Assembly (NCBI GenBank): GCA_963757055.1
Contig: CAVWPX010000008.1
Span: 144,298 to 208,297 of the forward strand
Length of the DNA stretch: 64,000 nucleotides
Direction of reading: 5' to 3'
DNA from: an uncultured Chloroflexia bacterium
Lineage (GTDB): Bacteria; Chloroflexota; Limnocylindria; Limnocylindrales; CSP1-4
The position numbers were made by a program, and so were the translations under genes. This document shows positions 1 through 64,000 of this stretch, one piece after another. Numbering within the stretch: the first letter of the stretch is position 1; each line of letters opens with the position of its first letter. The notes under the pieces were generated by a model. That model ran no database searches and was not told where the DNA came from. It was given only the letters and a program-made list of their open reading frames with translations.

Positions 1-1373
1 CGTCGCGATCACCGGGGGCGGGTCCGGACTGACCTACCGCCCGAACGACCGAGTTCCACGGCACGGACACCTTCACCTACACGGTCTCCGACGGGCTCCT
101 CTCGCGGACCGCGACGGTCTCGTGACCGTCACGTCGGTCAACGACAAGCCCGTCGCCGACGACGACGACTTCGGCGTGGACGAGGACGGGCCAGCGACCG
201 CCTTGGCGGTCCTCGCCGGCGACACCGACGTCGATGGCGACACGCTGACGATCACGGCCGTCACCCAGGGCTCGAAGGGCGCCGTCGTGATCACCGGCGG
301 CGGCACGGGCCTGACCTATCGGCCGTTCTCGAACCTGTCCGGCACGGACACGTTCACCTATACGGTCTCGGACGGGCACGGCCAGACCGATACCGCGACC
401 GTGACGATGACGATCGGCGGGGAGAACGACCCGCCCGATGCCGTCAACGACCTCGGGCTCCACGTCCGCGAGGGCGCCGGCCCGACCCCGCTCGCCGTCC
501 TGACCAACGACGACGACCCCGACGGCAACGACCTGACCATCAAGTCCGTGACCCCCGCCGCGCACGGGACCATCACGATCACCGGGAACGGCACCGGCCT
601 CACGCTACCGGCCGGTGAAGTGGTTCCACGGGACCGACATGTTCACCTACACCGTCGACGACGGCCACGGATCGACCGACAAGGCCACCGTGCAGGTCAT
701 CGTCGACAGGGATGTCGCCGGGCCGGTGGCGGTCGCGCCGCTCCAGCGGTTCCCGAGCCAGACCATCGGCACGGGCTCGGCCAGGGCGCGGATCTCGTGG
801 TCGGCGTCGGATCCGGGCTCGGGGGTCACCCGCTACACGCTCCAGGTGAGCGTCAACGGCGGCACGTTCCGGACGGTCGCGCTCCCGCGGGCGACCACGG
901 CCTCGCATCGACCAGACCCTCAGCTACGGCCGGACGTACCGGTTCCGGGTCCGGGCCGTCGACCACGAGGGCAACACCGGCGCCTTCGCCTACGGCCCGA
1001 CGTTCCGGCTCGGGAAGTACGAGGAGTCCAATGCGGCGATCACGTACACCACGGGCTGGGGCACGATCCGGCGCCCATCGGCCCTCGGTGGAGCGGCGCG
1101 CTTCACGGTGAGCCGCGAACGCGTCGGCGACGCTCCACCACCAGCGCGACCGATATCGCGCTGGTCGGTGACGCGCACGTCCAGCAGCGGGCACGCCGAG
1201 GTGTACGTGGACGGCGTCCTGGTCGCGACGATCGAACCTCCACCGCTCGTCGACCGCGTACCGGCAGCTGATCTACGCCCGCCATTTCGCCACGACTCGG
1301 GGCGCACACATTCGAAGTGCGGGCGGTCGGAGACGGTCGCGTCGAGCTCGACGCCTTCGAGATCCTGCGCTGA
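1..1373 (+). CDS. 3' part of a large secreted repeat adhesin / S-layer-like protein. Cadherin-like 'tandem-95'-type repeats are followed by an FN3-like module and a beta-sandwich C-terminus. It is 5'-partial and the frame is broken at least 5 times.
   Basis: The repeat VNDxPVAxDD...DxDGDxLTI..V...G.V...GTGLTYRP...GTDTFTYTVSDGHG.TDTATV recurs in ORFs 122.. and 615... The sequence then reads ...ISWSASDPGSGVTRYTLQVSVNGGTFRTV... and ends ...AEVYVDGVLVATI...HTFEVRAVGDGRVELDAFEILR* with TGA at 1371-1373. The protein can only be followed by hopping between all three plus frames. Confidence 0.6.
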
Positions 1374-1399
1374 GCGACCGAAGGTTGCGGTTCGGTCGC
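1374..1399 (+). terminator. Stem-loop immediately after the adhesin stop codon (terminator-like, no clear U-tract).
   Basis: gcgaccgaa (1374-1382) pairs with ttcggtcgc (1391-1399) across an 8-nt loop. Confidence 0.3.
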
Positions 1400-1423
1400 A
1401 GACGGACCGGACGACGCTCCTGC

Positions 1424-1429
1424 TATACT
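1424..1429 (+). promoter_or_regulatory. Candidate -10 hexamer (TATACT) for the ATP synthase operon.
   Basis: TATACT lies 23 nt upstream of the atpZ-like ATG at 1453 in an otherwise GC-rich spacer. There is no convincing -35 element. Confidence 0.2.
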
Positions 1430-1452
1430 GCGCGCGCCTTGTCAGGTCGCCC

Positions 1453-1674
1453 ATGATCGAGCCCGGCCGGGGTTGGGCCTATGTCGCCCTCTTCTCCCAG
1501 ATCGGCATCTCTCTCCTGGTCACGACCCTGCTCGGCGTGCTTGCCGGCCGTTGGGTCGACGGGCAGTTGGGGACCCTCCCACTCTTCGTGATCGTCGGCT
1601 TCTTCCTCGGCGCCGGAGCCGGGACGATCGAGATCATCAGGTTGGTGAGCCGGTTCCTGGAAACGATCGAGTAG
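1453..1674 (+). CDS. Small two-helix membrane protein, AtpZ/AtpI-like ATP synthase accessory protein.
   Basis: The 73-aa protein MIEPGRGWAYVALFSQIGISLLVTTLLGVLAGRWVDGQLGTLPLFVIVGFFLGAGAGTIEIIRLV sits directly upstream of atpB. The part of ORF 1108.. before 1453 belongs to the adhesin tail. Confidence 0.6.
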   Translation: MIEPGRGWAYVALFSQIGISLLVTTLLGVLAGRWVDGQLGTLPLFVIVGFFLGAGAGTIEIIRLVSRFLETIE

Positions 1675-1730
1675 TCGGTCAGCCCCGACCGACGGTGGAG
1701 GATCCGAGCGCGGCATGACGCCGCGCTCCT

Positions 1731-2798
1731 GTGTGTGGAGCAAGCGTGTCGAGCGAGCAGGTCGTGACCGACGGGACCACTGAGGCCCCCGACGTCGCCG
1801 AGGCCCCCGAAGCGTCGCCCCAGCCCAAGCGTGGCCGCGGGCTGTCCAACCGCTGGTTCCTGCTCATCGGCGGGGTCATCCTCGTCAACCTCGCCGCCCT
1901 GATCCTCGTGCCGCCCTTCCCGAAGGACGGCGCCCCGGGCGAGGCGTGCGAGTATCCCGCCTGCTTCATCAACGGCACGCTCGAATTCCCCGCGGCCCAC
2001 ACGGTCATCGGCCCTGAGGCTCCCGCCGACGCGCTCGTGACCTTCACGCCAAGCATCAGCAACACGATCATCACCCAGTGGATCGTGATGATCATCATCC
2101 TGGTGGGCGCCATCGTCATGACCCGCGGACTGCGGCAGAAGCCACACCGGCTGCAGAACATGTTCGAGACGTTCTACGAGACGCTCGGCGACTTCGGGCT
2201 GGGGATCGCGGGGGCCGCCGGCCGCCCGTACCTGCCGCTGTTCGCCGCGTTCTTCCTGCTCATCCTGTTCTCGAACTGGATCGGGCTCGTCCCGGGCGTC
2301 GGCCGCGTCGAGTGGCTCCGGGCCCCGTCGAGCGATCTCAACATCACCCTGGGCCTCGCCCTGCTGTCGTTCGTGATCTTCGAGGCGGAGGGGTTCCGCA
2401 AGCTCGGCTTCAAGGGCTATGCCGGGAAGTTCCTTCCCGTCTACGAGTTCAAGAACGGCGTCGGCGCCGGCCTCATCGCGATGTTCGTCGGCCTCGTCGA
2501 GCTCATGCTCGAGTTCGTCAAGCCGGTCACGCTCTCCTTCCGGCTCTTCGGCAACATCTACGGCGGCGAGGTCGCGCTGGCCGTGATCACGGCGCTGACC
2601 ATCGTCGTCTTCCCGATCGGCCTGTACGGCCTCGACTTCCTGCTCAACGCGATCCAGGCGCTGATCTTCAGCATCCTGACGCTCGTCTTCATCACGCTCG
2701 CGATCGAGAGTCACGACCACGAAGAGGGTCACGTCGCGGAAGAGGCGCTGGACGCCCTCGAGGACCGCGACGACCCGACCCTGCAGCCAGCCCACTAG
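1731..2798 (+). CDS. atpB: F0F1 ATP synthase subunit a.
   Basis: Polytopic 355-aa ORF carrying the a-subunit signature ...VTLSFRLFGNIYGGEVALAV.... It is the first gene of the atpBEFHAGDC order. The true start may be GTG 1746. Confidence 0.9.
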   Translation: MCGASVSSEQVVTDGTTEAPDVAEAPEASPQPKRGRGLSNRWFLLIGGVILVNLAALILVPPFPKDGAPGEACEYPACFINGTLEFPAAHTVIGPEAPADALVTFTPSISNTIITQWIVMIIILVGAIVMTRGLRQKPHRLQNMFETFYETLGDFGLGIAGAAGRPYLPLFAAFFLLILFSNWIGLVPGVGRVEWLRAPSSDLNITLGLALLSFVIFEAEGFRKLGFKGYAGKFLPVYEFKNGVGAGLIAMFVGLVELMLEFVKPVTLSFRLFGNIYGGEVALAVITALTIVVFPIGLYGLDFLLNAIQALIFSILTLVFITLAIESHDHEEGHVAEEALDALEDRDDPTLQPAH

Positions 2799-2875
2799 CG
2801 CACCACGAGGCGCAGCCCACCACCAGGTCCCAACAGGTCTCGGGCAGAAGCCCGGGAAGCAGGAGGAAATCACAC

Positions 2876-3088
2876 ATGGAGCACATCGGCGCCGGTCTCG
2901 CCGCTCTCGGGGTCTTCGGTCCCGGCATCGGCATCGGCATCCTCGGCGGCCTCGCCGCCACCGCGATCGGGCGCAACCCCGACGCCGCCGGCCAGATCCG
3001 CGGCATCGCGATCATCCTCGCGGCGTTCGCCGAAGGACTCGGCGTGCTCGCCGTCGTCGTCGGCCTGCTCGCGATCTTCATCAAGTAG
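2876..3088 (+). CDS. atpE: F0F1 ATP synthase subunit c.
   Basis: A 70-aa helical hairpin, MEHIGAGLAALGVFGPGIGIGILGG...AAFAEGLGVLAVVVGLLAIFIK, with the ion-binding Glu. AGGAGG at 2861-2866 lies 9 nt before the ATG. Confidence 0.95.
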   Translation: MEHIGAGLAALGVFGPGIGIGILGGLAATAIGRNPDAAGQIRGIAIILAAFAEGLGVLAVVVGLLAIFIK

Positions 3089-3113
3089 CCGACCCAGGAC
3101 GGAGTAGACCATC

Positions 3114-3680
3114 GTGGACTTCCTGGCCGTCGCCACCGGCCTCGGAGGCGACGTCGTGCGACTGACCGCCGAAGAGGCGAAGTTCCAGATCAACCTGTTC
3201 TGGGTCATCGTCAGCGCGGCCAACTTCGTGCTGTTCTTCGCGATCCTGTACACGTTCGCCCTGAAGCCCGTCACGAAGATGCTCAACGAGCGCAAGGAGC
3301 GGATCGAGCAGGGGCTCAAGGACGCCGAGCAGGCCCGTCGCGATCGCGAGAGCGCCGAGGCCGAGCGGGTCACGGCCCTGGCGGAGGCACGCCGCGAGGC
3401 GAACGACATCCTGGTCCGCGCCCAGAAGGTCGCCCAGGAGACGCGTGACGCGGACATCGCCGCCACCCGCGAAGAGCTCGAGCGCATGCGCGTCCGGGCC
3501 GCCGCGGACATCGAGGCGGAGAAGCAGCGCGCGATCGGGGAGCTCCGCGGCGAGGTCGCGGACCTGGCCCTCGCGGCCGCCGGCCGCGTCGTCGGCGAAT
3601 CGCTCGACGGCGAGCGGCAGCGCCGGCTGGTGCAGGAGTTCCTGGCCACCGCGGGCTCGCTCGACGACGCGAAGAACTGA
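3114..3680 (+). CDS. atpF: F0F1 ATP synthase subunit b.
   Basis: GTG start. One N-terminal TM helix (INLFWVIVSAANFVLFFAILYTF) is followed by a long charged coiled coil, in the expected operon position. Confidence 0.85.
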   Translation: MDFLAVATGLGGDVVRLTAEEAKFQINLFWVIVSAANFVLFFAILYTFALKPVTKMLNERKERIEQGLKDAEQARRDRESAEAERVTALAEARREANDILVRAQKVAQETRDADIAATREELERMRVRAAADIEAEKQRAIGELRGEVADLALAAAGRVVGESLDGERQRRLVQEFLATAGSLDDAKN

Positions 3681-4225
3681 TGGCACGACGCGATTCGGCC
3701 GCGCGGCGCTACGCGGAGGCGGCCTTCCAGGTCGCCCAGCGTGACGACACGCTCGAGACGTGGCGGTCCGACCTGGACCTCGCCGCGTCCGTGGCGGGCG
3801 ACGATCGCGCCCTGACCGTCCTCTCCAATCCCGCGATCCCCGTCGAGCGTCGAGCGGAGGTCCTGACCGAGCTGGTCGGCGACCGCATCTCGGCGCCCGC
3901 CCAGAACCTCGTCCAGCTCCTGCTCCGGCGGGGCCGGATGGAGGAGCTGCCGCGCGTCGCGGCGGAGTTCCGCCGGCTCGACGACCGACGCCAGGGCATC
4001 ACCAACGCTATCGCGACCAGCGCCACTCCGCTCACGCCGGACGAGGTCCGCGCGCTCATCCAGCGACTCGAACAGACCACCGGCGGCCGCATCGCGCTCG
4101 AGGAGCGGGTCGATCCGAGCGTGCTCGGCGGCCTCATCGTCCGGGTCGGCGACCGCCTGATCGACGGCAGTGTCCGCGGTCGCCTCGAGCGACTCCGCAC
4201 CAAGCTCGTCTCAGGCGCCCTCTAG
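3680..4225 (+). CDS. atpH: F0F1 ATP synthase subunit delta (OSCP).
   Basis: A 181-aa ORF in the expected position, ending with the delta-type C-terminus ...VDPSVLGGLIVRVGDRLIDGSVRGRLERLR. Its ATG overlaps the atpF stop (TGATG). Confidence 0.85.
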   Translation: MARRDSAARRYAEAAFQVAQRDDTLETWRSDLDLAASVAGDDRALTVLSNPAIPVERRAEVLTELVGDRISAPAQNLVQLLLRRGRMEELPRVAAEFRRLDDRRQGITNAIATSATPLTPDEVRALIQRLEQTTGGRIALEERVDPSVLGGLIVRVGDRLIDGSVRGRLERLRTKLVSGAL

Positions 4226-4237
4226 GAGACACCCAGC

Positions 4238-8090
<3,853 letters not shown>

Positions 8091-8093
8091 CCG

Positions 8094-8522
8094 ATGCCCC
8101 TCCTGCTCGAGATCGTCACCCCGGAGCGGCTCGCCTACTCGGACACCGTGGATGCCGTCGTGCTCCCCGGCAGCGAGGGCGAGCTCGGCGTGCTGCCGCA
8201 CCACGCTCCGCTGGTGACGATGCTCGGGGTCGGGGAGCTGCGGATCCGCAAGTCCGGCGCCGAGGAATCCTTCGCCATCGTGGGCGGCTTCCTCCAGGTC
8301 CGGCCCGACCGCGTCGTCGTGATGGCCGAGACGGCGGACATGGCGAGCGAGATCGACCTCGAGAAGGCGCAGCAGGCACGTCGCGAGGCGGAGCAGGCGC
8401 TCGAGAGCGGCTATTCCGAGGGGGCCGACCTGTCGGCCGCCCGCGCGGCGCTCCAGCAGGCCCTCCTCCGGATCCGCGTGGCCGAACGGCGTCACCGCGA
8501 GGGTCCGCGGCACCGCGGGTGA
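8094..8522 (+). CDS. atpC: F0F1 ATP synthase subunit epsilon.
   Basis: A 142-aa ORF, MPLLLEIVTPERLAYSDTVDAVVLPGSEGELGVLPHHAPLVT..., in the last position of the operon. Confidence 0.9.
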   Translation: MPLLLEIVTPERLAYSDTVDAVVLPGSEGELGVLPHHAPLVTMLGVGELRIRKSGAEESFAIVGGFLQVRPDRVVVMAETADMASEIDLEKAQQARREAEQALESGYSEGADLSAARAALQQALLRIRVAERRHREGPRHRG

Positions 8523-8708
8523 CGTCTCTTGCCACGTGACAACGTGATCGCCGCGGCGCTCGCCCAGGCGGGCGTTGGCGGCTCCGCGCGCGCGCTCACG
8601 CACCCCAGGTGCGCTCGCTTCCGTGCTCGCCGCCGCCTTCGCCTGCGCGGCTCCGCGGCGACCTCGCAAACGACTTCGCGGGCGACTTGTCGTCGCCGGA
8701 TCGCCGAC

Positions 8709-10055
8709 GTGGCTGACGCGAGGCCGTTCCACTGGGAGTACCACCCCGAACCGGTCGCCCGGGAGCTCTTCCGGGTCCAGGGCGGGCAGCCCCTGCACGG
8801 CACGGTCCCGATCAGCGGGGCGAAGAACGCGGCCCTGAAGCTCATGGCCGCGGCGACCCTGACCGGGGAGCGCTGCCGCTTCACCAACGTCCCGGACATC
8901 GAGGACGTCCGCGTGCTCGCCGACACGCTCCGCGACCTCGGGGTCGTGGTCGACCGGCCGGACCCGAACACCATGGAGATCGCCTCGGGCGACGTCGAGT
9001 GGCTGTTCGTCCCGCTCGAGGCCGCGGCCAAGATGCGCGCGAGCTTCATCCTGCTCGGGCCGCTCCTCGCGCGCTTCGGGCGGGTGATCATGAGCAACCC
9101 GGGCGGTGACCGGATCGGACGCCGGCCGGTCGACCTGCACGTCGACGCGATGCGCGCGCTCGGCGCCTCGATCGAGTACCGCAACGGCTACTACTTCGCG
9201 ACCGCGCCCGGCCGGCTGCGCGGCGCCGAGGTCAACTTCCCGTTCGTCTCGGTCATGGGCACCGAGAACGCGATGCTCGCGGCGACCCTCGCCGACGGCC
9301 ACACGACCATCCGCCCGGCGGCGCAGGAGCCCGAGGTCGACGACCTCATCGCGTTCCTCGTCGCGATGGGCGCCTCGATCGAGCGGACCGCGCCCGACAC
9401 CATCGAGGTCGAGGGCCGCAAGCGCCTCCGCGGCGCCGAGCACCGCGTCGTCCCCGACCGGATCGAGGCCGGGACATTCATCGTCGCGGCGGCGGTCACC
9501 GGCGGCAAGGTCACGCTCGAGGGCGCGCCGTGCGAGCACCTCGGGGCCTTCCTCGAGACCGTCGAGCGGGTCGGCGTCGGGGTGGCCTGCGGCGAGGACA
9601 CCATCGAGGTCGACGGGTCCGCCCTCGATGGCGCCGGCTACCGGGCCTGCGACATCGAGACCGCGCCGTACCCGGGCCTGGCGACCGACCTCCAGCCGCC
9701 GACCTGCGTGCTGCTGACCCAGGCCGAGGGCAAATCGCATGTCCACGAGGCGATCTTCGAGGACCGCCTCGAGTGGCTCGCCGAGGCGCGCCGGATGGGC
9801 GTCGTGGCCGACACGATCGACAACCAGCACGCCACCATCACCGGCCGGGCCGCGCTCCACGGCGCCGAGGTGGAGATCGGCGACCTGCGCGCCGGCGCGT
9901 CGCTGATCCTGGCCGCGCTGGCCGCGGAGGGCACCTCCACGATCCACGGCGCGCACCACGTTCAGCGGGGCTATGAGAACATCGAGCGCAAGTTCCTCGA
10001 CCTGGGGGCCAGGATCGAGCGCGTATCGGAAGGGACCACGGCCACCACCTCATGA
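8709..10055 (+). CDS. murA: UDP-N-acetylglucosamine 1-carboxyvinyltransferase. It carries Asp instead of the fosfomycin-target Cys.
   Basis: ...[31 protein letters not shown]... and the active-site loop [20 protein letters not shown] 8709 is chosen as the start because ORF 8529.. upstream of it is repeat-like and Arg-rich. Confidence 0.88.
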
Positions 10056-11050
10056 AGATCGGCATCGACCTCGGCACCGCGAACGTCCTCGTCTACGTGA
10101 AAGGCAAGGGCATCGTCATCACCGAGCCCAGTGTCGTGGCCGTCTCCGACGACAACCGGATCGTCGCCGTGGGCGAGGAAGCCCGCGAGATGATCGGGCG
10201 CACGCCCGGCAACATCCAGGCCATCCGGCCGATGAAGGACGGCGTCATCGCCGACTACGTCATCACCGAGGCGATGCTGCGGTTCTTCATCGCCAAGGCG
10301 ACCAAGGGGCGGATCGGCCTCTCCCGGCCCGAGGTGATGATCAGCGTGCCGGCCGGGGTCACCAGCGTCGAGAAGCGGGCGGTCCGCGACGCCGCGCTCA
10401 AGGCCGGCGCGAAGGACGCGTACCTCATCGAGGAGCCGCTCGCAGCGGCCATCGGGGCCAACGTGCCGATCAGCGGGCCGTCCGGGAACATGATCATCGA
10501 CATCGGCGGCGGCACCAGCGAGATCGCGGTCATCGCCCTCGGCGGCATCGTCGTCTCGCACAGCCTCCGCGTCGGCGGCAACAAGTTCGACGATTCGATC
10601 GCGACCTACGTCCGCAAGAAGTACAACCTCATGATCGGCGAGCGGACGGCGGAGGAGGTCAAGATCCAGATCGGGACCGCCCTCCCGCTCGAGCGCGAGC
10701 TGACGATGGAGGTCCGCGGCCGCGACCTGATCGCCGGACTCCCGCGGACGATCCCGATCACGAGCTCCGAGGCGATGGAGGCCATCGAGGCCCCGCTCCA
10801 GCAGCTGGTCGCGGCGGTCCGCAGCGTCCTCGAGCAGACCCCGCCCGAGCTGTCGAGCGACATCATCGACAAGGGCATGGTCATGTCGGGTGGCGGCGCG
10901 ATGCTGCGCAACATCGACAAGCTCCTGACCCAGGTCACCGGGGTCCCATGCCACGTCGCGGAGAACCCGCTGAACTGCGTCGCCCTCGGCACGGGCTTGG
11001 CTCTCGAACACTTCGATTTCTTCAAGAAATCCCTTGTCCAGCAGATCTGA
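10052..11050 (+). CDS. mreB: Rod-shape-determining actin homologue MreB/Mbl.
   Basis: An intact 332-aa [18 protein letters not shown]...[13 protein letters not shown]...[15 protein letters not shown]. Its ATG overlaps the murA stop (ATGA). Confidence 0.93.
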
Positions 11051-11072
11051 GGGACGGGGAAGCCGAGCGGCG

Positions 11073-11119
11073 GCGACGAGGAGGCGGCGCCTCGCGCACG
11101 GCGCGCCGCCGGATCGTCG
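11073..11119 (-). repeat. Inverted, partial copy (47-nt core, 3 mismatches) of the 83-nt GC-rich intergenic repeat seen at 13958-14157.
   Basis: gcgacgaggaggcggcgcctcg....cggcgcgccgccggatcgtcg matches the reverse complement of the 14075-14157 copy. It lies in the mreB-PHP spacer. Confidence 0.75.
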
Positions 11120-11152
11120 GGGCCGATCGGCCGATGACCGCCCGCCGTTCCG

Positions 11153-11875
11153 GTGGCTAGGGCGTTCGTCGATCTGCACTGCCACACGCGGGGGAGCTTC
11201 GATTCCCTGTCGAACCCGGCCGACGTGATGCGCGCGGCGGCGTCACGGGGTCTGACCCACCTCGCGATCACCGACCATGACCGGATCGATGTCGCGCTCG
11301 AAGCGCGGGCGACGGCGCCCGCCGGGCTGACGATCATCGTCGGCGAAGAGGTGAAGACCGCCGACGGCGACCTCATCTGCTGCTTCCTCGAGCGGGCGAT
11401 CCCGCCGGGGCTGTCGGCCGCCGAGACGGTGGCCGAGGCGCGGGCCCAGGGCGGCCTCGTCGGCATCCCGCACCCGTTCGACCGGATGCGCGGCTCGCTG
11501 CTGAAGGACGCGAAGATGGCGTCGCTCGTCGGGCTCGTCGACTGGGTCGAGGGTCACAACGCCCGGCTCATCGGCAATGGGAACGACCAGGCGATCGCAT
11601 TCGCGGCCGAGCACGAGCGGCCCATCGTGGCCGTGTCCGACGCGCACTCCGTCACCGAGGTCGGGGTCGCCTACACCGCGATGGACGGCGATCCCTCGAC
11701 GCCCGCCGGCCTGCTGGCCGCGCTGGCGAACGGCGTGGAGCTGGTCCCCGGACGCGCGACCTACTTCGTCCGCTTCTGGACGCCCGTCGCCAAGCTGGTC
11801 CAGCGGACCCGCGGCAACGGCCGGGTCAGGTCGGACGCCGGCTCCGCGGGCTCACCCGACGGGCCGCCGCGGTGA
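11153..11875 (+). CDS. PHP-family metal-dependent phosphoesterase.
   Basis: GTG start. The sequence has FVDLHCHTRGSFDSL...LAITDHDRID...GIPHPFD...VSDAHS, the His/Asp clusters typical of PHP domains. Confidence 0.8.
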   Translation: MARAFVDLHCHTRGSFDSLSNPADVMRAAASRGLTHLAITDHDRIDVALEARATAPAGLTIIVGEEVKTADGDLICCFLERAIPPGLSAAETVAEARAQGGLVGIPHPFDRMRGSLLKDAKMASLVGLVDWVEGHNARLIGNGNDQAIAFAAEHERPIVAVSDAHSVTEVGVAYTAMDGDPSTPAGLLAALANGVELVPGRATYFVRFWTPVAKLVQRTRGNGRVRSDAGSAGSPDGPPR

Positions 11876-13086
11876 GCGATCCCGGTGGGGAGGACCTTCG
11901 GCCGATGGCGGGCGGACCGGGAGAGCCGGTAGCGTCCGGGGCGATGGAGATCAGCCCCGGCCTGGACGCCGTCCCGGCACGCCCCGACACCGAGCCCGCC
12001 GAGGGGTCCGCGTCCGCTCCCGTCGAGCCCGACGAGGAGATCACCGCCGAGCAGGTCTCGCTCTCGCGCCGGCTGCGCCAGCCGCGGACGATCATCTCGA
12101 TCCTCATCCCGCTGGTCATCATCGCGGCGTTCATCGGCATCAACGGCGCGGCGCTCGCCAAGGTCCCGGGCCTCATCGCGGGCGCCAACCCGGTCCTCGT
12201 CGCCGCCGCGTTCGGCATCTTCTACCTGGGCTTCCCGCTGCGCGGCTGGCGCTGGAAGGCCCTGCTGCGCGGCACCGAATTCATCATCGGGACCAAGGAC
12301 TCGACCGTCATCATCTTCCTGTCGTGGCTGGTCAACTGCGTGGTGCCGGCCAAGCTGGGCGACCTGTACCGCGCCTATCTCCTCAAGATCAACAGCACGG
12401 CCTCGCTGAGCAAGACCTTCGGGACCGTGTTCATCGAGCGCGTCCTTGACGTGATCGCGATCGCCCTGCTGGGGATCCTGGCCGGCTACTGGAGCTTCCG
12501 CGACGGCCTGCCGCCGGCGGTCCAGGTCGTGTTCGCGATCGGGCTGGTCGTCGTCGTCATCCTGGTGGTCGGGCTGTTCACGATGCGCAACTTCGGGCGC
12601 AAGATCCTGACGATCCTGCCGCTGCCGCATCGCGTCATCGAGCTGTACGACAAGTTCGAGGTCGGCGTCTTCGGCGCCCTCCGGCTTCGCCAGATGCCGT
12701 TCCTCGGCACGGTGACGGTCATGATCTGGATGACGGAGTCGCTGCGGCTGTACTTCGTCGTGCTCGCCCTCGGGTTCCCCGACGTCGAGCTCGGGATCTC
12801 GGGCGCGGTGTTCGTGGCGCTCATCGGATCGCTGCTGACGGCCGTCCCGCTGAGCCCGGCCGGGCTCGGGATCGTCGAGGCCGGCGTGGTCGGCGTCCTG
12901 ACCGTGGCCTACGGCGTGCCGCTCCCCGAGGCCACCGCGATCGCCCTCCTGGACCGCGTGATCAGCGTCTTCTCGGTGATCGTCCTTGGCTCGATCGCCT
13001 ACCTGTTCTCGAAGAAGCCCGAGGGCCTGGACCCGATCCTGCAGCCCGGCGAGACCGTCGCACAGGTGATGCGCGCCCAGGTCTGA
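11872..13086 (+). CDS. UPF0104 / lysyl-phosphatidylglycerol-synthase-TM-like ('flippase-like') integral membrane protein.
   Basis: A 404-aa polytopic protein with the motif ...LRGWRWKALL...VVPAKLGDLYRAYLL...FIERVLDV.... Its GTG overlaps the PHP stop (GTGA). Confidence 0.72.
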   Translation: MSDPGGEDLRPMAGGPGEPVASGAMEISPGLDAVPARPDTEPAEGSASAPVEPDEEITAEQVSLSRRLRQPRTIISILIPLVIIAAFIGINGAALAKVPGLIAGANPVLVAAAFGIFYLGFPLRGWRWKALLRGTEFIIGTKDSTVIIFLSWLVNCVVPAKLGDLYRAYLLKINSTASLSKTFGTVFIERVLDVIAIALLGILAGYWSFRDGLPPAVQVVFAIGLVVVVILVVGLFTMRNFGRKILTILPLPHRVIELYDKFEVGVFGALRLRQMPFLGTVTVMIWMTESLRLYFVVLALGFPDVELGISGAVFVALIGSLLTAVPLSPAGLGIVEAGVVGVLTVAYGVPLPEATAIALLDRVISVFSVIVLGSIAYLFSKKPEGLDPILQPGETVAQVMRAQV

Positions 13087-13326
13087 GCGCCGGAGCGTGC
13101 GCGGCCGGGATCAGGCCCCGGACGAAAGTACCAGTCGTCGCTCCGACCCCCGCCGCCCCTGACCCCGCCCGACCCCACCGCACCGTCCGACCTCGACGCC
13201 GTGCGCAAAACGAGTCCGTCGGTACCAACGGGGGATACAGAGGCCGGGGGCCCCATCCGATAGTGAGGATCAGTCGCGGGACGATCCGCGAACGATGGCC
13301 GATCCCGACGGAGCGCCCACCTCGAC

Positions 13327-13863
13327 ATGACGACACAGAACGGCCGAGCCTTCAACGAGTGGCTGCGGGCCCAGCTCAAAGCCAAGAAGATGTCGCAGCG
13401 CCAGCTGGCGCAGCAGTCTGGCGTGGACCACTCGACCATCTCCCGCCTGATCCGCGGCGACCGGATGCCGTCCCTCGGGACGGCGACCAAGCTCGCCCGT
13501 GGCCTGCGCGAGCTTCGGGACGACGCGGACACGCCGCAGTACCTCGGTCTCGTCGCCTCCGGGTCGATGAACCCCACCGCCAGGGTCGAATACGCGCTCC
13601 GCGCGGACGACCTGCTCAGCGAGCCACAGGTCCGCCAGATCATGGAGTACTACCTGGCCGTCAGGATGCGCCGCTACGGCCGCAGCCTGCAGGCCCAGGA
13701 AGCCTCCACCACTCCCGAGCGGTCCACCGACCACCGCATGGCCCGGCCGTCGACGCCCGTCCGCTCGATGGGCGCCGCCGCCAGCGTCACGCCCGTCGGG
13801 GTCGGCTTCGGATCCATCCGCCAGGTCTCCCGGTCGGGAGGCCGGGAACCGGGGCGTTATTAG
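13327..13863 (+). CDS. XRE-family helix-turn-helix transcriptional regulator.
   Basis: N-terminal HTH LRAQLKAKKMSQRQLAQQSGVDHSTISRLIRGDRMPSLGTATKLARGL. It is a solitary gene with long non-coding flanks. Confidence 0.7.
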   Translation: MTTQNGRAFNEWLRAQLKAKKMSQRQLAQQSGVDHSTISRLIRGDRMPSLGTATKLARGLRELRDDADTPQYLGLVASGSMNPTARVEYALRADDLLSEPQVRQIMEYYLAVRMRRYGRSLQAQEASTTPERSTDHRMARPSTPVRSMGAAASVTPVGVGFGSIRQVSRSGGREPGRY

Positions 13864-13878
13864 CATTCTTCTGGGCAC

Positions 13879-13956
13879 GACCCGGATCGCCCTCCACCAT
13901 CCGGGTCTTCGGGGACAGTGAACGCCGGCGTCTGGGGCGCCGGCGTTCACATTTGT
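13879..13956 (+). terminator. Two consecutive stem-loops downstream of the XRE gene. The second is a 13-bp perfect stem followed by ATTTGT.
   Basis: gacccggat (13879-13887) pairs with atccgggtc (13899-13907). gtgaacgccggcg (13918-13930) pairs with cgccggcgttcac (13938-13950) across the loop tctgggg. Confidence 0.45.
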
Positions 13957-13957
13957 C

Positions 13958-14157
13958 CGGGGTCCGTGCTCGCCGCTCGAACGACGATCCGACGGCGCGC
14001 CGTTGCCGAGGCGCCGCCTCCTCGTCGCCCGACCGGCGTCCATGGGCGGGGCACGTAAACGCTGAACCTTGCCTCGGGGTCCGTGCTCGCCGCTCGAACG
14101 ACGATCCGGCGGCGCGCCGTTGCCGAGGCGCCGCCTCCTCGTCGCCCGACCGGCGTC
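13958..14157 (+). repeat. Two direct copies of an 83-nt GC-rich repeat (13958-14040 and 14075-14157) with 1 mismatch and a 34-nt spacer.
   Basis: cggggtccgtgctcgccgctcgaacgacgatccg[a/g]cggcgcgccgttgccgaggcgccgcctcctcgtcgcccgaccggcgtc. It contains the perfect 12-nt palindrome acggcgcgccgt in copy 1; the a/g difference breaks it to 10 nt in copy 2. The second copy abuts the stop of the gene at 14156. Confidence 0.9.
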
Positions 14158-15758
14158 AGGGCGCCACGTAGACCGAGATCGTGCGGCCTGGGGCGGCCTC
14201 GAAGCGGTCGGCGAGCGTCGGGGTGCCGCTTGCTGCGCTGAACGGGCGGGCGGCCAGGGAGGCGTCCTCGGCTGGGCCGCCGCAGGGGGCGCCGATCGCC
14301 TCTTCGAACAGCGAGTCGCAGACGATCACCAGGGTGTCGGCGGAGGCCTCGTCGCGGACGTCCGCGCCGTCGCGGATCAGCGGGTAGCGGTAGGCCTCGG
14401 CGGTCTTGAACACCGGGAGCGAGCGGAGCGAGACGGGCCGGCCGGTCACCGCCGCCTCGATCCGCGTGGCGGCCGCCGCCGCGGCGGGGAAGCCGCCGTC
14501 GGGCGTGACGGCGGGGGGCAGATGCGCGACGTTCCACCCGATCAGGGCCACGACGACGCCCGCGGCGACGAGCGCGGGCACCTGCCGGAGTCCGGGTGAT
14601 GCTGACGACCCCACGGTGGCGCGGAGGCTCGCCGCGGCGCCGGCACCCAGGCCGAGCAGCACGAACACCATCGGGTCCGCGAACGCGTGATAGTGGTCGT
14701 TGGGCAGGCCGGCGACGACCGTCGCCAGACCGGGCGCCGCGAACGTGAGCGCGACCGCGGTCCAGGCGAGCCCGAGGCCCAGCCAGCGGACCGCCGTCCG
14801 CTCGCCGGGTGGGTCCGTCGACCGCCAGCGCCAGACGACGATGGCGACGATCAGGACGAGCGCCAGCGCCGACGCGATCGGCGCGTCGGTGATCAGCCCG
14901 ATGAGCGGCCACGCCACGACGCGGATGGCGACGACCAGCAGGCGGCCGACCGGCCCCATCGTCGCGGGATCGCCGCCGCCGGCGATGTAGTCGAGCGCGG
15001 CGTGCAGCTCGCTGAAGGCACTGGTCAGCTCGTGGATCGCGAGCGGGATGTAGCTCGCGGCGACGATCGCGAGACCGCCAAGCCCGACGAGCAGCACGGC
15101 TCGACGGCCGGGCCCCGGACCGCGCCGCCGCGCATCCGCGAGGAGCAGCGCCCCCACGATCGGCAGCAGCGTGACGCCCAGGACGTGGCACTGCATGGTC
15201 GCGGCGGTCCCGATGGCTGCCAACGACCCACCATCGAGCGCGTCGGGTCGTCCAGGCCCGCCACGAGGCCGCCAGGGCGACCGCGCTCGTCAGGGCGATG
15301 AGGTTCGGGTTCCAGATGAAGGTCGATTCCTCGATCGCGGACGCCGAGAGCGCCATGACCAGTCCCGCCACGAGGCCCGCGACGGGACCCCCGATCGAGC
15401 GGGCCAGCCACCACGTGACGCCCACGGCGGCGATCCCGAAGAGCGCGATCTCGAACACGACGGCCAGCGGCGAGTCGCCGCCGGTGAGGGCCGCGGCCGG
15501 GGCGAGCAGGAAGTAGTACCCGGCCCCGTGATGGAAGTCGCCGATGGACGTCGGCGGCCCGAGCAGCGGGACGACGCCGTCGCGCACGAACGCGCGGAGC
15601 ACCAGCATGTCGTGCCCCTGGTCGGCGTCCCAGGTCCCGCGCGTGGCCAGGTCGGGCAGGCGCATGACCGCGGCGAGGGCGATCAGTCCGAGCAGGACCG
15701 CCAGGTCGATGGACCTGGCGGAGACCCGGGGCGGACGCGCCGGCGGGGCGCCGGTCAC
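14156..15758 (-). CDS. Polytopic GT-C-type membrane glycosyltransferase (PMT_2/ArnT-like). The frame is interrupted near 15212-15225.
   Basis: The N-terminal part lies in the frame of ORF 13947..16907 (VTGAPP...DLAVLLGLIALAAVMRLPDLATRGTWDADQGHDMLVLRAFVRDGVVPLLGPPTSIGDFHHGAGYYFLL...). The rest is ORF 14156..15223. The GTG start overlaps the nfo stop (GTGA). Confidence 0.68.
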
Positions 15759-16754
15759 CGCACGCCCGTCGGCTCGGGCTCGGCGGGGCCCGACCTGGCC
15801 CGGCTGCCGCGGAGCTCCATCGCTTCCGGCGGCAGGGTCTCGAGGGGCCGCCCGGCCGCGAGGTCGTACGCCCGCGCGACGTTGATGGCGTCGTAGCCCT
15901 CGTCCATGCCCGGCGTCTCGATGTAATAGGCGGTCCGGGCGAGGCCAGGGTGGGTGAGGATCGTCGCCAGGCCGCGCTCGCCGATCCGCCCCGCCCCGAG
16001 ATGCTCGTGGCGGTCCATGAGCGACCCGCGCTCCACCTTCGAATCGTTGAGATGGACCATCACCAGCCGCTCGAGCCCGATGCGCGCGTCGAATGCGCGG
16101 AGGAACGCGTCGACGGTCTCGGGCTCGGACAGGTCGATCCCGGCGCCCCAGGCATGGGCCGTGTCGAGGCAGAAGCCGGTCCGGGCGTCGTCGATGCCCC
16201 GCGCCGCGAGCGCATCGGCGATCTCGGTCAGCTCGTCGAGGTCGACGCCGAGGGTGTACCCGCCACCGGCCGAGTTCTCGAGCACGAGTCGGACCGACGC
16301 TGGCACCGGCCTCGGCCTGCGCGAGGACCCGGGCGACGCCGTCGGCCAGCCGGGCCACGCCGTCGGCCACGGTGGTGTCGCGATGCGAGCCGATGTGGAC
16401 GTTCAGGAACGCGGCGTCGAACGCCGGCGCCGTCCGGAGGTCATGGGCCAGGATCTCGATGGACCGCTCGTACGCGACAGGCTCCGGGCCGGCGAGGTTG
16501 ACCAGGTACGCCGCGTGGATCGCGACCGGGCCGATGCCGCGGTCGGCGAGCCGCTCGCGGAAGGCCGGCGCGTCCTCGGGCGGCTCGGGGCGACGGCGCC
16601 AGGCGGTGGGGTTGTCGCCGAAGACCTGGATGGCGGTCGCGCCGATCGTGGACGCCCGCTCGACGGCTGCCGCGAGACCCGACGCGACGGACAGGTGGGC
16701 ACCGAGTCGTCGACCGTCTGGCAGCACCGACGCATCGTACGATGCCGGCACCAT
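15755..16754 (-). CDS. nfo: Deoxyribonuclease IV (endonuclease IV, AP endonuclease). The frame is interrupted near 16288-16296.
   Basis: The N-terminal part reads ...RRLGAHLSVASGLAAAVERASTIGATAIQVFGDNPTAWRRRP...IHAAYLVNLA...NVHIGSH. The C-terminal part (ORF 15755..16306) reads VRLVLENSAGGG...CLDTAHAWGAG...HLNDSK...DRHEHLG. The alternative start GTG 16727 would remove the overlap with the divergent gene. Confidence 0.85.
16732..16745. promoter_or_regulatory. Perfect 14-nt palindrome between the divergent nfo and DUF2087 starts (candidate operator).
   Basis: gcatcgtacgatgc is its own reverse complement and lies 8 nt upstream of ATG 16753. Confidence 0.3.
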
Positions 16755-17099
16755 GCCCCACGACACCGACCAGCCCGTGCCGCGCCGCCCGCGTCCCGAG
16801 CCGGGGATCGGCCCGGCCGGCGAGACGCTGCCGCCCGAGGTGGCGAGGGTCCTGCGGTCCTTCTTCCGAGACGACCGGCTCGCCACGATCCCGGCCAACG
16901 CCGCCAAGCGTCGGACCGTGCTCGTCTACCTGCGTGACCGCTGCTTCACGGAGGACCGGGCGTATCCGGAGAAGGAGGTCAACCAGCGCCTGGCGCTGTT
17001 CCACCCGGACGTCGCGGCGCTGCGCCGGTACATGGTGGACGGCGGCCTGATGACGCGCGCCAACGGCGAGTACCGCCGGCGGAGCCGCCCGGGGACTAG
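16753..17099 (+). CDS. DUF2087-domain protein (putative regulator). The 3' end is uncertain.
   Basis: ...VLRSFFRDDRLATIPANAAKRRTVLVYLRDRCFTEDRAYPEKEVNQRLALFHPDVAALRRYMVDGGLMTRANGEYRR matches my memory of DUF2087. There is no in-frame stop until 18603. TAG 17097-17099 becomes in-frame with a 1-nt change in the CCCGGGG run just before it. Confidence 0.55.
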
Positions 17100-17145
17100 C
17101 CGGGCGCCGCGGCCGGAGCCGCCCGGACTAGCCGGCGCGCCGCCG
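17080..17145. repeat. Imperfect tandem duplication (about 33 nt x2) at the convergent DUF2087/hpf junction.
   Basis: cggagccgcccggggactagccgggcgccgcgg (17080-17112) and cggagccgcccggactagccggcgcgccgccg (17114-17145). Each copy carries CTAG. The hpf stop is the CTA at 17128-17130. Confidence 0.7.
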
Positions 17146-17727
17146 CCCGGCGTCGATCTGGGAGGGCGTGTAGGCACCGCCGACCGACGGCTCGATCATC
17201 CCGAAGTCCCCGTCCGCCCGCGCGTAGAGGATCGCGATCTGCTCGTTCTCGGCGTTCACGAACACGTAGAAGGTGTGGCCGAGCTCCTGCATCGCCGCGA
17301 TCGCGTCCTCCTCGAACATCGGCTCGATGGCGAAGCGCTTCGTCTTGACGACCCGCGGCTCGTGGCCCGGCTCCGAGGTCCCGTCCGCGATGCGCGACAG
17401 GATGTGCTTCTCCTCGGTCGGCCGCTGGCGGAGGCGGGGCTTCTCCTTGTGGTCCACGGCCTGGCGCTCGACCTTGTCGACGACCGCGTCGATGGCGGCC
17501 TGATAGCTCGCGCCGGCAGCGTGGCTGTGCAGGGTCCGCCCGTTGATGACCAGCGTCACCTCGGCGATGTGGGCGTCGTCGACGCTGCGGTGGTGCTCGT
17601 TCGAGAGCTCCACGATGGCATCGGTCCGGTCGTCCAGGAACCGGGCGATGTGGCCGAGCTTCCGCTCGGCGTAGGCGCGAACGTGGTCGGGGACCTCGAC
17701 GTTCTTGCCCTTGACGATCGTCCTCAT
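17128..17727 (-). CDS. hpf: Ribosome hibernation promoting factor, long form.
   Basis: A 199-aa ORF. The N-terminal S30AE/RaiA fold is MRTIVKGKNVEVPDHVRAYAERKLGHIARF... and the C-terminal dimerisation domain is ...VVKTKRFAIEPMFEEDAIAAMQELGHTFYVFVNAENEQIAILYARADGDFGMIEP. Confidence 0.9.
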   Translation of the reverse strand: MRTIVKGKNVEVPDHVRAYAERKLGHIARFLDDRTDAIVELSNEHHRSVDDAHIAEVTLVINGRTLHSHAAGASYQAAIDAVVDKVERQAVDHKEKPRLRQRPTEEKHILSRIADGTSEPGHEPRVVKTKRFAIEPMFEEDAIAAMQELGHTFYVFVNAENEQIAILYARADGDFGMIEPSVGGAYTPSQIDAGRRRAG

Positions 17728-17822
17728 CCGTCACCTCCCCGGGGCCGGTCTCGGAACGCCGAGTATAGACCCGGGGCCGTGGCCCGGACCCCGCGTCGGG
17801 CGGACAGGGCGGACCGCCGAGG

Positions 17823-18495
17823 TCAGCGCTCCCGCGCGACGGTGACCGACGAGACGCCGAGGACGCCGGCCTCCGCGAGCACCGCCGCGCACGCCGACAG
17901 CGTGGCGCCCGTGGTCATGACGTCGTCGACGAGCACGACCCATCGGCCGCGGACGGCCGCCGCCGCGGCCGGGGTCGGTCATCGCGAAGGCGCCGGCCAC
18001 GTTGGCCGCCCGGTCGGGCCGGTCGAGGTGGTACTGCGCGACCGTCGCCCGCTGCCGCGCGAGGACGGTCGCCGCGGGCACGCCCAGCGCGGTCGCCGCG
18101 GCCTCGGCGAGGAGGACGGCCTGGTCGTAGCCGCGCTGGGCGGCGCGGGCATGGTGGACCGGGACCGGGACGAGGAGGTCGCCACCCGCGCCGACGGCCG
18201 TCCAGCGCCGCGCGATCGCCTCGCCGAGCGGCCGGGCGAGCCGTCGCTCACCGGCGTATTTCAGCTGGTGCAGCGCGGTCCGCACGACGCCGCCGAACGG
18301 CGCGCACCACTCGACCTGCAGCAGGCCGGGCGGGAGATCGGCCGGGAGGCCGATGGGGACGCCAGGCGGCAGCTCGAGACGCGCGTCCAGCGCCGGACGG
18401 CAGGACGGGCAGATCGGGTCGCCCTCGCGGCCGCAGCCGGCGCAGGTCGCCGGGAAGGCGATGTCCAGGCTGCGCGCGACGAGCCGACCGAGCAC
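17823..18495 (-). CDS. comF: ComF-family phosphoribosyltransferase-like protein. The frame is interrupted near 17965-17985.
   Basis: GTG start. The N-terminal zinc ribbon is CAGCGREGDPICPSC. The PRTase motif GRWVVLVDDVMTTGATLSACAAVLAEAGVLGVSSVTVARER* is readable only after a shift at a G/C run, with TGA at 17823-17825. Confidence 0.8.
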
Positions 18496-18589
18496 GGTCC
18501 GATGCTGATGGCCGCCGCTGCACCGCGGCTCATCCGGCCGTGCATCGGCGCGTATCCGGCCGCGGACGCCACCGCGACGAGCGCGCGTC

Positions 18590-18925
18590 CTACAGGAGCG
18601 TGATGACGTCGCCGACCTGGGTGCCGGTGCGATCCACGGTGCCGATCGGCAGCTCGAGGACCCCGTGGGCGCCGCGGACGAGCGGCACCAGACCGGTCCA
18701 CCGCCGCAGCGAGCGATGGACGGACACCACGGGCCGCCCGCCGCCGCGCTCCGGATCGGGGTGGCCGACGAAGATGGCGTCGATCGGGAAGCGCATGAAC
18801 ATCATGTGGATCCCGTTGCTGTCGGGCAGCCACAGGGCGGCATCGGGCTCGAGCGAGGCTCGCCCCATCAGGCCCTTGAACTTGCCCCACAGGCTGGAGG
18901 CCACCTCCACGCGGGCGGCCACCAT
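18590..18925 (-). CDS. DUF192 (COG1430) domain protein.
   Basis: A 111-aa ORF with ...KFKGLMGRASLEPDAALWLPDSNGIHMMFMRFPIDAIFV...VLELPIGT, which matches my memory of DUF192. It lies 36 nt downstream of tadC on the same strand. Confidence 0.7.
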   Translation of the reverse strand: MVAARVEVASSLWGKFKGLMGRASLEPDAALWLPDSNGIHMMFMRFPIDAIFVGHPDPERGGGRPVVSVHRSLRRWTGLVPLVRGAHGVLELPIGTVDRTGTQVGDVITLL

Positions 18926-18961
18926 CGTGGCCCGCGAGGTGTTTCGCGCGGTGAGGATCGT

Positions 18962-19897
18962 CTAGGTCCCGTTCCCGAGGTTCTGGACGATCAGGATGAT
19001 CGCCGGTCCCAGGATGACGATGAACAGCGACGGGAAGATGCAGCCGACGAGCGGGAACAGCATCTTGATCGGCGCCTTGGCCGCCTGCTCCTCCGCCCGC
19101 TGGCGGCGCTCGATGCGCAGCTGCTCGGACTGGACCTGGAGCACCTTCGAGATCGACACGCCGAGCTGCTCGGCCTGGATGATCGCGCCGATGAAGTTGG
19201 TCAGCGGGGCGACTTCCGTGCGCGGGACGATGTCGCGGAGCGCGTCTCGGCGAGCCTTGCCGACGCGGACCTCGGCCAGCGCGCGGCGGAACTCGTCGGT
19301 CAGCGGGCCCTGCAGCTTGTCGACGACGCGTCCGAGCGCGGCATCGAAGCCGAGGCCGGCGCGGACGGAGATCGTCAGCAGGTCGAGGGCGTCCGGGATC
19401 ATCAGCAGGATGAGCTTCTGGCGCTTCTTCACCCTGCGGCCCAGCCAGAACTCCGGGACGGTATAGCCGAGGAGGACGCCGACGACCGTCATCAGCATGG
19501 CGACCAGGAACGGCAGCTTGATCACGCCGACGACGACGAACAGCAGGAAGAAGATGATCCCGCCGACGACGGCGCCGATCGCCTTGATGCCAAGCCAGTC
19601 GTTGACGCGGAGGTCGCCGGGGTTTCCGGCGAGCGCGAGGTTCTTCTCGGTGCGCTCGCTGAAGGACGCGCTCGTGACCCTGGCCACGCTGCCGGACATG
19701 CGAGCGGCGAGCGGGCGCAGCGTCCGTTCGATGAACGGCTGCTGGAGCTCGAGCTCCTCGAGGTTCTTGGCCTGCATCGACCCGAGCTGGGAGAGGCGGG
19801 CCTGGACCGGGTCGACCGACGAGCCGCCGGCGAGGCTGATGAAGATCAGAAGGATCGCCCCGGCCGCGACGGCCGCGATGACGATGGGAAGAAGCAT
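18962..19897 (-). CDS. tadC: Tad pilus inner-membrane platform protein TadC (T2SS F family).
   Basis: A 311-aa protein with an N-terminal TM helix, a cytoplasmic helical domain and C-terminal TM helices. It is a paralogue of the adjacent tadB and lies downstream of cpaF. Confidence 0.85.
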   Translation of the reverse strand: MLLPIVIAAVAAGAILLIFISLAGGSSVDPVQARLSQLGSMQAKNLEELELQQPFIERTLRPLAARMSGSVARVTSASFSERTEKNLALAGNPGDLRVNDWLGIKAIGAVVGGIIFFLLFVVVGVIKLPFLVAMLMTVVGVLLGYTVPEFWLGRRVKKRQKLILLMIPDALDLLTISVRAGLGFDAALGRVVDKLQGPLTDEFRRALAEVRVGKARRDALRDIVPRTEVAPLTNFIGAIIQAEQLGVSISKVLQVQSEQLRIERRQRAEEQAAKAPIKMLFPLVGCIFPSLFIVILGPAIILIVQNLGNGT

Positions 19898-19901
19898 CGG
19901 G

Positions 19902-20918
19902 CTAGACCTCGATGTCGACGATCTTGCGGATGAGCATGAACCCGACGAACATCATGAATCCACCGACGATGAGGATGATCACCCCGGCCGGCAGGCCGAG
20001 GACCTCGGGTGGTGATGCGAACATCGGCTCCATGAAGCCGGGCGCGGCGACGAACAGGAAGCCGGCCAGCGCGATCGGCAGGAAGCCGACGACGTAGCCC
20101 GACAGGCGCTGCTGGGCGGTCAGGGTGCGGATCTCGCCCTTGATCCGGACGCGCTCGCGGATCGTGAACGCGATCGAGTCGAGGATCTCGGCGAGGTTGC
20201 CGCCGACCTGGTGCTGGATGGAGATGGCGGTGGCCATCAGCTCGAGGTCGTCCGAGCGGACCCGGCGGACCATGTTCTCGAGGGCCTGGTCGAACGGCAG
20301 GCCGAGGTTGACCTCCCGGATGACCCGGCCGAACTCCGTCGAGATCGGCGGCCGCGACTCGCGGACGACCAGCTCGATGGCCTGCAGGAAGGACGAGCCG
20401 GCCCGCAGCGCGTTGGCGATCAGGGTGATGGTGTCCGGGAGCTGCTTGTTGAAGGCGCCCAGCCGGCCGTTCTTGCGGCGGTTGAGCCAGAAGCGCGGGA
20501 TGAAGAAGCCGATCAGGGCGCCGATGAGCAGGAAGAGCGGGTTGCCCAGCGCCGGGAAGAGGAAGGACAGCAGGAACATGCCCGCCGGGACGCCGACGAT
20601 GCAGCCGGCCCAGATGAGCAGGTACTCCGACACCTTGAGCTTGAGGTCGGCCCGGGCGATCTCCCGGGAGAGGTTGGCGCCGAAGTCACGCTGCTCGACG
20701 ACCCGGTTGAGGTTCGCGAGCGCCTGGCTCTGGGCGATGAAGTCGGTGACGGGCCCCTGGCCTGTCGAGGCGGCGGCCTTCTTGTCGGCCTGGCCTGTCG
20801 AGGCATACCGCTCGAGGCGGTCCGAGATCCCCGATCCACCGGACGTCGCGATGCCGACTGCGATGAGCAGGATCGCCAGGGCGGCGACGCCGGCGAGCGC
20901 GAGCGCGATGGGCTCCAC
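19902..20918 (-). CDS. tadB: Tad pilus inner-membrane platform protein TadB (T2SS F family).
   Basis: A 338-aa protein with ...LPDTITLIANALRAGSSFLQAIELVVRE.... It has a T2SSF-type architecture and sits between cpaF and tadC. Confidence 0.85.
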   Translation of the reverse strand: MEPIALALAGVAALAILLIAVGIATSGGSGISDRLERYASTGQADKKAAASTGQGPVTDFIAQSQALANLNRVVEQRDFGANLSREIARADLKLKVSEYLLIWAGCIVGVPAGMFLLSFLFPALGNPLFLLIGALIGFFIPRFWLNRRKNGRLGAFNKQLPDTITLIANALRAGSSFLQAIELVVRESRPPISTEFGRVIREVNLGLPFDQALENMVRRVRSDDLELMATAISIQHQVGGNLAEILDSIAFTIRERVRIKGEIRTLTAQQRLSGYVVGFLPIALAGFLFVAAPGFMEPMFASPPEVLGLPAGVIILIVGGFMMFVGFMLIRKIVDIEV

Positions 20919-20939
20919 GGTCAGGTCTCCTTCCGTCGC

Positions 20940-22349
20940 CTAGTACGAGAAGCCGAAGAGGCCAGGAGGCAGGTTGATGCCCATGATCTCGAACTTCTCG
21001 ACGAACTTCGGCCGGATCCCGGTCGGCTTGAGCCGGCCCTGGATCTTGCCCTCGACGACGCCGGTCTGCTCGAAGACGAAGACGTCCTGCATGACGATGA
21101 CATCGCCTTCCATGCCCTGGACCTCGGTGATGTTGACGATCTTCCGGGTCCCGTCCTTGAGGCGGCTCTGCTGGACGATGAGGTCGACCGCCGAGGCGAC
21201 CTGCTCGCGGATGGCCCGCAGGGGCAGGTCGACGCCGGCCATCAGGACCATCGTCTCGAGCCGCGACAGCATGTCGCGGGGGCTGTTGGCGTGGCCGGTC
21301 GACATCGAGCCGTCGTGGCCGGTGTTCATGGCCTGGAGCATGTCCAGGGCCTCACCGGAACGGCACTCTCCGACGATGATCCGGTCTGGCCGCATGCGCA
21401 GGGCGTTGCGGACGAGCTCGCGGATCGGGATGGCGCCCTTGCCCTCGATGTTCGGGGGCCGGGACTCCAGGGTCACGACGTGCTCCTGGCGGAGCTGCAG
21501 CTCGGCCGCGTCCTCGATCGTCACGATCCGCTCGTCGTTCGGGATGAACGAGGAGAGGACGTTGAGCGTCGTGGTCTTGCCCGAGCCGGTGCCGCCGGAC
21601 ACGAAGATGTTGAGCCGGGCCTCCACGCAGGCGCGGAGGAAGTCGAACATGTCGGCGGTCGCCGTGCCGAAGCGGATGAGGTCGTCGACCGTGAAGGGCG
21701 AGGCCGAGAACTTCCGGATCGTGATGACGGGGCCGACCAGCGACAGCGGCGGGATGATGGCGTTGACACGGGAACCGTCGGTCAGGCGGGCGTCGACCAT
21801 CGGGGACGACTCGTCGACGCGCCGGCCGATCGGGGCGATGATCCGGTCGATGATGCGCATGACGTGGTCGTCGTTCTGGAAGACGACGTTGGTCAGCTCC
21901 AGCTTGCCGGAGCGCTCGATGTAGACCTGGCGCGGTCCGTTGACCATGACCTCGGTGATGCTGTCATCGCGGAGGAGCGGCTCGAGCGGGCCGAGGCCGA
22001 TGATCTCGTCGGTGATCTGCTCGAGCATCCGGACGCGCTCGGCACGGGTCAGCGCGAGGCCTTCCTCGTCGATGACCTTGCCGAAGATCTCCTCGATCTG
22101 GCGCCGGACCTCGACCTGGTTGGACAGGTCGAGCTTCGGGTCCAGGTCCTGGATGACCCGGTTCTGGATCCGGAACTTGACGTCCCGGAACGACTCCCGG
22201 ACCGGCGCCTGGCTGGTCAGCCGCGGCGACGGCGCACTCGGCGGCGCGCCGCCCGGTGCGACGGGCAGGTTGGAACCGGGTGCGCCCGGAGCGCCCTCGG
22301 GTCCGGGCGAACCCGGTCGAGCGCTTTCGATCCGCTTCAGGAGGGACAT
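20940..22349 (-). CDS. tadA: Tad pilus secretion ATPase TadA/CpaF.
   Basis: An intact 469-aa ORF with Walker A VSGGTGSGKTTTLNVL, the Asp box RIVTIEDAAEL and the His box ...TGHDGSMSTGHANS. Confidence 0.95.
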   Translation of the reverse strand: MSLLKRIESARPGSPGPEGAPGAPGSNLPVAPGGAPPSAPSPRLTSQAPVRESFRDVKFRIQNRVIQDLDPKLDLSNQVEVRRQIEEIFGKVIDEEGLALTRAERVRMLEQITDEIIGLGPLEPLLRDDSITEVMVNGPRQVYIERSGKLELTNVVFQNDDHVMRIIDRIIAPIGRRVDESSPMVDARLTDGSRVNAIIPPLSLVGPVITIRKFSASPFTVDDLIRFGTATADMFDFLRACVEARLNIFVSGGTGSGKTTTLNVLSSFIPNDERIVTIEDAAELQLRQEHVVTLESRPPNIEGKGAIPIRELVRNALRMRPDRIIVGECRSGEALDMLQAMNTGHDGSMSTGHANSPRDMLSRLETMVLMAGVDLPLRAIREQVASAVDLIVQQSRLKDGTRKIVNITEVQGMEGDVIVMQDVFVFEQTGVVEGKIQGRLKPTGIRPKFVEKFEIMGINLPPGLFGFSY

Positions 22350-22393
22350 CGCCTACACCCCTTCTCGCCCCGAGGGGCTCGCTACGGCCATGG

Positions 22394-23656
22394 TCATCGC
22401 CAGGCGAACAAGGATTTCTTCTGGGTGGACTTCCGGCTGTCGTCGCCGGCCGGCGCGCTCGTCCGGTCACTCGAGATGACCGTCCGGGCGAGCCTGAGGA
22501 TGTCCTGGGAGACCTGGGCCTCCTTGTTGGACAGGAAGAACGGGACGCCACGGTTGAGCGCGTACACCACGCTCCGACCGTCGCTCACGATCGTCTCATC
22601 GACCTTGCGGCCGATCGAGTTTTCCACATCCGTCACGCGGATGCCCAGCGCCGAGTCGGCGCGGTTGAGGATCAGCCGGACCTTGCCGGCCTCGTAGCCG
22701 AGCTGCTCGGCGACCTCCAGGAAGAGGCGCATGTTCTTGATGCTCGTGATCTCGAGGCTGAGCATGGTCAGGATGATGTCGGCGACGTCGAGGATCGCCA
22801 GGGTGGTGTCGTTGAAGTAGGCCGTGCAATCGACGACGACCAGGTCGTTGTCGATGCGCAGCGCCTCGATGATCCGCTTGATGCCGGCCGGGGTGACCAG
22901 CTCGGCCATCTCGGGGCTCGGCGGGGCCAGCAGGGCCTTGACACCGGATGAGTGCGTGATGACGAAGGTGTCGAGCGAGTCGAGGTCGCCCGCCTCCAGC
23001 TCGGGGACGAGGTCGGCGATCGACTTGCTGCGCGGGTTCAGGTTGAGCAGCACGCCGACGTCGCCGAACTGGAACGAGCCGTCGACGATCACGACCTTCT
23101 TGCCGAGCTCCGTGGCGGCCGCGACGGCCAGGTTGACCGCGACGGTCGTGCGGCCGACGCCGCCCTTCGGGCTGAACACGGCGACGACCTGGCCGAGCTC
23201 GTCGGACCCCTCGGCGCCGGAGCCGCTCGCGGAGGGGCGCACCAGTGGCGTCGTCGCGGCGATGCGGCTGGCCTTGTCGCGCTCGCGGGCGTGGACCTGC
23301 CGGATCGAGGCGGTGAGCTCGTCGCTGCTGAAGGGCTTGACGAGGAACTCGCGGGCCCCGGCCAGCATCGAGCGGCGGAGGTAGTCGGCCTCGCCCTGGA
23401 CGGACATCATCACGACCGCGACCGACGGCACCGTGGCCGAGAGCTGCTCTGTCGCGGCGATGCCGTCCATGTCCGGCATGTTGATGTCCATCAGGACGAC
23501 GTCGGGGTGGAGCTTGGTCGCCATCTCGATGGCCTCACGGCCCGATGCGGCAGCTCCGACCACGTCGATGTCGCTCTCGAAGCTCAGCAGCTTCGTGAGG
23601 TGATCGCGGGTCTCCGGGATGTCGTCGACGACGAGGACGCGGATCTGGTCGGCCAT
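22394..23656 (-). CDS. cpaE: CpaE/TadZ-like ParA/MinD-type ATPase with an apparently functional N-terminal receiver domain.
   Basis: The REC domain reads IRVLVVDDIPETR...DVVLMDINMPDMDG...FLVKPF. The deviant Walker A is VVAVFSPKGGVGRTTVAVNLA. Confidence 0.85.
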   Translation of the reverse strand: MADQIRVLVVDDIPETRDHLTKLLSFESDIDVVGAAASGREAIEMATKLHPDVVLMDINMPDMDGIAATEQLSATVPSVAVVMMSVQGEADYLRRSMLAGAREFLVKPFSSDELTASIRQVHARERDKASRIAATTPLVRPSASGSGAEGSDELGQVVAVFSPKGGVGRTTVAVNLAVAAATELGKKVVIVDGSFQFGDVGVLLNLNPRSKSIADLVPELEAGDLDSLDTFVITHSSGVKALLAPPSPEMAELVTPAGIKRIIEALRIDNDLVVVDCTAYFNDTTLAILDVADIILTMLSLEITSIKNMRLFLEVAEQLGYEAGKVRLILNRADSALGIRVTDVENSIGRKVDETIVSDGRSVVYALNRGVPFFLSNKEAQVSQDILRLARTVISSDRTSAPAGDDSRKSTQKKSLFAWR

Positions 23657-23770
23657 CTCGCTCTGGTTCTTGAAGGGTCAGCCTGGATGGATACGTTCTG
23701 GTGCGTGGCTCGGACTACGACGAGCGCGGGACCGATCTCGGTCGTCGCGCCCGTCGCGCCTTGCCTGTCC

Positions 23771-23794
23771 GACCGCGGCCGGGTGGCCGCGGTC
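23771..23794 (-). other. 10-bp GC stem-loop just after the cpaB stop (no U-tract). Possibly an intra-operon RNA structure.
   Basis: gaccgcggcc pairs with ggccgcggtc across a gggt loop, within the 148-nt cpaB-cpaE spacer. Confidence 0.3.
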
Positions 23795-23804
23795 GACTAC
23801 GTGG

Positions 23805-24692
23805 TCACTTCGGGGTGACGGTCTCCACGACCTCCGGCGGCAGCACGTTGTACGTGTCGACGAGGGTCTTGAGGATGACGCCCGACGTCTCGGCCGGGAT
23901 CGGGGTGATGGGCTCGCCGGTGGTCGGGTCGGTGAAGTCGTCAGGGGAGCGCAGGGCGAGGGAGATCGAGCCGTCCAGCTGGGCGAACTTGATGACCTCG
24001 GCCTGCTGGACCGTCACCGCGAGGATGACGATCTGCTGCTGCCCGTTGAGGGTCGTGCCGGGCTGCGACGTCGAGCCGCCGCTGCCGTCGTCGGTGGTCC
24101 CACCGGTCGTGGCCGTCGGCGTCGGCAACAGCGTGCCGAGGACCTGCAGCCCCTGGAGGAGGACCTTGACGCTGGTGCTGTTGAGTCCGCTGACCACGGT
24201 GATCGCGGAATCCGCGGGGTTGACCGTGATGACGGGGAACTTGTCGCCGCTGATCCCGACGACCATGTCCACGTAGTCGCCCGTCTTGATGACGGTGCCG
24301 ACGCCCGTGACCTGGTCGACCTGGACGGCGATGGAGCGCATGCCCGCGGGCGTGACCACGTTGAGGACCGAGCCCTGCGTGCCGCCGCTGAGCGTGTCAG
24401 CGGTGACCTGCGCGCCCGTCGCGACGGGCTGGCGGGCGGTCTGGCCGATCACCTGGGAGACGTCCGTGAACGCTCCGGGCAGGATCGCGGTCAGGTCCTT
24501 GGTCTGGTTCTCCACGTCCGTGGACTTGATCTTGCCTGAGAGCGGGATGTCCGCGATCGCGACGACGACGGTTCCAGTCGTCGGTGGCTTGTGTCGAGTG
24601 TCCCCTCCTCGTGCAAGGAGCAGGATGCCGACGAATGCCACGATCGCGAGGAAGACCCCCACGAGCAGGACCAGCCGATTAGAGCGCTTCAA
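23805..24692 (-). CDS. cpaB: Flp pilus assembly protein CpaB/RcpC.
   Basis: TTG start preceded by GGGGAGAA. An N-terminal anchor (LVLLVGVFLAIVAFVGILLL) is followed by SAF-like and beta-rich domains, immediately downstream of the flp genes. Confidence 0.82.
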   Translation of the reverse strand: MKRSNRLVLLVGVFLAIVAFVGILLLARGGDTRHKPPTTGTVVVAIADIPLSGKIKSTDVENQTKDLTAILPGAFTDVSQVIGQTARQPVATGAQVTADTLSGGTQGSVLNVVTPAGMRSIAVQVDQVTGVGTVIKTGDYVDMVVGISGDKFPVITVNPADSAITVVSGLNSTSVKVLLQGLQVLGTLLPTPTATTGGTTDDGSGGSTSQPGTTLNGQQQIVILAVTVQQAEVIKFAQLDGSISLALRSPDDFTDPTTGEPITPIPAETSGVILKTLVDTYNVLPPEVVETVTPK

Positions 24693-24757
24693 AGTCGATT
24701 CTCCCCGAAGGCGGTGTGACAGGTGGCAACACTGTAGCAGTGGCTCAAGGCGGCGCG

Positions 24758-24766
24758 ACTATACCA
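24758..24766 (-). promoter_or_regulatory. Candidate extended -10 promoter (TGgTATAGT) for cpaB and the assembly genes.
   Basis: The reverse complement of 24758-24766 reads TGGTATAGT, about 66 nt upstream of the cpaB start in a locally AT-richer spacer. Confidence 0.3.
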
Positions 24767-24873
24767 AAGGGCTAGGACCATTAGGAGGAAACGGCAGGAT
24801 TCCACGCACGGCGCAAGGTCCGCTGCAAGGTTCGCGTCCGGCCCTCGTCAGGGGACCCGGGACCGGACAGCAA

Positions 24874-24905
24874 GAACCCGCCGGCCCGGTGGGCTCGGCG
24901 GGTTC
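24874..24905 (-). terminator. Stem-loop downstream of flp1.
   Basis: gaacccgccg pairs with cggcgggttc (10 bp) across a 12-nt loop, 25 nt after the flp1 stop. TTGCTGT follows on the minus strand. Confidence 0.45.
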
Positions 24906-24929
24906 GAGGCGGATCGGAGCCGGAAGCGG

Positions 24930-25124
24930 CTAGCCGGCGACCGACTGGAGCTGGGTGCCGATGATGCTGAGCTTGTTGCTGACCTGGCTGCCCATGAAGA
25001 TGAGTGCGACGACGGCGACGATGGCGATGAGTGCAAGGATGAGGGCGTATTCCGCGAGGCCCTGGCCGTCCTCGCCGCGCAGTGTCTGCTCGACGCGCCC
25101 GACCAGCCGCCAGAATCGGATCAT
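24930..25124 (-). CDS. flp: Flp/Fap-family type IVb pilin (copy 1).
   Basis: MIRFWRLVGRVEQTLRGEDGQGLAEYALILALIAIVAVVALIFMG... carries the prepilin motif G/QGLAEY. GGAAAGGAGG precedes the ATG. Confidence 0.9.
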   Translation of the reverse strand: MIRFWRLVGRVEQTLRGEDGQGLAEYALILALIAIVAVVALIFMGSQVSNKLSIIGTQLQSVAG

Positions 25125-25176
25125 GGTCTACCTCCTTTCCCCGAGATGAGCGCCGGTGGACCGCATGGACGCAGGG

Positions 25177-25216
25177 CCGGACGTCGTCACAGTAGCCCCG
25201 ACGTCCGGACGTTCAA
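25177..25216 (-). promoter_or_regulatory. flp1 promoter candidate (TTGAAC-16 nt-TACTGT) embedded in a 10-bp inverted repeat.
   Basis: On the minus strand the -35 is the reverse complement of 25211-25216 and the -10 is the reverse complement of 25189-25194. The inverted repeat ccggacgtcg (25177-25186) / cggacgtccgg... (cgacgtccgg, 25199-25208) brackets the -10. Confidence 0.4.
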
Positions 25217-25353
25217 TAGCCCGATAGTCGGCCTCCCCCTGTGCCCCGATGCACCGTGAGCGGACCGCCCGAGCGGGCTCGCGGAGGACGCCTGAACGGG
25301 CGCGGGCGCACGAGCGAGCCGCCGGCCCACCCTGCGGCCCCTGGACATGGAAG

Positions 25354-25383
25354 GACCGCCGGTGCCCGAAGGCCCCGGCGGTC
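25354..25383 (-). terminator. Stem-loop downstream of flp2.
   Basis: gaccgccgg pairs with ccggcggtc across a 12-nt loop, 26 nt after the flp2 stop. Confidence 0.5.
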
Positions 25384-25408
25384 CTCGATCTGACAGTTCG
25401 GAGCTCGA

Positions 25409-25579
25409 CTAGATCGAGGCGCCGACCTTGCTCAGGATGGTGCTGACCTGGCCGCCCAGGAAGATGAGGGCGACGATCGCGACGATCGCGATCAGGGCGA
25501 GGATCAGCGCGTACTCCGCGAGACCCTGGCCTTCGTCGTCACGACGGAAGAACGAGATGAGAGCGTCGATGTGGGACAT
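25409..25579 (-). CDS. flp: Flp/Fap-family pilin (copy 2).
   Basis: MSHIDALISFFRRDDEGQGLAEYALILALIAIVAIVALIFLGGQVSTILSKVGASI. GAAAGGAGGT lies about 11 nt upstream of ATG 25579. The longer track ORF (to 25648) has no RBS. Confidence 0.9.
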   Translation of the reverse strand: MSHIDALISFFRRDDEGQGLAEYALILALIAIVAIVALIFLGGQVSTILSKVGASI

Positions 25580-25635
25580 GTCGTCTTGGGACCTCCTTTC
25601 ATCGGGATTCACGGACCTCGGCCCGTGGGACGCGC

Positions 25636-25665
25636 ACAGTACGGGCAAGCCGACAGTGCTGTCAA
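25636..25665 (-). promoter_or_regulatory. flp2 promoter candidate (TTGACA-18 nt-TACTGT).
   Basis: The reverse complement of 25660-25665 is TTGACA and the reverse complement of 25636-25641 is TACTGT, about 55 nt upstream of the flp2 ATG. Confidence 0.5.
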
Positions 25666-25688
25666 ACGTTCGGCCGCCGCCTTGCGAC

Positions 25689-25729
25689 GGACATGAAAAG
25701 ACCGCCGGAGCCCGAAGGCCCCGGCGGTC
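25689..25729 (-). terminator. Rho-independent terminator downstream of flp3.
   Basis: gaccgccgg pairs with ccggcggtc (25700-25729), followed on the minus strand by TTTTCATGT. Confidence 0.6.
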
Positions 25730-25755
25730 GTGATCCGATCAGTTCGGAGCGTCGA

Positions 25756-25926
25756 CTAGATCGACGAACCGACCTTGCTCAGGATGGTGCTGACCTGGCC
25801 GCCCAGGAAGATGAGGGCGACGATCGCGACGATCGCGATCAGGGCGAGGATCAGCGCGTACTCCGCGAGACCCTGGCCCTCCTCGTCACGACGAAGCGAG
25901 GCGAGGAACGAATTGAAGAGCGCCAT
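25756..25926 (-). CDS. flp: Flp/Fap-family pilin (copy 3, near-identical to copy 2).
   Basis: MALFNSFLASLRRDEEGQGLAEYALILALIAIVAIVALIFLGGQVSTILSKVGSSI. CCAGGAGGCAG precedes ATG 25926. Confidence 0.9.
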   Translation of the reverse strand: MALFNSFLASLRRDEEGQGLAEYALILALIAIVAIVALIFLGGQVSTILSKVGSSI

Positions 25927-26056
25927 GTGGCTGCCTCCTGGATGAGTACTCACCCCCAGACGAGGGCTGCGCCAATATATGGACGGGCCCTGCGGTAACG
26001 CATTAGCACGATGGTCCGGGTCGGTGTAGGACTCCCGTCCTGCCCGTGAGCGTGGC

Positions 26057-26218
26057 TCAGCTGCCTCCCGCGGCATCGATCGCGGCGCCGATCGCGGCCA
26101 GCACGTCGGCCACGGTCCCGCCGAAGAGGCCCAGGATGACCACCGTGAAGACGGTCGTCAGCGCGAGGATCAGCCCGTATTCGACGAGGCCCTGACCGGT
26201 CCGCGCGCGGTCGCGCAC
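26057..26218 (-). CDS. flp: Divergent Flp-like pilin (copy 4).
   Basis: VRDRARTGQGLVEYGLILALTTVFTVVILGLFGGTVADVLAAIGAAIDAAGGS has the same G/QGLVEY motif. Its GTG lies 1 nt after the TGA of the upstream kinase-like gene, with GGAAGG upstream. Confidence 0.72.
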   Translation of the reverse strand: MRDRARTGQGLVEYGLILALTTVFTVVILGLFGGTVADVLAAIGAAIDAAGGS

Positions 26219-26219
26219 G

Positions 26220-27415
26220 TCAGCCTTCCGCGGCCGCCGGCAGCGGAACGACGAGCCGGAGCTCCGAGCCCTCGCCGGAGAGCTCGGGCGTGACCCCGAT
26301 GGTCGCGGCCCGACCCTGGATCTCGCGCCAGGCCGTCGGCGGGAGGCTGACGATGGACTCGCGACGGGCGGTCTCGACGGCGTCGCGGGCGGCGGCCCGG
26401 CGGTCCTCCACCATCGCGGCCAGGGCGGGTGGCAGGTCGGCGCTGCTGGGGACCGTCGGCCTCCTCCTCGACGGCGGCCGATCTCGCCTTCGGCGTGCGT
26501 GACGCACGCACGGTGGCCACGAGGACCTCGCTCCAGTCGAGCTGCAGCGAGACCTGGTCGGGGGCCCGTTCCAGGTAGGCGACGAGCGCCTCGTCGAGGA
26601 TGCGGAACAGGCCGCTCTCCATCTCCATCGGCAGCCGCCGGTCCTGTCCGAGGGTCTCGAAATCGACGGTCACGCCGGCCCGCTTGCCGCGCTCCCGGGT
26701 CGCGCGGCGGAGCGTCGGGACGAGCCCCAGGTCGTCGAGCACCATCGGCCGGACGTCGAAGATGAAGGTCTTGGTCGCCTCGAGCGTCTGCTGGACCATG
26801 GCCACCAGCTGCCGGATCTCGACCTGCGCCAGGGCCGGGTCCTTGCCGACGAGACGCTCCGCGATCTGGGCCTGGAGCACGATGTTGGTGAGGCTCTGGG
26901 CGGGGCCGTCGTGCATCGCCCGGGCCAGCTCGCGGCGCAGGTCCTCCTGGGCCGACAGCAGCATCCGCGGGACGCCCGCTTCGCCCTCGGCCGGGGTCGC
27001 GGACCCGGTGCCGCGCGGCACCGGAGATGACGCCGAAGCCCCCGGATCGAGGCCCGCGGCCATCTCGGCATACGCGGCCATGGTCTCGCGGTGACGGGCC
27101 ATGGCCCCGCGCTTGCCCTCGAGGACCTCGACCTGCGACTCCATCAGCGCGGCGCGCTTGGTGAGGGTGACCAGCTGGACGCTGAGCTCGGTGACCTCGT
27201 CGGTCTGGGCGTCCTTGGTCAGCGCCGTGAGCTTGTCCGAGGCGGCGCTGCGGCGGGACTCGTGACGGGAGGCCTCGGCCTTCGCCTGGGTGACGAGCAG
27301 GTCGACCTCGCTGAGCTCGCGATCGAGGCGCGCGACCTCCTCCGCCAGCCGGGAGGTCAGCTCCTCGAGGCTTGCCGGGGTCGGTGGGCGGCGTGGTGGC
27401 GGGTGCGTCGGTCAT
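26220..27415 (-). CDS. Cytoplasmic HisKA_3 histidine-kinase paralogue with a degenerate ATP-binding domain. The frame is interrupted near 27371-27382 and 26455-26462.
   Basis: It has a coiled-coil N-terminus (SLEELTSRLAEEVARLDRELSEVDLLV...), the H-box RRELARAMHDGPAQSLTNIVLQAQIAERL and the X-region DVRPMVLDDLGLVPTL. The N-box reads LDEALVAYLERA (no Asn, no KHA) and there is no DxGxG or GxGL box. There is no TM segment. Confidence 0.62.
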
Positions 27416-27455
27416 CGGCGGGATCGCGCGGGCGTCGCTGGGGTCGCGATGATGA

Positions 27456-28202
27456 TCAGTCCTCCGGCATCCGGATCCAGCCCTGGCGCATGGCGTAGAC
27501 CACGGCCTGGGTCCGGTCGTTCACGGACAGCTTGCGCAGGATCGAGCTCATGTGGTTCTTGACCGTCTGCTCGCTGATCGACAGCGCGTAGGCGACCTGC
27601 TTGTTGGTCATCCCCTGCGCGATGTTGTCGAGGATCTCGACCTCGCGCGGTGACAGCGGCGCGAAGATCGGGGCGGCGTCCTGGCCGTAGACGGCCAGCT
27701 CGCGGAACTCCTTGAGCACGCGCGAGGCGACGGCCGGCTTGGCGAAGACCTTGTCGTTGATGAGGTACTCGCCGGCGACGACGCGGCGGATGATCGTGAC
27801 GAGGTCATCCGGACCGACGTCCTTGAGGATGAACGCCGCCGCGCCGGCCTTGATCGCGTCGAAGAGCGCGTCCTCGTCCTCGCTGACGGCCAGCACGATG
27901 ATCGCCGTCGACGGCAGCTCGCGCTTGATCCGCTGCGTCGTCTCGATGCCGCCGGGCGCGGGCAGCGAGAGGTCCATCAGGACGACGTCGGGCGACGTCT
28001 CCAGCGCGCGGTCGACGGCACTGCGGGAGTCGTCGGCCTCGCCGATGACCTCGAGGTCGGGTTCGCGGCCCAGGATGTTGGCGATCCCCACCCGGAAGAG
28101 GGCGTGGTCGTCGACGATGAGGATCCGCGTCCGTTCTCCGAGGTTCCGGCGATCCGGACCCCCGCGCCGTCGTTCGGGCCCGCCGTAATCGTTACCGCTC
28201 AT
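27456..28202 (-). CDS. NarL/FixJ(LuxR)-family response regulator (DegU-like).
   Basis: The REC domain reads RILIVDDHALFR...DVVLMDLSLPAPGG...AFILKD. The C-terminal HTH reads LSPREVEILDNIAQGMTNKQVAYALSISEQTVKNHMSSILRKLSVNDRTQAV. Confidence 0.92.
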   Translation of the reverse strand: MSGNDYGGPERRRGGPDRRNLGERTRILIVDDHALFRVGIANILGREPDLEVIGEADDSRSAVDRALETSPDVVLMDLSLPAPGGIETTQRIKRELPSTAIIVLAVSEDEDALFDAIKAGAAAFILKDVGPDDLVTIIRRVVAGEYLINDKVFAKPAVASRVLKEFRELAVYGQDAAPIFAPLSPREVEILDNIAQGMTNKQVAYALSISEQTVKNHMSSILRKLSVNDRTQAVVYAMRQGWIRMPED

Positions 28203-29353
28203 GTGCTCTCCTCTGCTCCCGTCGCGCCGTCAGTGGGGATCGTGAGCCGGACGACGGTGCCGTCGTCCGGTCGCGACCGGATGTCCAGACGAGCGCCGAT
28301 CAGCTCGGCTCGCTCGCGCATGAATTGAAGGCCGAAGTGGCGGCGGCCCTGGGCGGCCACCGTCTCGCTGTCGAAGCCGCGACCGTCGTCGCGGACCTCG
28401 AGGGCGAACCCGTCGACGTCCACCGAGGTGGTGATCCGCACGTTCGTCGCCGAGGCGTGCTTGCGGACATTCTGGAGGGCTTCCTGGACCACGCGCAGCA
28501 CGACCGTCCGCGCGGCCTCGTCGAGGTCGTCGGTGGGGCCATCGAGCGAGGTCGTGATGACCACGCTGCTCACGGCCCGCGCGTGCTCCACGGCGTCGTC
28601 GATGGCCGCGTCCAGGCCCACCTCGTCGAGGCGGGGCGGGCGCAGCTGGCTGATGAACGTGCGCATGTCGCCGAGCTCGCGGCGGAGGAGCACGCGGAGC
28701 TGCCGCAGCTCGGTGCCGGCGAGTCGTGGATCCGTGGCCATCACCCGTTCGATGAACTCGACCTGGAAGATCGCGTTCGAGAGGCTCTGGGCCGGCCCGT
28801 CGTGGATCTCCTGGGCCAGCCTCGAGCGCTCGGCCTCCTCGGATTCGACGATCCGCATCGCGACGTCCGCGTTCGTCGCGGGGGCGTCCGCTTCGGCGAA
28901 CATCGGCTCGCCGCCGCGATCGAGGAAGCGCCGCGACCGCTCGAAGGTGCGCAGCGTGAGGTCGATGCGGCCGAGCTCGGCCTGGTGGTCGGCGAGCTCC
29001 CAGACGAGCCGGTCGACCTCCTGGCGCAGGACCCTCGTCCGCCGCTCGTCGATGCCGATCGGCGCGGGCGTGATCGCGATCACGCTGTCATCGGTCGCGG
29101 CGCCGTCGGTCGGGGACGGCTCGGTGCTGCGCCCGCCCTCGAGCCGATCCAGGTCGTCGCGAAGGGTCTGCCAGCGCGCGAGCTTCTCGTCGTACGCCTC
29201 CTGGTAGCGCTCCCGGATGCGCTGCAGCGAGCTCGCGCCCTCGCCGACCGCGGCGGTCGCCTCCTCGTGGAGACCGTCGAAGCGGTCACCGCCGGCATGC
29301 GCCTCGGAGCGTGCTGCCTCCATGGACTTCGGAGTATACGGGTCGTCTCTCAT
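28199..29353 (-). CDS. Cytoplasmic HisKA_3 sensor histidine kinase (DegS-like, no TM segments).
   Basis: It has the H-box ERSRLAQEIHDGPAQSLSNAIFQ, the N-box VVQEALQNVRKHA, DDGRGF and RRHFGLQFMRERAELIGARL. ATG 29353 overlaps the upstream stop (ATGA), and its own stop overlaps the regulator's start. Confidence 0.88.
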   Translation of the reverse strand: MRDDPYTPKSMEAARSEAHAGGDRFDGLHEEATAAVGEGASSLQRIRERYQEAYDEKLARWQTLRDDLDRLEGGRSTEPSPTDGAATDDSVIAITPAPIGIDERRTRVLRQEVDRLVWELADHQAELGRIDLTLRTFERSRRFLDRGGEPMFAEADAPATNADVAMRIVESEEAERSRLAQEIHDGPAQSLSNAIFQVEFIERVMATDPRLAGTELRQLRVLLRRELGDMRTFISQLRPPRLDEVGLDAAIDDAVEHARAVSSVVITTSLDGPTDDLDEAARTVVLRVVQEALQNVRKHASATNVRITTSVDVDGFALEVRDDGRGFDSETVAAQGRRHFGLQFMRERAELIGARLDIRSRPDDGTVVRLTIPTDGATGAEEST

Positions 29354-30985
29354 GGACAGACGACCTCGAACGCTCGAACGTCCTCGAGCGGATCGGGTCC
29401 GCCGCCGGCGGGGGCGCCGAGGTCGATCTCGCGGAAGCAGTCGGCGCCCTCGGTCGCGGTGTCGAGCACCGCCGGCCACTGGCCGTGGCTCCCGCCCGCG
29501 ACCACGAGGAGATGCGTGCCCGGGAACGCCGGGTCGTGGGCCAGGTCGAGGACGTCCACCGGCGGCTCGTCGGGCAGGGCGAGCGCCGGGATCCGCTGGC
29601 TCTCGGCGAGCCAGATCGGGAAGTCCGTGATGACCGGGCCGGCGGTCGCGTCGAGCGGGTGGCCGGCGATGGCCATCCGTCGCCCGAGCTCCTCGTAGAG
29701 CGCGGCCGTCGCGCGCGATCCCTCGCCGAAGGACGGGAGCAGCGCGATGGAGAACAGCGCCGACCCGAAGATCCCGAGGAGCGCCCCGAGCCAGGCCACC
29801 GGCCGGGTCCAGCCCAGCCGTGCGCCGAGCCTCGCGATGCCGGCGTCGAGGGCCAGCAGCGCCGAGACGATCAGCAGGACGTGGGCCGGTCCGGCCGCGT
29901 GGAGGAACGTGCCCCAGGTCGTCGCGACCGGGAAGACCAGGCTCGTGAACAGGAACGTGATGACCGACAGGAGGAGGACCGGCCGCAGGGCGGCGTCGCG
30001 GCCCTGCCACGGCAGCGCCAGGAGCCCGATGATCGAGAGCGGCAGGCCCGGCAGCAGCAGGACGGAGAACAGGTTGTGGGCGAGGCCGTCGACCCGCATC
30101 TCGACCAGCCGGGCCGGCCCGACCGCGAGATACCTGCGCGAGGGTCGGCGGGTCGTTCCAGGCGAAGATGTCGAAGCCGGTCACCGACAGGGCGTTGGTG
30201 GCCGCCTGGCCCGGCAGCGGGCTTCCGAAGACCATCCAGTCCCGCAGCGCCCACGGCGCGAAGACCACGACGGCGACGACGCCGGCGACCCCGATGAGCC
30301 GGAACCGGGCGGCGCGGTCGAGGCCGCCGGCCCGCCACGCCACGATGGCCCAGGCCAGGCCGATCCAGAGCGCCTCGTTGCGGGTGAGCGCGGCCAGGCC
30401 GATGAGGACGCCCAGGCCGAGGAGCCGCGGGTCGGCCGGCCGCGCGCCGCGCGGGTCGCGGGCGATCCGCGTCATCAGCAGGCAGGCGCCGAGCGCGAGC
30501 GCCGCGAACGGCATCGTCGAGTCGGGCAGCGCCGAGTGCAGGATGAGCGGCAGGTAGACGGCCGCGGTGAGGCCGCTGCCGAGGGCGAGCGTGCTGGCCC
30601 GGCCGTGCGGCAGGCCGCGCTCCTCGGCGACGTCCGCGGCCAGCCGCCAGGCGAGGACCGGGACCAGCGAGCCGACGAGCACCGACGACCACTGCGCCGC
30701 GGCGAAGCTCACGCCGCCGACCGCCATGGCGGCGGCCGCGAGGAACGTCGGCAGCGGGAGCCACACCTCGAAGGCGGGCCGCGGGAACCCGAGCGGCGGC
30801 GTCCCGTAGCTCCACAGCGCGTCGGAGACGAGGCCGTGGCCCTCGACGAGGTTGCGGGCCACGCCGACGTAGTAGGCGGTGTCCTCGGGCTTGGGGAAGA
30901 CGATCTGGCTCGCGAAGACGACGCGCACGACCAGCGCGACCGCGAAGACCAGGAGCGCGGAGAGGACCGCTTCGCGACGGGTCAC
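29350..30985 (-). CDS. Polytopic GT-C-type membrane glycosyltransferase (PMT_2/ArnT-like). The frame is interrupted near 30130-30136.
   Basis: VTRREAVLSALLVFAVALVVRVVFASQIVFPKPEDTAYYVGVARNLVEGHGLVSDALW...LTRNEALW... continues after the shift as YLAVGPARLVEMRVDGLAHNLF... (ORF 29350..30099). The GTG overlaps the upstream stop (GTGA). Confidence 0.68.
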
Positions 30986-32578
30986 GAGCCGCCCAGGTGG
31001 AGCGGGAACACCGCGAGCCCGACGGGGTCGCCCTGGGTCATGACCGGGGCGCCGACCCAGTCGGGACGCTGGCCGTCGAGGATGGGCTCGACCGACGCGA
31101 CCGCCTCGTCGCGATCGAGGACGAGCCAGTCGATGTCGTAGGCCCGGGCGACCGCCTCGATCTGGTCGAGCGGGTCGTTGACGAGGACGACGCCGCCCAG
31201 CCCGGTCCAGTACTTGGTGCCCGACGCGTCGATCGACATCACGCGATCGGTGGGCTTGGCGCCGGCCGTCACGAGCGCGTCCGCGATCGTCTCGAACCTG
31301 GCCTGGCGGCCGGCCCAGTCCGCGTGGACGGCGAGGGACCCCGCCACCGTGCACAGGACCGCGAAGCCGATGGCCGCGCCCACGAAGATCCGCGAGGCCT
31401 GGTCCGCGTCCCACGCGGGCCGTCGCCGGGCGATCCAGGCGACCGAGGCGACGATGCCCTCGATCGCGAGGATGTAGGCGTACGGCGCGAGGGCGATCGC
31501 CGAATGGATGAACGTGCCGCCGGGCACGTGCACGGCCGAGACGATCGCGGAGAACGCGAACAGCAGCGCCGTGTAGGCGAAGAACGGCCCGAAGTCGACC
31601 GACCGCCGTCGGAGCCAGCCGCCGATCAGCATGAACGGCGCGAGCACGAACCCCGCGACCAGGGTCGTGAAGATGAGGATGGCCGCGACCAGCCCGTCGA
31701 TGCGGGTGGCGATCAGCGGGCCGATGCCCATGCCGAGCAGGTGCTCGAGCGTCGCCGGGGTGGCGATGCTGTTCCATTCGCCGATGTCGCGGATGAAGAA
31801 GACCTTGCCGGACGCCGTCGACGGCGAGAGCGAGCCGAACACGATCAGCTGACGCGCCCACCACGGCGCCATCACGACCATGAACATCGCGACGCACGCC
31901 ACCGCCGCCCAGATCGGGATGGCCGGCACGCGCGCCCCCGCGGAGCGCCATGCCCGCCAGCGGTCCCACGCGACCGCCAGGCCGAGCGCGGCCAGGACCA
32001 GCAGGCCGTCGTTCCGGGACAGCGTCGCGAGACCCGTCAGCAGGCCGGCGAGGACGAACGACCTCGGTGAGCCCCGCAGCCCGCGGGCGCCCATCCAGAG
32101 CGCCCCGACGACGAGCGGCTGGTAGAGCGAGAAGTTGTCCGGCTGGACGAGGTAGACCGCCGAGAGCAGCGGGATGGCGACGAGGATGCCGGCGCCGACG
32201 GCGACCAGCGCCTCGGGCGCCCGCGTCGCGGGCGATCGCCCAGGTCAGCGGCGCGGCGATCGAGCCGATGATCGCGAAGGGCGCGGCGGCCGCCCACGGC
32301 TGGTCGCCGAAGACCGCGAGGAACGGCACCTGGACCATCGATGCCAGCGGCATCCAGTGGGCGTTGGACGGGATCGGCAGGGTCGGATGGACCGGGATGT
32401 GCCCGCCGACCTCCGGGAAGATCCAGATGAAGTCGATGTTGAAGCCCTGCCCGGCGTGGAGGGCTCGCGCGACGTCCACGTAATAGGACGAATCGGGATA
32501 GGCCGGTGCCGGGAAGTGCCAGATGAGCACCGCCCGGACGGCGAGGGCAAGCCCGTACAGCAGTAGGGGTGTACGCAC
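30982..32578 (-). CDS. Polytopic GT-C-type membrane glycosyltransferase (PMT_2/ArnT-like), paralogue of 29350..30985. The frame is interrupted near 32215-32225.
   Basis: The N-terminal part reads (V)RTPLLLYGLALAVRAVLIWHFPAPAYPDSSYYVDVARALHAGQGFNIDFIW.... After a 1-nt shift it reads ...PEALVAVGAGILVAIPLLSAVYLVQPDNFSLYQPLVVGALWMGARG...LSRNDGLL... (ORF 30982..32094). Confidence 0.68.
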
Positions 32579-32623
32579 GGCCGGTGCAGCGTAGCACCGG
32601 GTCCGTGCGTGACAGACCGGTAC

Positions 32624-33532
32624 TTAGGGGCTATCCGTGGGCGGCGGACGGAGGCTCGGCCAAGGGCCCGGACCGGCCTTGCCGGCGGCCAGCGTGGACA
32701 GCATGTACATCAGCAATCGCGGGCTCGCGACGACCGACAGCGACACGGCCAGGAGCCAGCCGGCGAGCCCCGGAGCCCGGCGCCACGCGACGATCGCGAG
32801 CGCGACGACCAGCGCGAGCCAGAGCAGCGGCGAGAACTGGTACGGCGAGAGGTTGCGCACGTCGCCCACCTGGTCGAGGTCCGGGAACGACAGGTAGGCG
32901 ATGGTGGCCGCGGGCTCGAGGAGGAGGGAGACCAGCCCCAGCACCGCCATCGCGACGACGAAGCGGCCGAGGGCGCCCCAGTCACGACGGCCGATCCAGA
33001 AGACCGCGACGAGGGCGGGGAGCACCTTGAGGTTGGCCGCCAGCGCGACCGCCCACGGGGCACCGACCGCCAGCAGGAACGTGACCGCGACCTGCGCCTG
33101 GCCGACGGCGAGGCTCCACGCGATCGGCGCCGCCAGCCATCCCAGGACGAGCCACGTCCAGCGGTCGCGGGGGCCCATCCGGACGACCGTCATGACCAGG
33201 GCCGCGATCAGCACGGCCTCCCAGATGCGGGCCGCGGTGTCGAAGGGCAGCAGCGCCAGCGGTCGGAAGAGGATGGCCAGCAGGGGCGGGTAGCGGTAGA
33301 AGGACGGGTCGTCGGTCCCGACCGGCTGCTCGTACAGCGGCTGGCCCGCGTTGAGCCGGGCGCCGGCGTCGTAGTAGGCATGGACGTCCGCGAGCGGGTC
33401 GGTCTGGAGATGGACCCGCAGCGTGTCGAACCCGATGAGCGTCCCGAGCCAGGCCGCGGCGATCAGCACGTACCAGATGCGTCGCGGGACCGGTGCGGTG
33501 GTGCCGAACGGGATCCGCGGCCCCGCGATCAT
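32624..33532 (-). CDS. DUF2029/GT87-like (PimE-like) membrane glycosyltransferase.
   Basis: MIAGPRIP...DPLADVHAYYDAGARLNAGQPLYEQ...FYRYPPLLAILFRPLALLP...ANLKVLPALVAVFW. The ATG overlaps the upstream stop (ATGA). Confidence 0.68.
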   Translation of the reverse strand: MIAGPRIPFGTTAPVPRRIWYVLIAAAWLGTLIGFDTLRVHLQTDPLADVHAYYDAGARLNAGQPLYEQPVGTDDPSFYRYPPLLAILFRPLALLPFDTAARIWEAVLIAALVMTVVRMGPRDRWTWLVLGWLAAPIAWSLAVGQAQVAVTFLLAVGAPWAVALAANLKVLPALVAVFWIGRRDWGALGRFVVAMAVLGLVSLLLEPAATIAYLSFPDLDQVGDVRNLSPYQFSPLLWLALVVALAIVAWRRAPGLAGWLLAVSLSVVASPRLLMYMLSTLAAGKAGPGPWPSLRPPPTDSP

Positions 33533-34638
33533 GCGGGGAGGGGCCCGCCGGCGACCGGTTCGCGTGGGACGGGCTCGAAGACGGCGGGCCAGCGGCGGCC
33601 GGCGAGCATGCCCCCGACGACGATGCCGATCCCCAGCCACCAGCCTTCCGCCGTCGCGGTCGAGGTGAGCATCGCGGCGAGGAGCGCGAACTCGAGCCGG
33701 ATGCGGAGCATGGCCGGGAGCAGGAACAGCCCGGTGAAGTCGTGCATGTTCGGGGTCACGACGAGCATCAGCAGCCCGAGCCACGCCCCGGTGTCGGCGC
33801 CGCGCAGGCGGACCGCGATGACGAGCGACGCGATCGTGATGCCCGCGAAGACGGCCGACGGGAGGTACTTGAGCAGGGACGGTCCCATCGCCGGCCACGC
33901 GGGGTCCGAGGCTCGGGCGACCTGTGCCAGCCAGTCGGAGTAGAGCGCGATCCCCACGAGCGGGAGCGTCACGGCGACCACGACGATCCACGGCACGGCG
34001 CCGAGGAGGGCGGCCCGCGGCGAGCGGACGGCGACGGCGAGCCAGGCGTGGATCTGCGTGGCCTTCACGCTGGCGACCGTGGCCGCGTACCAGCCGATCC
34101 TGGGCGTCACCGCCCCGGGTCGCTCCAGGTCGCGTGGCTCCGGGTGCAGGTCATGGCGGTCGGGCGCGCGCCAGAAGGCGGCGACGAACGCCGCGAAGAG
34201 GATCAGCTGGACGTTCGCGCCCCAGATGCTGCCCAGCATCGGCTCCCAGATCAGGACCAGCGGCACGGCCAGCCACGGGATGGCCAGCCGGCGGCAGACC
34301 AGGAGCGCCACGGCCAGGGCGATGCCGGTCCACACGTACCGGACCAGGAGCTCGGGCAGGGCGGTCAGTGGCGCGAGGAAGGGCAGCACGAACGGCGGAT
34401 ACAGGAACGGCGGCAGCACGTCGGGGTTCGTGAAGCCATCCGGCAGGTAGACGACCCCGCCCTCCAGCCAGCGATGGGCGGCGGCGAGCGGGATCGTCGC
34501 GTCGATGGCGACCGGGAACGCGGTCACGATCCGGAGATCGGTCACCAGCGCGACCAGGATCGCCACGGCGAGCAGGACGACGCGGACGATGGTCGTCGTC
34601 CGGGTCCCCGGCCCGAGCGCGACGGCGGTCGATGTCAC
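33529..34638 (-). CDS. Polytopic membrane protein, divergent DUF2029/GT87-like.
   Basis: An intact 369-aa ORF with ...AIDATIPLAAAHRWLEGGVVYLPDGF...FLYPPFVLPFLAPLTALP.... It has about 9-10 predicted TM helices. Confidence 0.55.
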   Translation of the reverse strand: MTSTAVALGPGTRTTTIVRVVLLAVAILVALVTDLRIVTAFPVAIDATIPLAAAHRWLEGGVVYLPDGFTNPDVLPPFLYPPFVLPFLAPLTALPELLVRYVWTGIALAVALLVCRRLAIPWLAVPLVLIWEPMLGSIWGANVQLILFAAFVAAFWRAPDRHDLHPEPRDLERPGAVTPRIGWYAATVASVKATQIHAWLAVAVRSPRAALLGAVPWIVVVAVTLPLVGIALYSDWLAQVARASDPAWPAMGPSLLKYLPSAVFAGITIASLVIAVRLRGADTGAWLGLLMLVVTPNMHDFTGLFLLPAMLRIRLEFALLAAMLTSTATAEGWWLGIGIVVGGMLAGRRWPAVFEPVPREPVAGGPLPA

Positions 34639-34744
34639 ATCCGGAAGTATCGGGGCGGCGCGACGGGCCGCGACGGTACGATGGTCGGGTGTCGATCACG
34701 ATCGAGCCCTGACAGGATCGACGGATGCCCGACCTGATGGACGC

Positions 34745-35561
34745 ATGAGCCCCGCGGCGCGCGCGGCCCGCGATGGCGCCGTGCTGGCCGGCCTGCTCTT
34801 CCTCGCGTATCTCTTCCTCGTGATCGCGCCCGCCGAGCGCACCGTCGGCTTCGACGCCTTCGCCTACTGGAACGTCGACCCGGCCGCGCCGTACCAGGGC
34901 GGGGTCGGGGCGCTCGGCGCCTTCAACTACTCGCCGCCGATCGCGCGGCTGTTCGGCCCGTTCGGGCTGCTCGAGTGGCCGTCGTTCCTGTGGATCTGGA
35001 TGGCGCTCCTGCGTGGGCAACCTGGTCTGGCTGGGCGGTCGCAGCGTGCGCGTGCTCTGGCTCCTGGCGCTGCCGCCGGTCGCCTTCGAGCTCTATCACG
35101 GCAACGTCCACCTGTGGATCGCCTCGGCGATCGTGCTCGGCTTCCGCTACCCGTGGACCTGGGCCTTCGTGCTGCTGACCAAGGTGACGCCCGGGCTCGG
35201 CCTCGTCTGGTTCGCCGCTCGACGGGAGTGGCGCTCGCTCGCGATCGCCCTCGGGGTGACGGCCGCGATCGTCGCGGTCTCGCTGGCGCTCGATCGCCAG
35301 CTCTGGTCCGAGTGGATCTCGTTCCTCTCGGCGACGCCCGAAGGCGGGTCGGTCGCCCAGTTCCAGATCCCGGTGCCGCTCTGGCTGCGCCTGCCGATCG
35401 CGGTCGTGCTCGTCGTGTGGGGCGCCCTGACCGACCGCCGCTGGACGGTCCCGCTGGCGGCGACGCTCGCGCTGCCCGTCCTGTGGATCAGCGGCTTCGC
35501 GATCTGCGCGGCCTGTCTCCCGCTCGCCCGGCGGCAGGCGAGCGGCAAGGCCGTCGCCTAG
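34745..35561 (+). CDS. DUF2029/GT87-like membrane protein. The frame is interrupted near 35005-35015.
   Basis: MSPAARAARDGAVLAGLLFLAYLF...GFDAFAYWNVDPAAPYQ...FNYSPPIARLFGPFGLL continues as ...VGNLVWLGGRS...FRYPWTWAFVLLTKVTPGLGLVWFAARREWR (ORF 35013..35561). Confidence 0.62.
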
Positions 35562-36842
35562 CCGGTCTCCGCGGCCTGGACGGTCGACGGCTGGGCCGGA
35601 CGTGCACTCGCCCCGCAGCCGCCAGGCGAGCCCGATCGCGAACAGGGCCATCACCACGACGGGGACGCGGATCGGCGGACCCTCGACGGCGTTGGCGCTG
35701 ATCCCGTTGGCGATGAGCACGACGAACGTCGCGACGGCCAGGAGCAGCCCGTCCCGCCCGCCCTCGGGCCGCTCGCGCAGGGCCCGGTACGCGATGGCCG
35801 CCGCCGGCACCAGCAGCAGGTCGTCGTGCGGGTTCAGGTGGGCGCTGGTCAGGAGCCCGATCACGATGGTGAGCGCGAAGCGCAGGTCGAAGTCCGGGGT
35901 CGTCGGCGACCACCTGCCGCGCCATAGCCAGGCGACGCCCAGCAGCCCCAGGATCTGGCCGACGAAGGCCAGCCCGTTGATCAGGCCCGCCTGCTCGGCC
36001 GCCCGGTCGGGGCCGATCAGCAGGGTCAGCGTGCCGCGGACGTTCCACATCACCGAGGGCCGGACGCTCAGCTCGTCGAACGTCGACACGTAGCGCGACA
36101 GGAAGCGCAGGTAGTCGCCCCAGATCGCCGGTCCGAGGACGACGGTCGCCAGCACGGCGAGCAGCGCGGCGACCACGAGGCCGACGCCGATCGCGCGCCA
36201 GCGCCGCCCGACGAGGAGCATCACGCCGAGCGTCGCCACCGCCTGGGGCTTGATCGTGGCGAGGACCAGCCACGCGCCGGCCCGTCCGTCATGGGACCGC
36301 CGCAGCGCGAGGTACGCCTCCACGACGGCGACGCAGGCCAGCAGCGAGAACGCCCCCTGCAGGAACGTGATGATCAGCGGCGAGGCCGCCAGCGAGACCG
36401 CGACCAGGGCCACCCGCTCCTCGCGCGTCCAGGTCGCCGCGACCGCGGACCAGAGCCGCCAGACGAGCCACGCCAGCAGGCCGATCTGGATGGCGCCCCA
36501 GACCAGGTAGCTGGTCCCCAGCGGGAGGGCGGCGAGCGGCACGAACGGCACGACCAGGTGCGGCGGGTTGTTGAAGGGGTTGAGCCCGGCTTCGAAGCTG
36601 CGGCCGCCCAGGATCGCCTGCTGCGTGGCCGTCTGCGTCCCGATGTCGTAGAGGTCCGGGCCGTGGCCGTCGGCGACGATCGTCCAGCCCGTGTAGAACG
36701 CGGTGTAGTCGGCCTGCTCGGTGTGGCCGCCCACGATCAGCGCCAGCCACAGCCCGATGTAGACGGCGAACACCGAGAACCCCAGGATCGTGATCGTCAG
36801 CGCCACGCGGCGGCGCGTGGACGACCCCGGCGCAGCCTCCAT
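35558..36842 (-). CDS. DUF2029/GT87-like membrane glycosyltransferase. The 3' end is uncertain.
   Basis: MEAAPGSS...EQADYTAFYTGWTIVADGHGPDLYD...FNNPPHLVVPFVPLAALP...ATIKPQAV.... GGGAGG precedes ATG 36842. The frame runs on antisense to the neighbouring gene unless a 1-nt shift at the GGGG run near 35610 brings the TAG (reverse complement of 35558-35560) into frame. Confidence 0.6.
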
Positions 36843-36924
36843 CCACCCGCCTCCCTGGTGCTCCAATGGCCCGGGCAGCCTAGCAGGACCATCCGACCGC
36901 GACCCGTCCCGTAGACTTCCGCCG

Positions 36925-37731
36925 ATGTCCCTGCCCGCCAGCCTGACCATCGTCCTGCCGGCCTTCGACGAGGAGGCCCGCATCGGCCCGGCGCTCGACG
37001 AGCTGTTCGGCTACCTGCGACGCGGTGGCGAGCGCGCGCGGGACGGGGCGCCCGGCGCGGCCGGCCTCCCCGAGCGGATCGAGGTCCTGGTCGTGGACGA
37101 CGGCAGCACCGATGCCACGGCCGCGCTCGTCGCGGCGCGCGCGGAGGCGCAGGTCCCGGATGACGCGACACCCCGGCTGCGGCTCCTGTCGGTGCCGCAT
37201 GGCGGCAAGGGCGCGGCGGTCCGCAGCGGGATGCTGGCCGCGACCTCGGACCTGATCGTGTTCGCCGACGCGGACATGGCGACGCCGCCCGACCAGCTGC
37301 CGCTCATGGTGACGGCGCTCCAGGATCACGACGTCGCGCTCGGATCGAGGATCCAGCCGGACGGCCACGACATGCGCGCGACCCAGCCGGCCTACCGCCG
37401 GCTGCTCGGCAAGGTCTTCCACGTGCTGGCGTCGATCTGGGTCGTCGGGCCCGTCCAGGACACCCAGTGCGGGTTCAAGGGCTTCACGCGGGCCGCGGCA
37501 CACGACCTCTTCGCGCGGCAGCGGATCACCAGCATCGTCTTCGACGTGGAGCTCATCTACATGGTCCGCCGTCGCGGCTACTCGATGGCGATCGTGCCGA
37601 TCCGCTGGGACGACCGGCGCGGCTCGCGCATGCGCGCCCGCCCGGGCCTCGCCGTCCGGGTCGCCTGGGATCTCTTCCGGATCCCGCTCATCCATCGGCG
37701 GAGCGGACGAGGCGCCGGCCGGCCCGCATGA
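36925..37731 (+). CDS. GT2 polyprenyl-phosphate sugar synthase (Dpm1/Ppm1- or dolichyl-P-glucose synthase-like).
   Basis: LTIVLPAFDEEARIG...VLVVDDGSTDAT...FADADMATP...QCGFKGF.... Confidence 0.85.
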   Translation: MSLPASLTIVLPAFDEEARIGPALDELFGYLRRGGERARDGAPGAAGLPERIEVLVVDDGSTDATAALVAARAEAQVPDDATPRLRLLSVPHGGKGAAVRSGMLAATSDLIVFADADMATPPDQLPLMVTALQDHDVALGSRIQPDGHDMRATQPAYRRLLGKVFHVLASIWVVGPVQDTQCGFKGFTRAAAHDLFARQRITSIVFDVELIYMVRRRGYSMAIVPIRWDDRRGSRMRARPGLAVRVAWDLFRIPLIHRRSGRGAGRPA

Positions 37732-38823
37732 CCGGGGCGATCACCTCCACGAGCCCCGGCCGGCTCGGCCGCGCGGCCCTCCCCATCATCGCCATCCTCG
37801 TCTTCGCCGGCGGGATCGGCGTCGCCCTCGCGGTCGCCGGCGACACGCTCGGCTTCGACTTCCGCGCCTACTACCAGGCGGCGCGCCGCCTGCTCGACGG
37901 CGGCCCGCTGTACATCACCGACTTCACGGCGATCGGGCCGTTCGGGCTGTACCTCTACCCGCCGACCGCGATCCTCCTGGTGCTGCCGCTGGCGCTCCTG
38001 ACCGAGACGACCGCGGTCCTGGCGTGGACCGCGCTGATGGTCGCGGCCTTCGTCGTCGGGGTCCTCGTGCTCCCGGTGTCGCGGACCGTGCGCTGGTGGA
38101 TCGTGCTGCTGGCCGGCCTGTCGTGGCCGTTCGTCTACGCGATCAAGCTCGGCCAGGTCGGGCCGCTGCTCTTCCTGACGTTCGCCGTCGGCTGGCGCTG
38201 GCTGGACGACCCGATCCGCCTCGGCGCCAGCGCCGCGGTCGGCAGCGCCCTCAAGCTGCAGCCCGGGCTCGTCTTCGTCTGGGCGGCGCTCACCGGTCGC
38301 TGGCGGGCGCTGGGCATCGGCGTGGCCATCCTCGCGGCGCTGGCCGTCGTGGCCACCCTGCTGGCCGGACCGTCCGCCTGGCCGGACTTCCTGTCGGTCA
38401 TCCGGACGATCGCCGAGCCGATCACGACCCCGAACAACGTGACCCCGGGCGCGGTCGCCTACCAGGCCGGGCTCTCGACGGAGGTCGCGACGGCCATCCA
38501 GATCGCGAGCGACGTGGCTGCGCTTCATCGCCGTGGTCGTCGCCGCGCGGCGCGCGACCGCCGAGGCCGCCTACCTCGTGACGGTCGTCGCGAGCCAGCT
38601 CCTCTCGCCGGTCCTGTGGAACCACTACGCACTCCTGCTGCTCCTGCCGGTCGCCTATCTGCTGGCCGCCGGACGCTGGTGGGCGCTGGCCATCCCGCTC
38701 GTGACCGCGACGCCGCTCATCGGTCTGACCCCGCTGGCCGCCTACCCGATCGCGTTCTGGGCGACGCTGCTCGCGGTCCTGATCGTCGGGGTCCGCGCGC
38801 GAGCGACGGAGGTCCGCGCGTGA
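37728..38823 (+). CDS. DUF2029/GT87-like membrane glycosyltransferase. The frame is interrupted near 38510-38522.
   Basis: MTGAITS...GFDFRAYYQAARRLLDGGPLYIT...LYLYPPTAILLVLPLALL...ALKLQPGLVFVW... continues as ...LRFIAVVVAARRATAEAAYLVTVVASQLLSPVLWNHYALLLLLP (ORF 38533..38823). The ATG overlaps the GT2 stop (ATGA). Confidence 0.68.
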
Positions 38824-40016
38824 GCCGGCCGGGCCGGGCCACCTCGGTCGGGCTGCTGGTCGTCGCCGTGTCGTTCGTCGTCTACTGGCTGGCCGACCGC
38901 GGCTTCGATGCCGGCCGCGGCGACTTCTTCTACCTCGCCGACGCGTTCCTGCACGGCCGCTCGTGGCTGGACTTCGCGCCCGGGCCGTACGACGTGATCG
39001 TGGTCGGCGACCGGTTCTTCGTGCCCTTCGCGCCGTTCCCGGCCGTCGCCCTCATGCCCCTCGTCGCGCTCATCGGGCCGCTGAGCGCGGACATGTGGGA
39101 GCCGGGCATCAACGCGGCGCTCGCCGCCGCGAGCGTCGGCCTGTGCTGGTGGCTGGTCGGCCGGCTCGGCGTCCGCCGGCTGGTCGACCGCGGCTGGCTG
39201 GTCCTGCTCTTCGGGTTCTCCACCCAGATCCTGTGGGTCACGACCCGCGGCGGCGTCTGGCACACCGGCCACCTCATCGCGACGATCCTGACGCTGGCCT
39301 GCCTGATCGAGCTGTGGGGCCGGAAGCGGGCGTTCCTGATCGGCCTCCTGGCCGGTGCCGCGTTCCTGACCCGGGCGCCCGTCGCGTTCGCGATCCCGTT
39401 CTACGCGCTCCTCCTGCTGCCGTGGCTGGACACGGACGACGCCCCGCGGCGCACGATCCCGTGGCGCGCCTGGGTCCTGCTCGCCGCCGGGGTGCTGCCG
39501 TCGATCGTCGGGTTCTTCGCCTACAACGCGGTCCGGTTCGGCGACCCGCTCGAATCCGGCTATGCGCTCGCCACGCTGCCGCCGTTCCTCGACCAGCTCC
39601 GCCAGGAGGGCCTGTTCTCGCTCTCGCACGTCGGGATGAACCTGCAGTACTTCCTGCTCGACCTGCCACGGCCGATCCGCGACTTCCCGTTCTTCCACCC
39701 GGACGGGCTGGGGATGTCGGTCTTCGTGACGACACCCGGGCTCCTGCTGGCGATCCGCGCCGACTGGCGCGCGGCCCGCAGCTGGCTGCTCCTCGGCGCG
39801 GCCGTCGCCGTCCTCATCCCGACTCTGCTCTACTACGGGGGTGGATGGCTCCAGTTCGGCTACCGCTACTTCCTTGACTCGACGCCGTTCGTCATCGCCC
39901 TCTGCGGGCTGGCGGCGGCGCGGATGGGGCGCATCGGACCGGTCTGGCGCGTGCTGATCGTCTTCGGCGTCATCGTCGAGCTGATGGGCGTCTACTGGGC
40001 GTACAACAACCTGTGA
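38820..40016 (+). CDS. Polytopic membrane protein, putative GT-C glycosyltransferase (family unassigned).
   Basis: VSRPGRATSVGLLVVAVSFVVYWLADRGFDAGRGDFFYLADAFLHGRSWLDF...FVPFAPFPAVALMP...LTRAPVAF.... It is about 398 aa, and its GTG overlaps the upstream stop (GTGA). Confidence 0.55.
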   Translation: MSRPGRATSVGLLVVAVSFVVYWLADRGFDAGRGDFFYLADAFLHGRSWLDFAPGPYDVIVVGDRFFVPFAPFPAVALMPLVALIGPLSADMWEPGINAALAAASVGLCWWLVGRLGVRRLVDRGWLVLLFGFSTQILWVTTRGGVWHTGHLIATILTLACLIELWGRKRAFLIGLLAGAAFLTRAPVAFAIPFYALLLLPWLDTDDAPRRTIPWRAWVLLAAGVLPSIVGFFAYNAVRFGDPLESGYALATLPPFLDQLRQEGLFSLSHVGMNLQYFLLDLPRPIRDFPFFHPDGLGMSVFVTTPGLLLAIRADWRAARSWLLLGAAVAVLIPTLLYYGGGWLQFGYRYFLDSTPFVIALCGLAAARMGRIGPVWRVLIVFGVIVELMGVYWAYNNL

Positions 40017-42343
40017 CCGCCACGACCGCGGTCCGGGGCCGCCCGGCACCGCCCGTCGCCGCGATCCTCGCGGTCTTCGTCCTCTCGGGCGCGGCCGGGC
40101 TCATGTACGAGATCGTCTGGTCGCGCCAGCTCGTCCTGGTCTTCGGCAACACGACCCAGGCCGTCTCCGCGATCCTGACCGGCTTCTTCGGCGGGATGGC
40201 GATCGGGGCCGCGGTCGGCGGCCGCATCGCCGACCGGGTCCGCTCGCCGCTGCGCCTCTACGGCATCCTCGAATGCATCCTCGTCGTCGTCGTCTGGTCA
40301 CGCCGATCTCGTTCGGGCTGATCCGCGAGGTCTATCGCGGCATCTACCCCTCCCTCGAGGGCTCGCCGGCGCTGCTCGCGACCGTCCGCCTCGTCCTGGC
40401 CGTGGCGGCGCTGGCCCCGGCGACCGTCCTGATGGGGGCGACCTTCCCCAGCCTGACGCGCTACCTCACCCGGACCAGCGCGCTCAGCCGGGCGTTCGGC
40501 CGGCTCTACGCCGCGAACACCATCGGGGCGATCGTCGGGACGCTGGCCGCCGGCATGGTCCTCATCGAGCTCCTCGGCCTGTCCGGCGCGCTGGCCGTCG
40601 GCGCGGCCTGCTCCGCCATCGCCGGCGTCACCGCGCTCTGGCTCGCGCGCAGCGGCGGCGGCGAGGAGGGGGCGACGGCGCCCGCGGCCCCGTCGCCCGA
40701 GACCGTCGGAGGACACCCGTCAGGCGGAGCACCGGGCCAGGCTGGTCCGTGCCGGGCTCGTGCCCAGACCGAGGCTCGCGCTCACGATCGCCTTCATCTC
40801 GGGGCTCACGTCGCTCGCCTACCAGGTCACGTGGACCCGGCTCCTCGCGTCCGGGACCGGCAACACCACGTACGTCTTCACGGTGATCCTGGCGACGTTC
40901 CTCACCGGGATCGCGATCGGGGCCCTGCTCTTCAACCTCATCCGCTCCCGGCTCGGGGATCCGCTGCGGCTCCTGGCGCTGAGCCAGGTGGTGGTCGCGG
41001 GGCTGGTGCTGCTCGGCCTCGTGTTCGTGATCGGCCGGCCCGAGGCGCTCGACCCCGGGAAGCCCGATCGCGACGCTGAAGGCCCTGTTCGGCTCGGCGG
41101 TGCTCGTCGTGCTGCCCGTGACGATCGTGCTGGGGATCGCCTTCCCGACGGCGTCGATCCTGCTCCGCGACGAAGCCGGGACGGCCGGCGGCGAGTCGGG
41201 GTCGCTGCTCGCCGTGAACACCACCGGCGCCATCGTCGGGAGCCTGCTCGTGCCGTTCGTGCTGATGCCGACCATCGGCTCGCCGGCGATCATCGTGGTG
41301 CTCGCCATCAGCAACCTCGCCCTCGGGCTGACGCTGGCGGCGCATCTCGCGACCGCGGGCGCTGCCGGCGCTGGCGGTCGGCGCGATGGTCGTGGTCCTC
41401 GTCGGGACGCTCGCCCTCGAACCCCGCGCTGGTCGCCCAGCCGAACGAGGCCTACATCGCCTCGAAGGGCGGACGGCTCTTCGCCTCGACCGAGGACGAG
41501 ATCGCGTCGGTCCAGGCCGGCCAGATCGGCGCGACGCCCGAGCTCTGGGTCGCGGGCACGTCCATGACGCTGCTCACCGTCGACGCCAAGCTCATGCCGA
41601 TCCTGCCGCTGATCGCCCGCCCGGATTCGAAGCGGGCGCTGGTCGTCGCCTTCGGGATGGGGACCGCGTTCCGCGCGGCGCTGATCGCGGGGCTCCGCGC
41701 CGACGTCGTGGAGCTCGTCCCGTCGGTGCCCGACATGTTCGGCTGGTACTACGACGATGCGGCCGCGGTCCTCGCCGATCCGAACGGGCGGGTGATCGTC
41801 ACCGACGGCCGCAACCACCTCGAGCTCTCGACCGAGCACTTCGACATCATCCTCACCGACCCGCCGCCGCCGATCGAGAGCTCGGGCGCGTCGGTGATCT
41901 CGTCGTACGAGTACTACCAGGCAGGCAAGGCCCACCTGACACCGGGCGGGATCATGATGCAGTGGGTCCCCTACGGCGCCCCCGAGTCCGAGTTCAAGGA
42001 GCACCTCCGGACGTTCTCCGCGGTCTACCCGCACGTCACCGTCATCAAGGGCGCGGGCGGCTACGGGGCCTACATGCTCGGGTCCGAGCAGCCGATGTCG
42101 TTCGAGCCGGATGCCATCCGCGAGGTCCTCGCGCGGCCGGGGATCCTCGAGGACATCTCGTCCGCGTACGACTCGCCCGCGACCACGGTCGACGCGTGGA
42201 TCCAGGTCCTGGCGGAGCAGCACTGGCTCGACGACGCGGAGGTCACGGCCTACGCCGGAGACGGGCCGCTGATCACCGACGACCACCCGCGCCCCGAGTA
42301 CTTCCTGTTGCGCCGGCTGTCCGACGGGATCCCCGACCAGTGA
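40013..42343 (+). CDS. Membrane-fused spermidine-synthase-like (class I methyltransferase-fold) protein. The frame is interrupted at least 4 times (near 40290, 40750, 41090 and 41390).
   Basis: Two repeats of the TM module occur: FVLSGAAGLMYEIVWSRQLVLVFGNTTQAVSAILTGFFGG.. and ISGLTSLAYQVTWTRLLASGTGNTTYVFTVILATFLTG... These are followed by the SpeE-like domain ALVVAFGMGTAFRAAL...VELVPSV...VTDGRNHL...FDIILTDPPPP. The pieces lie in ORFs 40013, 40273, 40760 and 41100. Confidence 0.72.
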
Positions 42344-42362
42344 CGACCCCGAACCCGGGTCG

Positions 42363-43263
42363 ATGCGCCGCCTGACGTTCCCGCCTCGGACGCCCGAGGT
42401 CCTCCTCGCGAGCTGGTTCGTCGTGATCAGCCTGATGCGCGTCTCCGTCATCAGCGCCGCGGCCCCGGGGTTCGACGCCAAGCTCTACCGCACCGCGACG
42501 CTCACCTGGCTGCAGGGCGGGGACCCGTGGTCCGTGTACAGCGGGGCGATCCGCTTCGCGGCCCCGCCGCCGTCCCTGCTCGCGATGCTGCCCTTCGCGG
42601 TGGTGCCCGAGACCGTCGCGGTCGTCGCGATGATCGGGCTCGGCATCGTGGGCACCGCGTGGGCGCTGCGGCGGCTGGGGATGCCGCTCTGGTGGCTGGC
42701 GTTCCCGCCCTTCATCGACGGCCTGTACAACGGCAACCCGCAGGTGCTGCTGCTCCCGCTGCTGGTCGCCGGGCCTCGCCCCGATCGCGGCGCTGGTCAA
42801 GATCTACGCGGTCCCCGTCCCGCTGCTGCGCGGCGAGTGGAAGGCCGTGGCCGCGACCGCGGTCGTCCTGCTGGTGACGATCCCGATCCTGCCGTGGGCC
42901 GCCTATCTCTCCGAGTTCTCGTCGATCAGCGCCGCCCTCGTCGAGCAATCCGATGGCGGCATGAGCGCGCTGGCGATCCCGGTGCTGATCCCCGTCGCGG
43001 TCATCGCCCTGGTGCTCATGGGCCGCCGTCGCGCCGCCTGGTGGGTCGTCCCCGTCCTCTGGCCCAGCACGCAGTGGTACTACACGTCGCTGGCGATGCC
43101 CGCGACCACGCTGCTGGCGGGGTTCGTGGTCGCCGTGCCGGTCCCGTTCGCGGCGACGCTCGGGGCGGTGCTCGTGGCCGCCGAGGTCGTCTGGCGGTCG
43201 CGCCGGGCGCCGCCCGCTGACGCCGTCCCGGCCCCACCGGTCGCGCCCGCCGCCTCCGCCTGA
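42363..43263 (+). CDS. Small DUF2029/GT87-like membrane protein. The frame is interrupted near 42769-42776.
   Basis: ...GFDAKLYRTATLTWLQGGDPWSV...PPPSLLAMLPFAVVP...NPQVLLLPLLVAG continues as LAPIAALVKIYAVPVPLL...(ORF 42847..43263). Confidence 0.5.
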
Positions 43264-43334
43264 CGGCCCGGTCCGGTCCGGCGACGCCGTTGCGGTCGCA
43301 ACCATCCGAGGGCATCCGGTGCTATCGTTCGAGC

Positions 43335-44536
43335 GTGACCCCCATCACCCTCGACGTGGAGCCTGCCTGTCCGGCCGGCGACGATGTCGACCGCGTTCCC
43401 GATGCGGCGGCCCGTCCTCGACTTCGCGCCGAGCGGCGCCCGCTGGAGGCCTTCACGGCCACGACCTGGGACGGCCTCGCGGCCGCGAACCCGTGGGCGA
43501 CACCGTTCTCCGGCTGGGCGTTCCAGCGCGCGTGGTGGGACGGCTACGGCGCCAACGCCCATGACGAGACGCTCGCCCTGGTCGACGCCGACGCGCCGGC
43601 CGACGGCAGCGCGTCGCCGGTCGCGATCGTGCCGCTCATGCACCGGCACGAGGTCGAGTCGGACGACGCCGACACCCGGACGCGCCTCCGCGGCGACACC
43701 GACACCGACCTGACGGCCGTGGCCCCCGACGCCACGGCGATCTTCTTCGGCGCCTCGTACCACGCCGACTACGCGACGATCCTCGCGGCACCGGCGGACC
43801 TGCCGGACGCGGCGGCGGCCGTCGTCGCGTACCTCGCCGACGCCGACGCCCCGGCCTGGGACGTCGTCGACCTCCGCCGCCTCCGCTGCGGCGACCCGAC
43901 GGCCGACGCGCTCGGCGCGGCGTTCGGTGCCCGGGAGATCCGCGAGGGCTGGACGCTCAACGTCGAGCGCGAGGACGTGTGCCCGGTCGTGACGCTGCCG
44001 GACGGCATCGACCTCGACGGCTACCTCGCGACGCTCGGCAAGAAGGAGCGCCACGAGATCCGGCGCAAGGTCCGCCGGGCCGAGGCGGTCGGCGAGGTCC
44101 GCCTCGACGACTCGGCCGATCCCGTCGGCGACCTCGAGGCGTTCATCGACCTCCACCAGCGGCGCTGGGGCGCGGCCGGCCTCTTCCCGCCGACCGCCGG
44201 CGGGGACCAGAGCCGGGTCTTCATCCGCCGGCTGTTCGAGCTGTCCGGCACCGACGGCCCGGTCCGCCTCACGTTCCTCACGGTCGGCGGCCGGCGGATC
44301 GCGGCGGGGATCCACCTCGAGACCCCCGACGGCTATCTCTACTACAACGCCGGCGTGGACCCCGACGCCCGCGAGCTCTCGCCCGGCGTCGTGATGGTCC
44401 ATGCCTACGTCCAGCGGGCGATCGCGGAGGGCAAGCGCCGGCTCGACTTCCTCCGCGGCGACGAGCCGTACAAGTACGAGTGGGGCGCGTCGACGAGCCG
44501 ATCCAGCGGCTGCTCGTGCGCCGGCGAGCCGGCTGA
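43335..44536 (+). CDS. CelD/BioF2-like GNAT-fold acyltransferase. The frame is interrupted near 44485-44495.
   Basis: ...WDGLAAANPWATPFSGWAFQRAWWDGYG...GKKERHEIRRKVRRAE...YLYYNAGVDPDARELSPGVVMVHAYVQRAIAEGKRRLDFLRGDEPYKYEWGA continues as VDEPIQRLLVRRRAG* in the shifted frame. The GTG 43335 start is tentative. Confidence 0.68.
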
Positions 44537-45739
44537 TGGGCGCCCCGATGCCGTTCGAGCCCTGCTTCGAGCCGGTGATCCGCCAGCCGGTGACCGGCGG
44601 CCGCGTCCGCGTCGTCGAGCTGCTCGCGACCGGCTCGAACGGCGGCGCCCAGGAGCACCTGTTCTCGCTGGTCACGCGGATCGACCGCGCCCGCTACGAC
44701 GTCTCGGTCGTCGCGCTCTCGGCGGGGAGCGCCGTCCGCAAGCTCGAGCGGGCCGGGATCCCGGTCCTGGTGATCGACGAGGTCGACGACGCGATCGCGG
44801 TCGGCGCGCTGGCGACGCACCTGTCGGAGGTCCGCGCGGACGTCCTCCACACCCACATGTACCGCGCCGACACGGTCGGCACCCGCGCGGTCATGGCCCT
44901 CGGCGAGATCGGCCACCGCCGCCCGTACATCGTCTCGACCGTCCACTCGAGCCGCGTCCGCTCGAGCGAGGACCAGGCGCTGCTCGCGGCGCTGACGCCG
45001 CACATGGACCGGCTCATCGCGGTCTCCCGCTCGATCGAGCGCAAGCTCCACCAGGAGGGCCGGGACGTGATCCCGGTGGACCTGATCTACAACGGCGTCG
45101 ACCTCCAGCGCTACGACCACCAGGAGCCGTGCTGCACGCTGCCCGACGAGTACGGCATGGAGCCCGGCTCGCAGATCGTCGGCGTCGTCGCCCGGCTCGA
45201 GCCGGAGAAGGGCCACCCGACCCTCTTCGACGCGTGGCCGATCGTGCTCCGCGCGGTCCCGGACTCCGTACCTGCTCGTCGTCGGCGAGGGCAGCCGCCG
45301 GGATGCGCTCGAGGCGCAGGCCCGCGAGCTGCGGATCGCCCACCGCGTGGTCTTCACCGGCCGGCGCGACGACGTCCCGGCCGTCACCGCCGCGCTCGAC
45401 GTGGCCGTGCTCCCGTCCTACCGCGAGGCGCAGGGCCTGACGATCCTCGAGGCGATGGCGCTCTCGCGACCGGTCGTGGCATCCGACGTCGGCGGCATCC
45501 CCGAGATGATCCAGGACGGCAAGACCGGGCTCCTGGTCCCGCCGCACGACCCGGACGCGCTGGCCGCCGCGATCATCCGGCTGCTGACGGACCACCCGCT
45601 CGCGGACACGCTCGGGCGGGCCGGCCACGACCTGGTCCACGACCGGTTCTGCATCGAGCTGATGGTCCGCGCCATCGAGGGCATCTACGACGAGGGCGCC
45701 AAGGTCGTGCGCCCGTCCGAGGTGGCCGCGGCCGGCTAG
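44536..45739 (+). CDS. GT4-family glycosyltransferase. The frame is interrupted near 45262-45268.
   Basis: VRVVELLATGSNGGAQEHLFSL...HTHMYRAD... continues as YLLVVGEGSRRDALEAQARELRIAHRVVFTGRRDDV...SYREAQGLTILEAMALSRPVVASDVGGIPEMIQDGKTGLLVPP (EX7E-type motif). The ATG overlaps the upstream TGA. Confidence 0.85.
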
Positions 45740-45788
45740 GACCTTCGTGCCGGTGCGACGGCGCACCGGGGGCACGTAGCATCCGCCG

Positions 45789-47222
45789 GTGAGCCTGAAT
45801 CGCCTGTGGGTCTTCCTGGCCGTCGCCCTGCCCGTCCTGGCGTCGGTCATCGCGAACCTCTCGTCGGTCGACCTGACGTACCACCTCCGCGCCGGCGACG
45901 AGATCCTCTCGAGCGGCGCGATCCCGCGGGTGGACACGTGGACCTACACCGCGGCCGGCGTGCCCTGGGTCGACCAGCAATGGGGCGCCCAGGTCGTGCT
46001 CGAGGCGGCCTACCGGTTCGCCGGCTGGACCGGGCTGGTCCTGCTGCGCGGGCTCCTCGTCGGCATCATCTTCGGGTCGGTCTTCGCCATCGCCCGGTGG
46101 CGCGGGCTGAGCGAGCGGACGTCGGCCCTGCTGACGCTCGCCGCGTTCGCCGTGTCGGCGGTCGCCCTCGCGATGCGCCCGCAGCTCATCGGGATGGCGA
46201 TCTTCGCGGTCGTGCTCCTGCTGGTCGTCGACCGGCGCGCCCACCCGCGCCGGCTGTGGCTCGTCCCGGTCATCGTCGCGATCTGGGCCAACATGCACGG
46301 CAGCTTCTTCCTCGGGCCCGTCCTCCTGGGCCTCGCCTGGCTCGAGGACGTGCACGACCACGACCCGGGCGCTCGCCGGGTCCTGGCGCTGGCGGCGATC
46401 AGCGCCGCCGCGGCCTGCATCAATCCCTTCGGCCCGGCCGTGTGGGGCTACGCCATCGGCCTGTCCACGAACCCGCTCGTCACCCAGCGCATCTCGGAGT
46501 GGGCGCCGACGACGTTGCGGACGATCCCGGGCATCCTCTTCTTCGCGAGCGCCGCGGCCATCGTCGTCCTGATCGCCCGGCGCGGGGACCGCACCGCCTG
46601 GCCGACGCTCGCGTGGCTCGGGGTCTTCTTCGTCATCGGCGCCTTCGCGATCCGGGGCGTCGCCTGGTGGCCGCTCGCCGCGGTCGCGGCCATCGCCGGC
46701 ACGCTCGTGGTCGACCGGCCGCGGACCGCCGAAGCCCGCCCCGACCCGCCGCTCATCCGGCGCGCCAACCTGGCCATCGCCGTGATCCTCGTCGTCGTCG
46801 GCATCGCGCTGCTCCCCGTCTGGCGACCCATCGAGCCCGGTCTGCAGGCGCCCGTCGGGGTCGTCGGGAACGCGCCGCCGGGGATCACCGACGCGCTGCG
46901 CACCAGGGCCGTCCCGGGCGACCGGCTGTTCGCGCCGCAGCCGTGGGGCTCGTGGTTCGAGTTCAGCCTGCCGGCGCTCCCCATCGGGATCGACTCCCGG
47001 ATCGAGCTCTTCCCGGTCAGCGTGTGGGACGACTACGAGCTGGTCGTCTCGGGTGCCGACGGCTGGCAGGAGCGGCTGCGGACCTGGGGCGTGACGCTGG
47101 CGGTCGTCGCCGGCGACGACCAGGCGGCGTTCGGGGACCGCCTCCGGGCGGCCGGCTGGCGGCCGGTCTACCACGATGACGACGGCACCCTCCTCACCGC
47201 GCCGGACCGTCCGGGCGCCTGA
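45789..47222 (+). CDS. Polytopic membrane protein with a periplasmic C-terminal domain. Possibly GT-C-like, family unassigned.
   Basis: An intact 477-aa ORF with a GTG start. It reads ...SSVDLTYHLRAGDEILSSGAIPRVDTWTYTAAGVPWVDQQWGAQVVL...WANMHGSFFLGP... and has about 11 TM helices followed by a soluble tail. Confidence 0.5.
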   Translation: MSLNRLWVFLAVALPVLASVIANLSSVDLTYHLRAGDEILSSGAIPRVDTWTYTAAGVPWVDQQWGAQVVLEAAYRFAGWTGLVLLRGLLVGIIFGSVFAIARWRGLSERTSALLTLAAFAVSAVALAMRPQLIGMAIFAVVLLLVVDRRAHPRRLWLVPVIVAIWANMHGSFFLGPVLLGLAWLEDVHDHDPGARRVLALAAISAAAACINPFGPAVWGYAIGLSTNPLVTQRISEWAPTTLRTIPGILFFASAAAIVVLIARRGDRTAWPTLAWLGVFFVIGAFAIRGVAWWPLAAVAAIAGTLVVDRPRTAEARPDPPLIRRANLAIAVILVVVGIALLPVWRPIEPGLQAPVGVVGNAPPGITDALRTRAVPGDRLFAPQPWGSWFEFSLPALPIGIDSRIELFPVSVWDDYELVVSGADGWQERLRTWGVTLAVVAGDDQAAFGDRLRAAGWRPVYHDDDGTLLTAPDRPGA

Positions 47223-47324
47223 CCGGACGCCCGCGACGACGCCGGCGGGCGAGCCCGCGGGACCGCGGTTGGTACTAGGGCGGGCCGGACCTTCGCAGCG
47301 CGGTGCCGCCGTGCACCGTGCTGC

Positions 47325-47340
47325 TAGAGTCGCCGAAATG
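47325..47340 (+). promoter_or_regulatory. Candidate -10 (TAGAGT) placed 7 nt before the dehydrogenase ATG, a geometry that suggests a leaderless transcript.
   Basis: ctgcTAGAGTcgccgaaATG, with no Shine-Dalgarno sequence between. Confidence 0.2.
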
Positions 47341-48543
47341 ACCGAACGACCCGCGGACCTGGATGTCGTCGTGCTCGGTGGCGGAGGACACGTCGGGCTG
47401 CCGCTCAGCCTGTCGTTCGCCAGCATCGGGCTGCGCGTCGGCATCTACGACACCAACCAGGCGACCCTCGACCGGATCGCCGCCGGCGAGATGCCGTTCA
47501 TGGAGACCGGTGCCGAGGCGCTGCTGCACGAGCTGCTGCCCACCGGCCGCCTGACCTTCGGCTCCGACGGCTCGATCATCGGCCGGACCGGGCAGCTGGT
47601 GGTCGTCATCGGCACGCCGGTCGACGAGTTCCTCGGCCCGTCGATGACGATCTTCGAGAAGGCCGTCGACCAGATCGCGCCGCACCTCCGCGAGGACGCG
47701 CTGGTGGTCCTGCGCAGCACGGTCTATCCGGGCACGACCTCCTACGTCGCCCAGCATCTCGCCGAGCGCGGCTGCCACGTCGACGTCGCGTTCTGCCCGG
47801 AGCGGATCGCCGAGGGCCATGCCCTCGAGGAGATCCGCTCGCTCCCCCAGATCGTCGGGGCCGACACGCCGCATGCCGGCGACCGCGCGGAGGCCCTGTT
47901 CGGGGCGCTCGCCTCCTCGATCGTCCGGACGACGTCGAAGGAAGCCGAGCTCGCCAAGCTCTTCACCAACACCTGGCGGTACATGAAGTTCGCGGTGGCG
48001 AACCAGTTCCTGATGATCGCCGACCAGGCCGGGGTGGACTACACGCACGTGCTGCGCGCCATCCGCGAGGACTATCCGCGGGCGGCGGACCTGCCGGGCC
48101 CCGGCTTCGCGGCCGGTCCCTGCCTGTTCAAGGACACGATGCAGCTGGCCGCCTTCACCTCCGACCACTTCCCGCTCGGCCAGGCCGCCATGCAGGTCAA
48201 CGAGGGCCTGCCGGCCTACATCGTGTCCGCGCTCGAGCGCCGCTACGGCCGTCTCCAGGGCACGACGGTCGGCATCCTCGGCATGGCCTTCAAGGGCGAA
48301 TCGGACGACACGCGGGCATCGCTGAGCTACAAGCTCCGCAAGCTGCTGTCGTGGTCCGGCGCGCGCGTCCTGGCCACCGATCCCTACGTCGACGACGACC
48401 GGCTCGTGTCGCTGGACTGCGTCCTGGCCGAGAGCGACGTCCTGGTCCTCGGGGCGCCGCACCGCGCCTATCGCGGCCTCGAGATCGGCGGCAAGGACGT
48501 CATCGACGTGTGGGGCCTGCTCGGCGAGGGGATCCGCCTGTGA
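47338..48543 (+). CDS. Nucleotide-sugar 6-dehydrogenase (UDP-glucose/GDP-mannose dehydrogenase family).
   Basis: The Rossmann motif is VVVLGGGGHVGLPLS. Other motifs are ...FCPERIAEG...KEAELAKLFTNTWRYMKFAVANQF...GPGFAAGPCLFKD (catalytic Cys)...GMAFKGESDDTR. Confidence 0.9.
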   Translation: MTERPADLDVVVLGGGGHVGLPLSLSFASIGLRVGIYDTNQATLDRIAAGEMPFMETGAEALLHELLPTGRLTFGSDGSIIGRTGQLVVVIGTPVDEFLGPSMTIFEKAVDQIAPHLREDALVVLRSTVYPGTTSYVAQHLAERGCHVDVAFCPERIAEGHALEEIRSLPQIVGADTPHAGDRAEALFGALASSIVRTTSKEAELAKLFTNTWRYMKFAVANQFLMIADQAGVDYTHVLRAIREDYPRAADLPGPGFAAGPCLFKDTMQLAAFTSDHFPLGQAAMQVNEGLPAYIVSALERRYGRLQGTTVGILGMAFKGESDDTRASLSYKLRKLLSWSGARVLATDPYVDDDRLVSLDCVLAESDVLVLGAPHRAYRGLEIGGKDVIDVWGLLGEGIRL

Positions 48544-49511
48544 GCGCCGACAGCGGGTCCTGGCCGGCGGCCTCGCGGCCCATCGACGGCGGATCGGCGC
48601 CGGCGCTCGTGCCGGGCTCGGCCGAGATCAGCGGCCGCCGCTGGGGCGTGCTGCTCGATGGCGGCGGGCTCGCCCTCATCTCCGGCATCGCGCTGGCGAT
48701 CGGCGTCGCCTATGCCGTCGCGAACATCGTCCCCGTCGACACCGACATGTACTGGCGCGCCGGCCTGTCCTCGCACTACTACGGCACCGTGTGGGCGGCG
48801 GACGCGAACTCCCTGTACGTCTACCCGCCGCCGCTCGCCCAGGCGATCGGCCTCCTGGCGCCCATCGGCTGGTCCGCGTTCGTCATCGGCTGGACGGTCT
48901 TCGTCTTCGCCGGGATGTGGGCGAGCACGCGCCGCTGGAGCCTGCTCGTGTTCGCCGCCACGGCGGGCGCGGCCATCCTGTGGGGCATCGACTCCGGCCC
49001 GGCCAAGCCGCTCCTCCTGGCCATGATCGGCAACGTCCAGCCGCTCCTCGCGGCGGCGGTCGTCATCGGCTTCCGCTGGCCGGCCGCCTGGGCGTTCGTG
49101 ATCCTGACCAAGATCGCCCCCGGCATCGGCATCCTGTGGTTCGCCTTCCGCCGCGAGTGGCGGAACATGGGCATCGCCCTGGCCGCCACGGCGGTCATCG
49201 CCGCGGTGTCGTTCGTGTTCGCGCCCCAGCAATGGGCCGACTTCGTCCGCTTCGCGATGGCCAACGTCGGCGCGCCGTCGCCGAACCCGGTGGTCCCGAT
49301 CTCGCTGCCGGTGCGGATCGCGATGTCGGTCGCGATGATCGCCTGGGGCGCCCGGACGAACCACCGCTGGATCGTCCCCTTCGCCGCGGGGTGGGCGTCG
49401 CTGGCCCTCTACGAATGGACCTGGCTGACGATGCTGCTGGCCGGCCTCGCCCTCGTGGACTGGCCGCCGAAGCTGCCGGGCCGGGCGACGGCGCGAACCG
49501 CGACCGCATGA
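48540..49511 (+). CDS. DUF2029/GT87-like membrane protein (closest paralogue of 34745..35561).
   Basis: ...VDTDMYWRAGLSSHYYG...LYVYPPPLAQAIGLLAPIG...FRWPAAWAFVILTKIAPGIGILWFAFRREWR.... The GTG overlaps the dehydrogenase stop (GTGA). Confidence 0.65.
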   Translation: MSADSGSWPAASRPIDGGSAPALVPGSAEISGRRWGVLLDGGGLALISGIALAIGVAYAVANIVPVDTDMYWRAGLSSHYYGTVWAADANSLYVYPPPLAQAIGLLAPIGWSAFVIGWTVFVFAGMWASTRRWSLLVFAATAGAAILWGIDSGPAKPLLLAMIGNVQPLLAAAVVIGFRWPAAWAFVILTKIAPGIGILWFAFRREWRNMGIALAATAVIAAVSFVFAPQQWADFVRFAMANVGAPSPNPVVPISLPVRIAMSVAMIAWGARTNHRWIVPFAAGWASLALYEWTWLTMLLAGLALVDWPPKLPGRATARTATA

Positions 49512-50530
49512 GGATCCTCGTCACCGGCGCGGCCGGGTTCATCAACGGCTATCTCGTCCCGGAGCTCCTCGAGGCCGGTCATGACGTGATCGGGCTCGAC
49601 GACTTCAGCAAGTACGGCCGGCTGTCCAAGTCGTACGACGAGCATCCGCGCTACCGGTTCGTCGAGGGCGACGCCAAGGACGCGGACCTCATGCGCGAGC
49701 TGGCCGCCGACTGCGACCAGGTCGTGGCCGCCGCCGCGATGATCGGCGGGATCAGCTACTTCCACGAGTTCGCCTACGACCTGCTCGCGGAGAACGAGCG
49801 GATCCTCGCCTCGACCTTCGATGCGGCGATCGCCGCGCACCGGGACGGCCACCTCGAGCGGATCATCGTGGTCTCCAGCTCGATGGTCTACGAGTCGGCG
49901 ACCGTCTTCCCGACGCCGGAGGGCGCGCAGCGGACCTCGCCGCCGCCGATCTCGACCTACGGCTTCCAGAAGCTCGCGTCCGAGTACTTCGCCCTGGGCG
50001 CGGTCGAGCAGTACGGCCTGCCCTACACGATCGTGCGCCCCTTCAACTGCGTCGGGATCGGCGAGCGCCGCGCGCTGCGGGACACCGACATCATGTCCGG
50101 CAACGTGAAGCTCGCGCTGTCCCACGTGGTCCCGGACCTCGTCCTCAAGGTCCTCAAGGGCCAGGACCCGCTCCACATCCTGGGCGACGGATCGCAGGTG
50201 CGGCACTACACGTACGGCGGCGACCTGGCCCACGGGATCCGCCTCGCGATGGAGTCGCCCGACGCGATCGGCGAGGACTACAACCTCTCGACCGCCGCCT
50301 CGACCACCGTCCTCGAGCTGGCCGAGACCATCTGGCGGAAGGTCCACGGGCCGGACCGGCCGTTCGCCACGGTCAGCGACCCGCCGTTCGAGCACGACGT
50401 CAAGCTGCGCGTCCCCGACGTGCGCAAGGCCCGCGAGCAGCTCGGCTTCGAGGCGACCACCACGCTCGACGAGATGCTCGACGAGGTGATCCCGTGGATC
50501 GCGGCGGAGACCGCGGTCGGCCGGCTCTAG
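49508..50530 (+). CDS. NAD-dependent SDR epimerase/dehydratase.
   Basis: MRILVTGAAGFINGYLVPELL...VVSSSMVYE...STYGFQKLASE (YxxxK). The ATG overlaps the upstream stop (ATGA). Confidence 0.9.
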   Translation: MRILVTGAAGFINGYLVPELLEAGHDVIGLDDFSKYGRLSKSYDEHPRYRFVEGDAKDADLMRELAADCDQVVAAAAMIGGISYFHEFAYDLLAENERILASTFDAAIAAHRDGHLERIIVVSSSMVYESATVFPTPEGAQRTSPPPISTYGFQKLASEYFALGAVEQYGLPYTIVRPFNCVGIGERRALRDTDIMSGNVKLALSHVVPDLVLKVLKGQDPLHILGDGSQVRHYTYGGDLAHGIRLAMESPDAIGEDYNLSTAASTTVLELAETIWRKVHGPDRPFATVSDPPFEHDVKLRVPDVRKAREQLGFEATTTLDEMLDEVIPWIAAETAVGRL

Positions 50531-50532
50531 AC

Positions 50533-52006
50533 GTGGGCGTCGCGGCGCCTGACGCCCCGCCGGCCGAGACCGGGCTGTCGACGGTCTTCGGCATCCGCAT
50601 CCTGGCCCGCCTCGGCCCGGCGCGGCTGACCGGCCTGTTCGGGCTCCTCTTCTGGGTGGGCGCGATGGTCTGGCTGCCGATGACGCTGCGCCCCGACCTC
50701 ATCCGGCCGGCCGACCTCGGCTCCGACACGTCCAACTACGCGGCGGCGGGGGAGCGCCTCGCGCAGGGGTCGGACCTGTACGCGCTGCAGGCCGGCGACC
50801 GGCCGGTCCCCGCCGACAATCCCCCGGAGTGGTCGGTGCCGATCCTCTCGCCGCCGGCGGTCGGGGTCCTGTGGGCGCCGCTGACGCTCCTGCCGCAGCC
50901 GTTCGAGCTGTACACGAGCTGGACGGTCGGCCTGGCCTGCACGGTCGCGCTGGGCGTGTTCCTGGTCCTCCGCCTGCGACCGCTGCTGGTCGTCGCGATC
51001 CTCGCGCCGCTGATGGTCCTCACCCTCGTCGCCTGGTCCGGGAACCTGTATGCCCTGCTCGCCCCGGCGTTCGCGCTGACCTGGTGGCTCTCGGTCCGGG
51101 AGCGGACCCGCGAGAGCGAGTGGCTGGTCGGGGCGATCATCGGCGCCGCGACGGTGCTCAAGCTGGGGCCGGCCGTGCTGCTCGTCTGGCTGCTGGCCGG
51201 GCGGCGGACCGACGCGCTCGCCAGCGCGGCCGTCACCGGGCTCGTGTCGGTGGCCGCCGCCGTCTGGCTCGGCGGCGTCGGCATCTTCCGGGAGTACCTC
51301 GACGTCGTCCTCCATTCCGCGGGCACGCCGGCCCCGCTGAGCATCCCGGGCCTGCTCGCCGGGCTGGGGCTGCCGGCGACCGTGGCCCGGCTCGGGCTGC
51401 TCGTCGTCGTGGCCCTCGGCTGCCTCGCGGTCGTGCTCCTGCGCAAGGACCCGCGCCGGTCGTTCGCGGTGGCGGTCGTCCTGAGCCTGTTCGCCACCAC
51501 GGTCGTCCGGCCGGAGACGCTCGTCGTCGCGCTCGTCGCGCTGATGCCGTGGGCGACGCACGACAACGCGCCGATCGAGCCGCTGCGCGGCGACGCCCGC
51601 TCCCCGATGCTCGCGATCTCGGCCGGGGTCGCCGCGATCGCGGTGGCCCTGTCGATCACCACGGGCGGGCTGCGGTCCTCGTCGATGACGCTGGTCAACG
51701 ACACCGCCGCGCCGGTCGTCGTCCGCTTCACCGTGCCGTCCCAGGACGCGTCGTTCGGGTTCCGGCTCCAGCCCGGCGAGGCGGGGACCGGGTGGCTCGA
51801 CCGGCTCGGGACCGTGTTCTCGCCGGTCTACGTGACCACCGCGAGCTGCGACCTCCTGTACCAGTTCGACGCGGACCCGAGCGTGACCGCCATGCGCATC
51901 GGCCCGGACGTCCGCGGTCGCCGTGGAGCAGCCGGCCGGCGCGTTCCTCGACTACGCGCCCGATTGCGCCGAGGTCGTCGCGCTGAGCGCGGCGGGCTCG
52001 AGGTAG
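50533..52006 (+). CDS. DUF2029/GT87-like membrane protein with a C-terminal extracytoplasmic domain. The frame is interrupted near 51910-51920.
   Basis: GTG start. ...LGSDTSNYAAAGERLAQGSDLYAL...VPILSPPAVGVLWAPLTLLP...VLKLGPAVLLVWLLAGRR... is followed by the tail ...VAVEQPAGAFLDYAPDCAEVVALSAAGSR* in the shifted frame (TAG 52004-52006). Confidence 0.6.
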
Positions 52007-52066
52007 CCGGGTGCACCCGTACCTTCAGCGGGTTGTCCGCTGGCACCGGCATGCAAGACTGCGCAA

Positions 52067-52804
52067 GTGACCGAGATCCCGCACGCCCCGAACGAACCGA
52101 TCGTCGCCGTGATCATCCCGGCGCTGAACGAGGCCGGCAAGATCGGCCGCGTCCTCGACAAGCTGCCCGCCGACGGGCGCTTCGAGGCGATCGTCGTCGA
52201 TGACGGCTCGACCGACCGGACCGGCGACGAGGCGCGCGAGCACGGCGCGGCGGTGGTCGTCCGGCACGAGCAGCGCGGCGGGGTCGGCGCGGCCATCCGC
52301 GACGGCTGGCGCGTCGGGGTCGCCCGCGAGCGGCCGTACCTCGCCCTGCTGTCCGGCGACGACCAGCACGAGCCGGCCGAGCTGGTCGCCGCGCTGGACG
52401 CGCTCCTGGCCGCCGAGGCCGACTATCTCCAGGGCTCGCGCTGGATGCCGGGCGGCCAGGTCTTCGGCGCCATCGGCGGCCGGGCCCGCGGCACGCGGCT
52501 CTATTCGATGGCGTTCAGCGTCCTCGTCGGCCGGCGCGTGACCGACGCGACCAACGGCTTCCGGATCTTCCGCAGCGAGCTCCTGTCCGATCCGAAGATC
52601 GAGCTCGACCAGCGCTGGCTCGACAGCTACGACCTCGAGCCCTACGTCCTGTACCGGGCGATCACCCGCGGGTACCGGGTCATCGAGTTCCCGGTGACCG
52701 TGCGCTACCACCGCAACGAGAGCTATACGAAGATGCGCGGCATGAAGGACTGGTGGCGGCTGTTCCGCCCGGCCCTGCTGCTGCGGACCGGGGTCAAGCG
52801 ATGA
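52067..52804 (+). CDS. GT2 polyprenyl-phosphate sugar synthase-like glycosyltransferase.
   Basis: GTG start. VAVIIPALNEAGKIG...AIVVDDGSTDRT...LLSGDDQHEP...TNGFRIF.... Confidence 0.85.
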   Translation: MTEIPHAPNEPIVAVIIPALNEAGKIGRVLDKLPADGRFEAIVVDDGSTDRTGDEAREHGAAVVVRHEQRGGVGAAIRDGWRVGVARERPYLALLSGDDQHEPAELVAALDALLAAEADYLQGSRWMPGGQVFGAIGGRARGTRLYSMAFSVLVGRRVTDATNGFRIFRSELLSDPKIELDQRWLDSYDLEPYVLYRAITRGYRVIEFPVTVRYHRNESYTKMRGMKDWWRLFRPALLLRTGVKR

Positions 52805-53790
52805 GCGCGGTGGCGCTCGAGCGCTCCTTCGGCGCGCGCCGGATCCTCGTCACGGGCGGCGCCGGCTTCGTCGGCTCGGCGGTGACCCGGCGGCTGGTGG
52901 ACGCCGGCGCCCGCGTCACCGTCCTCGACGACCTCTTCACCGGCAAGGCCGACGAGCTGCCGACGGGCGCGGAGTTCGTCCGCGGGTCCGTCACCGACGC
53001 GCCGCTCGTCAACGAGCTCGTCGCCGAGCACGGCCTGATCTTCCACCTCGCCGCGCGGAACATCATCGCGTCGACCGCCAACCCGCTCGACGACTACGCC
53101 ACGAACATCGGCGGCACGCTGAACATCCTCCTGGCGGCGCGCGAGTCCAAGGTCGACCGCATCGTCTACTCGTCGTCGGCGTCCGTGTACGGCAACCCGC
53201 GCTCGATCCCGATCAACGAGGACGACGGGCTGTGGACGCTGTCGCCCTACGCGGTCAGCAAGCTCGGCGGCGAGAACTACTGCACGGCCTTCGCCGAGAG
53301 CTACGGCCTGCGGGTCGCGACGGTCCGCTTCTCGAACGTCTACGGCCCGCACCAGCGGCCGGACAACCCCTACAGCGGCGTCGTCTCGAAGTTCCTCGTC
53401 GAGGCCCACGCGGGCCGGCCGATCACGATCCACGGCGACGGCGAGCAGACGCGCGACTACACCTTCATCGACGACGCCGTCGACGCGACCCTCCTCGCGG
53501 CCATCCACCCGCGCGCCGAGGGCGAGGTCTTCAACGTCGGCACCGGGATCGAGACGTCGGTGAACCGGCTCGCCGCCTCGATCGGGACGGCGCTCGGCAC
53601 CGAGATCGACGTCCAGCACGTCGACCGACGCGACATCGACAACATCCGGCGCCGGGTCGTCAACATCGAGAAGATCCGCCGGATGCTGCGCTGGACGCCG
53701 CAGTACACCCTCGAGCGCGGCCTCGAGCAGACCGTCGAGTGGTACCTGGGCTCGTCCTTCGCGTCCGAGCCCGTCGCCAGCGCCCGATGA
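52801..53790 (+). CDS. NAD-dependent SDR epimerase/dehydratase (UDP-sugar 4-epimerase / decarboxylase-like).
   Basis: RILVTGGAGFVGSAVTRRLV...YSSSASVYG...SPYAVSKLGGE (YxxxK). ATGA overlap with the preceding GT2. Confidence 0.9.
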   Translation: MSAVALERSFGARRILVTGGAGFVGSAVTRRLVDAGARVTVLDDLFTGKADELPTGAEFVRGSVTDAPLVNELVAEHGLIFHLAARNIIASTANPLDDYATNIGGTLNILLAARESKVDRIVYSSSASVYGNPRSIPINEDDGLWTLSPYAVSKLGGENYCTAFAESYGLRVATVRFSNVYGPHQRPDNPYSGVVSKFLVEAHAGRPITIHGDGEQTRDYTFIDDAVDATLLAAIHPRAEGEVFNVGTGIETSVNRLAASIGTALGTEIDVQHVDRRDIDNIRRRVVNIEKIRRMLRWTPQYTLERGLEQTVEWYLGSSFASEPVASAR

Positions 53791-54530
53791 CCGACGGGCC
53801 GACGCTCGCCATCGTCCTGCCCGTCTACAACGAGGGTCCGGCGGTCGAGCCCGTCCTGCGCGCCCTGACGGCCGGCGTCCGGACGCCGCACGAGCTCATC
53901 GTCGTGTACGACTTCGACGAGGACACGACCGTCCCGGTGATCGCCCGGCTCGAAGGCGAGCTGCCTGGCCTCCGCGGTGTCCGCAACGACCTCGGGCGAG
54001 GCGTGCTCAACGCCATGAAGGCGGGCATCGCGGCGACGACCGCGCCGTACGTCCTGATCTCCATGGCCGACGGGTCCGACGAGCCGCAGGTGGTCGACCC
54101 GATGGTGGCCCTGGCGGTCGGCGGGGCGGACGTCGTCTCGGCGTCGCGGTACATGCGCGGCGGGCGACAGGTCGGCGGGCCGCTGCTGAAGCGGACCCTG
54201 AGCCGGGCCGCGGGCCTGAGCCTGCACTGGTTCGGCGGCGTGGCGACGCACGACCCCACCAACAACTTCAAGCTCTACGCGAGGCGCTTCCTCGATTCGG
54301 TCACGATCGAGAGCACGGCCGGCTTCGAGCTCGCGCTCGAGCTGACCGTCAAGGCGACGCTCTCCGGACGCACGGTCGCCGAGGTGCCCACGACCTGGCG
54401 CGACCGGACCGCCGGGACGAGCAACTTCAAGCTCCGCAAGTGGCTGCCGCACTACCTGCACTGGTACTGGACGGCCTTCCGCGGCCGCTTCGCCGGCTGG
54501 CGACGCGACGGGCATGGCATCGTCGGCTAG
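53787..54530 (+). CDS. GT2 polyprenyl-phosphate sugar synthase-like glycosyltransferase.
   Basis: LAIVLPVYNEGPAV...LIVVYDFDEDTT...ISMADGSDEP...TNNFKLY.... ATGA overlap with the epimerase. Confidence 0.85.
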   Translation: MTDGPTLAIVLPVYNEGPAVEPVLRALTAGVRTPHELIVVYDFDEDTTVPVIARLEGELPGLRGVRNDLGRGVLNAMKAGIAATTAPYVLISMADGSDEPQVVDPMVALAVGGADVVSASRYMRGGRQVGGPLLKRTLSRAAGLSLHWFGGVATHDPTNNFKLYARRFLDSVTIESTAGFELALELTVKATLSGRTVAEVPTTWRDRTAGTSNFKLRKWLPHYLHWYWTAFRGRFAGWRRDGHGIVG

Positions 54531-55299
54531 CCCCACCGACATCGCGAGCCTCGGGGTCGAGACCGGTCGATCCGGCCCGCTCGTGGCCGCCGGGCGGATC
54601 GTGGCGATGGTGCTCATCGGCCTCGGCTGGCTCTGGATCGCGCTGGCGATCTTCTGGAGCCTGTCGAGCCCGTCGTTCGGGCTGGACTACCGCTGGCACG
54701 TCGAGGCGGCCCAGCGCCTGCTCGACACCGGAACGCCGTACCTGCCCTTCGAGCTGAGCGGGCCGTTCGTCATCGGCGATGGCGCGATCCTCTACCCGCC
54801 GACCGCGTTCCTCCTGTTCATCCCGTTCATCTGGCTCCCCGCCGTGCTGTGGTGGGCGATCCCGATCGCCGTCACCGCGTATGGCATCTGGTGGCACCGG
54901 CCGCCGCTGTGGGCGTGGGTGGTCATCACGGGCCTGTTCGCGCTCGAGAAGTCCATCAACGTCTACGTCTTCGGCAACCCGTCGATGTGGATCGTCGCGG
55001 CGATCGCGGCCGGCAGCGTCTGGCGCTGGCCGTTCGTCTTCGTGCTTGCCAAGCCGACCTTCGCGCCCATCGCGCTGCTCGGCGCCCGGCGACGCAGCTG
55101 GTGGATCGCGCTTGGCGTGCTCGCTGTGGCCTCCATCCCGTTCCTCCCGGTCTGGCTCGACTGGCTGACCGTCGTCCGCAACTCCGACGTCTCGCTGCTG
55201 TACAACCTCCCGACGCTCCCGCTCATGCTGGCGCCGCTCGTGGCGTGGGCGACGGGCCGAGATCGACCCGCATGGCTGCCGGGTCGCCTGCCGAGGTGA
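54514..55299 (+). CDS. Small polytopic membrane protein, DUF2029/GT87-like (tandem paralogue 1).
   Basis: ...FGLDYRWHVEAAQRLLDTGTPYLP...ILYPPTAFLLFIPF...FGNPSMW...LAKPTFAPIALLGARRRSWW...GRDR. Confidence 0.55.
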   Translation: MASSASPTDIASLGVETGRSGPLVAAGRIVAMVLIGLGWLWIALAIFWSLSSPSFGLDYRWHVEAAQRLLDTGTPYLPFELSGPFVIGDGAILYPPTAFLLFIPFIWLPAVLWWAIPIAVTAYGIWWHRPPLWAWVVITGLFALEKSINVYVFGNPSMWIVAAIAAGSVWRWPFVFVLAKPTFAPIALLGARRRSWWIALGVLAVASIPFLPVWLDWLTVVRNSDVSLLYNLPTLPLMLAPLVAWATGRDRPAWLPGRLPR

Positions 55300-56075
55300 T
55301 CGCGACGAAGCGCTGGCCCGACCGGGCCGGTCTTCGTCGTTGGTCGCCGGTCCGGATCCTGCTCGTGCTTGCGACCGGCCTCCTCGTGGCCGAGGTCGTC
55401 ATCTCCTTCACGCTCGTCCGCGACGCCGGGGAGCTCTGGATCGACTACACGTTCTACCGGCAGATCGGCGTCCGCTGGCTCGCCGACGGGACCTACTACC
55501 TGCCCCATCAGCTGACCGGCGTGCCGTACGGCCTCGTGCCCATGCAGGACGTCCTCTACCCGCCGACGGCGCTGTTCCTGTTCGTGCCGCTCACGGTCGT
55601 GCCCGCGGTCGTGTGGTGGATCGTGCCGGTCGGCGTGCTGGCCGCCACGACGTGGCTGTGGCGTCCCAGGCCGCTGGCCCTGCTCGCCATGCTCCTGCTG
55701 CTCATGTGGCCGCGCGCGGAGTCGGCCTTCATCTTCGGCAACTCGGACATGTGGATGGCCGCTGCGGTCGCCGCGGGCCTGCGCTGGGGCTGGCCCGCGC
55801 TCCTGCTGGTCGTCAAGCCCATCTTCCTGCCCCTCGCCGCCCTGGGCGCGGATCGGATCTCGTGGTGGGTCGGCGCCGGCCTGATCGTGGTCGTGAGCCT
55901 CGCCATGCTGCCGCTGTGGTCGCAGTACATCGTCGCGATCCGCAGCCTGCGAATCGGCCTCGACTACTCGATCGGCAGCCTGCCGCTGCTCCTCGTGCCG
56001 ATCATGGGCTGGCTGGGACGGGACCGGACGCGGGACCCGAGAGCCCGTCATGCGGAGCCGTCCCCGACTGCGTGA
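55272..56075 (+). CDS. Small polytopic membrane protein, DUF2029/GT87-like (tandem paralogue 2).
   Basis: ...LWIDYTFYRQIGVRWLADGTYYLP...VLYPPTALFLFVPL...FGNSDMW...VVKPIFLPLAALGADRISWW...GRDR. The start (ATG 55272 or GTG 55296) is uncertain. Confidence 0.55.
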   Translation: MAAGSPAEVIATKRWPDRAGLRRWSPVRILLVLATGLLVAEVVISFTLVRDAGELWIDYTFYRQIGVRWLADGTYYLPHQLTGVPYGLVPMQDVLYPPTALFLFVPLTVVPAVVWWIVPVGVLAATTWLWRPRPLALLAMLLLLMWPRAESAFIFGNSDMWMAAAVAAGLRWGWPALLLVVKPIFLPLAALGADRISWWVGAGLIVVVSLAMLPLWSQYIVAIRSLRIGLDYSIGSLPLLLVPIMGWLGRDRTRDPRARHAEPSPTA

Positions 56076-57286
56076 GCCGCACCGTCACGACGGTGAGGAC
56101 CAGGATCGCGACCGAGCCGGCCACGCCGAGCCAGCCGTCGACGGGGAGGAGCGCGCCGATCTCCGGCGTCGGGGGCACCGCCGCGAGCAGGTTCAGCGTG
56201 AAGACGATGCCGAAGGCGAGCCCCAGCCAGCGCACGCGCGCCTCGGGGATCAGCAGCATGAAGAAGACGAGCGCGCCGTACGCATAGCGCTCGTGCATCG
56301 AGGTCAGGAAGCAGAAGGCGACCAGCGTCGCCGCCGCGAGACCGAGCACCAGCGTCCGCGGTCGCGGGTCGCGCAGGATCGCGAGCGCGACGACGATCTC
56401 CAGGATGCCCGTCACGAGGAACCCGACATGCCGGAGCGTGATCGGCCCGAGGAACGCCTGGTCGTCGGCGATGAAGCCGCCGCCGGCGAACAGCGACTGC
56501 ACCAGCCACCACAGGTTCCAGGCCCGGAGCGACAGGATGTTGAAGATGTCGCCCTGGTACTCGGCCAGGTTGTGGAGGTAGTTCGCCGGTCCGCCCGCCG
56601 GGATGAACGGCAGCCAGAGCACGACGATCACGGCCAGGCCGATCAGCCCGGCCCGCACCAGGCCGCGCCACCCGCCGGTCGCCCAGAACCAGGCCGCGAA
56701 CGGGCAGCAGGAACGGCAGGACCTGCGGCTTGGTCATGAGCGCGACCGCGAGCAGCGCGGCGGCGGCGCCGTTGCGACCGTGGACGGCGCACAGCACCGC
56801 GGCCAGCGCGGACAGCATGTAGATCGACTCGTACTGGCCCCACCAGGCGCTGATGTCGATGACGGCGGGGTGCAGCAGGATGGCGGCCGCACCGATCGCC
56901 GCCCACCACGGCCGGTCGCGCAGGGCGAAGGCCACGAGCGCCGCCAGGCCGAGGTCGGCCAGCGACGCCGGTGTCTTCATCAGGGCCCGGATCGCCGGGT
57001 CCGACGAATCCGTCACCGTCTTGAAGGCTGGCTCGATCGCCGCGAGGACGCCCCAGACGTAGGCCATGACCGGCGGGAACGAGAGGTTCTGGTCGTAGGC
57101 GTGGGGCAGGCCGTTCACGGCGATGCCGTGCGTCCAGAGGACGAAGACGTCGAGGTCCCCGGTCAGCCCGGGCGTGGGCAGCAGCAGCGCCCGGATGACG
57201 ATGCCGGCGACGAGGGCGGCGATGCCCACCACGATCGCGGCGACCGGCCGAGCCGCGGGGTCCGCCTCGAGCCGGCGGTCGCTCAC
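56002..57286 (-). CDS. GT-C membrane mannosyltransferase-like protein (Gpi18/PIG-V-like, COG5542-type). The frame is interrupted near 56660-56700.
   Basis: VSDRRLE...LTGDLDVFVLWTHGIAVNGLPHAYDQNLSFPPVMAYVWG...LADLGLAALV...MTKPQVLPFLLP continues as ...IPAGGPANYLHNLAEYQGDIFNILSLRAWNLWW...LTSMHERYAYGALVFF... (ORF 56002..56658). Confidence 0.6.
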
Positions 57287-57287
57287 G

Positions 57288-58361
57288 TCAGACGCGGCCG
57301 GAGATCCAGTACCGTTCCGCCGATCCGTCGACCTCGCCGTACTCGGCGATCGTCCGTGCGTACGCCCGCACGGCATCGGCCATCGCCCGCGTGCCGTCGA
57401 AGAGCCGCTCGATCTGGCTGGCGTACAGGTCGATGCCCATGATCTTGCGCTCGAGCTGGTCGGTGATGTCCGCGAAGGTCGGCGACATCGAGACGCCCGC
57501 CGGGAACGCGTCGAGGATGTCCGCGCCCAGGTCCTGCGGTCCCTTGAAGTCGGACCAGAAGGCGTACGGGAAGTCCTCGTAGAACGTCACGATGCCTGCG
57601 TAGTCGGGCCCCGGCATGACCCAGCGGTAGCCCTCCTGGAGCAGGCGCAGGCCGACGTCGCGGCAGAGCTGGTGGTCGACGTGCCCGCCGACGCCGAGCG
57701 GGAAGTACACCTTCTGCGGCTCGAGCCGGGCGATCTCGCGGCGGAGCAGCTCGTACGGGGCGGTGTCGTCGGGCCGCGGCGCGCCGAGGAGCTGGTCGTC
57801 GCCCTCGTAGCCGCGGAAGACCGCGTCCGGGAGGTCGAGGAACACGATCGACGCCTCGGCGAAGTAGGCGAACCGCTCGTCCTCGATCCGGCGCCGGGCC
57901 ATCAGGTCGCCGGCCGCCGCCGCGTCCATGACGTCGTCGGTGTAGATCGCGCCCTGTGTCGGCACGTCGTCGATGACCGGCTGCTCCGCGAGCGACTCGT
58001 TGCGGACGCTGGCGCGGCGGTACCACGACGACCGCTGCCAGAACCGCTTGGCGGCGGCATCGGCGTCGGCCTGGGTGGCCTCGAGGCGGTCCTCGGTCGC
58101 CGCCCACGACGGGACGAGGGCGGCGGTCGGCCAGTCGGCCTGGATGTCGCTGCGGTTGAACGCCTCGGTCACCGGCCACATCGCCTTCGACCCGAAGCCG
58201 AGCGCCTCGCGCTGGTAGGTCGTCAGGTCGTCGCTGGCGCCGTCGCCGGAGAACACCGTGATGACGGTCACGTTCTGACCGAGCTCGCGGAGGCTGGCGA
58301 TCAGACCGCCGCAGGAGAGGGCGACGTCGTCCGGGTGCGGCGCGACGAAGACGTGGGTCAT
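57288..58361 (-). CDS. PIG-L/LmbE-family N-acetylglucosaminyl deacetylase with a long insertion.
   Basis: MTHVFVAPHPDDVALSCGGLIASL...(PDD motif)...GVGGHVDHQLC (HxDH). The ORF is 357 aa and intact. Confidence 0.82.
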   Translation of the reverse strand: MTHVFVAPHPDDVALSCGGLIASLRELGQNVTVITVFSGDGASDDLTTYQREALGFGSKAMWPVTEAFNRSDIQADWPTAALVPSWAATEDRLEATQADADAAAKRFWQRSSWYRRASVRNESLAEQPVIDDVPTQGAIYTDDVMDAAAAGDLMARRRIEDERFAYFAEASIVFLDLPDAVFRGYEGDDQLLGAPRPDDTAPYELLRREIARLEPQKVYFPLGVGGHVDHQLCRDVGLRLLQEGYRWVMPGPDYAGIVTFYEDFPYAFWSDFKGPQDLGADILDAFPAGVSMSPTFADITDQLERKIMGIDLYASQIERLFDGTRAMADAVRAYARTIAEYGEVDGSAERYWISGRV

Positions 58362-58416
58362 GGCCGGCCGAGTATACCGAGGGCGACCGGGCGCCCGTGA
58401 CGCTGGCGGGCCGCGG

Positions 58417-59094
58417 TCACCCCGCGTAGCCGCCTTCGCCGACGAGCGGCACGAACACGCAGGCGCCGTCGGGCACGTCGGTCCACTCGTTCCCGTGCCG
58501 GGTCACCACGGTCAGCATCTGGCGGTCACGCGGCCCGACCGGGATGACCAGGCGAGCGCCGTCGGCCAGCTGGTCGCGCAGGGTCGTCGGGACGACGGGC
58601 GCGGCCGCGGCGACCAGGATCCCGTCCCACGGGGCGCCATCGGGCCAGCCGAGGCTGCCATCGGCCACCACGACCTCGACCGCGTCGCCGTAGCCGAGTC
58701 CCTCGAGCCGCGCCCTGGCCGACGCGGCGAGGTCCGCGTGTCGCTCGATGGTCGTCACGCGGCAGCCGAGGGCCGCGAGGATCGCGGCCTGGTAGCCGGA
58801 GCCGGTGCCGATCTCGAGGACGCGGTCCCCGGGCCGCGTGGCCAGCAGCTCGGTCATGCGGGCGACCATGAACGGCTGGCTGATCGTCTGGCCGAGCTCG
58901 ATCGGGAGGGCCTCGTCGTCGTAGGCGCGCCGCGGGTCGGCGACGTCGACGAACCGCTCGCGTGGCACCTCGCCCATCACCCTCAGGACCCGCTCGTCAC
59001 GGATGCCGCGGCGGCGCAGCTGGTCGGCCACCATCCGCTCACGAGCGCGCCGGATGCGGTCCTCGGTCTTCGCGTCGGCCTGCTGGCCGTCCAT
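58417..59094 (-). CDS. pcm: Protein-L-isoaspartate O-methyltransferase.
   Basis: ...RERFVDVADPRRAYDDEALPIELGQTISQPFMVARMTELL...VLEIGTGSGYQAAILAAL...LVIPVG.... ATG 59094 was chosen within the longer ORF 58417..59844. Confidence 0.92.
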   Translation of the reverse strand: MDGQQADAKTEDRIRRARERMVADQLRRRGIRDERVLRVMGEVPRERFVDVADPRRAYDDEALPIELGQTISQPFMVARMTELLATRPGDRVLEIGTGSGYQAAILAALGCRVTTIERHADLAASARARLEGLGYGDAVEVVVADGSLGWPDGAPWDGILVAAAAPVVPTTLRDQLADGARLVIPVGPRDRQMLTVVTRHGNEWTDVPDGACVFVPLVGEGGYAG

Positions 59095-59123
59095 GCCGCG
59101 AGGATACGCTCGCGGCGCGCCGC

Positions 59124-59844
59124 TCAGGACGGGCTGGGCGAGGCGCTGGGCGCGGCCGATGGCGAGGCCGACGCACTTGGGGCCTCGGACGGGCTCGGCG
59201 CAGCCGATGGACTGGCCGATGCCGACGCGGACGGGGAGGCCGACGTCCCGGCCGAGCTCGATGCGCTCGGCGACGCCGACGAGCTGGGGCTCGCGGTGAC
59301 GATCGGGGTTGGCTTCGGTGTCGGCGTGCCGGTGATCAGGCCGCCGTTCCCGAAGAGGATCGCCATTCAGCAGGATGCCCACGAAGATCAGGACCGTCGC
59401 GATCACGAAGATCCGCGAGGCGTTGTCGGTGACGCGGACCGCCAGCTCGGACGGCGTGGGCGTCTTGGTCGTGGCGGCCGGCTGGCCCCGCTGGCGCGCG
59501 GCGGCACCCGCGGCCGCACCGGCGACGACCGCCGTGGCCGCGTCGTCCTCGAGGTCGTCGTCCTCGGACGCATCGTCCGCCTCGTCCGCCTCGGCCTCTG
59601 CTTCGGCTTCGTCGTCCAGGGCTTCGTCGGCGTCGTCCGCGACTGGCTCCCTCGGGCTCGGCCTCCGGCTCCGGCTCGGGCTCCGGCTCGGGCTCGCCGG
59701 CTCGGGCGCAGCCGCGGGCTCCTCGGCCGGCGCGTCGGGTGTCGGCTCCGTGGGCGGCTCGGCCCCGGGCGCCTCGTCGTCCGCCGCGACGTCGGTCGCC
59801 GGCTCGAGCGTCTCGTCCGTCGAGCCCTCGGGTCGATCAGTCAT
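59124..59844 (-). CDS. Low-complexity membrane-anchored protein with an acidic N-terminus, one TM helix and a Ser/Pro/Ala-rich tail. The frame is uncertain.
   Basis: MTDRPEGSTDETLEPATDVAADDEAPGAEPP...DDEAEAEAEADEADDASEDDDLEDD...RIFVIATVLIFVGILLNG is followed, in ORF 59124..59366, by AILFGNGGLITGTPTPKPTPIVTASPSSSASPSASSSAGTSASPSASASASPSAAPSPSEAPSASASPSAAPSASPSPS*. Confidence 0.45.
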
Positions 59845-59936
59845 CCGTTCGGTTCACTCCTCGCGCCTGCGGGCATCCGTGTCGGCTGCCGGGCACGCGG
59901 GCGCCAGTGTACCCAACGCGCCCGCGGCGGCGTCCG

Positions 59937-61934
59937 TCACGCGTCGCGCAGCGCCGGCACGAACAGGCCGGACAGCCCGGCCACCATCGCGATGAGGCCA
60001 CCGACGGCGATCACCGTCGCGGCCGGGACGAACGCGGTCAGGATCGAGCCGACGCCCATCGCCAGCGTCATCGAGCCGAAGACGAGCGCGAACCGGAAGC
60101 TCACGACGCGGCCCATGAGGTGCGATGGCGTCCGCTGCTGGAAGAGCGCCTGGCTCGGGATGATGAAGGCCATGTTCGCGATGCCGGCACCGAACGAGAT
60201 GCCGACCGCCAGGGTGAGGTCGCCCGACAGCGCGAGCAGGATCGTCAGGAACCCCCAGACCGCGTAGCCCGCGATGATGAGGCGGCCCTTGAGCAACCGG
60301 GACCCGACAAGCCCGATGGCGAGCCCGCCGACGATGTTGCCGGCGGCCGAGCCCGCCTCGACCAGGCCCCAGGCGCCTTCCCAGCCGACCTTGGCGCCGG
60401 AGAAGACCTGGTACGCCCAGATCGACGTGATGGCCAGCAGGATCCCGACGGCGACCTGTGCGATCGCCGCCTGGATCGTGTTCGCCAGGAGGGTCTTGTC
60501 GCCGCGGAGGAAATGCCAGCCGGCACGGAGCTCGGCGACGAAGCCGGTCGTCAGCTGCGCCGGGTCGCTGGCGGAGACCTCGGCGCTGAGGTCACGCGCG
60601 GCGGCGGGCCGGACGACGATCGTCCCGAGAAGGACGGCCGAGGCGAGATACGTCGCGGCGTCGAGCCAGAACGCGAGCGGCAGCGCCTCCGCCAGCAGGA
60701 CCACGAAGATGCCGGCGATCGGGAAGCTCAGGACGTCGGCGATCGTCTCGCCGACCCACAGCGCCGAGTTGGCGGTCACGAGCTCGTCGTCCTCCACCAG
60801 CTGGGGCAGGATCGCGACCCGCGCCGGCCGGAAGAACAGCGAGATCGAGGTGACCACGAAGATCATCGGGTAGACGAGCAGCACGTTCACGATGACCGCC
60901 ACGGGGATCAGCAGGACGACGGCCGCCCGCAGGATGTCGCTGACGATCAGCACCTCCTTCCGGTCCCAGCGGTCGACGAACGTGCCGGCGAGGGGCGAGA
61001 GGAACAGGTTCGGGAGGGCGGCGAAGAAGAACGAGAGGCCGGCGGCCACCGTCGAGCCGGTCGTGGCGAGCACCAGGGCCGCCAGCGCGAACTGGTGGAT
61101 CCGGTCGCCGAAGAGGGAGATCAGCTGCCCGACCCACAGGGCCGAGAAGGACCCGTTGAGCGCCAGGCGGACATACGGGTGGCGCCGGATGCGTGCGGCG
61201 ACCTCCTCGGGCCCGGCGACCGGGATCGTCGAGAGGGCCGGGGACGCCAGGCCGCCACGCCGGCTGCCCACCATGATCTGCCGCTCGAGGGCCGCGGACT
61301 CCGCGAACGCCGGCGACAGGCCGGATCCCCCGGTGTTGATGTCGCCGAGCCGGGAGCTGATGCGCGCGGACTCCTCGTCGTCGAGGTCGCTGGGCACGCG
61401 GACGATGCTGGCGAAGAGGAACAGCGCGAGGCCGGCGGTCAGGAAGACGTCGCCGATCGAGGCGACGTTCCGGATCAGCGGGATCGGGATCGGGATGATG
61501 TCGGCGAGCGGCCCGAGGTGGAGCAGGAACGGCCCCAGCTCCGGCCCGTAGAGCGTGTGGATGGCCGTGGAGACGTCGGCCGGGCCGAGGCCGGCCGCGA
61601 CCAGGCTCGGCTCCCAGATCGGCATGTAGCCGCCGTTGACGACGATGACGAGGCCGTTCGACAGGATGCCGACGAAGGCGAGCGTCAGGCCCGGGTAGGA
61701 GCGGTTGGCCCACAGCCCGACGAGCAGGATCCCGAACGAGGCCGCCAGCAGCGGGAGCCGGAGCGTCTCGATCAGCGGCACGCCGGCGAGCAGGAGGGCT
61801 TCCGTCGCGAAGCGGATGATCACCGCGGCGGCGATCAGCGAGACCCAGCGGAGCCGGACCGACGAGAGGTTGGCGAGACTGCCGCCCGCGAGCAGGCCGA
61901 GGACGAGTCCCAGGAGGATGCCGAGGCTCAGCAC
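59937..61934 (-). CDS. Fusion of an N-terminal DUF5317-like membrane module with an MFS transporter (MFS_3/enterobactin-exporter-like).
   Basis: An intact 665-aa ORF. Residues about 1-190 read ...GILSNGLVIVVNGGYMPIW...NVASIGDVFLTAGLALFLF (DUF5317-like by memory). A linker follows, then 12-TM MFS motifs ...LSPLAGTFVDRWDRKEVLIVSDILRA.... Confidence 0.78.
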   Translation of the reverse strand: MLSLGILLGLVLGLLAGGSLANLSSVRLRWVSLIAAAVIIRFATEALLLAGVPLIETLRLPLLAASFGILLVGLWANRSYPGLTLAFVGILSNGLVIVVNGGYMPIWEPSLVAAGLGPADVSTAIHTLYGPELGPFLLHLGPLADIIPIPIPLIRNVASIGDVFLTAGLALFLFASIVRVPSDLDDEESARISSRLGDINTGGSGLSPAFAESAALERQIMVGSRRGGLASPALSTIPVAGPEEVAARIRRHPYVRLALNGSFSALWVGQLISLFGDRIHQFALAALVLATTGSTVAAGLSFFFAALPNLFLSPLAGTFVDRWDRKEVLIVSDILRAAVVLLIPVAVIVNVLLVYPMIFVVTSISLFFRPARVAILPQLVEDDELVTANSALWVGETIADVLSFPIAGIFVVLLAEALPLAFWLDAATYLASAVLLGTIVVRPAAARDLSAEVSASDPAQLTTGFVAELRAGWHFLRGDKTLLANTIQAAIAQVAVGILLAITSIWAYQVFSGAKVGWEGAWGLVEAGSAAGNIVGGLAIGLVGSRLLKGRLIIAGYAVWGFLTILLALSGDLTLAVGISFGAGIANMAFIIPSQALFQQRTPSHLMGRVVSFRFALVFGSMTLAMGVGSILTAFVPAATVIAVGGLIAMVAGLSGLFVPALRDA

Positions 61935-62037
61935 GGCCGGCGCTCCGGGACGGGTCGAAGGTGCATCGCGAAATCATGCGGCCCGGCGACGGACGCGCGC
62001 AGCCGCGGACGCGCGGCTGGGTGGCTGGCCCGGTGGC

Positions 62038-63447
62038 TCAGACCTGCTCGGCGGCGGCCTTCGCCGCGGTGGTCCCCGGTTCGGCGCTCCGCGCCTCGGA
62101 GGTCATCGCGTCGGCGGCCTGGCCGATCAGCGGGATCTGGCGCGGCTCGGGGCGTCGGCCCGCATCGGGCACACCCTCGACGTGCCGCGTCCGCACGAAG
62201 GCATCGACCACGACCGGGTCGAACTGGACGCCGGCGAACTTGCGGAGCTCACCGAGCGCCTGCTCCGTGGTGAGCGGTGTCATGCGATAGGGGCGGGCCG
62301 CGGTCATCGCCTCGAAGGCATCGGCCACGTGGAGGACGCGGGCGAGCTTGGGGATCTCGTCGCCGATGAGGCGGTCCGGGTAGCCGGAGCCGTTGTACCA
62401 CTCGTGGTGGTGGCGGATGATCGGCAGCTCGGGGGCGAGCTTCGTGACCGGGGCGATGATCTGCGCGCCGAGCACCGGGTGCGCGTTCATGATCATCCGC
62501 TCCTCGCGGTTGAGGCGCTCCTGCTTGAGCAGGACGTTGTCGGGGACGCCGATCTTGCCGACGTCATGGAGCAGGCCGCCCCAGTTGAGGGCCTCCAGCT
62601 CGGCGTCGTTGACCCGCATGACCCGCCCGATGTCGACCGCGATCTCCTTGACCCGATGGCTGTGGAGGGCCGTGTACGGGTCGCGCTTGTCGACGGCCTC
62701 GGCGAGCGCGCCGATGGTCTGCTCGAACATCTCGCGCATCTCGACGAAGCGCTGGAATGCTAGTCGCGTCGAATAGAGCGGTACCGCGAAGAGGGCCGTC
62801 GCCCACCACTGGACCAGATAGATGGTGGCCATCAACCACGCCAGCGGGGCGAGCGCCACCCAGCTTCCTGCGATACCTCGGAGGTCGCCGATTGTCACTT
62901 CTGACACGCGCTGCCCGGTTCGCAAGCCCAAGCAGGATCGAGGCGAGCATGAGGTTCAAGACAAGGAAGACGCCTGCTGAAATCATCGCGCCGAAGAACT
63001 CGCCCACTGGCCCGTCGGCGACAGTTAGGCAGCCTTGGCGCACGAGCCCAGCGACTACCGCGGGGATGACCAAACCAGCGTGGTTTGCCAAGCGTGCCGT
63101 ACCACGGGATTCGCCCGCGGAGCTCTCGGATCTCGGTGGTTCCGATTGCGGCGACCCAAGCCCCCGCTGTCGGACCACCCAAGAAGATTGAACCCATGAT
63201 TGGCGCGATTGCGACGGCGTGCTGGGTGCCCCTGGGAAGCTGCACCGGCAAGGCTGATCCAACCAGGGCCAACAGAGTCCAGAACGCCACTCCCAAGAAG
63301 GTTTCGAGTCCCGGGCTGGGTTCACCGTGTCGAATCGTGCGCCATCGCGATCTTGGGATCGACAGGAATCACAAGAGTCGCAGCCACGAGTGCAACAGCA
63401 CTCAGAGCCACGACTCCGGCGATGTAAAGCTTCAGGGACTTCGGCAT
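62038..63447 (-). CDS. Membrane-anchored HD-GYP domain protein (putative c-di-GMP phosphodiesterase). The frame is interrupted about 3 times (near 63315, 63090 and 62900).
   Basis: The C-terminal part (ORF 62038..62931) reads ...HSHRVKEIAVDIGR...GGLLHDVGKIGVPDNVL...HPVLGAQI...IIRHHHEWYNGSGYPDRL...HVADAFEAMTAARPYR. The N-terminal TM helices are MPKSLKLYIAGVVALSAVALVAATLVIPV..., ...FLGVAFWTLLALVGSALPV... and ...AMISAGVFLVLNLMLASILLGL..., spread over three frames. Confidence 0.78.
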
Positions 63448-63560
63448 GGACTGCCTTGTGCGCTGGTCCACTACCCGTGAACTCTATCCCCTCCGAGTTC
63501 GTTCGGGGTAATGGGAACAACGTACTAGAAACCCCTCAGAGAAGCTCCACCTGCGGCTGC

Positions 63561-63597
63561 GATCATCGCCACGCTCGAGAGCGTCAACGATCATCGC
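63561..63597. promoter_or_regulatory. Direct repeat flanking a short inverted repeat, upstream of the HD-GYP gene (candidate operator).
   Basis: gatcatcgc (63561-63569) ... acgctc-ga-gagcgt (63571-63584) ... gatcatcgc (63589-63597). Confidence 0.2.
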
Positions 63598-63687
63598 AGA
63601 AACTTGGCCTTCACGACTGGGTTCCTACCAGCCCTTGACCGACTCGGGATTTCACGCTCGAACCTCCTTTGCGGCCCTCGTGCTCTA

Positions 63688-63719
63688 GGAACACGAAAAC
63701 CGACCAGCTAGTGGTCGGT
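63688..63719 (-). terminator. Rho-independent terminator on the minus strand (for the BTAD gene or an intervening transcript).
   Basis: accgacca pairs with tggtcggt (63699-63719) across a 5-nt loop, followed on the minus strand by TTTCGTGTT. Confidence 0.45.
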
Positions 63720-63859
63720 CGGTTGCACTACTCGCTCCGCTCCACCCTAAGTGCCCATTTCAGGTGGTGCTTCCGCGCGTCCGAGCGTCTTAACATTGCT
63801 TCCTAGTACCGGAGTACTACGAAGTGGCCGGACTATAGGGACGCCGCACCTGAACCGGT

Positions 63860-64000
63860 CAATACGGCACCTTACCTATCCCTACAACGAATTCGAGCGC
63901 GGGTGGCTCGACGCCGAGGTGATCGCGCAGGACAGCCGAGTAGTGCGCGTACTGCTCCGCGGCTGCCGAATGAGACCCGGTGAGTCGGTAGAGCCGCAGC
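63860..64000 (-). CDS. 3' end of a BTAD-domain (SARP/AfsR-type) transcriptional regulator gene. It is 5'-partial and runs off the window.
   Basis: The minus-strand translation LRLYRLTGSHSAAAEQYAHYSAVLRDHLGVEPPALEFVVGIGKVPY* resembles the C-terminal helices of BTAD domains (...A...Y..lr..L.deLGieP...l). Confidence 0.5.

Follow-up and report, generated by a model that had tools for sequence, protein, structure and literature searches.

What a bacterium would build with fifteen predicted membrane glycosyltransferases encoded in a single block is the question raised by a 28 kb region of the window, a 64,000-nucleotide stretch of DNA from an uncultured Chloroflexota bacterium whose source habitat is soil and freshwater. 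GC3-based gene calling fills positions 29350–57289 with 25 genes, here designated A to Y, and each of them can be placed in a family or a fold. GT-C-type polytopic glycosyltransferases account for 15 of the 25: ten are GT87/PimE-like, two are PMT_2 proteins (A and B), one is ALG6/ALG8-like (X) and two belong to no named family (N and I). The soluble set comprises three Dol-P-hexose-synthase-like GT2 enzymes, one nucleotide-sugar dehydrogenase, two SDRs, a GT4, an Acetyltransf_6 protein and a PIG-L deacetylase, alongside a fused MFS/spermidine-synthase-like protein. The original prediction had described a supercluster of GT-C/GT87 enzymes accompanied by their donor genes, and profile, fold and active-site evidence agree with it at a count of 15. 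Its donor-gene list (three GT2s, one NDP-sugar dehydrogenase, two SDRs, the GT4 and the Acetyltransf_6 protein) is likewise recovered in full, and every coordinate it named is the start or stop of a called gene. To this set we add J and Y, both of which we place in the conserved block. No ORF has the Wzy-, ligase- or transporter-like appearance that had been named as the alternative. Judged from sequence, the block does encode 15 membrane glycosyltransferases together with enzymes for lipid-linked sugar donors.

Ten genes had been read as GT87-like, and all ten hold. Seven of them (C, D, E, F, H, P and R) score above the cutoff of Pfam GT87 (PF09594), and K, V and W are joined to the group at 97–98% by profile–profile comparison (hhalign). 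The family profile of the full-length GT87/PimE-like protein H (37728–38823, plus strand; GT87 78.3 bits; frameshift near 38525) matches PimE (9dm5) with an E value of 4.7e-13, and the family keeps the equivalents of PimE D58, Y62 and K195 as well as W319/H321. Gene C (32624–33500, minus strand; 56 bits) also carries the equivalents of D58, Y62 and K195. D (33529–34638, minus strand; 32.5 bits) aligns with H at 98.2% and with K at 98.3% in hhalign. F, of ~400 aa (35560–36806, minus strand; 88.5 bits), has an uncertain 3′ end, its stop being lost in the present assembly, and R (50533–52203, plus strand; 61.9 bits) bears an extracytoplasmic C-terminal extension. The short proteins E, of ~270 aa (34745–35561, plus strand; 38.9 bits; frameshift near 35012), and P (48540–49511, plus strand; 28.2 bits) match one another at 100% (hhalign). 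K (42363–43263, plus strand; frameshift near 42771), also short, reaches 21 bits, below the cutoff, and aligns with V at 97.8%. Neither V nor W has a Pfam match, and we refer to them as mini-GT87 proteins. The 261-aa V (54514–55299, plus strand) was assigned by comparison of family profiles: its profile, A6, matches the GT87-like profile of the H family, A5, at 98.0% (E = 1.9e-13), and the V family has 753 representatives, mostly of 240–300 aa. W (55272–56075, plus strand) is a paralogue of V with 35% identity, aligning with it at 100% and with H at 97.1% (hhalign).

The two loop motifs pointed out in the original prediction correspond to the catalytic D58/Y62 and the phosphate-binding K195 of PimE. 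The D58 equivalent is aligned in nine of the ten paralogues, the tenth, P, having an unaligned D-x-x-x-Y motif; a lysine is aligned at the K195 position in five, and in the remaining five it lies, by eye, one or two residues away. V keeps both the aspartate and the lysine, and its mini-family profile, A6, shows no variation at K180 and almost none at D58. Unlike PimE, six of the ten proteins are truncated to ~255–320 aa and lack the C-terminal W319/H321/H322 region, through which PimE binds the donor phosphate.

The other five GT-C genes had been grouped as PMT_2/ArnT/Gpi18-like. All five are indeed GT-C, but the PMT_2 label fits A and B, whereas X resembles ALG6 and no named family covers N or I; a proposed sixth PMT_2-type gene, at 14156, matches PMT_2 only weakly (16.7 bits). 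A, of ~540 aa (29350–30985, minus strand), scores 22.1 bits against a PMT_2 cutoff of 26.1 and shares 30% identity with B over 401 aa (hhalign 98.8%); its frameshift, near 30136, is spanned by alignment to an intact 542-aa homologue in L083. B, of ~530 aa (30982–32578, minus strand; frameshift at 32213/32214), is assigned through its homologues, PF13231 being present in 120 of 120 among the matches listed, an intact protein of 98% identity included. The family profile of X, of ~430 aa (56002–57289, minus strand; frameshift near 56690), matches yeast ALG6 (6snh) over 315 profile positions with an E value of 9.9e-6, and X itself shows weak Pfam matches to Alg6_Alg8 and GT87. N (477 aa; 45789–47222, plus strand) and I (398 aa; 38820–40016, plus strand) have no Pfam or NCBIfam family. 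The AF2 model of N (pLDDT 87.8, pTM 0.87) has an STT3/ArnT/DPY19-like fold and a C-terminal extracytoplasmic domain, and its top 19 Foldseek matches are all GT-C enzymes (STT3, ArnT, DPY19, AglB, AftD, ALG12 and PglB; TMq up to 0.60), which strongly suggests a GT-C fold. The model of I is of moderate quality (pLDDT 64.7) and lends moderate weight to the same assignment, its best matches being Pmt4, AftD, PIG-U, STT3B and AftA, again GT-C enzymes only; I also shows a weak match to the LA_3751 putative glycosyltransferase family.

These structural relationships invite a reading in which the GT-C enzymes transfer sugars from polyprenyl phosphate to proteins, by O- or N-linkage, the targets being secreted proteins, S-layer proteins or Flp pilins; A and B would then serve as protein O-mannosyltransferases, and N would work much as an oligosaccharyltransferase does. 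PMT_2 is the protein O-mannosyltransferase superfamily, the top fold matches of N and I are STT3 subunits of oligosaccharyltransferase and Pmt4, respectively, and a Flp/Tad pilus and two-component block always adjoins the locus. However, N lacks a WWDYG-type motif, its sole WW lying in a transmembrane helix, and PMT_2 is broad enough to include ArnT-like transferases that act on lipids and glycans. A set of ten GT87/PimE-type enzymes with one GT4, one acyltransferase and one PIG-L protein is also better suited to elaborating a glycolipid than to decorating proteins with single sugars, and we regard a protein-directed pathway as unlikely.

The soluble genes point to the donors. G (36925–37731, plus strand; Glycos_transf_2 79.9 bits), S (52067–52804, plus strand; 69.4 bits) and U (53787–54530, plus strand; 58.5 bits) are GT2 enzymes whose nearest kin by sequence are dolichyl- or polyprenyl-phosphate hexose synthases. 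The top NCBIfam match of both G (below its cutoff) and U is dolichyl-phosphate hexose transferase; S matches AglJ, Dol-P-hexose transferase and PpgS, and its closest solved structure is the P. furiosus Dol-P-Man synthase (5mlz, E = 1.2e-7). With all three falling far short of the NCBIfam equivalog cutoffs, these matches do not specify the donor sugars. O (47176–48543, plus strand) is a nucleotide-sugar dehydrogenase with all three UDPG_MGDP_dh domains and a TIGR03026 score of 268.8 bits, above cutoff. Q (49487–50530, plus strand; Epimerase 140 bits) is an extended SDR of the nucleotide-sugar epimerase or decarboxylase type, with UDP-Glc 4-epimerase, UDP-GlcA decarboxylase and MoeE5 as its closest solved structures, and T (52801–53790, plus strand; Epimerase 202.8 bits) is an SDR nucleotide-sugar epimerase or dehydratase. 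L (43290–44530, plus strand) is a GNAT/FemX-like acyltransferase (Acetyltransf_6, PF13480, 109 bits; Mig-14, 34.5 bits), and the GT4 enzyme M (44533–45739, plus strand; Glyco_transf_4 and Glycos_transf_1; frameshift near 45266) has BshA, PimB′, MshA and PimA as its closest solved structures. The PIG-L/LmbE-family deacetylase Y (57288–58361, minus strand; PF02585 59.7 bits) lies directly upstream of X, its stop at 57288 abutting the X start. The combination of GT4, PIG-L and GNAT proteins also resembles that of low-molecular-weight thiol biosynthesis (BshA/BshB, MshA/B/D). J, of ~780 aa (40013–42343, plus strand), fuses a polytopic, MFS-like portion (weak MFS_1 match) to a spermidine-synthase-like one (Spermine_synth 26.6 bits) and carries four frameshifts; intact homologues of 784–814 aa occur in L001 and L010.

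Single-base frameshifts interrupt about 12 genes of the present assembly, which raises the prospect that the cluster is decaying, with many of the paralogues pseudogenes and the apparent supercluster a relic. Some 12 frame switches without stops within 28 kb, and the absence of the stops of F and L, would fit such a history. Against it, codon-position GC is strongly coding on either side of every switch, similar switches occur in flanking genes (a xylose-isomerase-like gene and another PMT_2-like gene), and other long-read MAGs of the clade are similarly fragmented, with the short-read ones free of such breaks. B has an intact copy at 98–99% identity, the metagenome protein P0241, whose alignment with the window runs through two frames that abut. 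Since the frameshifted genes are intact in relatives, both in short-read MAGs and in this metagenome protein, the breaks are most likely assembly indels, and decay is very improbable.

We favor, at a probability of roughly 60%, the reading that the block is an envelope-glycan assembly locus of Candidatus Limnocylindria in which the GT-C stack extends a glycolipid primer to yield a lipoglycan. In the cytoplasm, the dehydrogenase O and the SDRs Q and T would tailor nucleotide sugars, and the Dpm1/DPMS-type GT2s G, S and U would place single sugars on polyprenyl phosphate. These lipid-linked sugars would then be flipped across the membrane; the locus holds no flippase of known type (GtrA, ArnE/F or MATE), and the polytopic domain of J is its sole candidate, at the level of a guess. 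On the outer face, each of the 15 GT-Cs would be responsible for a single sugar and a single linkage in the growing glycan, with several stacked modules of polyprenyl-phosphate-sugar synthase and GT-C extending the cytoplasm-made primer. The acceptor would most likely be a glycolipid made on the inner face by the GT4 M, the acyltransferase L and the PIG-L protein Y, which form the near-universal core of the locus. Telling against this reading, the window shows no sign of phosphatidylinositol or another lipid anchor, the GT4, PIG-L and GNAT set recalls thiol biosynthesis, and the short GT87-like proteins lack a donor-phosphate region of PimE.

The same enzymes could instead work outside the cell on an arabinogalactan-like or SCWP-like secondary polysaccharide covalently attached to peptidoglycan, supplying sugars of its backbone or side chains. 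Peptidoglycan-bound heteropolysaccharides are present in cultured Chloroflexota such as Chloroflexus, side-chain addition by GT-C enzymes is well known for wall polysaccharides, and mycobacterial arabinan likewise depends on many GT-Cs, of which AftA and AftD are among our fold matches. However, Pfam matched none of the 25 genes to an initiating phosphoglycosyl transferase, to Wzx/Wzy, to an ABC exporter or to an LCP ligase, and none of the families a wall polymer would call for was seen in the called genes of syntenic loci, though they could lie elsewhere in the genome. We hold a wall polymer to be improbable, slightly more so than protein glycosylation. Because families of the other routes are unmatched among the 25 genes, assembly from monophosphate-linked single sugars is the sole route visible in the locus, which appears to build most of its glycan rather than decorate the product of a Wzx/Wzy or ABC route.

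A lipoglycan would be built in the manner of LM/LAM or GPI. As in the mycobacterial PIM/LM/LAM pathway (PimA/PimB′, Ppm1, PimE/MptA-C), a cytoplasmic GT4 would prime a lipid, a Dpm1-type GT2 would supply polyprenyl-phosphate sugar and GT87/PimE-type GT-Cs that keep the catalytic Asp and phosphate-binding Lys would extend the product outside. Since the lineage is Limnocylindria (Chloroflexota) and not actinobacterial, this is analogy rather than relationship. Unlike the mycobacterial genes, those here all lie in a single locus, with three separate GT2 donor synthases and their own dehydrogenase and SDRs, an extra PIG-L, a FemX/GNAT-like acyltransferase, an ALG6-like GT-C and two GT-C types without a named family, and they give no evidence of inositol lipids. 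Eukaryotic GPI-anchor and Dol-P-dependent ER glycosylation (PIG-A, PIG-L, PIG-W, PIG-M/V/B, DPM1, ALG6/8) draws on the same toolkit of GT4, PIG-L, acyltransferase, Dol-P-hexose synthase and several GT-Cs including an ALG6-like one, a likeness of enzyme classes that implies no orthology. The acyltransferase here is a soluble GNAT rather than PIG-W, and there is no transamidase; sulfatase-superfamily membrane proteins, reminiscent of the GPI phosphoethanolamine transferases, occur in relatives but not in the window. The scheme also follows the logic of three-component extracytoplasmic glycosylation, in which a synthase of polyprenyl-phosphate sugar works with a flippase and a GT-C and auxiliary epimerases diversify the sugar, as in Gtr, ArnC/ArnEF/ArnT and the PPPRS, MATE and GT136 system (Kelly et al. 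2024, PMC11127046). The G-H-I, R-S-T and O-Q-U-X sets resemble such modules, but here several are stacked in a single locus that encodes 15 GT-Cs and no recognizable flippase.

Synteny had been proposed as a check, and the block proves syntenic in dozens of related MAGs. The density of paralogues seen here is routine in these relatives, with 0–9 GT87-like genes within 10 kb of gene N on either side, but every one of them is an uncultured MAG, and no product is known for any. At least 578 GTDB species genomes contain a relative of N. Both arms of the locus keep their gene order, L and M are found together in 39 of 42 full-length related loci, R, S and T travel as one module, and the X′–Y′ pair is kept. 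Y and the neighboring Z and ZZ flank the locus even where it is minimal, so synteny by itself is no proof of a role for Y in the pathway. Identity among the window paralogues is at most 35%, compared with 60–90% to their orthologues in relatives, indicating that the paralogues are old and maintained. The locus is conserved across the class Candidatus Limnocylindria and is uncharacterized; its most likely product is a glycolipid or glycan of the cell surface, probably a lipoglycan. Its modules (G-H-I-J, L-M-N, O-Q-U-small GT87-X and R-S-T) have been gained, lost and shuffled between species, which suggests that the structure of this glycan varies by lineage.

The block at 29350–57289 contains 25 genes, labelled here by letter, with almost no intergenic space between them. 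Because the window has a G+C content of approximately 72% from end to end, raw ORF lists are full of spurious frames, and genes were called by codon-position GC. Each of the gene coordinates named in the original prediction falls on a start or stop in the resulting map. About a dozen of the block genes change frame without a stop codon (near 30136, 32213, 35012, 38525, 42771, 45266 and 56690, as well as at four sites within 40013–42343, close to 40294, 40714, 41064 and 41380). These sites do not lie at long homopolymers, as the window contains only one run of six or more bases. Stop-free frame switches were also observed outside the block, at 101–1068, 4253–5762 and 14294–16664, giving an overall rate of around one per 3–5 kb. 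Neither a tRNA nor a shift in composition sets the block apart as an island.

Pseudogenisation was considered as the source of the broken frames and was rejected in favor of assembly indels, on the grounds of the intact genes in relatives, the switches in flanking genes, and the pattern across long-read and short-read MAGs. An intact metagenome protein of 515 aa that is 98–99% identical to B (P0241) aligns to two abutting window segments in different frames, with the junction at 32213/32214, and an intact 542-aa homologue of A is likewise divided between two frames at 30136. For J, M, H, and X, the models merged across frameshifts each align in short-read MAGs as one segment from end to end, and comparable fragmentation is found in other long-read MAGs of the clade. 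Strong coding signal by codon-position GC is present on both sides of each switch. The frameshifts are most likely assembly errors, and in view of the intact homologues, the short-read MAG alignments, the flanking switches, and the coding signal, we treat the block genes as intact. The frames of L and F (43221–45440 and 34923–37010) also continue far beyond their expected limits and lack stops at the positions where the genes of relatives finish, which suggests further small indels near the 3′ ends of both.

Fifteen of the 25 block genes are assigned to GT-C glycosyltransferases, of five kinds, in agreement with the supercluster originally proposed; the accompanying donor-synthesis genes (three GT2s, a dehydrogenase, two SDRs, a GT4, and an acyltransferase) are present as well. 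Ten of the fifteen had been read as DUF2029/GT87 enzymes: C (32624), D (33529), E (34745), F (~35560), H (37728), K (42363), P (48540), R (50533), V (54514), and W (55272). Seven of these (C, D, E, F, H, P, and R) score 28–88 bits against Pfam GT87 (PF09594), above its gathering cutoff of 25 bits, while K is subthreshold at 21 bits and V and W find no match in the same search. When per-gene alignments from related loci were compared all-against-all with hhalign, the ten paralogues formed a single connected group (K–D 98.3%, K–V 97.8%, V–D 96.9%, W–H 97.1%, V–W 100%, E–P 100%), so that V and W are joined to the rest at 97–98% and the reading of all ten is upheld. A wider search with V yielded 753 cluster representatives, mainly 240–300 aa in length, and the V-family profile matches that of the H family at 98.0% (E 1.9e-13), with 12 of the 65 V-family members tested matching Pfam GT87 singly. 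The small size of the V-like proteins is real, since a short-read MAG carries an intact V-like ORF of 255 aa. Identity among the paralogues is at most 35%, as against 60–90% to positional orthologues in relatives; the paralogues are therefore old and individually maintained rather than products of a recent amplification.

The H-family profile matches the structure of Mycobacterium abscessus PimE (9dm5) with an E value of 4.7e-13, a relationship missed by a single-sequence phmmer search of H against the PDB. In PimE, D58 is the catalytic base and is supported by Y62, and the donor phosphate is held by K195, W319, H321, and H322 (PMC12041525). The two motifs first noticed in these proteins, an acidic-aromatic loop and a Lys-x-x-Pro loop, correspond to the D58/Y62 and K195 catalytic elements. 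An aspartate aligns with D58, at the tip of the first juxtamembrane helix, in nine of the ten paralogues, and P has a D-x-x-x-Y motif (VDTDMYW); the Y62 position is occupied by Tyr, Phe, or His in eight. A lysine in a K-x-x-P or K-P loop aligns with K195 in C, E, H, P, and R, and in D, F, K, V, and W a lysine lies, by eye, one or two residues away from this position. In the alignment of 65 V-family sequences, the lysine (K180) is invariant. The C-terminal motif that contains W319, H321, and H322 (SPxxWxHH) is kept only in H (SPVLWNHY) and partly in F. R can be aligned in this region and the residues are absent, and in C, D, E, K, P, V, and W the region is missing or unaligned. The six short paralogues (C, E, K, P, V, and W, ~255–320 aa) stop before it. 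The ~255-aa GT87-like family thus keeps the catalytic aspartate and lysine with a third of the PimE scaffold gone, which makes it of use in working out the minimal catalytic unit of GT-C enzymes.

The remaining five GT-C genes, A (29350), B (30982), I (38820), N (45789), and X (56002), had been described as PMT_2/ArnT/Gpi18-like. All are assigned to the GT-C class, and the description probably holds for B and its paralogue A; X is instead ALG6-like, and N and I belong to no named family. As a split query, B found no PMT_2 match because its domain was broken, whereas precomputed annotation places PF13231 in all 120 of the listed B homologues (~530 aa), including an intact one of 98% identity. 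The window fragment of A scores 22.1 bits against PMT_2 (PF13231; cutoff 26.1), and A is a clear paralogue of B, with 30% identity over 401 aa. The X-family profile matches yeast ALG6 (6snh) with an E value of 9.9e-6 over profile positions 19–333 (~315 positions) and chain residues 85–421. As X reaches 17.7 bits against the 25-bit cutoff of Pfam Alg6_Alg8, we regard it as a distant ALG6/ALG8 (GT57) relative and not a member of the Pfam family; its match to GT87 is also weak. NCBIfam gave useful names for none of A, B, N, X, K, V, W, or the gene at 14156. This last gene had been listed as a sixth of the same type. Its PMT_2 signal is weak (16.7 bits), and it proves to be a frameshifted polytopic gene on the minus strand at approximately 14156–15725. 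A frameshifted minus-strand gene for a xylose-isomerase-like TIM barrel (AP_endonuc_2, 15761–16664) adjoins it.

Pfam, NCBIfam, and PDB-sequence searches returned no match for N, and profiles of the N and I families found nothing meaningful among PDB sequences, so that a fold comparison was needed for both. An AF2 model of N built with 24 homologues has a pLDDT of 87.8 and a pTM of 0.87, and its top 19 Foldseek matches are all GT-C enzymes, among them STT3, ArnT, DPY19, AglB, AftD, ALG12, and PglB (E values down to 5.8e-7, TMq 0.47–0.60). N has an invariant aspartate in its first loop (D28) and, at the C terminus, an α/β domain of ~130 aa. By eye, N has no WWDYG-type motif, and its invariant W293–W294 pair sits in a membrane helix; we therefore consider N to be STT3-like in fold only and not a strict oligosaccharyltransferase. 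For I, the model has a pLDDT of 64.7, and the best matches are Pmt4, AftD, PIG-U, STT3B, and AftA. All nine matches at a probability of at least 0.99 are GT-C folds, the best with an E value of 1.3e-3, and we assign I a predicted GT-C fold with moderate confidence. The fold comparison thus bears out the GT-C reading for both genes.

The three GT2 enzymes, G, S, and U, are 245–268 aa long with no predicted membrane helices. Their best matches are to Dol-P-hexose transferase, AglJ, PpgS, and ArnC, all far below the equivalog cutoffs, and the closest solved relative of S is the Dol-P-Man synthase of Pyrococcus furiosus (5mlz, E 1.2e-7). O is a nucleotide-sugar dehydrogenase that exceeds the TIGR03026 cutoff with 268.8 bits; assignment of O, Q, and T extends as far as NDP-sugar dehydrogenase for O and extended SDR for Q and T. 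M is a GT4 enzyme nearest to BshA, PimB′, MshA, and PimA, L is an Acetyltransf_6/Mig-14-type GNAT, and Y (57288–58361) is a PIG-L-family deacetylase whose best, weak PDB matches are teicoplanin pseudoaglycone deacetylases. The known scheme for extracytoplasmic glycosylation unites a GT-C with a flippase and a polyprenyl-phosphate sugar synthase and adds auxiliary epimerases, and the gene composition of the block matches the logic of such three-component Gtr/Arn/GT136-type systems (PMC11127046). These systems have a dedicated flippase, whereas the 25 block genes include no recognizable one, with no Pfam matches to the GtrA, ArnE/F, or MATE flippase families. The sole unassigned transporter-like element of the block is the MFS-like domain of J, a polytopic protein of ~780 aa with a spermidine-synthase-like domain at its C terminus. 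J may be a transferase that modifies the glycan, or else the flippase otherwise lacking from the block; our literature searches returned nothing on fused MFS/spermidine synthases in glycan synthesis.

No database record matched the exact sequence of N or of T. Homologues of N number more than 1,400, and the named ones are from MAGs of Chloroflexota or Candidatus Limnocylindrales. In a scan of one genome per species, N relatives were confirmed in at least 578 GTDB species genomes, and among the best 80 of these loci nearly all are named Chloroflexota or Candidatus Limnocylindrales. The locus is not unique to the window; it is conserved across the class, and its gene order recurs in the loci of relatives. 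The comparison with mycobacteria made at the outset is an analogy only, because the named N relatives are Chloroflexota or Limnocylindrales. An actinobacterial affinity, to which the 72% G+C content and the mycobacterial analogy might have pointed, was likewise rejected, all close relatives being Chloroflexota/Limnocylindria MAGs. The high G+C content of the window is consistent with class values, the median being 68.9% in genomes of 2.39 Mb (PMC10608941).

When the window proteins were mapped onto 81 loci centered on N homologues, gene order was found to be conserved on both arms. On one arm the retained order is G-H-I-[small GT87]-J-[K]-L-M-[small]-N-[small]-O-Q-U-[small]-X′-Y′-Z′-ZZ′, where primes denote counterparts of window genes and Z and ZZ lie to the right of Y. 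The opposite arm runs from the Tad/Flp pilus through a response regulator, a histidine kinase, A, B, and one to three GT87 genes to a variable region that precedes G; the window has this layout too. L and M occur together with N in 39 of 42 full-length loci, and distant relatives retain just L-M-N-(E)-Y′-Z′. The adjacencies that place a putative GT2 synthase beside a GT-C (G-H-I, R-S-T, and U-V-W/X) are conserved in relatives. Eleven loci contain R-S-T as a unit, in which R may face either way, and O-Q-U-(small)-X′ forms a second unit. Within 10 kb on either side of N, relatives have a median of 4 GT87-like genes (range 0–9), compared with 7 in the window, where the total is 10.

The R-S-T set (GT87-like, GT2, and SDR) appears as a movable three-gene module whose position varies among L014, L016, L018, L019, L025, L028, L029, L038, L040, L049, and L065. 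In relatives, the variable region that separates the left-arm GT87 genes from G contains three to five paralogues, each ~520 aa long, in which membrane helices at the N terminus accompany a weak sulfatase (alkaline-phosphatase superfamily) domain (L083, 497–6782; L084, 66–7917; L082, 4253–6301). These may be LtaS/EptA-like phosphotransferases, and the window has no copy. In MAGs labeled Actinomycetota, N homologues of 41–47% identity stand alone, with the other cluster genes not nearby (L050, L054, L057, L063, L070, L072, L074, L079, and L080).

The left flank of the block (17152–28202, minus strand) encodes a ribosome hibernation factor, the T2SSF, T2SSE, and response-regulator/ParA-like TadZ proteins of a Tad/Flp pilus, and two HisKA_3 histidine kinases. 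The same genes lie beside the glycan locus in relatives, where Flp pilin genes and a GerE-type response regulator are also present. To the right, on the minus strand, are two unusual genes: one (58417–59844) encodes an N-terminal extension, ~260 aa long, ahead of a protein-L-isoaspartate O-methyltransferase domain, and the other (59937–61934) a DUF5317–MFS fusion. Nearly all relatives have both at this position beyond the locus. At 63709–63791, also on the minus strand, a cyclic-di-GMP-II riboswitch aptamer (Rfam RF01786) scores 63.5 bits, the gathering score being 53.5.

The general logic of the system is familiar. We put at about 0.6 the probability that the block uses polyprenyl-monophosphate sugars for extracytoplasmic assembly by GT-C enzymes. 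The putative synthases G, S, and U, which each neighbor GT-Cs of their own and would be supplied by O/Q or T, would make up to three lipid-linked sugars, which the fifteen GT-Cs would attach on the outer face of the membrane. The primer would come from the near-universal L-M(-Y) set, with the GT4 adding a HexNAc, the PIG-L enzyme deacetylating it, and the GNAT reacylating the amine. The same three-step logic of GT4, deacetylase, and acyltransferase is seen in the biosynthesis of teicoplanin and of mycothiol and, in broad terms, of GPI. Y lies directly against X on the minus strand, and the deacetylase is thereby linked to a GT-C. Because Y-Z-ZZ border even minimal versions of the locus, we treat Y as a putative member of the pathway.

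We interpret the block as a class-wide envelope-glycan system with new GT-C families. We are less confident of the acceptor than of the mechanism, and from gene content we infer that the product is a lipid-anchored glycan (lipoglycan), which we favor over a wall polymer or a protein glycan because machinery for diphosphate-linked repeat units and wall ligation was not found in the locus. An initiating phosphoglycosyl transferase, Wzx/Wzy, an ABC exporter, and an LCP ligase have no Pfam matches among the 25 block genes and no representative among the called genes of syntenic loci; none of the ORFs read as GT-Cs resembles Wzy, a ligase, or a transporter. The composition matches the assembly of mycobacterial LM/LAM as well, and the nearest described counterparts are the PIM/LM/LAM pathway of mycobacteria, the Gtr/Arn/GT136-type systems, and, in enzyme classes only, the eukaryotic GPI and Dol-P toolkits. 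Any PI synthase and inositol-phosphate synthase genes for an inositol-phospholipid acceptor would lie beyond the 64-kb window. The block differs from PIM/LM/LAM, Gtr/Arn/GT136, and GPI/Dol-P systems in its phylum, its single locus, and its three donor modules, and also in having an ALG6-like bacterial enzyme, two GT-C types without a named family, and the truncated "mini-GT87". A search of the full-text literature on Limnocylindria or Chloroflexi with GT87, GT-C, or lipoglycan returned no description of the locus. The most specific form of the proposal, a PIM/LAM- or GPI-type lipoglycan of Limnocylindria that starts as an N-acylated glucosamine glycolipid (GT4, PIG-L, FemX/GNAT-like) and is extended outside the cell by N-family, I-family, and ~255-aa mini-GT87 enzymes, is offered as a speculative and, on balance, unlikely one.

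Bacteria of the widespread class Candidatus Limnocylindria (formerly Ellin6529) live in soil and fresh water and are known mostly from MAGs. Their genomes are small, at ~2.4 Mb (PMC10608941), and the devotion of ~1% of the genome to one locus with 15 GT-Cs implies a major and so far undescribed component of the envelope. The locus provides a testable way into the cell-surface chemistry of the class and a natural case in which "donor synthase plus GT-C" units are gained and lost as modules, and N and I represent GT-C types without a Pfam or NCBIfam model. If the lipoglycan proposal is true, this would be the first PIM/LAM- or GPI-type lipoglycan system outside Actinomycetota, the N family, the I family, and the mini-GT87s would be three previously unrecognized kinds of GT-C, the last of them, at ~255 aa, to our knowledge the smallest GT-C glycosyltransferases known, and the shuffling of modules between species would generate serotype-like diversity.

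Follow-up and report, generated by a model that had tools for sequence, protein, structure and literature searches.

Does a bacterial locus that gathers a GT4 glycosyltransferase, a PIG-L-type de-N-acetylase, an acyltransferase, Dol-P-Man-synthase-like GT2 enzymes and membrane GT-C glycosyltransferases encode a glycolipid anchor of the eukaryotic GPI or mycobacterial PIM type? Such a pathway had been proposed in the first-pass annotation of the 64-kb stretch of DNA analyzed here (the window), which belongs to a high-GC contig from an uncultured member of the class Limnocylindria (Chloroflexota) that inhabits soil and freshwater. The likeness appears to be one of loose chemical logic only, and the locus does not look like a genuine equivalent of the GPI or mycobacterial PIM systems. 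A cell-envelope glycoconjugate pathway specific to Limnocylindria, with a fixed core and exchangeable modules, is a tentative but quite plausible reading. The literature contains no experimental data for any Limnocylindria.

The locus is wider than the 43335-58361 region first delineated and extends from ~28.2 to 63.8 kb. The contig carries many one-nucleotide assembly frameshifts, one of which hits atpA, and reading frames were assigned via third-position GC, then tested against Pfam, NCBIfam and the PDB. The GNAT, the GT4 and the GT-C at 56002 each contain a one-nucleotide indel that had been overlooked.

The GNAT, GT4 and PIG-L genes

The PIG-L/LmbE-family de-N-acetylase (57288..58361, minus strand) is an intact protein of 357 aa whose original assignment is borne out by PF02585 (59.6 bits against a cut-off of 28.2) and by its metal motifs (HPDD and HxDH), which are invariant among relatives, as is the base motif; residues ~45-150 form a lineage-specific insertion of ~100 aa. 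The GT4 (44536..45739, plus strand; 400 aa) lies in two frames, restored to one by deleting an extra base at 45268, and its N-domain (59.6 bits) and C-domain (104 bits) confirm the family. Both enzymes had been ascribed to anchor synthesis, but their closest relatives lie in groups that the first-pass annotation itself had regarded as counting against that role. The nearest folds of PIG-L are the teicoplanin-type antibiotic-pathway deacetylases Orf2* and Dbv21, which deacetylate GlcNAc ahead of its N-acylation, with BshB also among the fold matches, and its best NCBIfam match is BshB1 (33.7 bits against an equivalog cut-off of 182.5). Regarding the GT4, the nearest families are the exopolysaccharide GT4 family TIGR03088 and BshA, the latter second-best in NCBIfam (129.6 bits against an equivalog cut-off of 273.7), and the MshA profile falls far below its cut-off (98.3 against 462.5 bits); among PDB sequences, BshA is the best match (104 bits), followed by MshA (79) and PimA (75), with PimB' also matched. 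None of these family scores comes near its equivalog cut-off, and the substrates of the two enzymes are therefore not defined by them.

The third gene encodes a FemX-like tandem-GNAT transferase (43335..44536, plus strand; Acetyltransf_6, 106 bits), the C-terminus of which is broken by a one-nucleotide deletion near 44487. Its stop codon overlaps the ATG of the GT4 (TGATG) and the two genes are translationally coupled. Searches of NCBIfam and of PDB sequences returned no match for it. Foldseek placed FemX on top, then Sbb17/Sba18 (amino sugar bound), FemA and MprF, all of them aminoacyl-tRNA dependent, with TM values of ~0.4-0.5 for a model of moderate quality (pLDDT 74.6). The protein had been described as a CelD-like GNAT in place of PIG-W or PatA: the family stands, whereas the predicted FemX/Sba18-type aminoacyl-tRNA-transferase fold leads us to reject an enzyme of the PIG-W (GWT1) or PatA (LPLAT) type.

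The three activities could form a series, GlcNAc-X to GlcN-X to N-aminoacyl-GlcN-X, the core of which would be located on the cytoplasmic face. The GT4 would attach an N-acetylhexosamine (most likely GlcNAc supplied by UDP-GlcNAc) to an acceptor X, which may be a membrane lipid, a polyprenyl-linked glycan or another molecule; PIG-L, as a putative zinc-dependent enzyme, would then strip the acetyl group, and the freed amine would be re-acylated by the FemX-like enzyme, most likely with an amino acid from aminoacyl-tRNA. Of the order proposed earlier (GT4, deacetylation, acylation, GT-C mannosylation), the first three steps fit this trio. In the gpgSDF and hexSDF systems, aminoglycolipids are made by a GT4, a deacetylase and a flippase (PMC12713373).

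The trio might also serve a low-molecular-weight thiol or soluble aminoacyl-glucosaminide route of the mycothiol/bacillithiol type, with the GT4 making GlcNAc-X on a small acceptor, PIG-L deacetylating it and the FemX-like enzyme replacing MshC/BshC by adding Cys or another amino acid from tRNA, the GT2 and GT-C genes being then an unrelated surface-glycan island. The rank of BshA among the solved relatives and profiles of the GT4 and that of BshB1 and BshB for PIG-L are consistent with such a route, to which Sba18/Sbb17 bring the precedent of an amino sugar as the target of a FemX-like enzyme; moreover, an MFS exporter is present within the PIG-L gene string and the trio stands alone in the streamlined Ca. 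Limnocylindrus, as expected of a housekeeping function. We nonetheless consider this route unlikely, given that the BshA, BshB and MshA scores are far under the equivalog cut-offs, that in most genomes GNAT-GT4 close a same-strand run opened by GT2 and GT87 genes (as in the window, L083 and L085), that PIG-L and a GT-C gene are one nucleotide apart, and that a c-di-GMP riboswitch, together with GGDEF/EAL neighbors in two relatives, points to surface traits. Thiol pathway genes are, in addition, usually dispersed over the genome.

Glycosyltransferase cassettes of the locus

As first annotated, the genes form strings on opposite strands, the plus-strand string ending at 56075 and the minus-strand one starting at 56002. 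Downstream of the GT4, the plus strand encodes a 477-aa membrane protein (45789..47222) with at least nine TM helices and, at its C-terminus, a soluble domain, which matches no family in profile searches, is kept in cassette A among related loci and is possibly a GT-C. It is followed by a nucleotide-sugar 6-dehydrogenase (47338..48543; Pfam; TIGR03026, 269 bits against 189.8), a GT87-family GT-C (48351..49511; PF09594, 28.6 bits), an NAD-dependent sugar-nucleotide epimerase/dehydratase (49508..50530) and a further GT87-family GT-C with a D-x3-Y loop motif (50494..52203; PF09594, 61.1 bits). Two GT2s (52067..52804 and 53787..54530; PF00535, 69.4 and 56.7 bits) then flank another NAD-dependent epimerase/dehydratase (52801..53790), joined to both by ATGA overlaps, and two paralogous polytopic membrane proteins of ~255 aa each (54514-55299 and 55296-56075), weakly similar to GT87 through a loop motif, end the string. 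The description of the GT2s as polyprenyl-phosphate-sugar-synthase-like is upheld: in NCBIfam both match AglJ, Dol-P-hexose transferase and PpgS, which for the first are the best hits, and Pyrococcus Dol-P-Man synthase 5mlz is their best solved relative (E 1e-7 for the first; E 4e-14 for the second, ahead of ArnC and GtrB).

On the minus strand, the GTG start of an ALG6/GT87-like GT-C (56002..57286; 427 aa once a base near 56703 is removed) lies one nucleotide past the PIG-L stop. It scores 29.7 bits with Alg6_Alg8 and 25.1 with GT87, its sole PDB sequence match is a weak one to yeast ALG6 (E 0.34), and two Asp residues of its loop, D44 and D46, are invariant; the earlier Gpi18/PIG-V-like label does not hold, no PIG-V/Mannosyl_trans2 match being found at E<=10. 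Likewise, the proteins called PimE-like are GT87 members without being orthologues of PimE (for the one at 50494, 20.8 bits with an equivalog cut-off of 413). The GT-Cs of the locus retain a first-loop Asp or the D-x3-Y motif; in PimE, D58 and Y62 are the catalytic residues (PMC12041525).

Four more GT87 proteins are encoded beyond 43335-58361. The upstream plus-strand part of the GNAT-GT4 string (36790..43263) comprises five genes, namely a GT2 (36790-37731), a GT87 (37677 to ~38800), an LA_3751-like putative glycosyltransferase of 403 aa (38832-40016), a frame-broken gene fusing MFS and spermidine-synthase-like parts (40013-42343) and a frame-broken GT87 (42363-43263). On the minus strand, a divergent arm (28199..36983) encodes a histidine kinase (28238-28888), a pair of frame-broken PMT_2-like GT-Cs (29353-30985 and 31000-32569) and two GT87 proteins (33529-34638 and 34923-36983). 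The locus yielded neither a priming phosphoglycosyltransferase nor a Wzx/ABC exporter or GtrA-type flippase, a point against the envelope reading.

The GT2 and GT-C modules are typical polyprenyl-phosphate-sugar machinery, which agrees with the earlier proposal. Each cassette would combine a sugar-nucleotide tailoring enzyme, a Dol-P-Man-synthase-like GT2 and at least one GT-C (GT87, ALG6-like or PMT_2-like), the GT2 charging polyprenyl phosphate with a sugar and the GT-C handing it over outside the membrane. In the envelope pathway that we favor, these modules would act on the product of the trio. The dehydrogenase, whose best equivalogs are UDP-ManNAc dehydrogenases, and the epimerases suggest, from their families, uronic or N-acetylated sugars rather than mannose.

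Read literally, the original proposal involves GlcNAc transfer onto phosphatidylinositol or a similar lipid, de-N-acetylation, fatty acylation and GT-C mannosylation into a GPI/PIM/LM-type lipoglycan anchor. Bacterial lipid-directed pathways with a GT4 and a deacetylase do exist (PMC12713373), and the matches of the GT4 to PimA and PimB' lend the proposal some support. So does the conserved co-occurrence of GT4, PIG-L, an acyl-type transferase, Dol-P-Man-synthase-like GT2s and GT87 GT-Cs, and phosphatidylinositol has been reported from cultured Chloroflexota. However, neither the GNAT nor the GT-Cs are of the required types, the sugar-modifying enzymes do not evoke mannose, and among the genes annotated in the window there is no inositol-phosphate synthase, PI synthase, EtN-P transferase or transamidase. 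With cassettes that are variable and missing beside the trio in Ca. Limnocylindrus, and with a PIM pathway that, to our knowledge, lacks a deacetylase, such an anchor is very unlikely.

Equally improbable, in our view, is that PIG-L deacetylates a polyprenyl-phosphate-HexNAc carrier made by a GT2, as NaxD of Francisella and LgmC of Bordetella do, before the adjoining GT-C moves the free-amine sugar to an envelope polymer, the GT4 and GNAT serving another purpose. This GT2-deacetylase-GT-C logic is established for GalN/GlcN modification of lipid A, PIG-L and the ALG6-like GT-C, one nucleotide apart in the window, are both found in 29 of 55 loci, where a set of GT2, epimerase and dehydrogenase genes lies convergent to them, and the kinship of the dehydrogenase agrees with N-acetylated substrates. 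Yet genomes without an adjoining GT-C or GT2 still encode a PIG-L of 54-58% identity whose motifs are intact, so the conserved role of this enzyme cannot depend on that cassette; moreover, the carrier deacetylases known to us are members of the YdjC and CE4 families instead.

Conservation, gene order and regulation

The conserved part of the locus is a PIG-L gene facing the GNAT-GT4 pair, found in ~85 related Limnocylindria-type loci, and the co-occurrence that the first-pass annotation had proposed to check is therefore seen well outside this genome. The convergent layout spans PIG-L identities of 54-97% and is shared by short-form PIG-L relatives; as it precludes co-transcription, it counts against a common pathway. 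PIG-L and GT4 are 23 bp to more than 11 kb apart, and the space between them is taken up by variable cassettes that comprise sugar-nucleotide enzyme, GT2 and GT-C genes. Among loci with a long enough flank, 34 of 55 have a GT4 within 10 kb of PIG-L, and 17 of the other 21 have a flank full of GT-C/GT2 genes. In Ca. Limnocylindrus, both flanks are changed and the trio is still adjacent (gap 79-174 bp), no GT2 or GT-C gene adjoining it in the scanned flanks. Core and modules are hence not obligatorily linked and, cassettes being variable, GT-C glycosylation is no obligatory step of the conserved pathway. Cassette make-up differs among species, as is usual for surface-glycan loci.

Unrelated genes, namely PCMT, HD_5, a histidine kinase and response regulator, and a MurA-MreB block, are as syntenic as the trio, the association of which may thus partly be plain collinearity. 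Carried further, this would mean that no single pathway exists and that glycan genes pile up at one variable site within a class-wide conserved gene order. The opposite strands of PIG-L and GT4-GNAT, the sigma factor and two other genes lying between them in L084, and a distant PIG-L subfamily outside the clade with few such neighbors (GNAT in 0/80 loci, GT4 in 6/80) are compatible with this explanation, which is rather unlikely considering that remodeling of both flanks leaves the trio adjacent, that GNAT and GT4 are coupled and that the three activities follow a chemically coherent order with several precedents.

Beyond PIG-L, the minus-strand string includes PCMT, a protein-L-isoaspartate O-methyltransferase (58417..59100; PF01135, 195 bits; synteny) that is a conserved neighbor, probably without a part in the pathway, a DUF5317-MFS fusion transporter (59937..61934; DUF5317 84.5 bits, MFS_1 60.9 bits) with H+ antiporter, Mef and LplT-like matches in NCBIfam, and an HD_5 (HD-GYP-type) protein with a membrane N-terminus (62038..63445; PF13487, 130.6 bits). 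The frame of the latter is broken in the window, its start on the 63445 side being read from the sequence, and its relatives measure 315-452 aa. At the head of this string stands a c-di-GMP-II riboswitch aptamer (63709..63791, minus strand; Rfam RF01786, 63.5 bits against a gathering threshold of 53.5), followed by a terminator-like hairpin (63720-63698, terminator scan). It occupies the same place in 10 of 14 related loci, and a PIG-L string headed by this riboswitch in most Limnocylindrales suggests a control shared with surface and biofilm traits.

Extent of the locus and sequence quality

The glycan locus is wider than the 43335-58361 interval in which the first-pass annotation had seen the enzyme set of a GPI/PIM-type glycolipid-anchor pathway, since it extends from ~28.2 kb to a riboswitch at 63.8 kb. 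Profile searches recovered all the enzyme families named in this annotation: an Acetyltransf_6 GNAT (43335-44536, + strand, 106 bits), a GT4 glycosyltransferase (44536-45739, +, both halves matched and whole once indel-corrected), a PIG-L deacetylase (57288-58361, -, PF02585, 59.6 bits vs a cut-off of 28.2), two GT2s (GT2a, 52067-52804, and GT2b, 53787-54530, both +) and GT87 proteins (e.g., 48351-49511, +, 28.6 bits, and 50494-52203, +, 61.1 bits). Beyond this list, the locus adds four GT87 proteins, one more GT2 (the third), two GT-Cs of the PMT_2-like kind and a putative glycosyltransferase of 403 aa resembling LA_3751. It also encodes an unclassified membrane protein of 477 aa and a pair of paralogous ones (~255 aa each) that are weakly similar to GT87. 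The + strand genes are tightly packed from 36790 to 56075, the GNAT stop and the GT4 start overlapping as TGATG, with ATGA or GTGA overlaps between GT2a and an epimerase, between this epimerase and GT2b and within the pair of small membrane genes. The - strand string opens with a c-di-GMP-II riboswitch, followed by HD_5 (HD-GYP-type), DUF5317-MFS, PCMT, PIG-L and a GT-C (56002-57286) which begins 1 nt past the PIG-L stop. A frame-broken gene fusing MFS-like and spermidine-synthase-like parts (40013-42343, +) also lies within the glycan gene string; a related pair is found directly after PIG-L in L063, one of the related loci compared with the window.

The window has a G+C content of ~72%. Coding frames were called by third-position GC, and many genes proved to change frame midway. 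These breaks are single-base events occurring about once per 3 kb, as in GT4 (45268, +, one surplus base), the GT-C (near 56703, -, one surplus base), the GNAT (near 44487, +, one base missing), both PMT_2-like genes (about 30134 and about 32220, -) and, on the + strand, at 38550-38800 and 40013-43263. As the essential gene atpA, encoding the ATP synthase alpha subunit (4238-5804, break near 5030-5080), is also hit and near-identical relatives carry their breaks at other sites than the window, the evidence points to errors of long-read assembly, and we have treated the breaks as assembly indels and not as decay. A pseudogene cluster was ruled out on the same grounds. Such errors also mean that ORF-based annotation of contig CAVWPX010000008.1 fragments genes. 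Regarding the host lineage, near homologues of PIG-L and the GNAT come from MAGs labelled Chloroflexota or Candidatus Limnocylindrales, and the best 80 genome loci by PIG-L profile all belong to Limnocylindria (80/80); many come from MFD-series nanopore MAGs and some from Ca. Limnocylindrus. Limnocylindria are abundant in soils and lakes. To our knowledge, they have no cultured and biochemically studied member; a literature search returned no experimental data for this class and nothing useful on Limnocylindria glycans, N-acyl-glucosamine lipids of Chloroflexi, clusters combining LmbE with FemAB or bacillithiol in Chloroflexi.

Enzymes of the conserved trio

GT4 is best matched in NCBIfam by the PEP-CTERM exopolysaccharide GT4 model TIGR03088 (180 bits), followed by BshA and MshA, all under their cut-offs; equivalog status is reached neither for BshA (129.6 vs 273.7) nor for MshA (98.3 vs 462.5). 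Among solved structures, BshA comes first (104 bits), ahead of MshA (79), PimA (75) and PimB' (69). PIG-L has invariant HPDD and HxDH metal motifs, and its closest solved relatives, by sequence (E 3e-6) and by fold (E 5e-13, TM up to 0.77 on target), are the teicoplanin/A40926 pseudoaglycone deacetylases Orf2* and Dbv21, at 18-21% identity. TT1542, BC1534, BshB and the chitobiose deacetylases come next, MshB being weaker. By NCBIfam cut-offs, PIG-L does not reach BshB or MshB equivalog status either, its best match, BshB1, scoring 33.7 vs 182.5 over N-terminal residues only. Its reading as a GPI de-N-acetylase hence appears to hold at family level only, with Orf2*/Dbv21 and BshB, and no GPI enzyme, as nearest relatives. 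The enzyme also carries an insertion of ~100 aa (residues about 45-150) with a conserved 'ADADAAAKRFWQRSSWY' stretch, for which AlphaFold confidence is low (pLDDT <50) and which sister-lineage homologues of 270-310 aa do not possess.

The third enzyme belongs in Pfam to Acetyltransf_6 (CelD/BcsL-type) and not to FemAB, and searches of NCBIfam and PDB with its sequence gave nothing useful. The predicted model of this soluble protein (pLDDT 74.6) has a FemABX-type tandem GNAT fold, and the top Foldseek match is FemX (E 2e-7). Next come Sbb17/Sba18 with the amino sugar streptothrisamine bound, and then FemA, MprF, ATE1 and L/F-transferase, so that the fold matches are all aminoacyl-tRNA-dependent transferases. 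The reaction proposed here for the GNAT, aminoacylation of an amino-sugar amine, is the one carried out by Sba18/Sbb17. Sequence identity to FemX/FemA and Sba18/Sbb17 is only 8-14%; the window protein is a candidate tRNA-dependent enzyme. This FemX-like protein is also the sole acyl-type transferase of the locus: neither an inositol acyltransferase of the PIG-W/GWT1 type nor a PatA-type (LPLAT) acyltransferase domain was found there.

Taken together, these assignments suggest a tentative pathway in which GT4 would place an N-acetylhexosamine onto an acceptor X, PIG-L would strip the acetyl group and the FemX-like enzyme would then acylate the exposed amine, an amino acid delivered by charged tRNA being the most likely acyl group. 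We infer here the sugars, the acyl donor, the identity of X and the action of neighboring glycosyltransferases on the product of the trio. Such an order of installation, deacetylation and re-acylation has precedents in mycothiol and bacillithiol, teicoplanin and GPI biosynthesis and, for its first two steps on a lipid, in the gpgSDF system (PMC12713373). In mycothiol (MshA/MshB/MshC/MshD) and bacillithiol (BshA/BshB/BshC) biosynthesis, a GT4 likewise adds GlcNAc, a zinc deacetylase of the PIG-L/LmbE family frees the amine and an amino acid is attached to it. BshA is also the closest solved structure to GT4, and BshB1 the best NCBIfam match of PIG-L. However, the scores are far under the equivalog cut-offs, a FemX-like tandem GNAT stands where MshC or BshC would be expected (no Cys ligase of either type is present in the locus) and the genes are surrounded by GT2/GT-C genes for surface glycans, with a c-di-GMP riboswitch at the head of the locus. 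In gpgSDF (GlcN-phosphatidylglycerol, P. aeruginosa) and hexSDF (C. difficile), a cytoplasmic GT4 forms a GlcNAc-lipid which a deacetylase converts into a GlcN-lipid, with a membrane transporter encoded nearby (PMC12713373). Here again there are differences, GpgD being a COG3233 deacetylase and not PIG-L, the third FemX-like step and the GT-C modules being absent from these systems and the window GT4 not being a GpgS equivalog (71.9 of 480 bits). Orf2*/Dbv21 share with PIG-L the logic of a GlcNAc deacetylation preparing N-acylation, but PIG-L is a class-wide core gene outside any secondary-metabolite cluster, with its extra insertion, and is followed by a FemX-like enzyme instead of an acyl-CoA acyltransferase.

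Conservation of the trio and nature of its product

Window proteins were placed by tblastn on 82 related loci and the gene distances measured. The left flank formed by HD_5, MFS, PCMT and PIG-L is nearly invariant across these loci. To the right of PIG-L lies the GNAT-GT4 pair on the opposite strand, as near as 23 bp or as far as 9.9 kb away (the window has 11.5 kb), and the gap receives variable gene sets. In some genomes, this cassette (A) comprises the ALG6-like GT-C and, on the opposite strand, GT2b, an epimerase, a nucleotide-sugar dehydrogenase and the 477-aa protein; in others, the cassette (B) comprises an epimerase, GT2a and a GT87. Of the 55 loci whose right flank reaches 9 kb or more, 34 were found to have GT4; in 17 of the 21 others, cassette genes fill the flanks. 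Lineages with the short-form PIG-L (~50% identity, lacking the insertion) have PCMT and PIG-L facing GT4, GNAT, GT87 and GT2, then two PMT_2-like genes and a two-component system. In Ca. Limnocylindrus, both flanks differ, with an MMPL transporter and a CrtC-like protein on one side and, on the other, a block of phosphoribosyltransferase, AP_endonuc_2, flippase-like protein, PHP, MreB and MurA. Most of this block, from AP_endonuc_2 through MurA, occupies 8.5-16.3 kb of the window; in Ca. Limnocylindrus (related locus L068, 13415-19514) it lies right beside the trio. Ca. Limnocylindrus hence seems to lack the ~27 kb of pilus, regulator and GT-C genes that the window carries. No GT2 or GT-C gene was found in the Ca. 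Limnocylindrus flanks beside the trio, and PIG-L, GT4 and the GNAT are still adjacent. The trio is thus the conserved unit, and the GT2 and GT-C genes are accessory and exchangeable. The locus clearly exemplifies how surface glycans diversify when cassettes are exchanged while the flanks stay fixed.

The region 1731-16306 of the window contains the ATP synthase operon, MurA, MreB, PHP, a flippase-like LPG_synthase_TM protein and AP_endonuc_2. A Tad/Flp-type pilus locus (17128-24692, -) encodes RcpC/CpaB, a response-regulator-ATPase, a CpaF-like T2SSE ATPase and two TadB/C-like T2SSF proteins, and is adjoined by a LuxR-type two-component system (26170-28888). Outside the Limnocylindria-type lineage, the trio was not found: a metagenome scan of a distant PIG-L subfamily (80 loci) gave 0 GNAT and 6 GT4 neighbors, and three distant PIG-L representatives lay on contigs of only 1-3 kb, with nothing informative in their context.

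The c-di-GMP-II riboswitch aptamer (63709-63791, -, 63.5 bits) overlaps a terminator-like hairpin, the whole element covering 63698-63791. It is kept in 10 of the 14 relatives scanned (L001, L002, L005, L007, L009, L011, L013, L015, L024 and L040), about 5.2-5.6 kb upstream of PIG-L. None was detected in L029 or in L060, L063 and L083, which are more distant relatives; in two relatives, GGDEF/EAL genes occupy its position. We consider a soluble product less likely than one in the membrane or at the surface because the GNAT and GT4 end, in most genomes, a same-strand run opening with a polyprenyl-phosphate-sugar-type GT2 and a GT87, because PIG-L abuts the GT-C and because c-di-GMP signaling elements, either this riboswitch or GGDEF/EAL genes, head the PIG-L string. 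This locus context does not suit a low-molecular-weight thiol route, which we consider rather unlikely, even if such a route fits the chemistry of the trio and its retention in streamlined genomes. Another possibility, still less probable, is that PIG-L acts in the manner of NaxD or LgmC on a polyprenyl-P-HexNAc carrier; this would account for the PIG-L/GT-C junction but leaves the conservation of PIG-L without a cassette unexplained. Finally, the arrangement could reflect pure collinearity with no single pathway. Given that unrelated neighbors show just as much synteny and that PIG-L and GNAT-GT4 converge, we keep it as an alternative of low probability.

Limnocylindria might make a hitherto undescribed conjugate based on glucosamine, with a FemX-like enzyme aminoacylating its amine in a tRNA-dependent manner; this proposal is speculative, and we give it a rather low probability. 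The conjugate could take the form of a GPI-like bacterial lipid anchor (aminoacyl-GlcN-lipid), extended by exchangeable GT2/GT-C cassettes into a species-variable lipoglycan under c-di-GMP control, or that of a new low-molecular-weight thiol, a Cys-tRNA-dependent transferase then standing in place of MshC/BshC. The product of the trio is wholly a matter of prediction, and the trio itself is a clear, testable target: conserved class-wide, it offers concrete, expressible enzymes with which to look for a new bacterial glycolipid anchor or redox thiol.

Glycosyltransferases of the cassettes

Each cassette seems to be self-contained and would load a sugar on polyprenyl phosphate before its transfer outside the membrane. 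For both GT2a and GT2b, the best NCBIfam matches are AglJ, a Dol-P-hexose transferase and PpgS, all under equivalog cut-offs, and the best solved relative is the Dol-P-Man synthase 5mlz (E 1e-7 for GT2a; E 4e-14 for GT2b, then ArnC and GtrB). Their GT-A domains are hence nearest to the DPM1/ArnC/GtrB/PpgS subgroup. By combining a GT2 of this kind with a GT-C and a sugar-nucleotide tailoring enzyme, the cassettes resemble ArnC-ArnT, GtrA/B/V, PpgS-Rv3779 and PgfS-PgfM. They differ in that no GtrA-family small flippase was matched among the cluster proteins scanned and in that the GT-Cs are GT87, ALG6-like or unclassified. The locus is a variation on known glucosamine-installing and polyprenyl-phosphate-sugar/GT-C systems.

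The GT-C at 56002-57286 had been likened to PIG-V/Gpi18. Once corrected, it matches Alg6_Alg8 (29.7 bits) and GT87 (25.1 bits) and no other family at E<=10, including the GPI mannosyltransferase families PIG-M (GT50), PIG-V (GT76) and PIG-B/Z (GT22), and the sole PDB match of its profile is yeast ALG6, weakly; the label was therefore rejected. The six GT87 proteins above the Pfam threshold, described at first as PimE-like, keep a D-x3-Y loop motif, PimE D58 and Y62 being catalytic (PMC12041525); with 20.8 bits against the PimE equivalog model (cut-off 413), they do not seem to be PimE orthologues. The GT-Cs retain the first-loop acidic residues expected for catalysis.

These results weigh against a literal GPI or PIM anchor pathway. 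In its enzyme classes, the window is similar in outline to the early steps of the eukaryotic GPI pathway (PIG-A, PIG-L, PIG-W, PIG-M/V/B) and to the mycobacterial PIM/LM pathway (PimA, PatA, Ppm1, PimE), with a GT4, Dol-P/polyprenyl-P-sugar synthases, GT-Cs including GT87 and, as in GPI but not PIM/LM, a PIG-L-family deacetylase. Yet the acyltransferase and the GT-C are of the wrong type, the GT-C genes vary between species and are dispensable, and no inositol/PI gene, EtN-P transferase or transamidase is present among the annotated genes of the 64-kb window. Such a pathway is accordingly very unlikely. The first-pass annotation is largely correct as an observation; what stands of its interpretation is the logic of GT4, deacetylation and acylation and the co-occurrence of the genes, and not their filing under GPI/PIM pathways. 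The locus has no direct bearing on the origin of the eukaryotic GPI anchor, the resemblance being at the level of broad enzyme superfamilies.

Over ~30 kb (28199-57286), the putative GT-Cs comprise six GT87, one ALG6/GT87-like and two PMT_2-like proteins and up to four unclassified polytopic candidates, alongside three polyprenyl-phosphate-sugar-type GT2s. This stack of nine or more GT-Cs is unusually dense and, with its possible seven-helix "mini" versions, is a feature of general interest. The latter are the two ~255-aa polytopic proteins (54514-55299 and 55296-56075, +), 35-37% identical to the same relatives, which have an LDYRWH or IDYTFY loop motif resembling the GT87 catalytic loop together with an 'LYPP' motif, and score only 8-16 bits against GT87; they may represent either a new family or GT-Cs in a minimal seven-helix form. 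Regarding the 477-aa protein (45789-47222, +), searches of Pfam and NCBIfam gave no match and a profile-versus-PDB search was likewise empty. It has at least nine TM helices and a C-terminal soluble domain, and is a conserved, regular member of cassette A.
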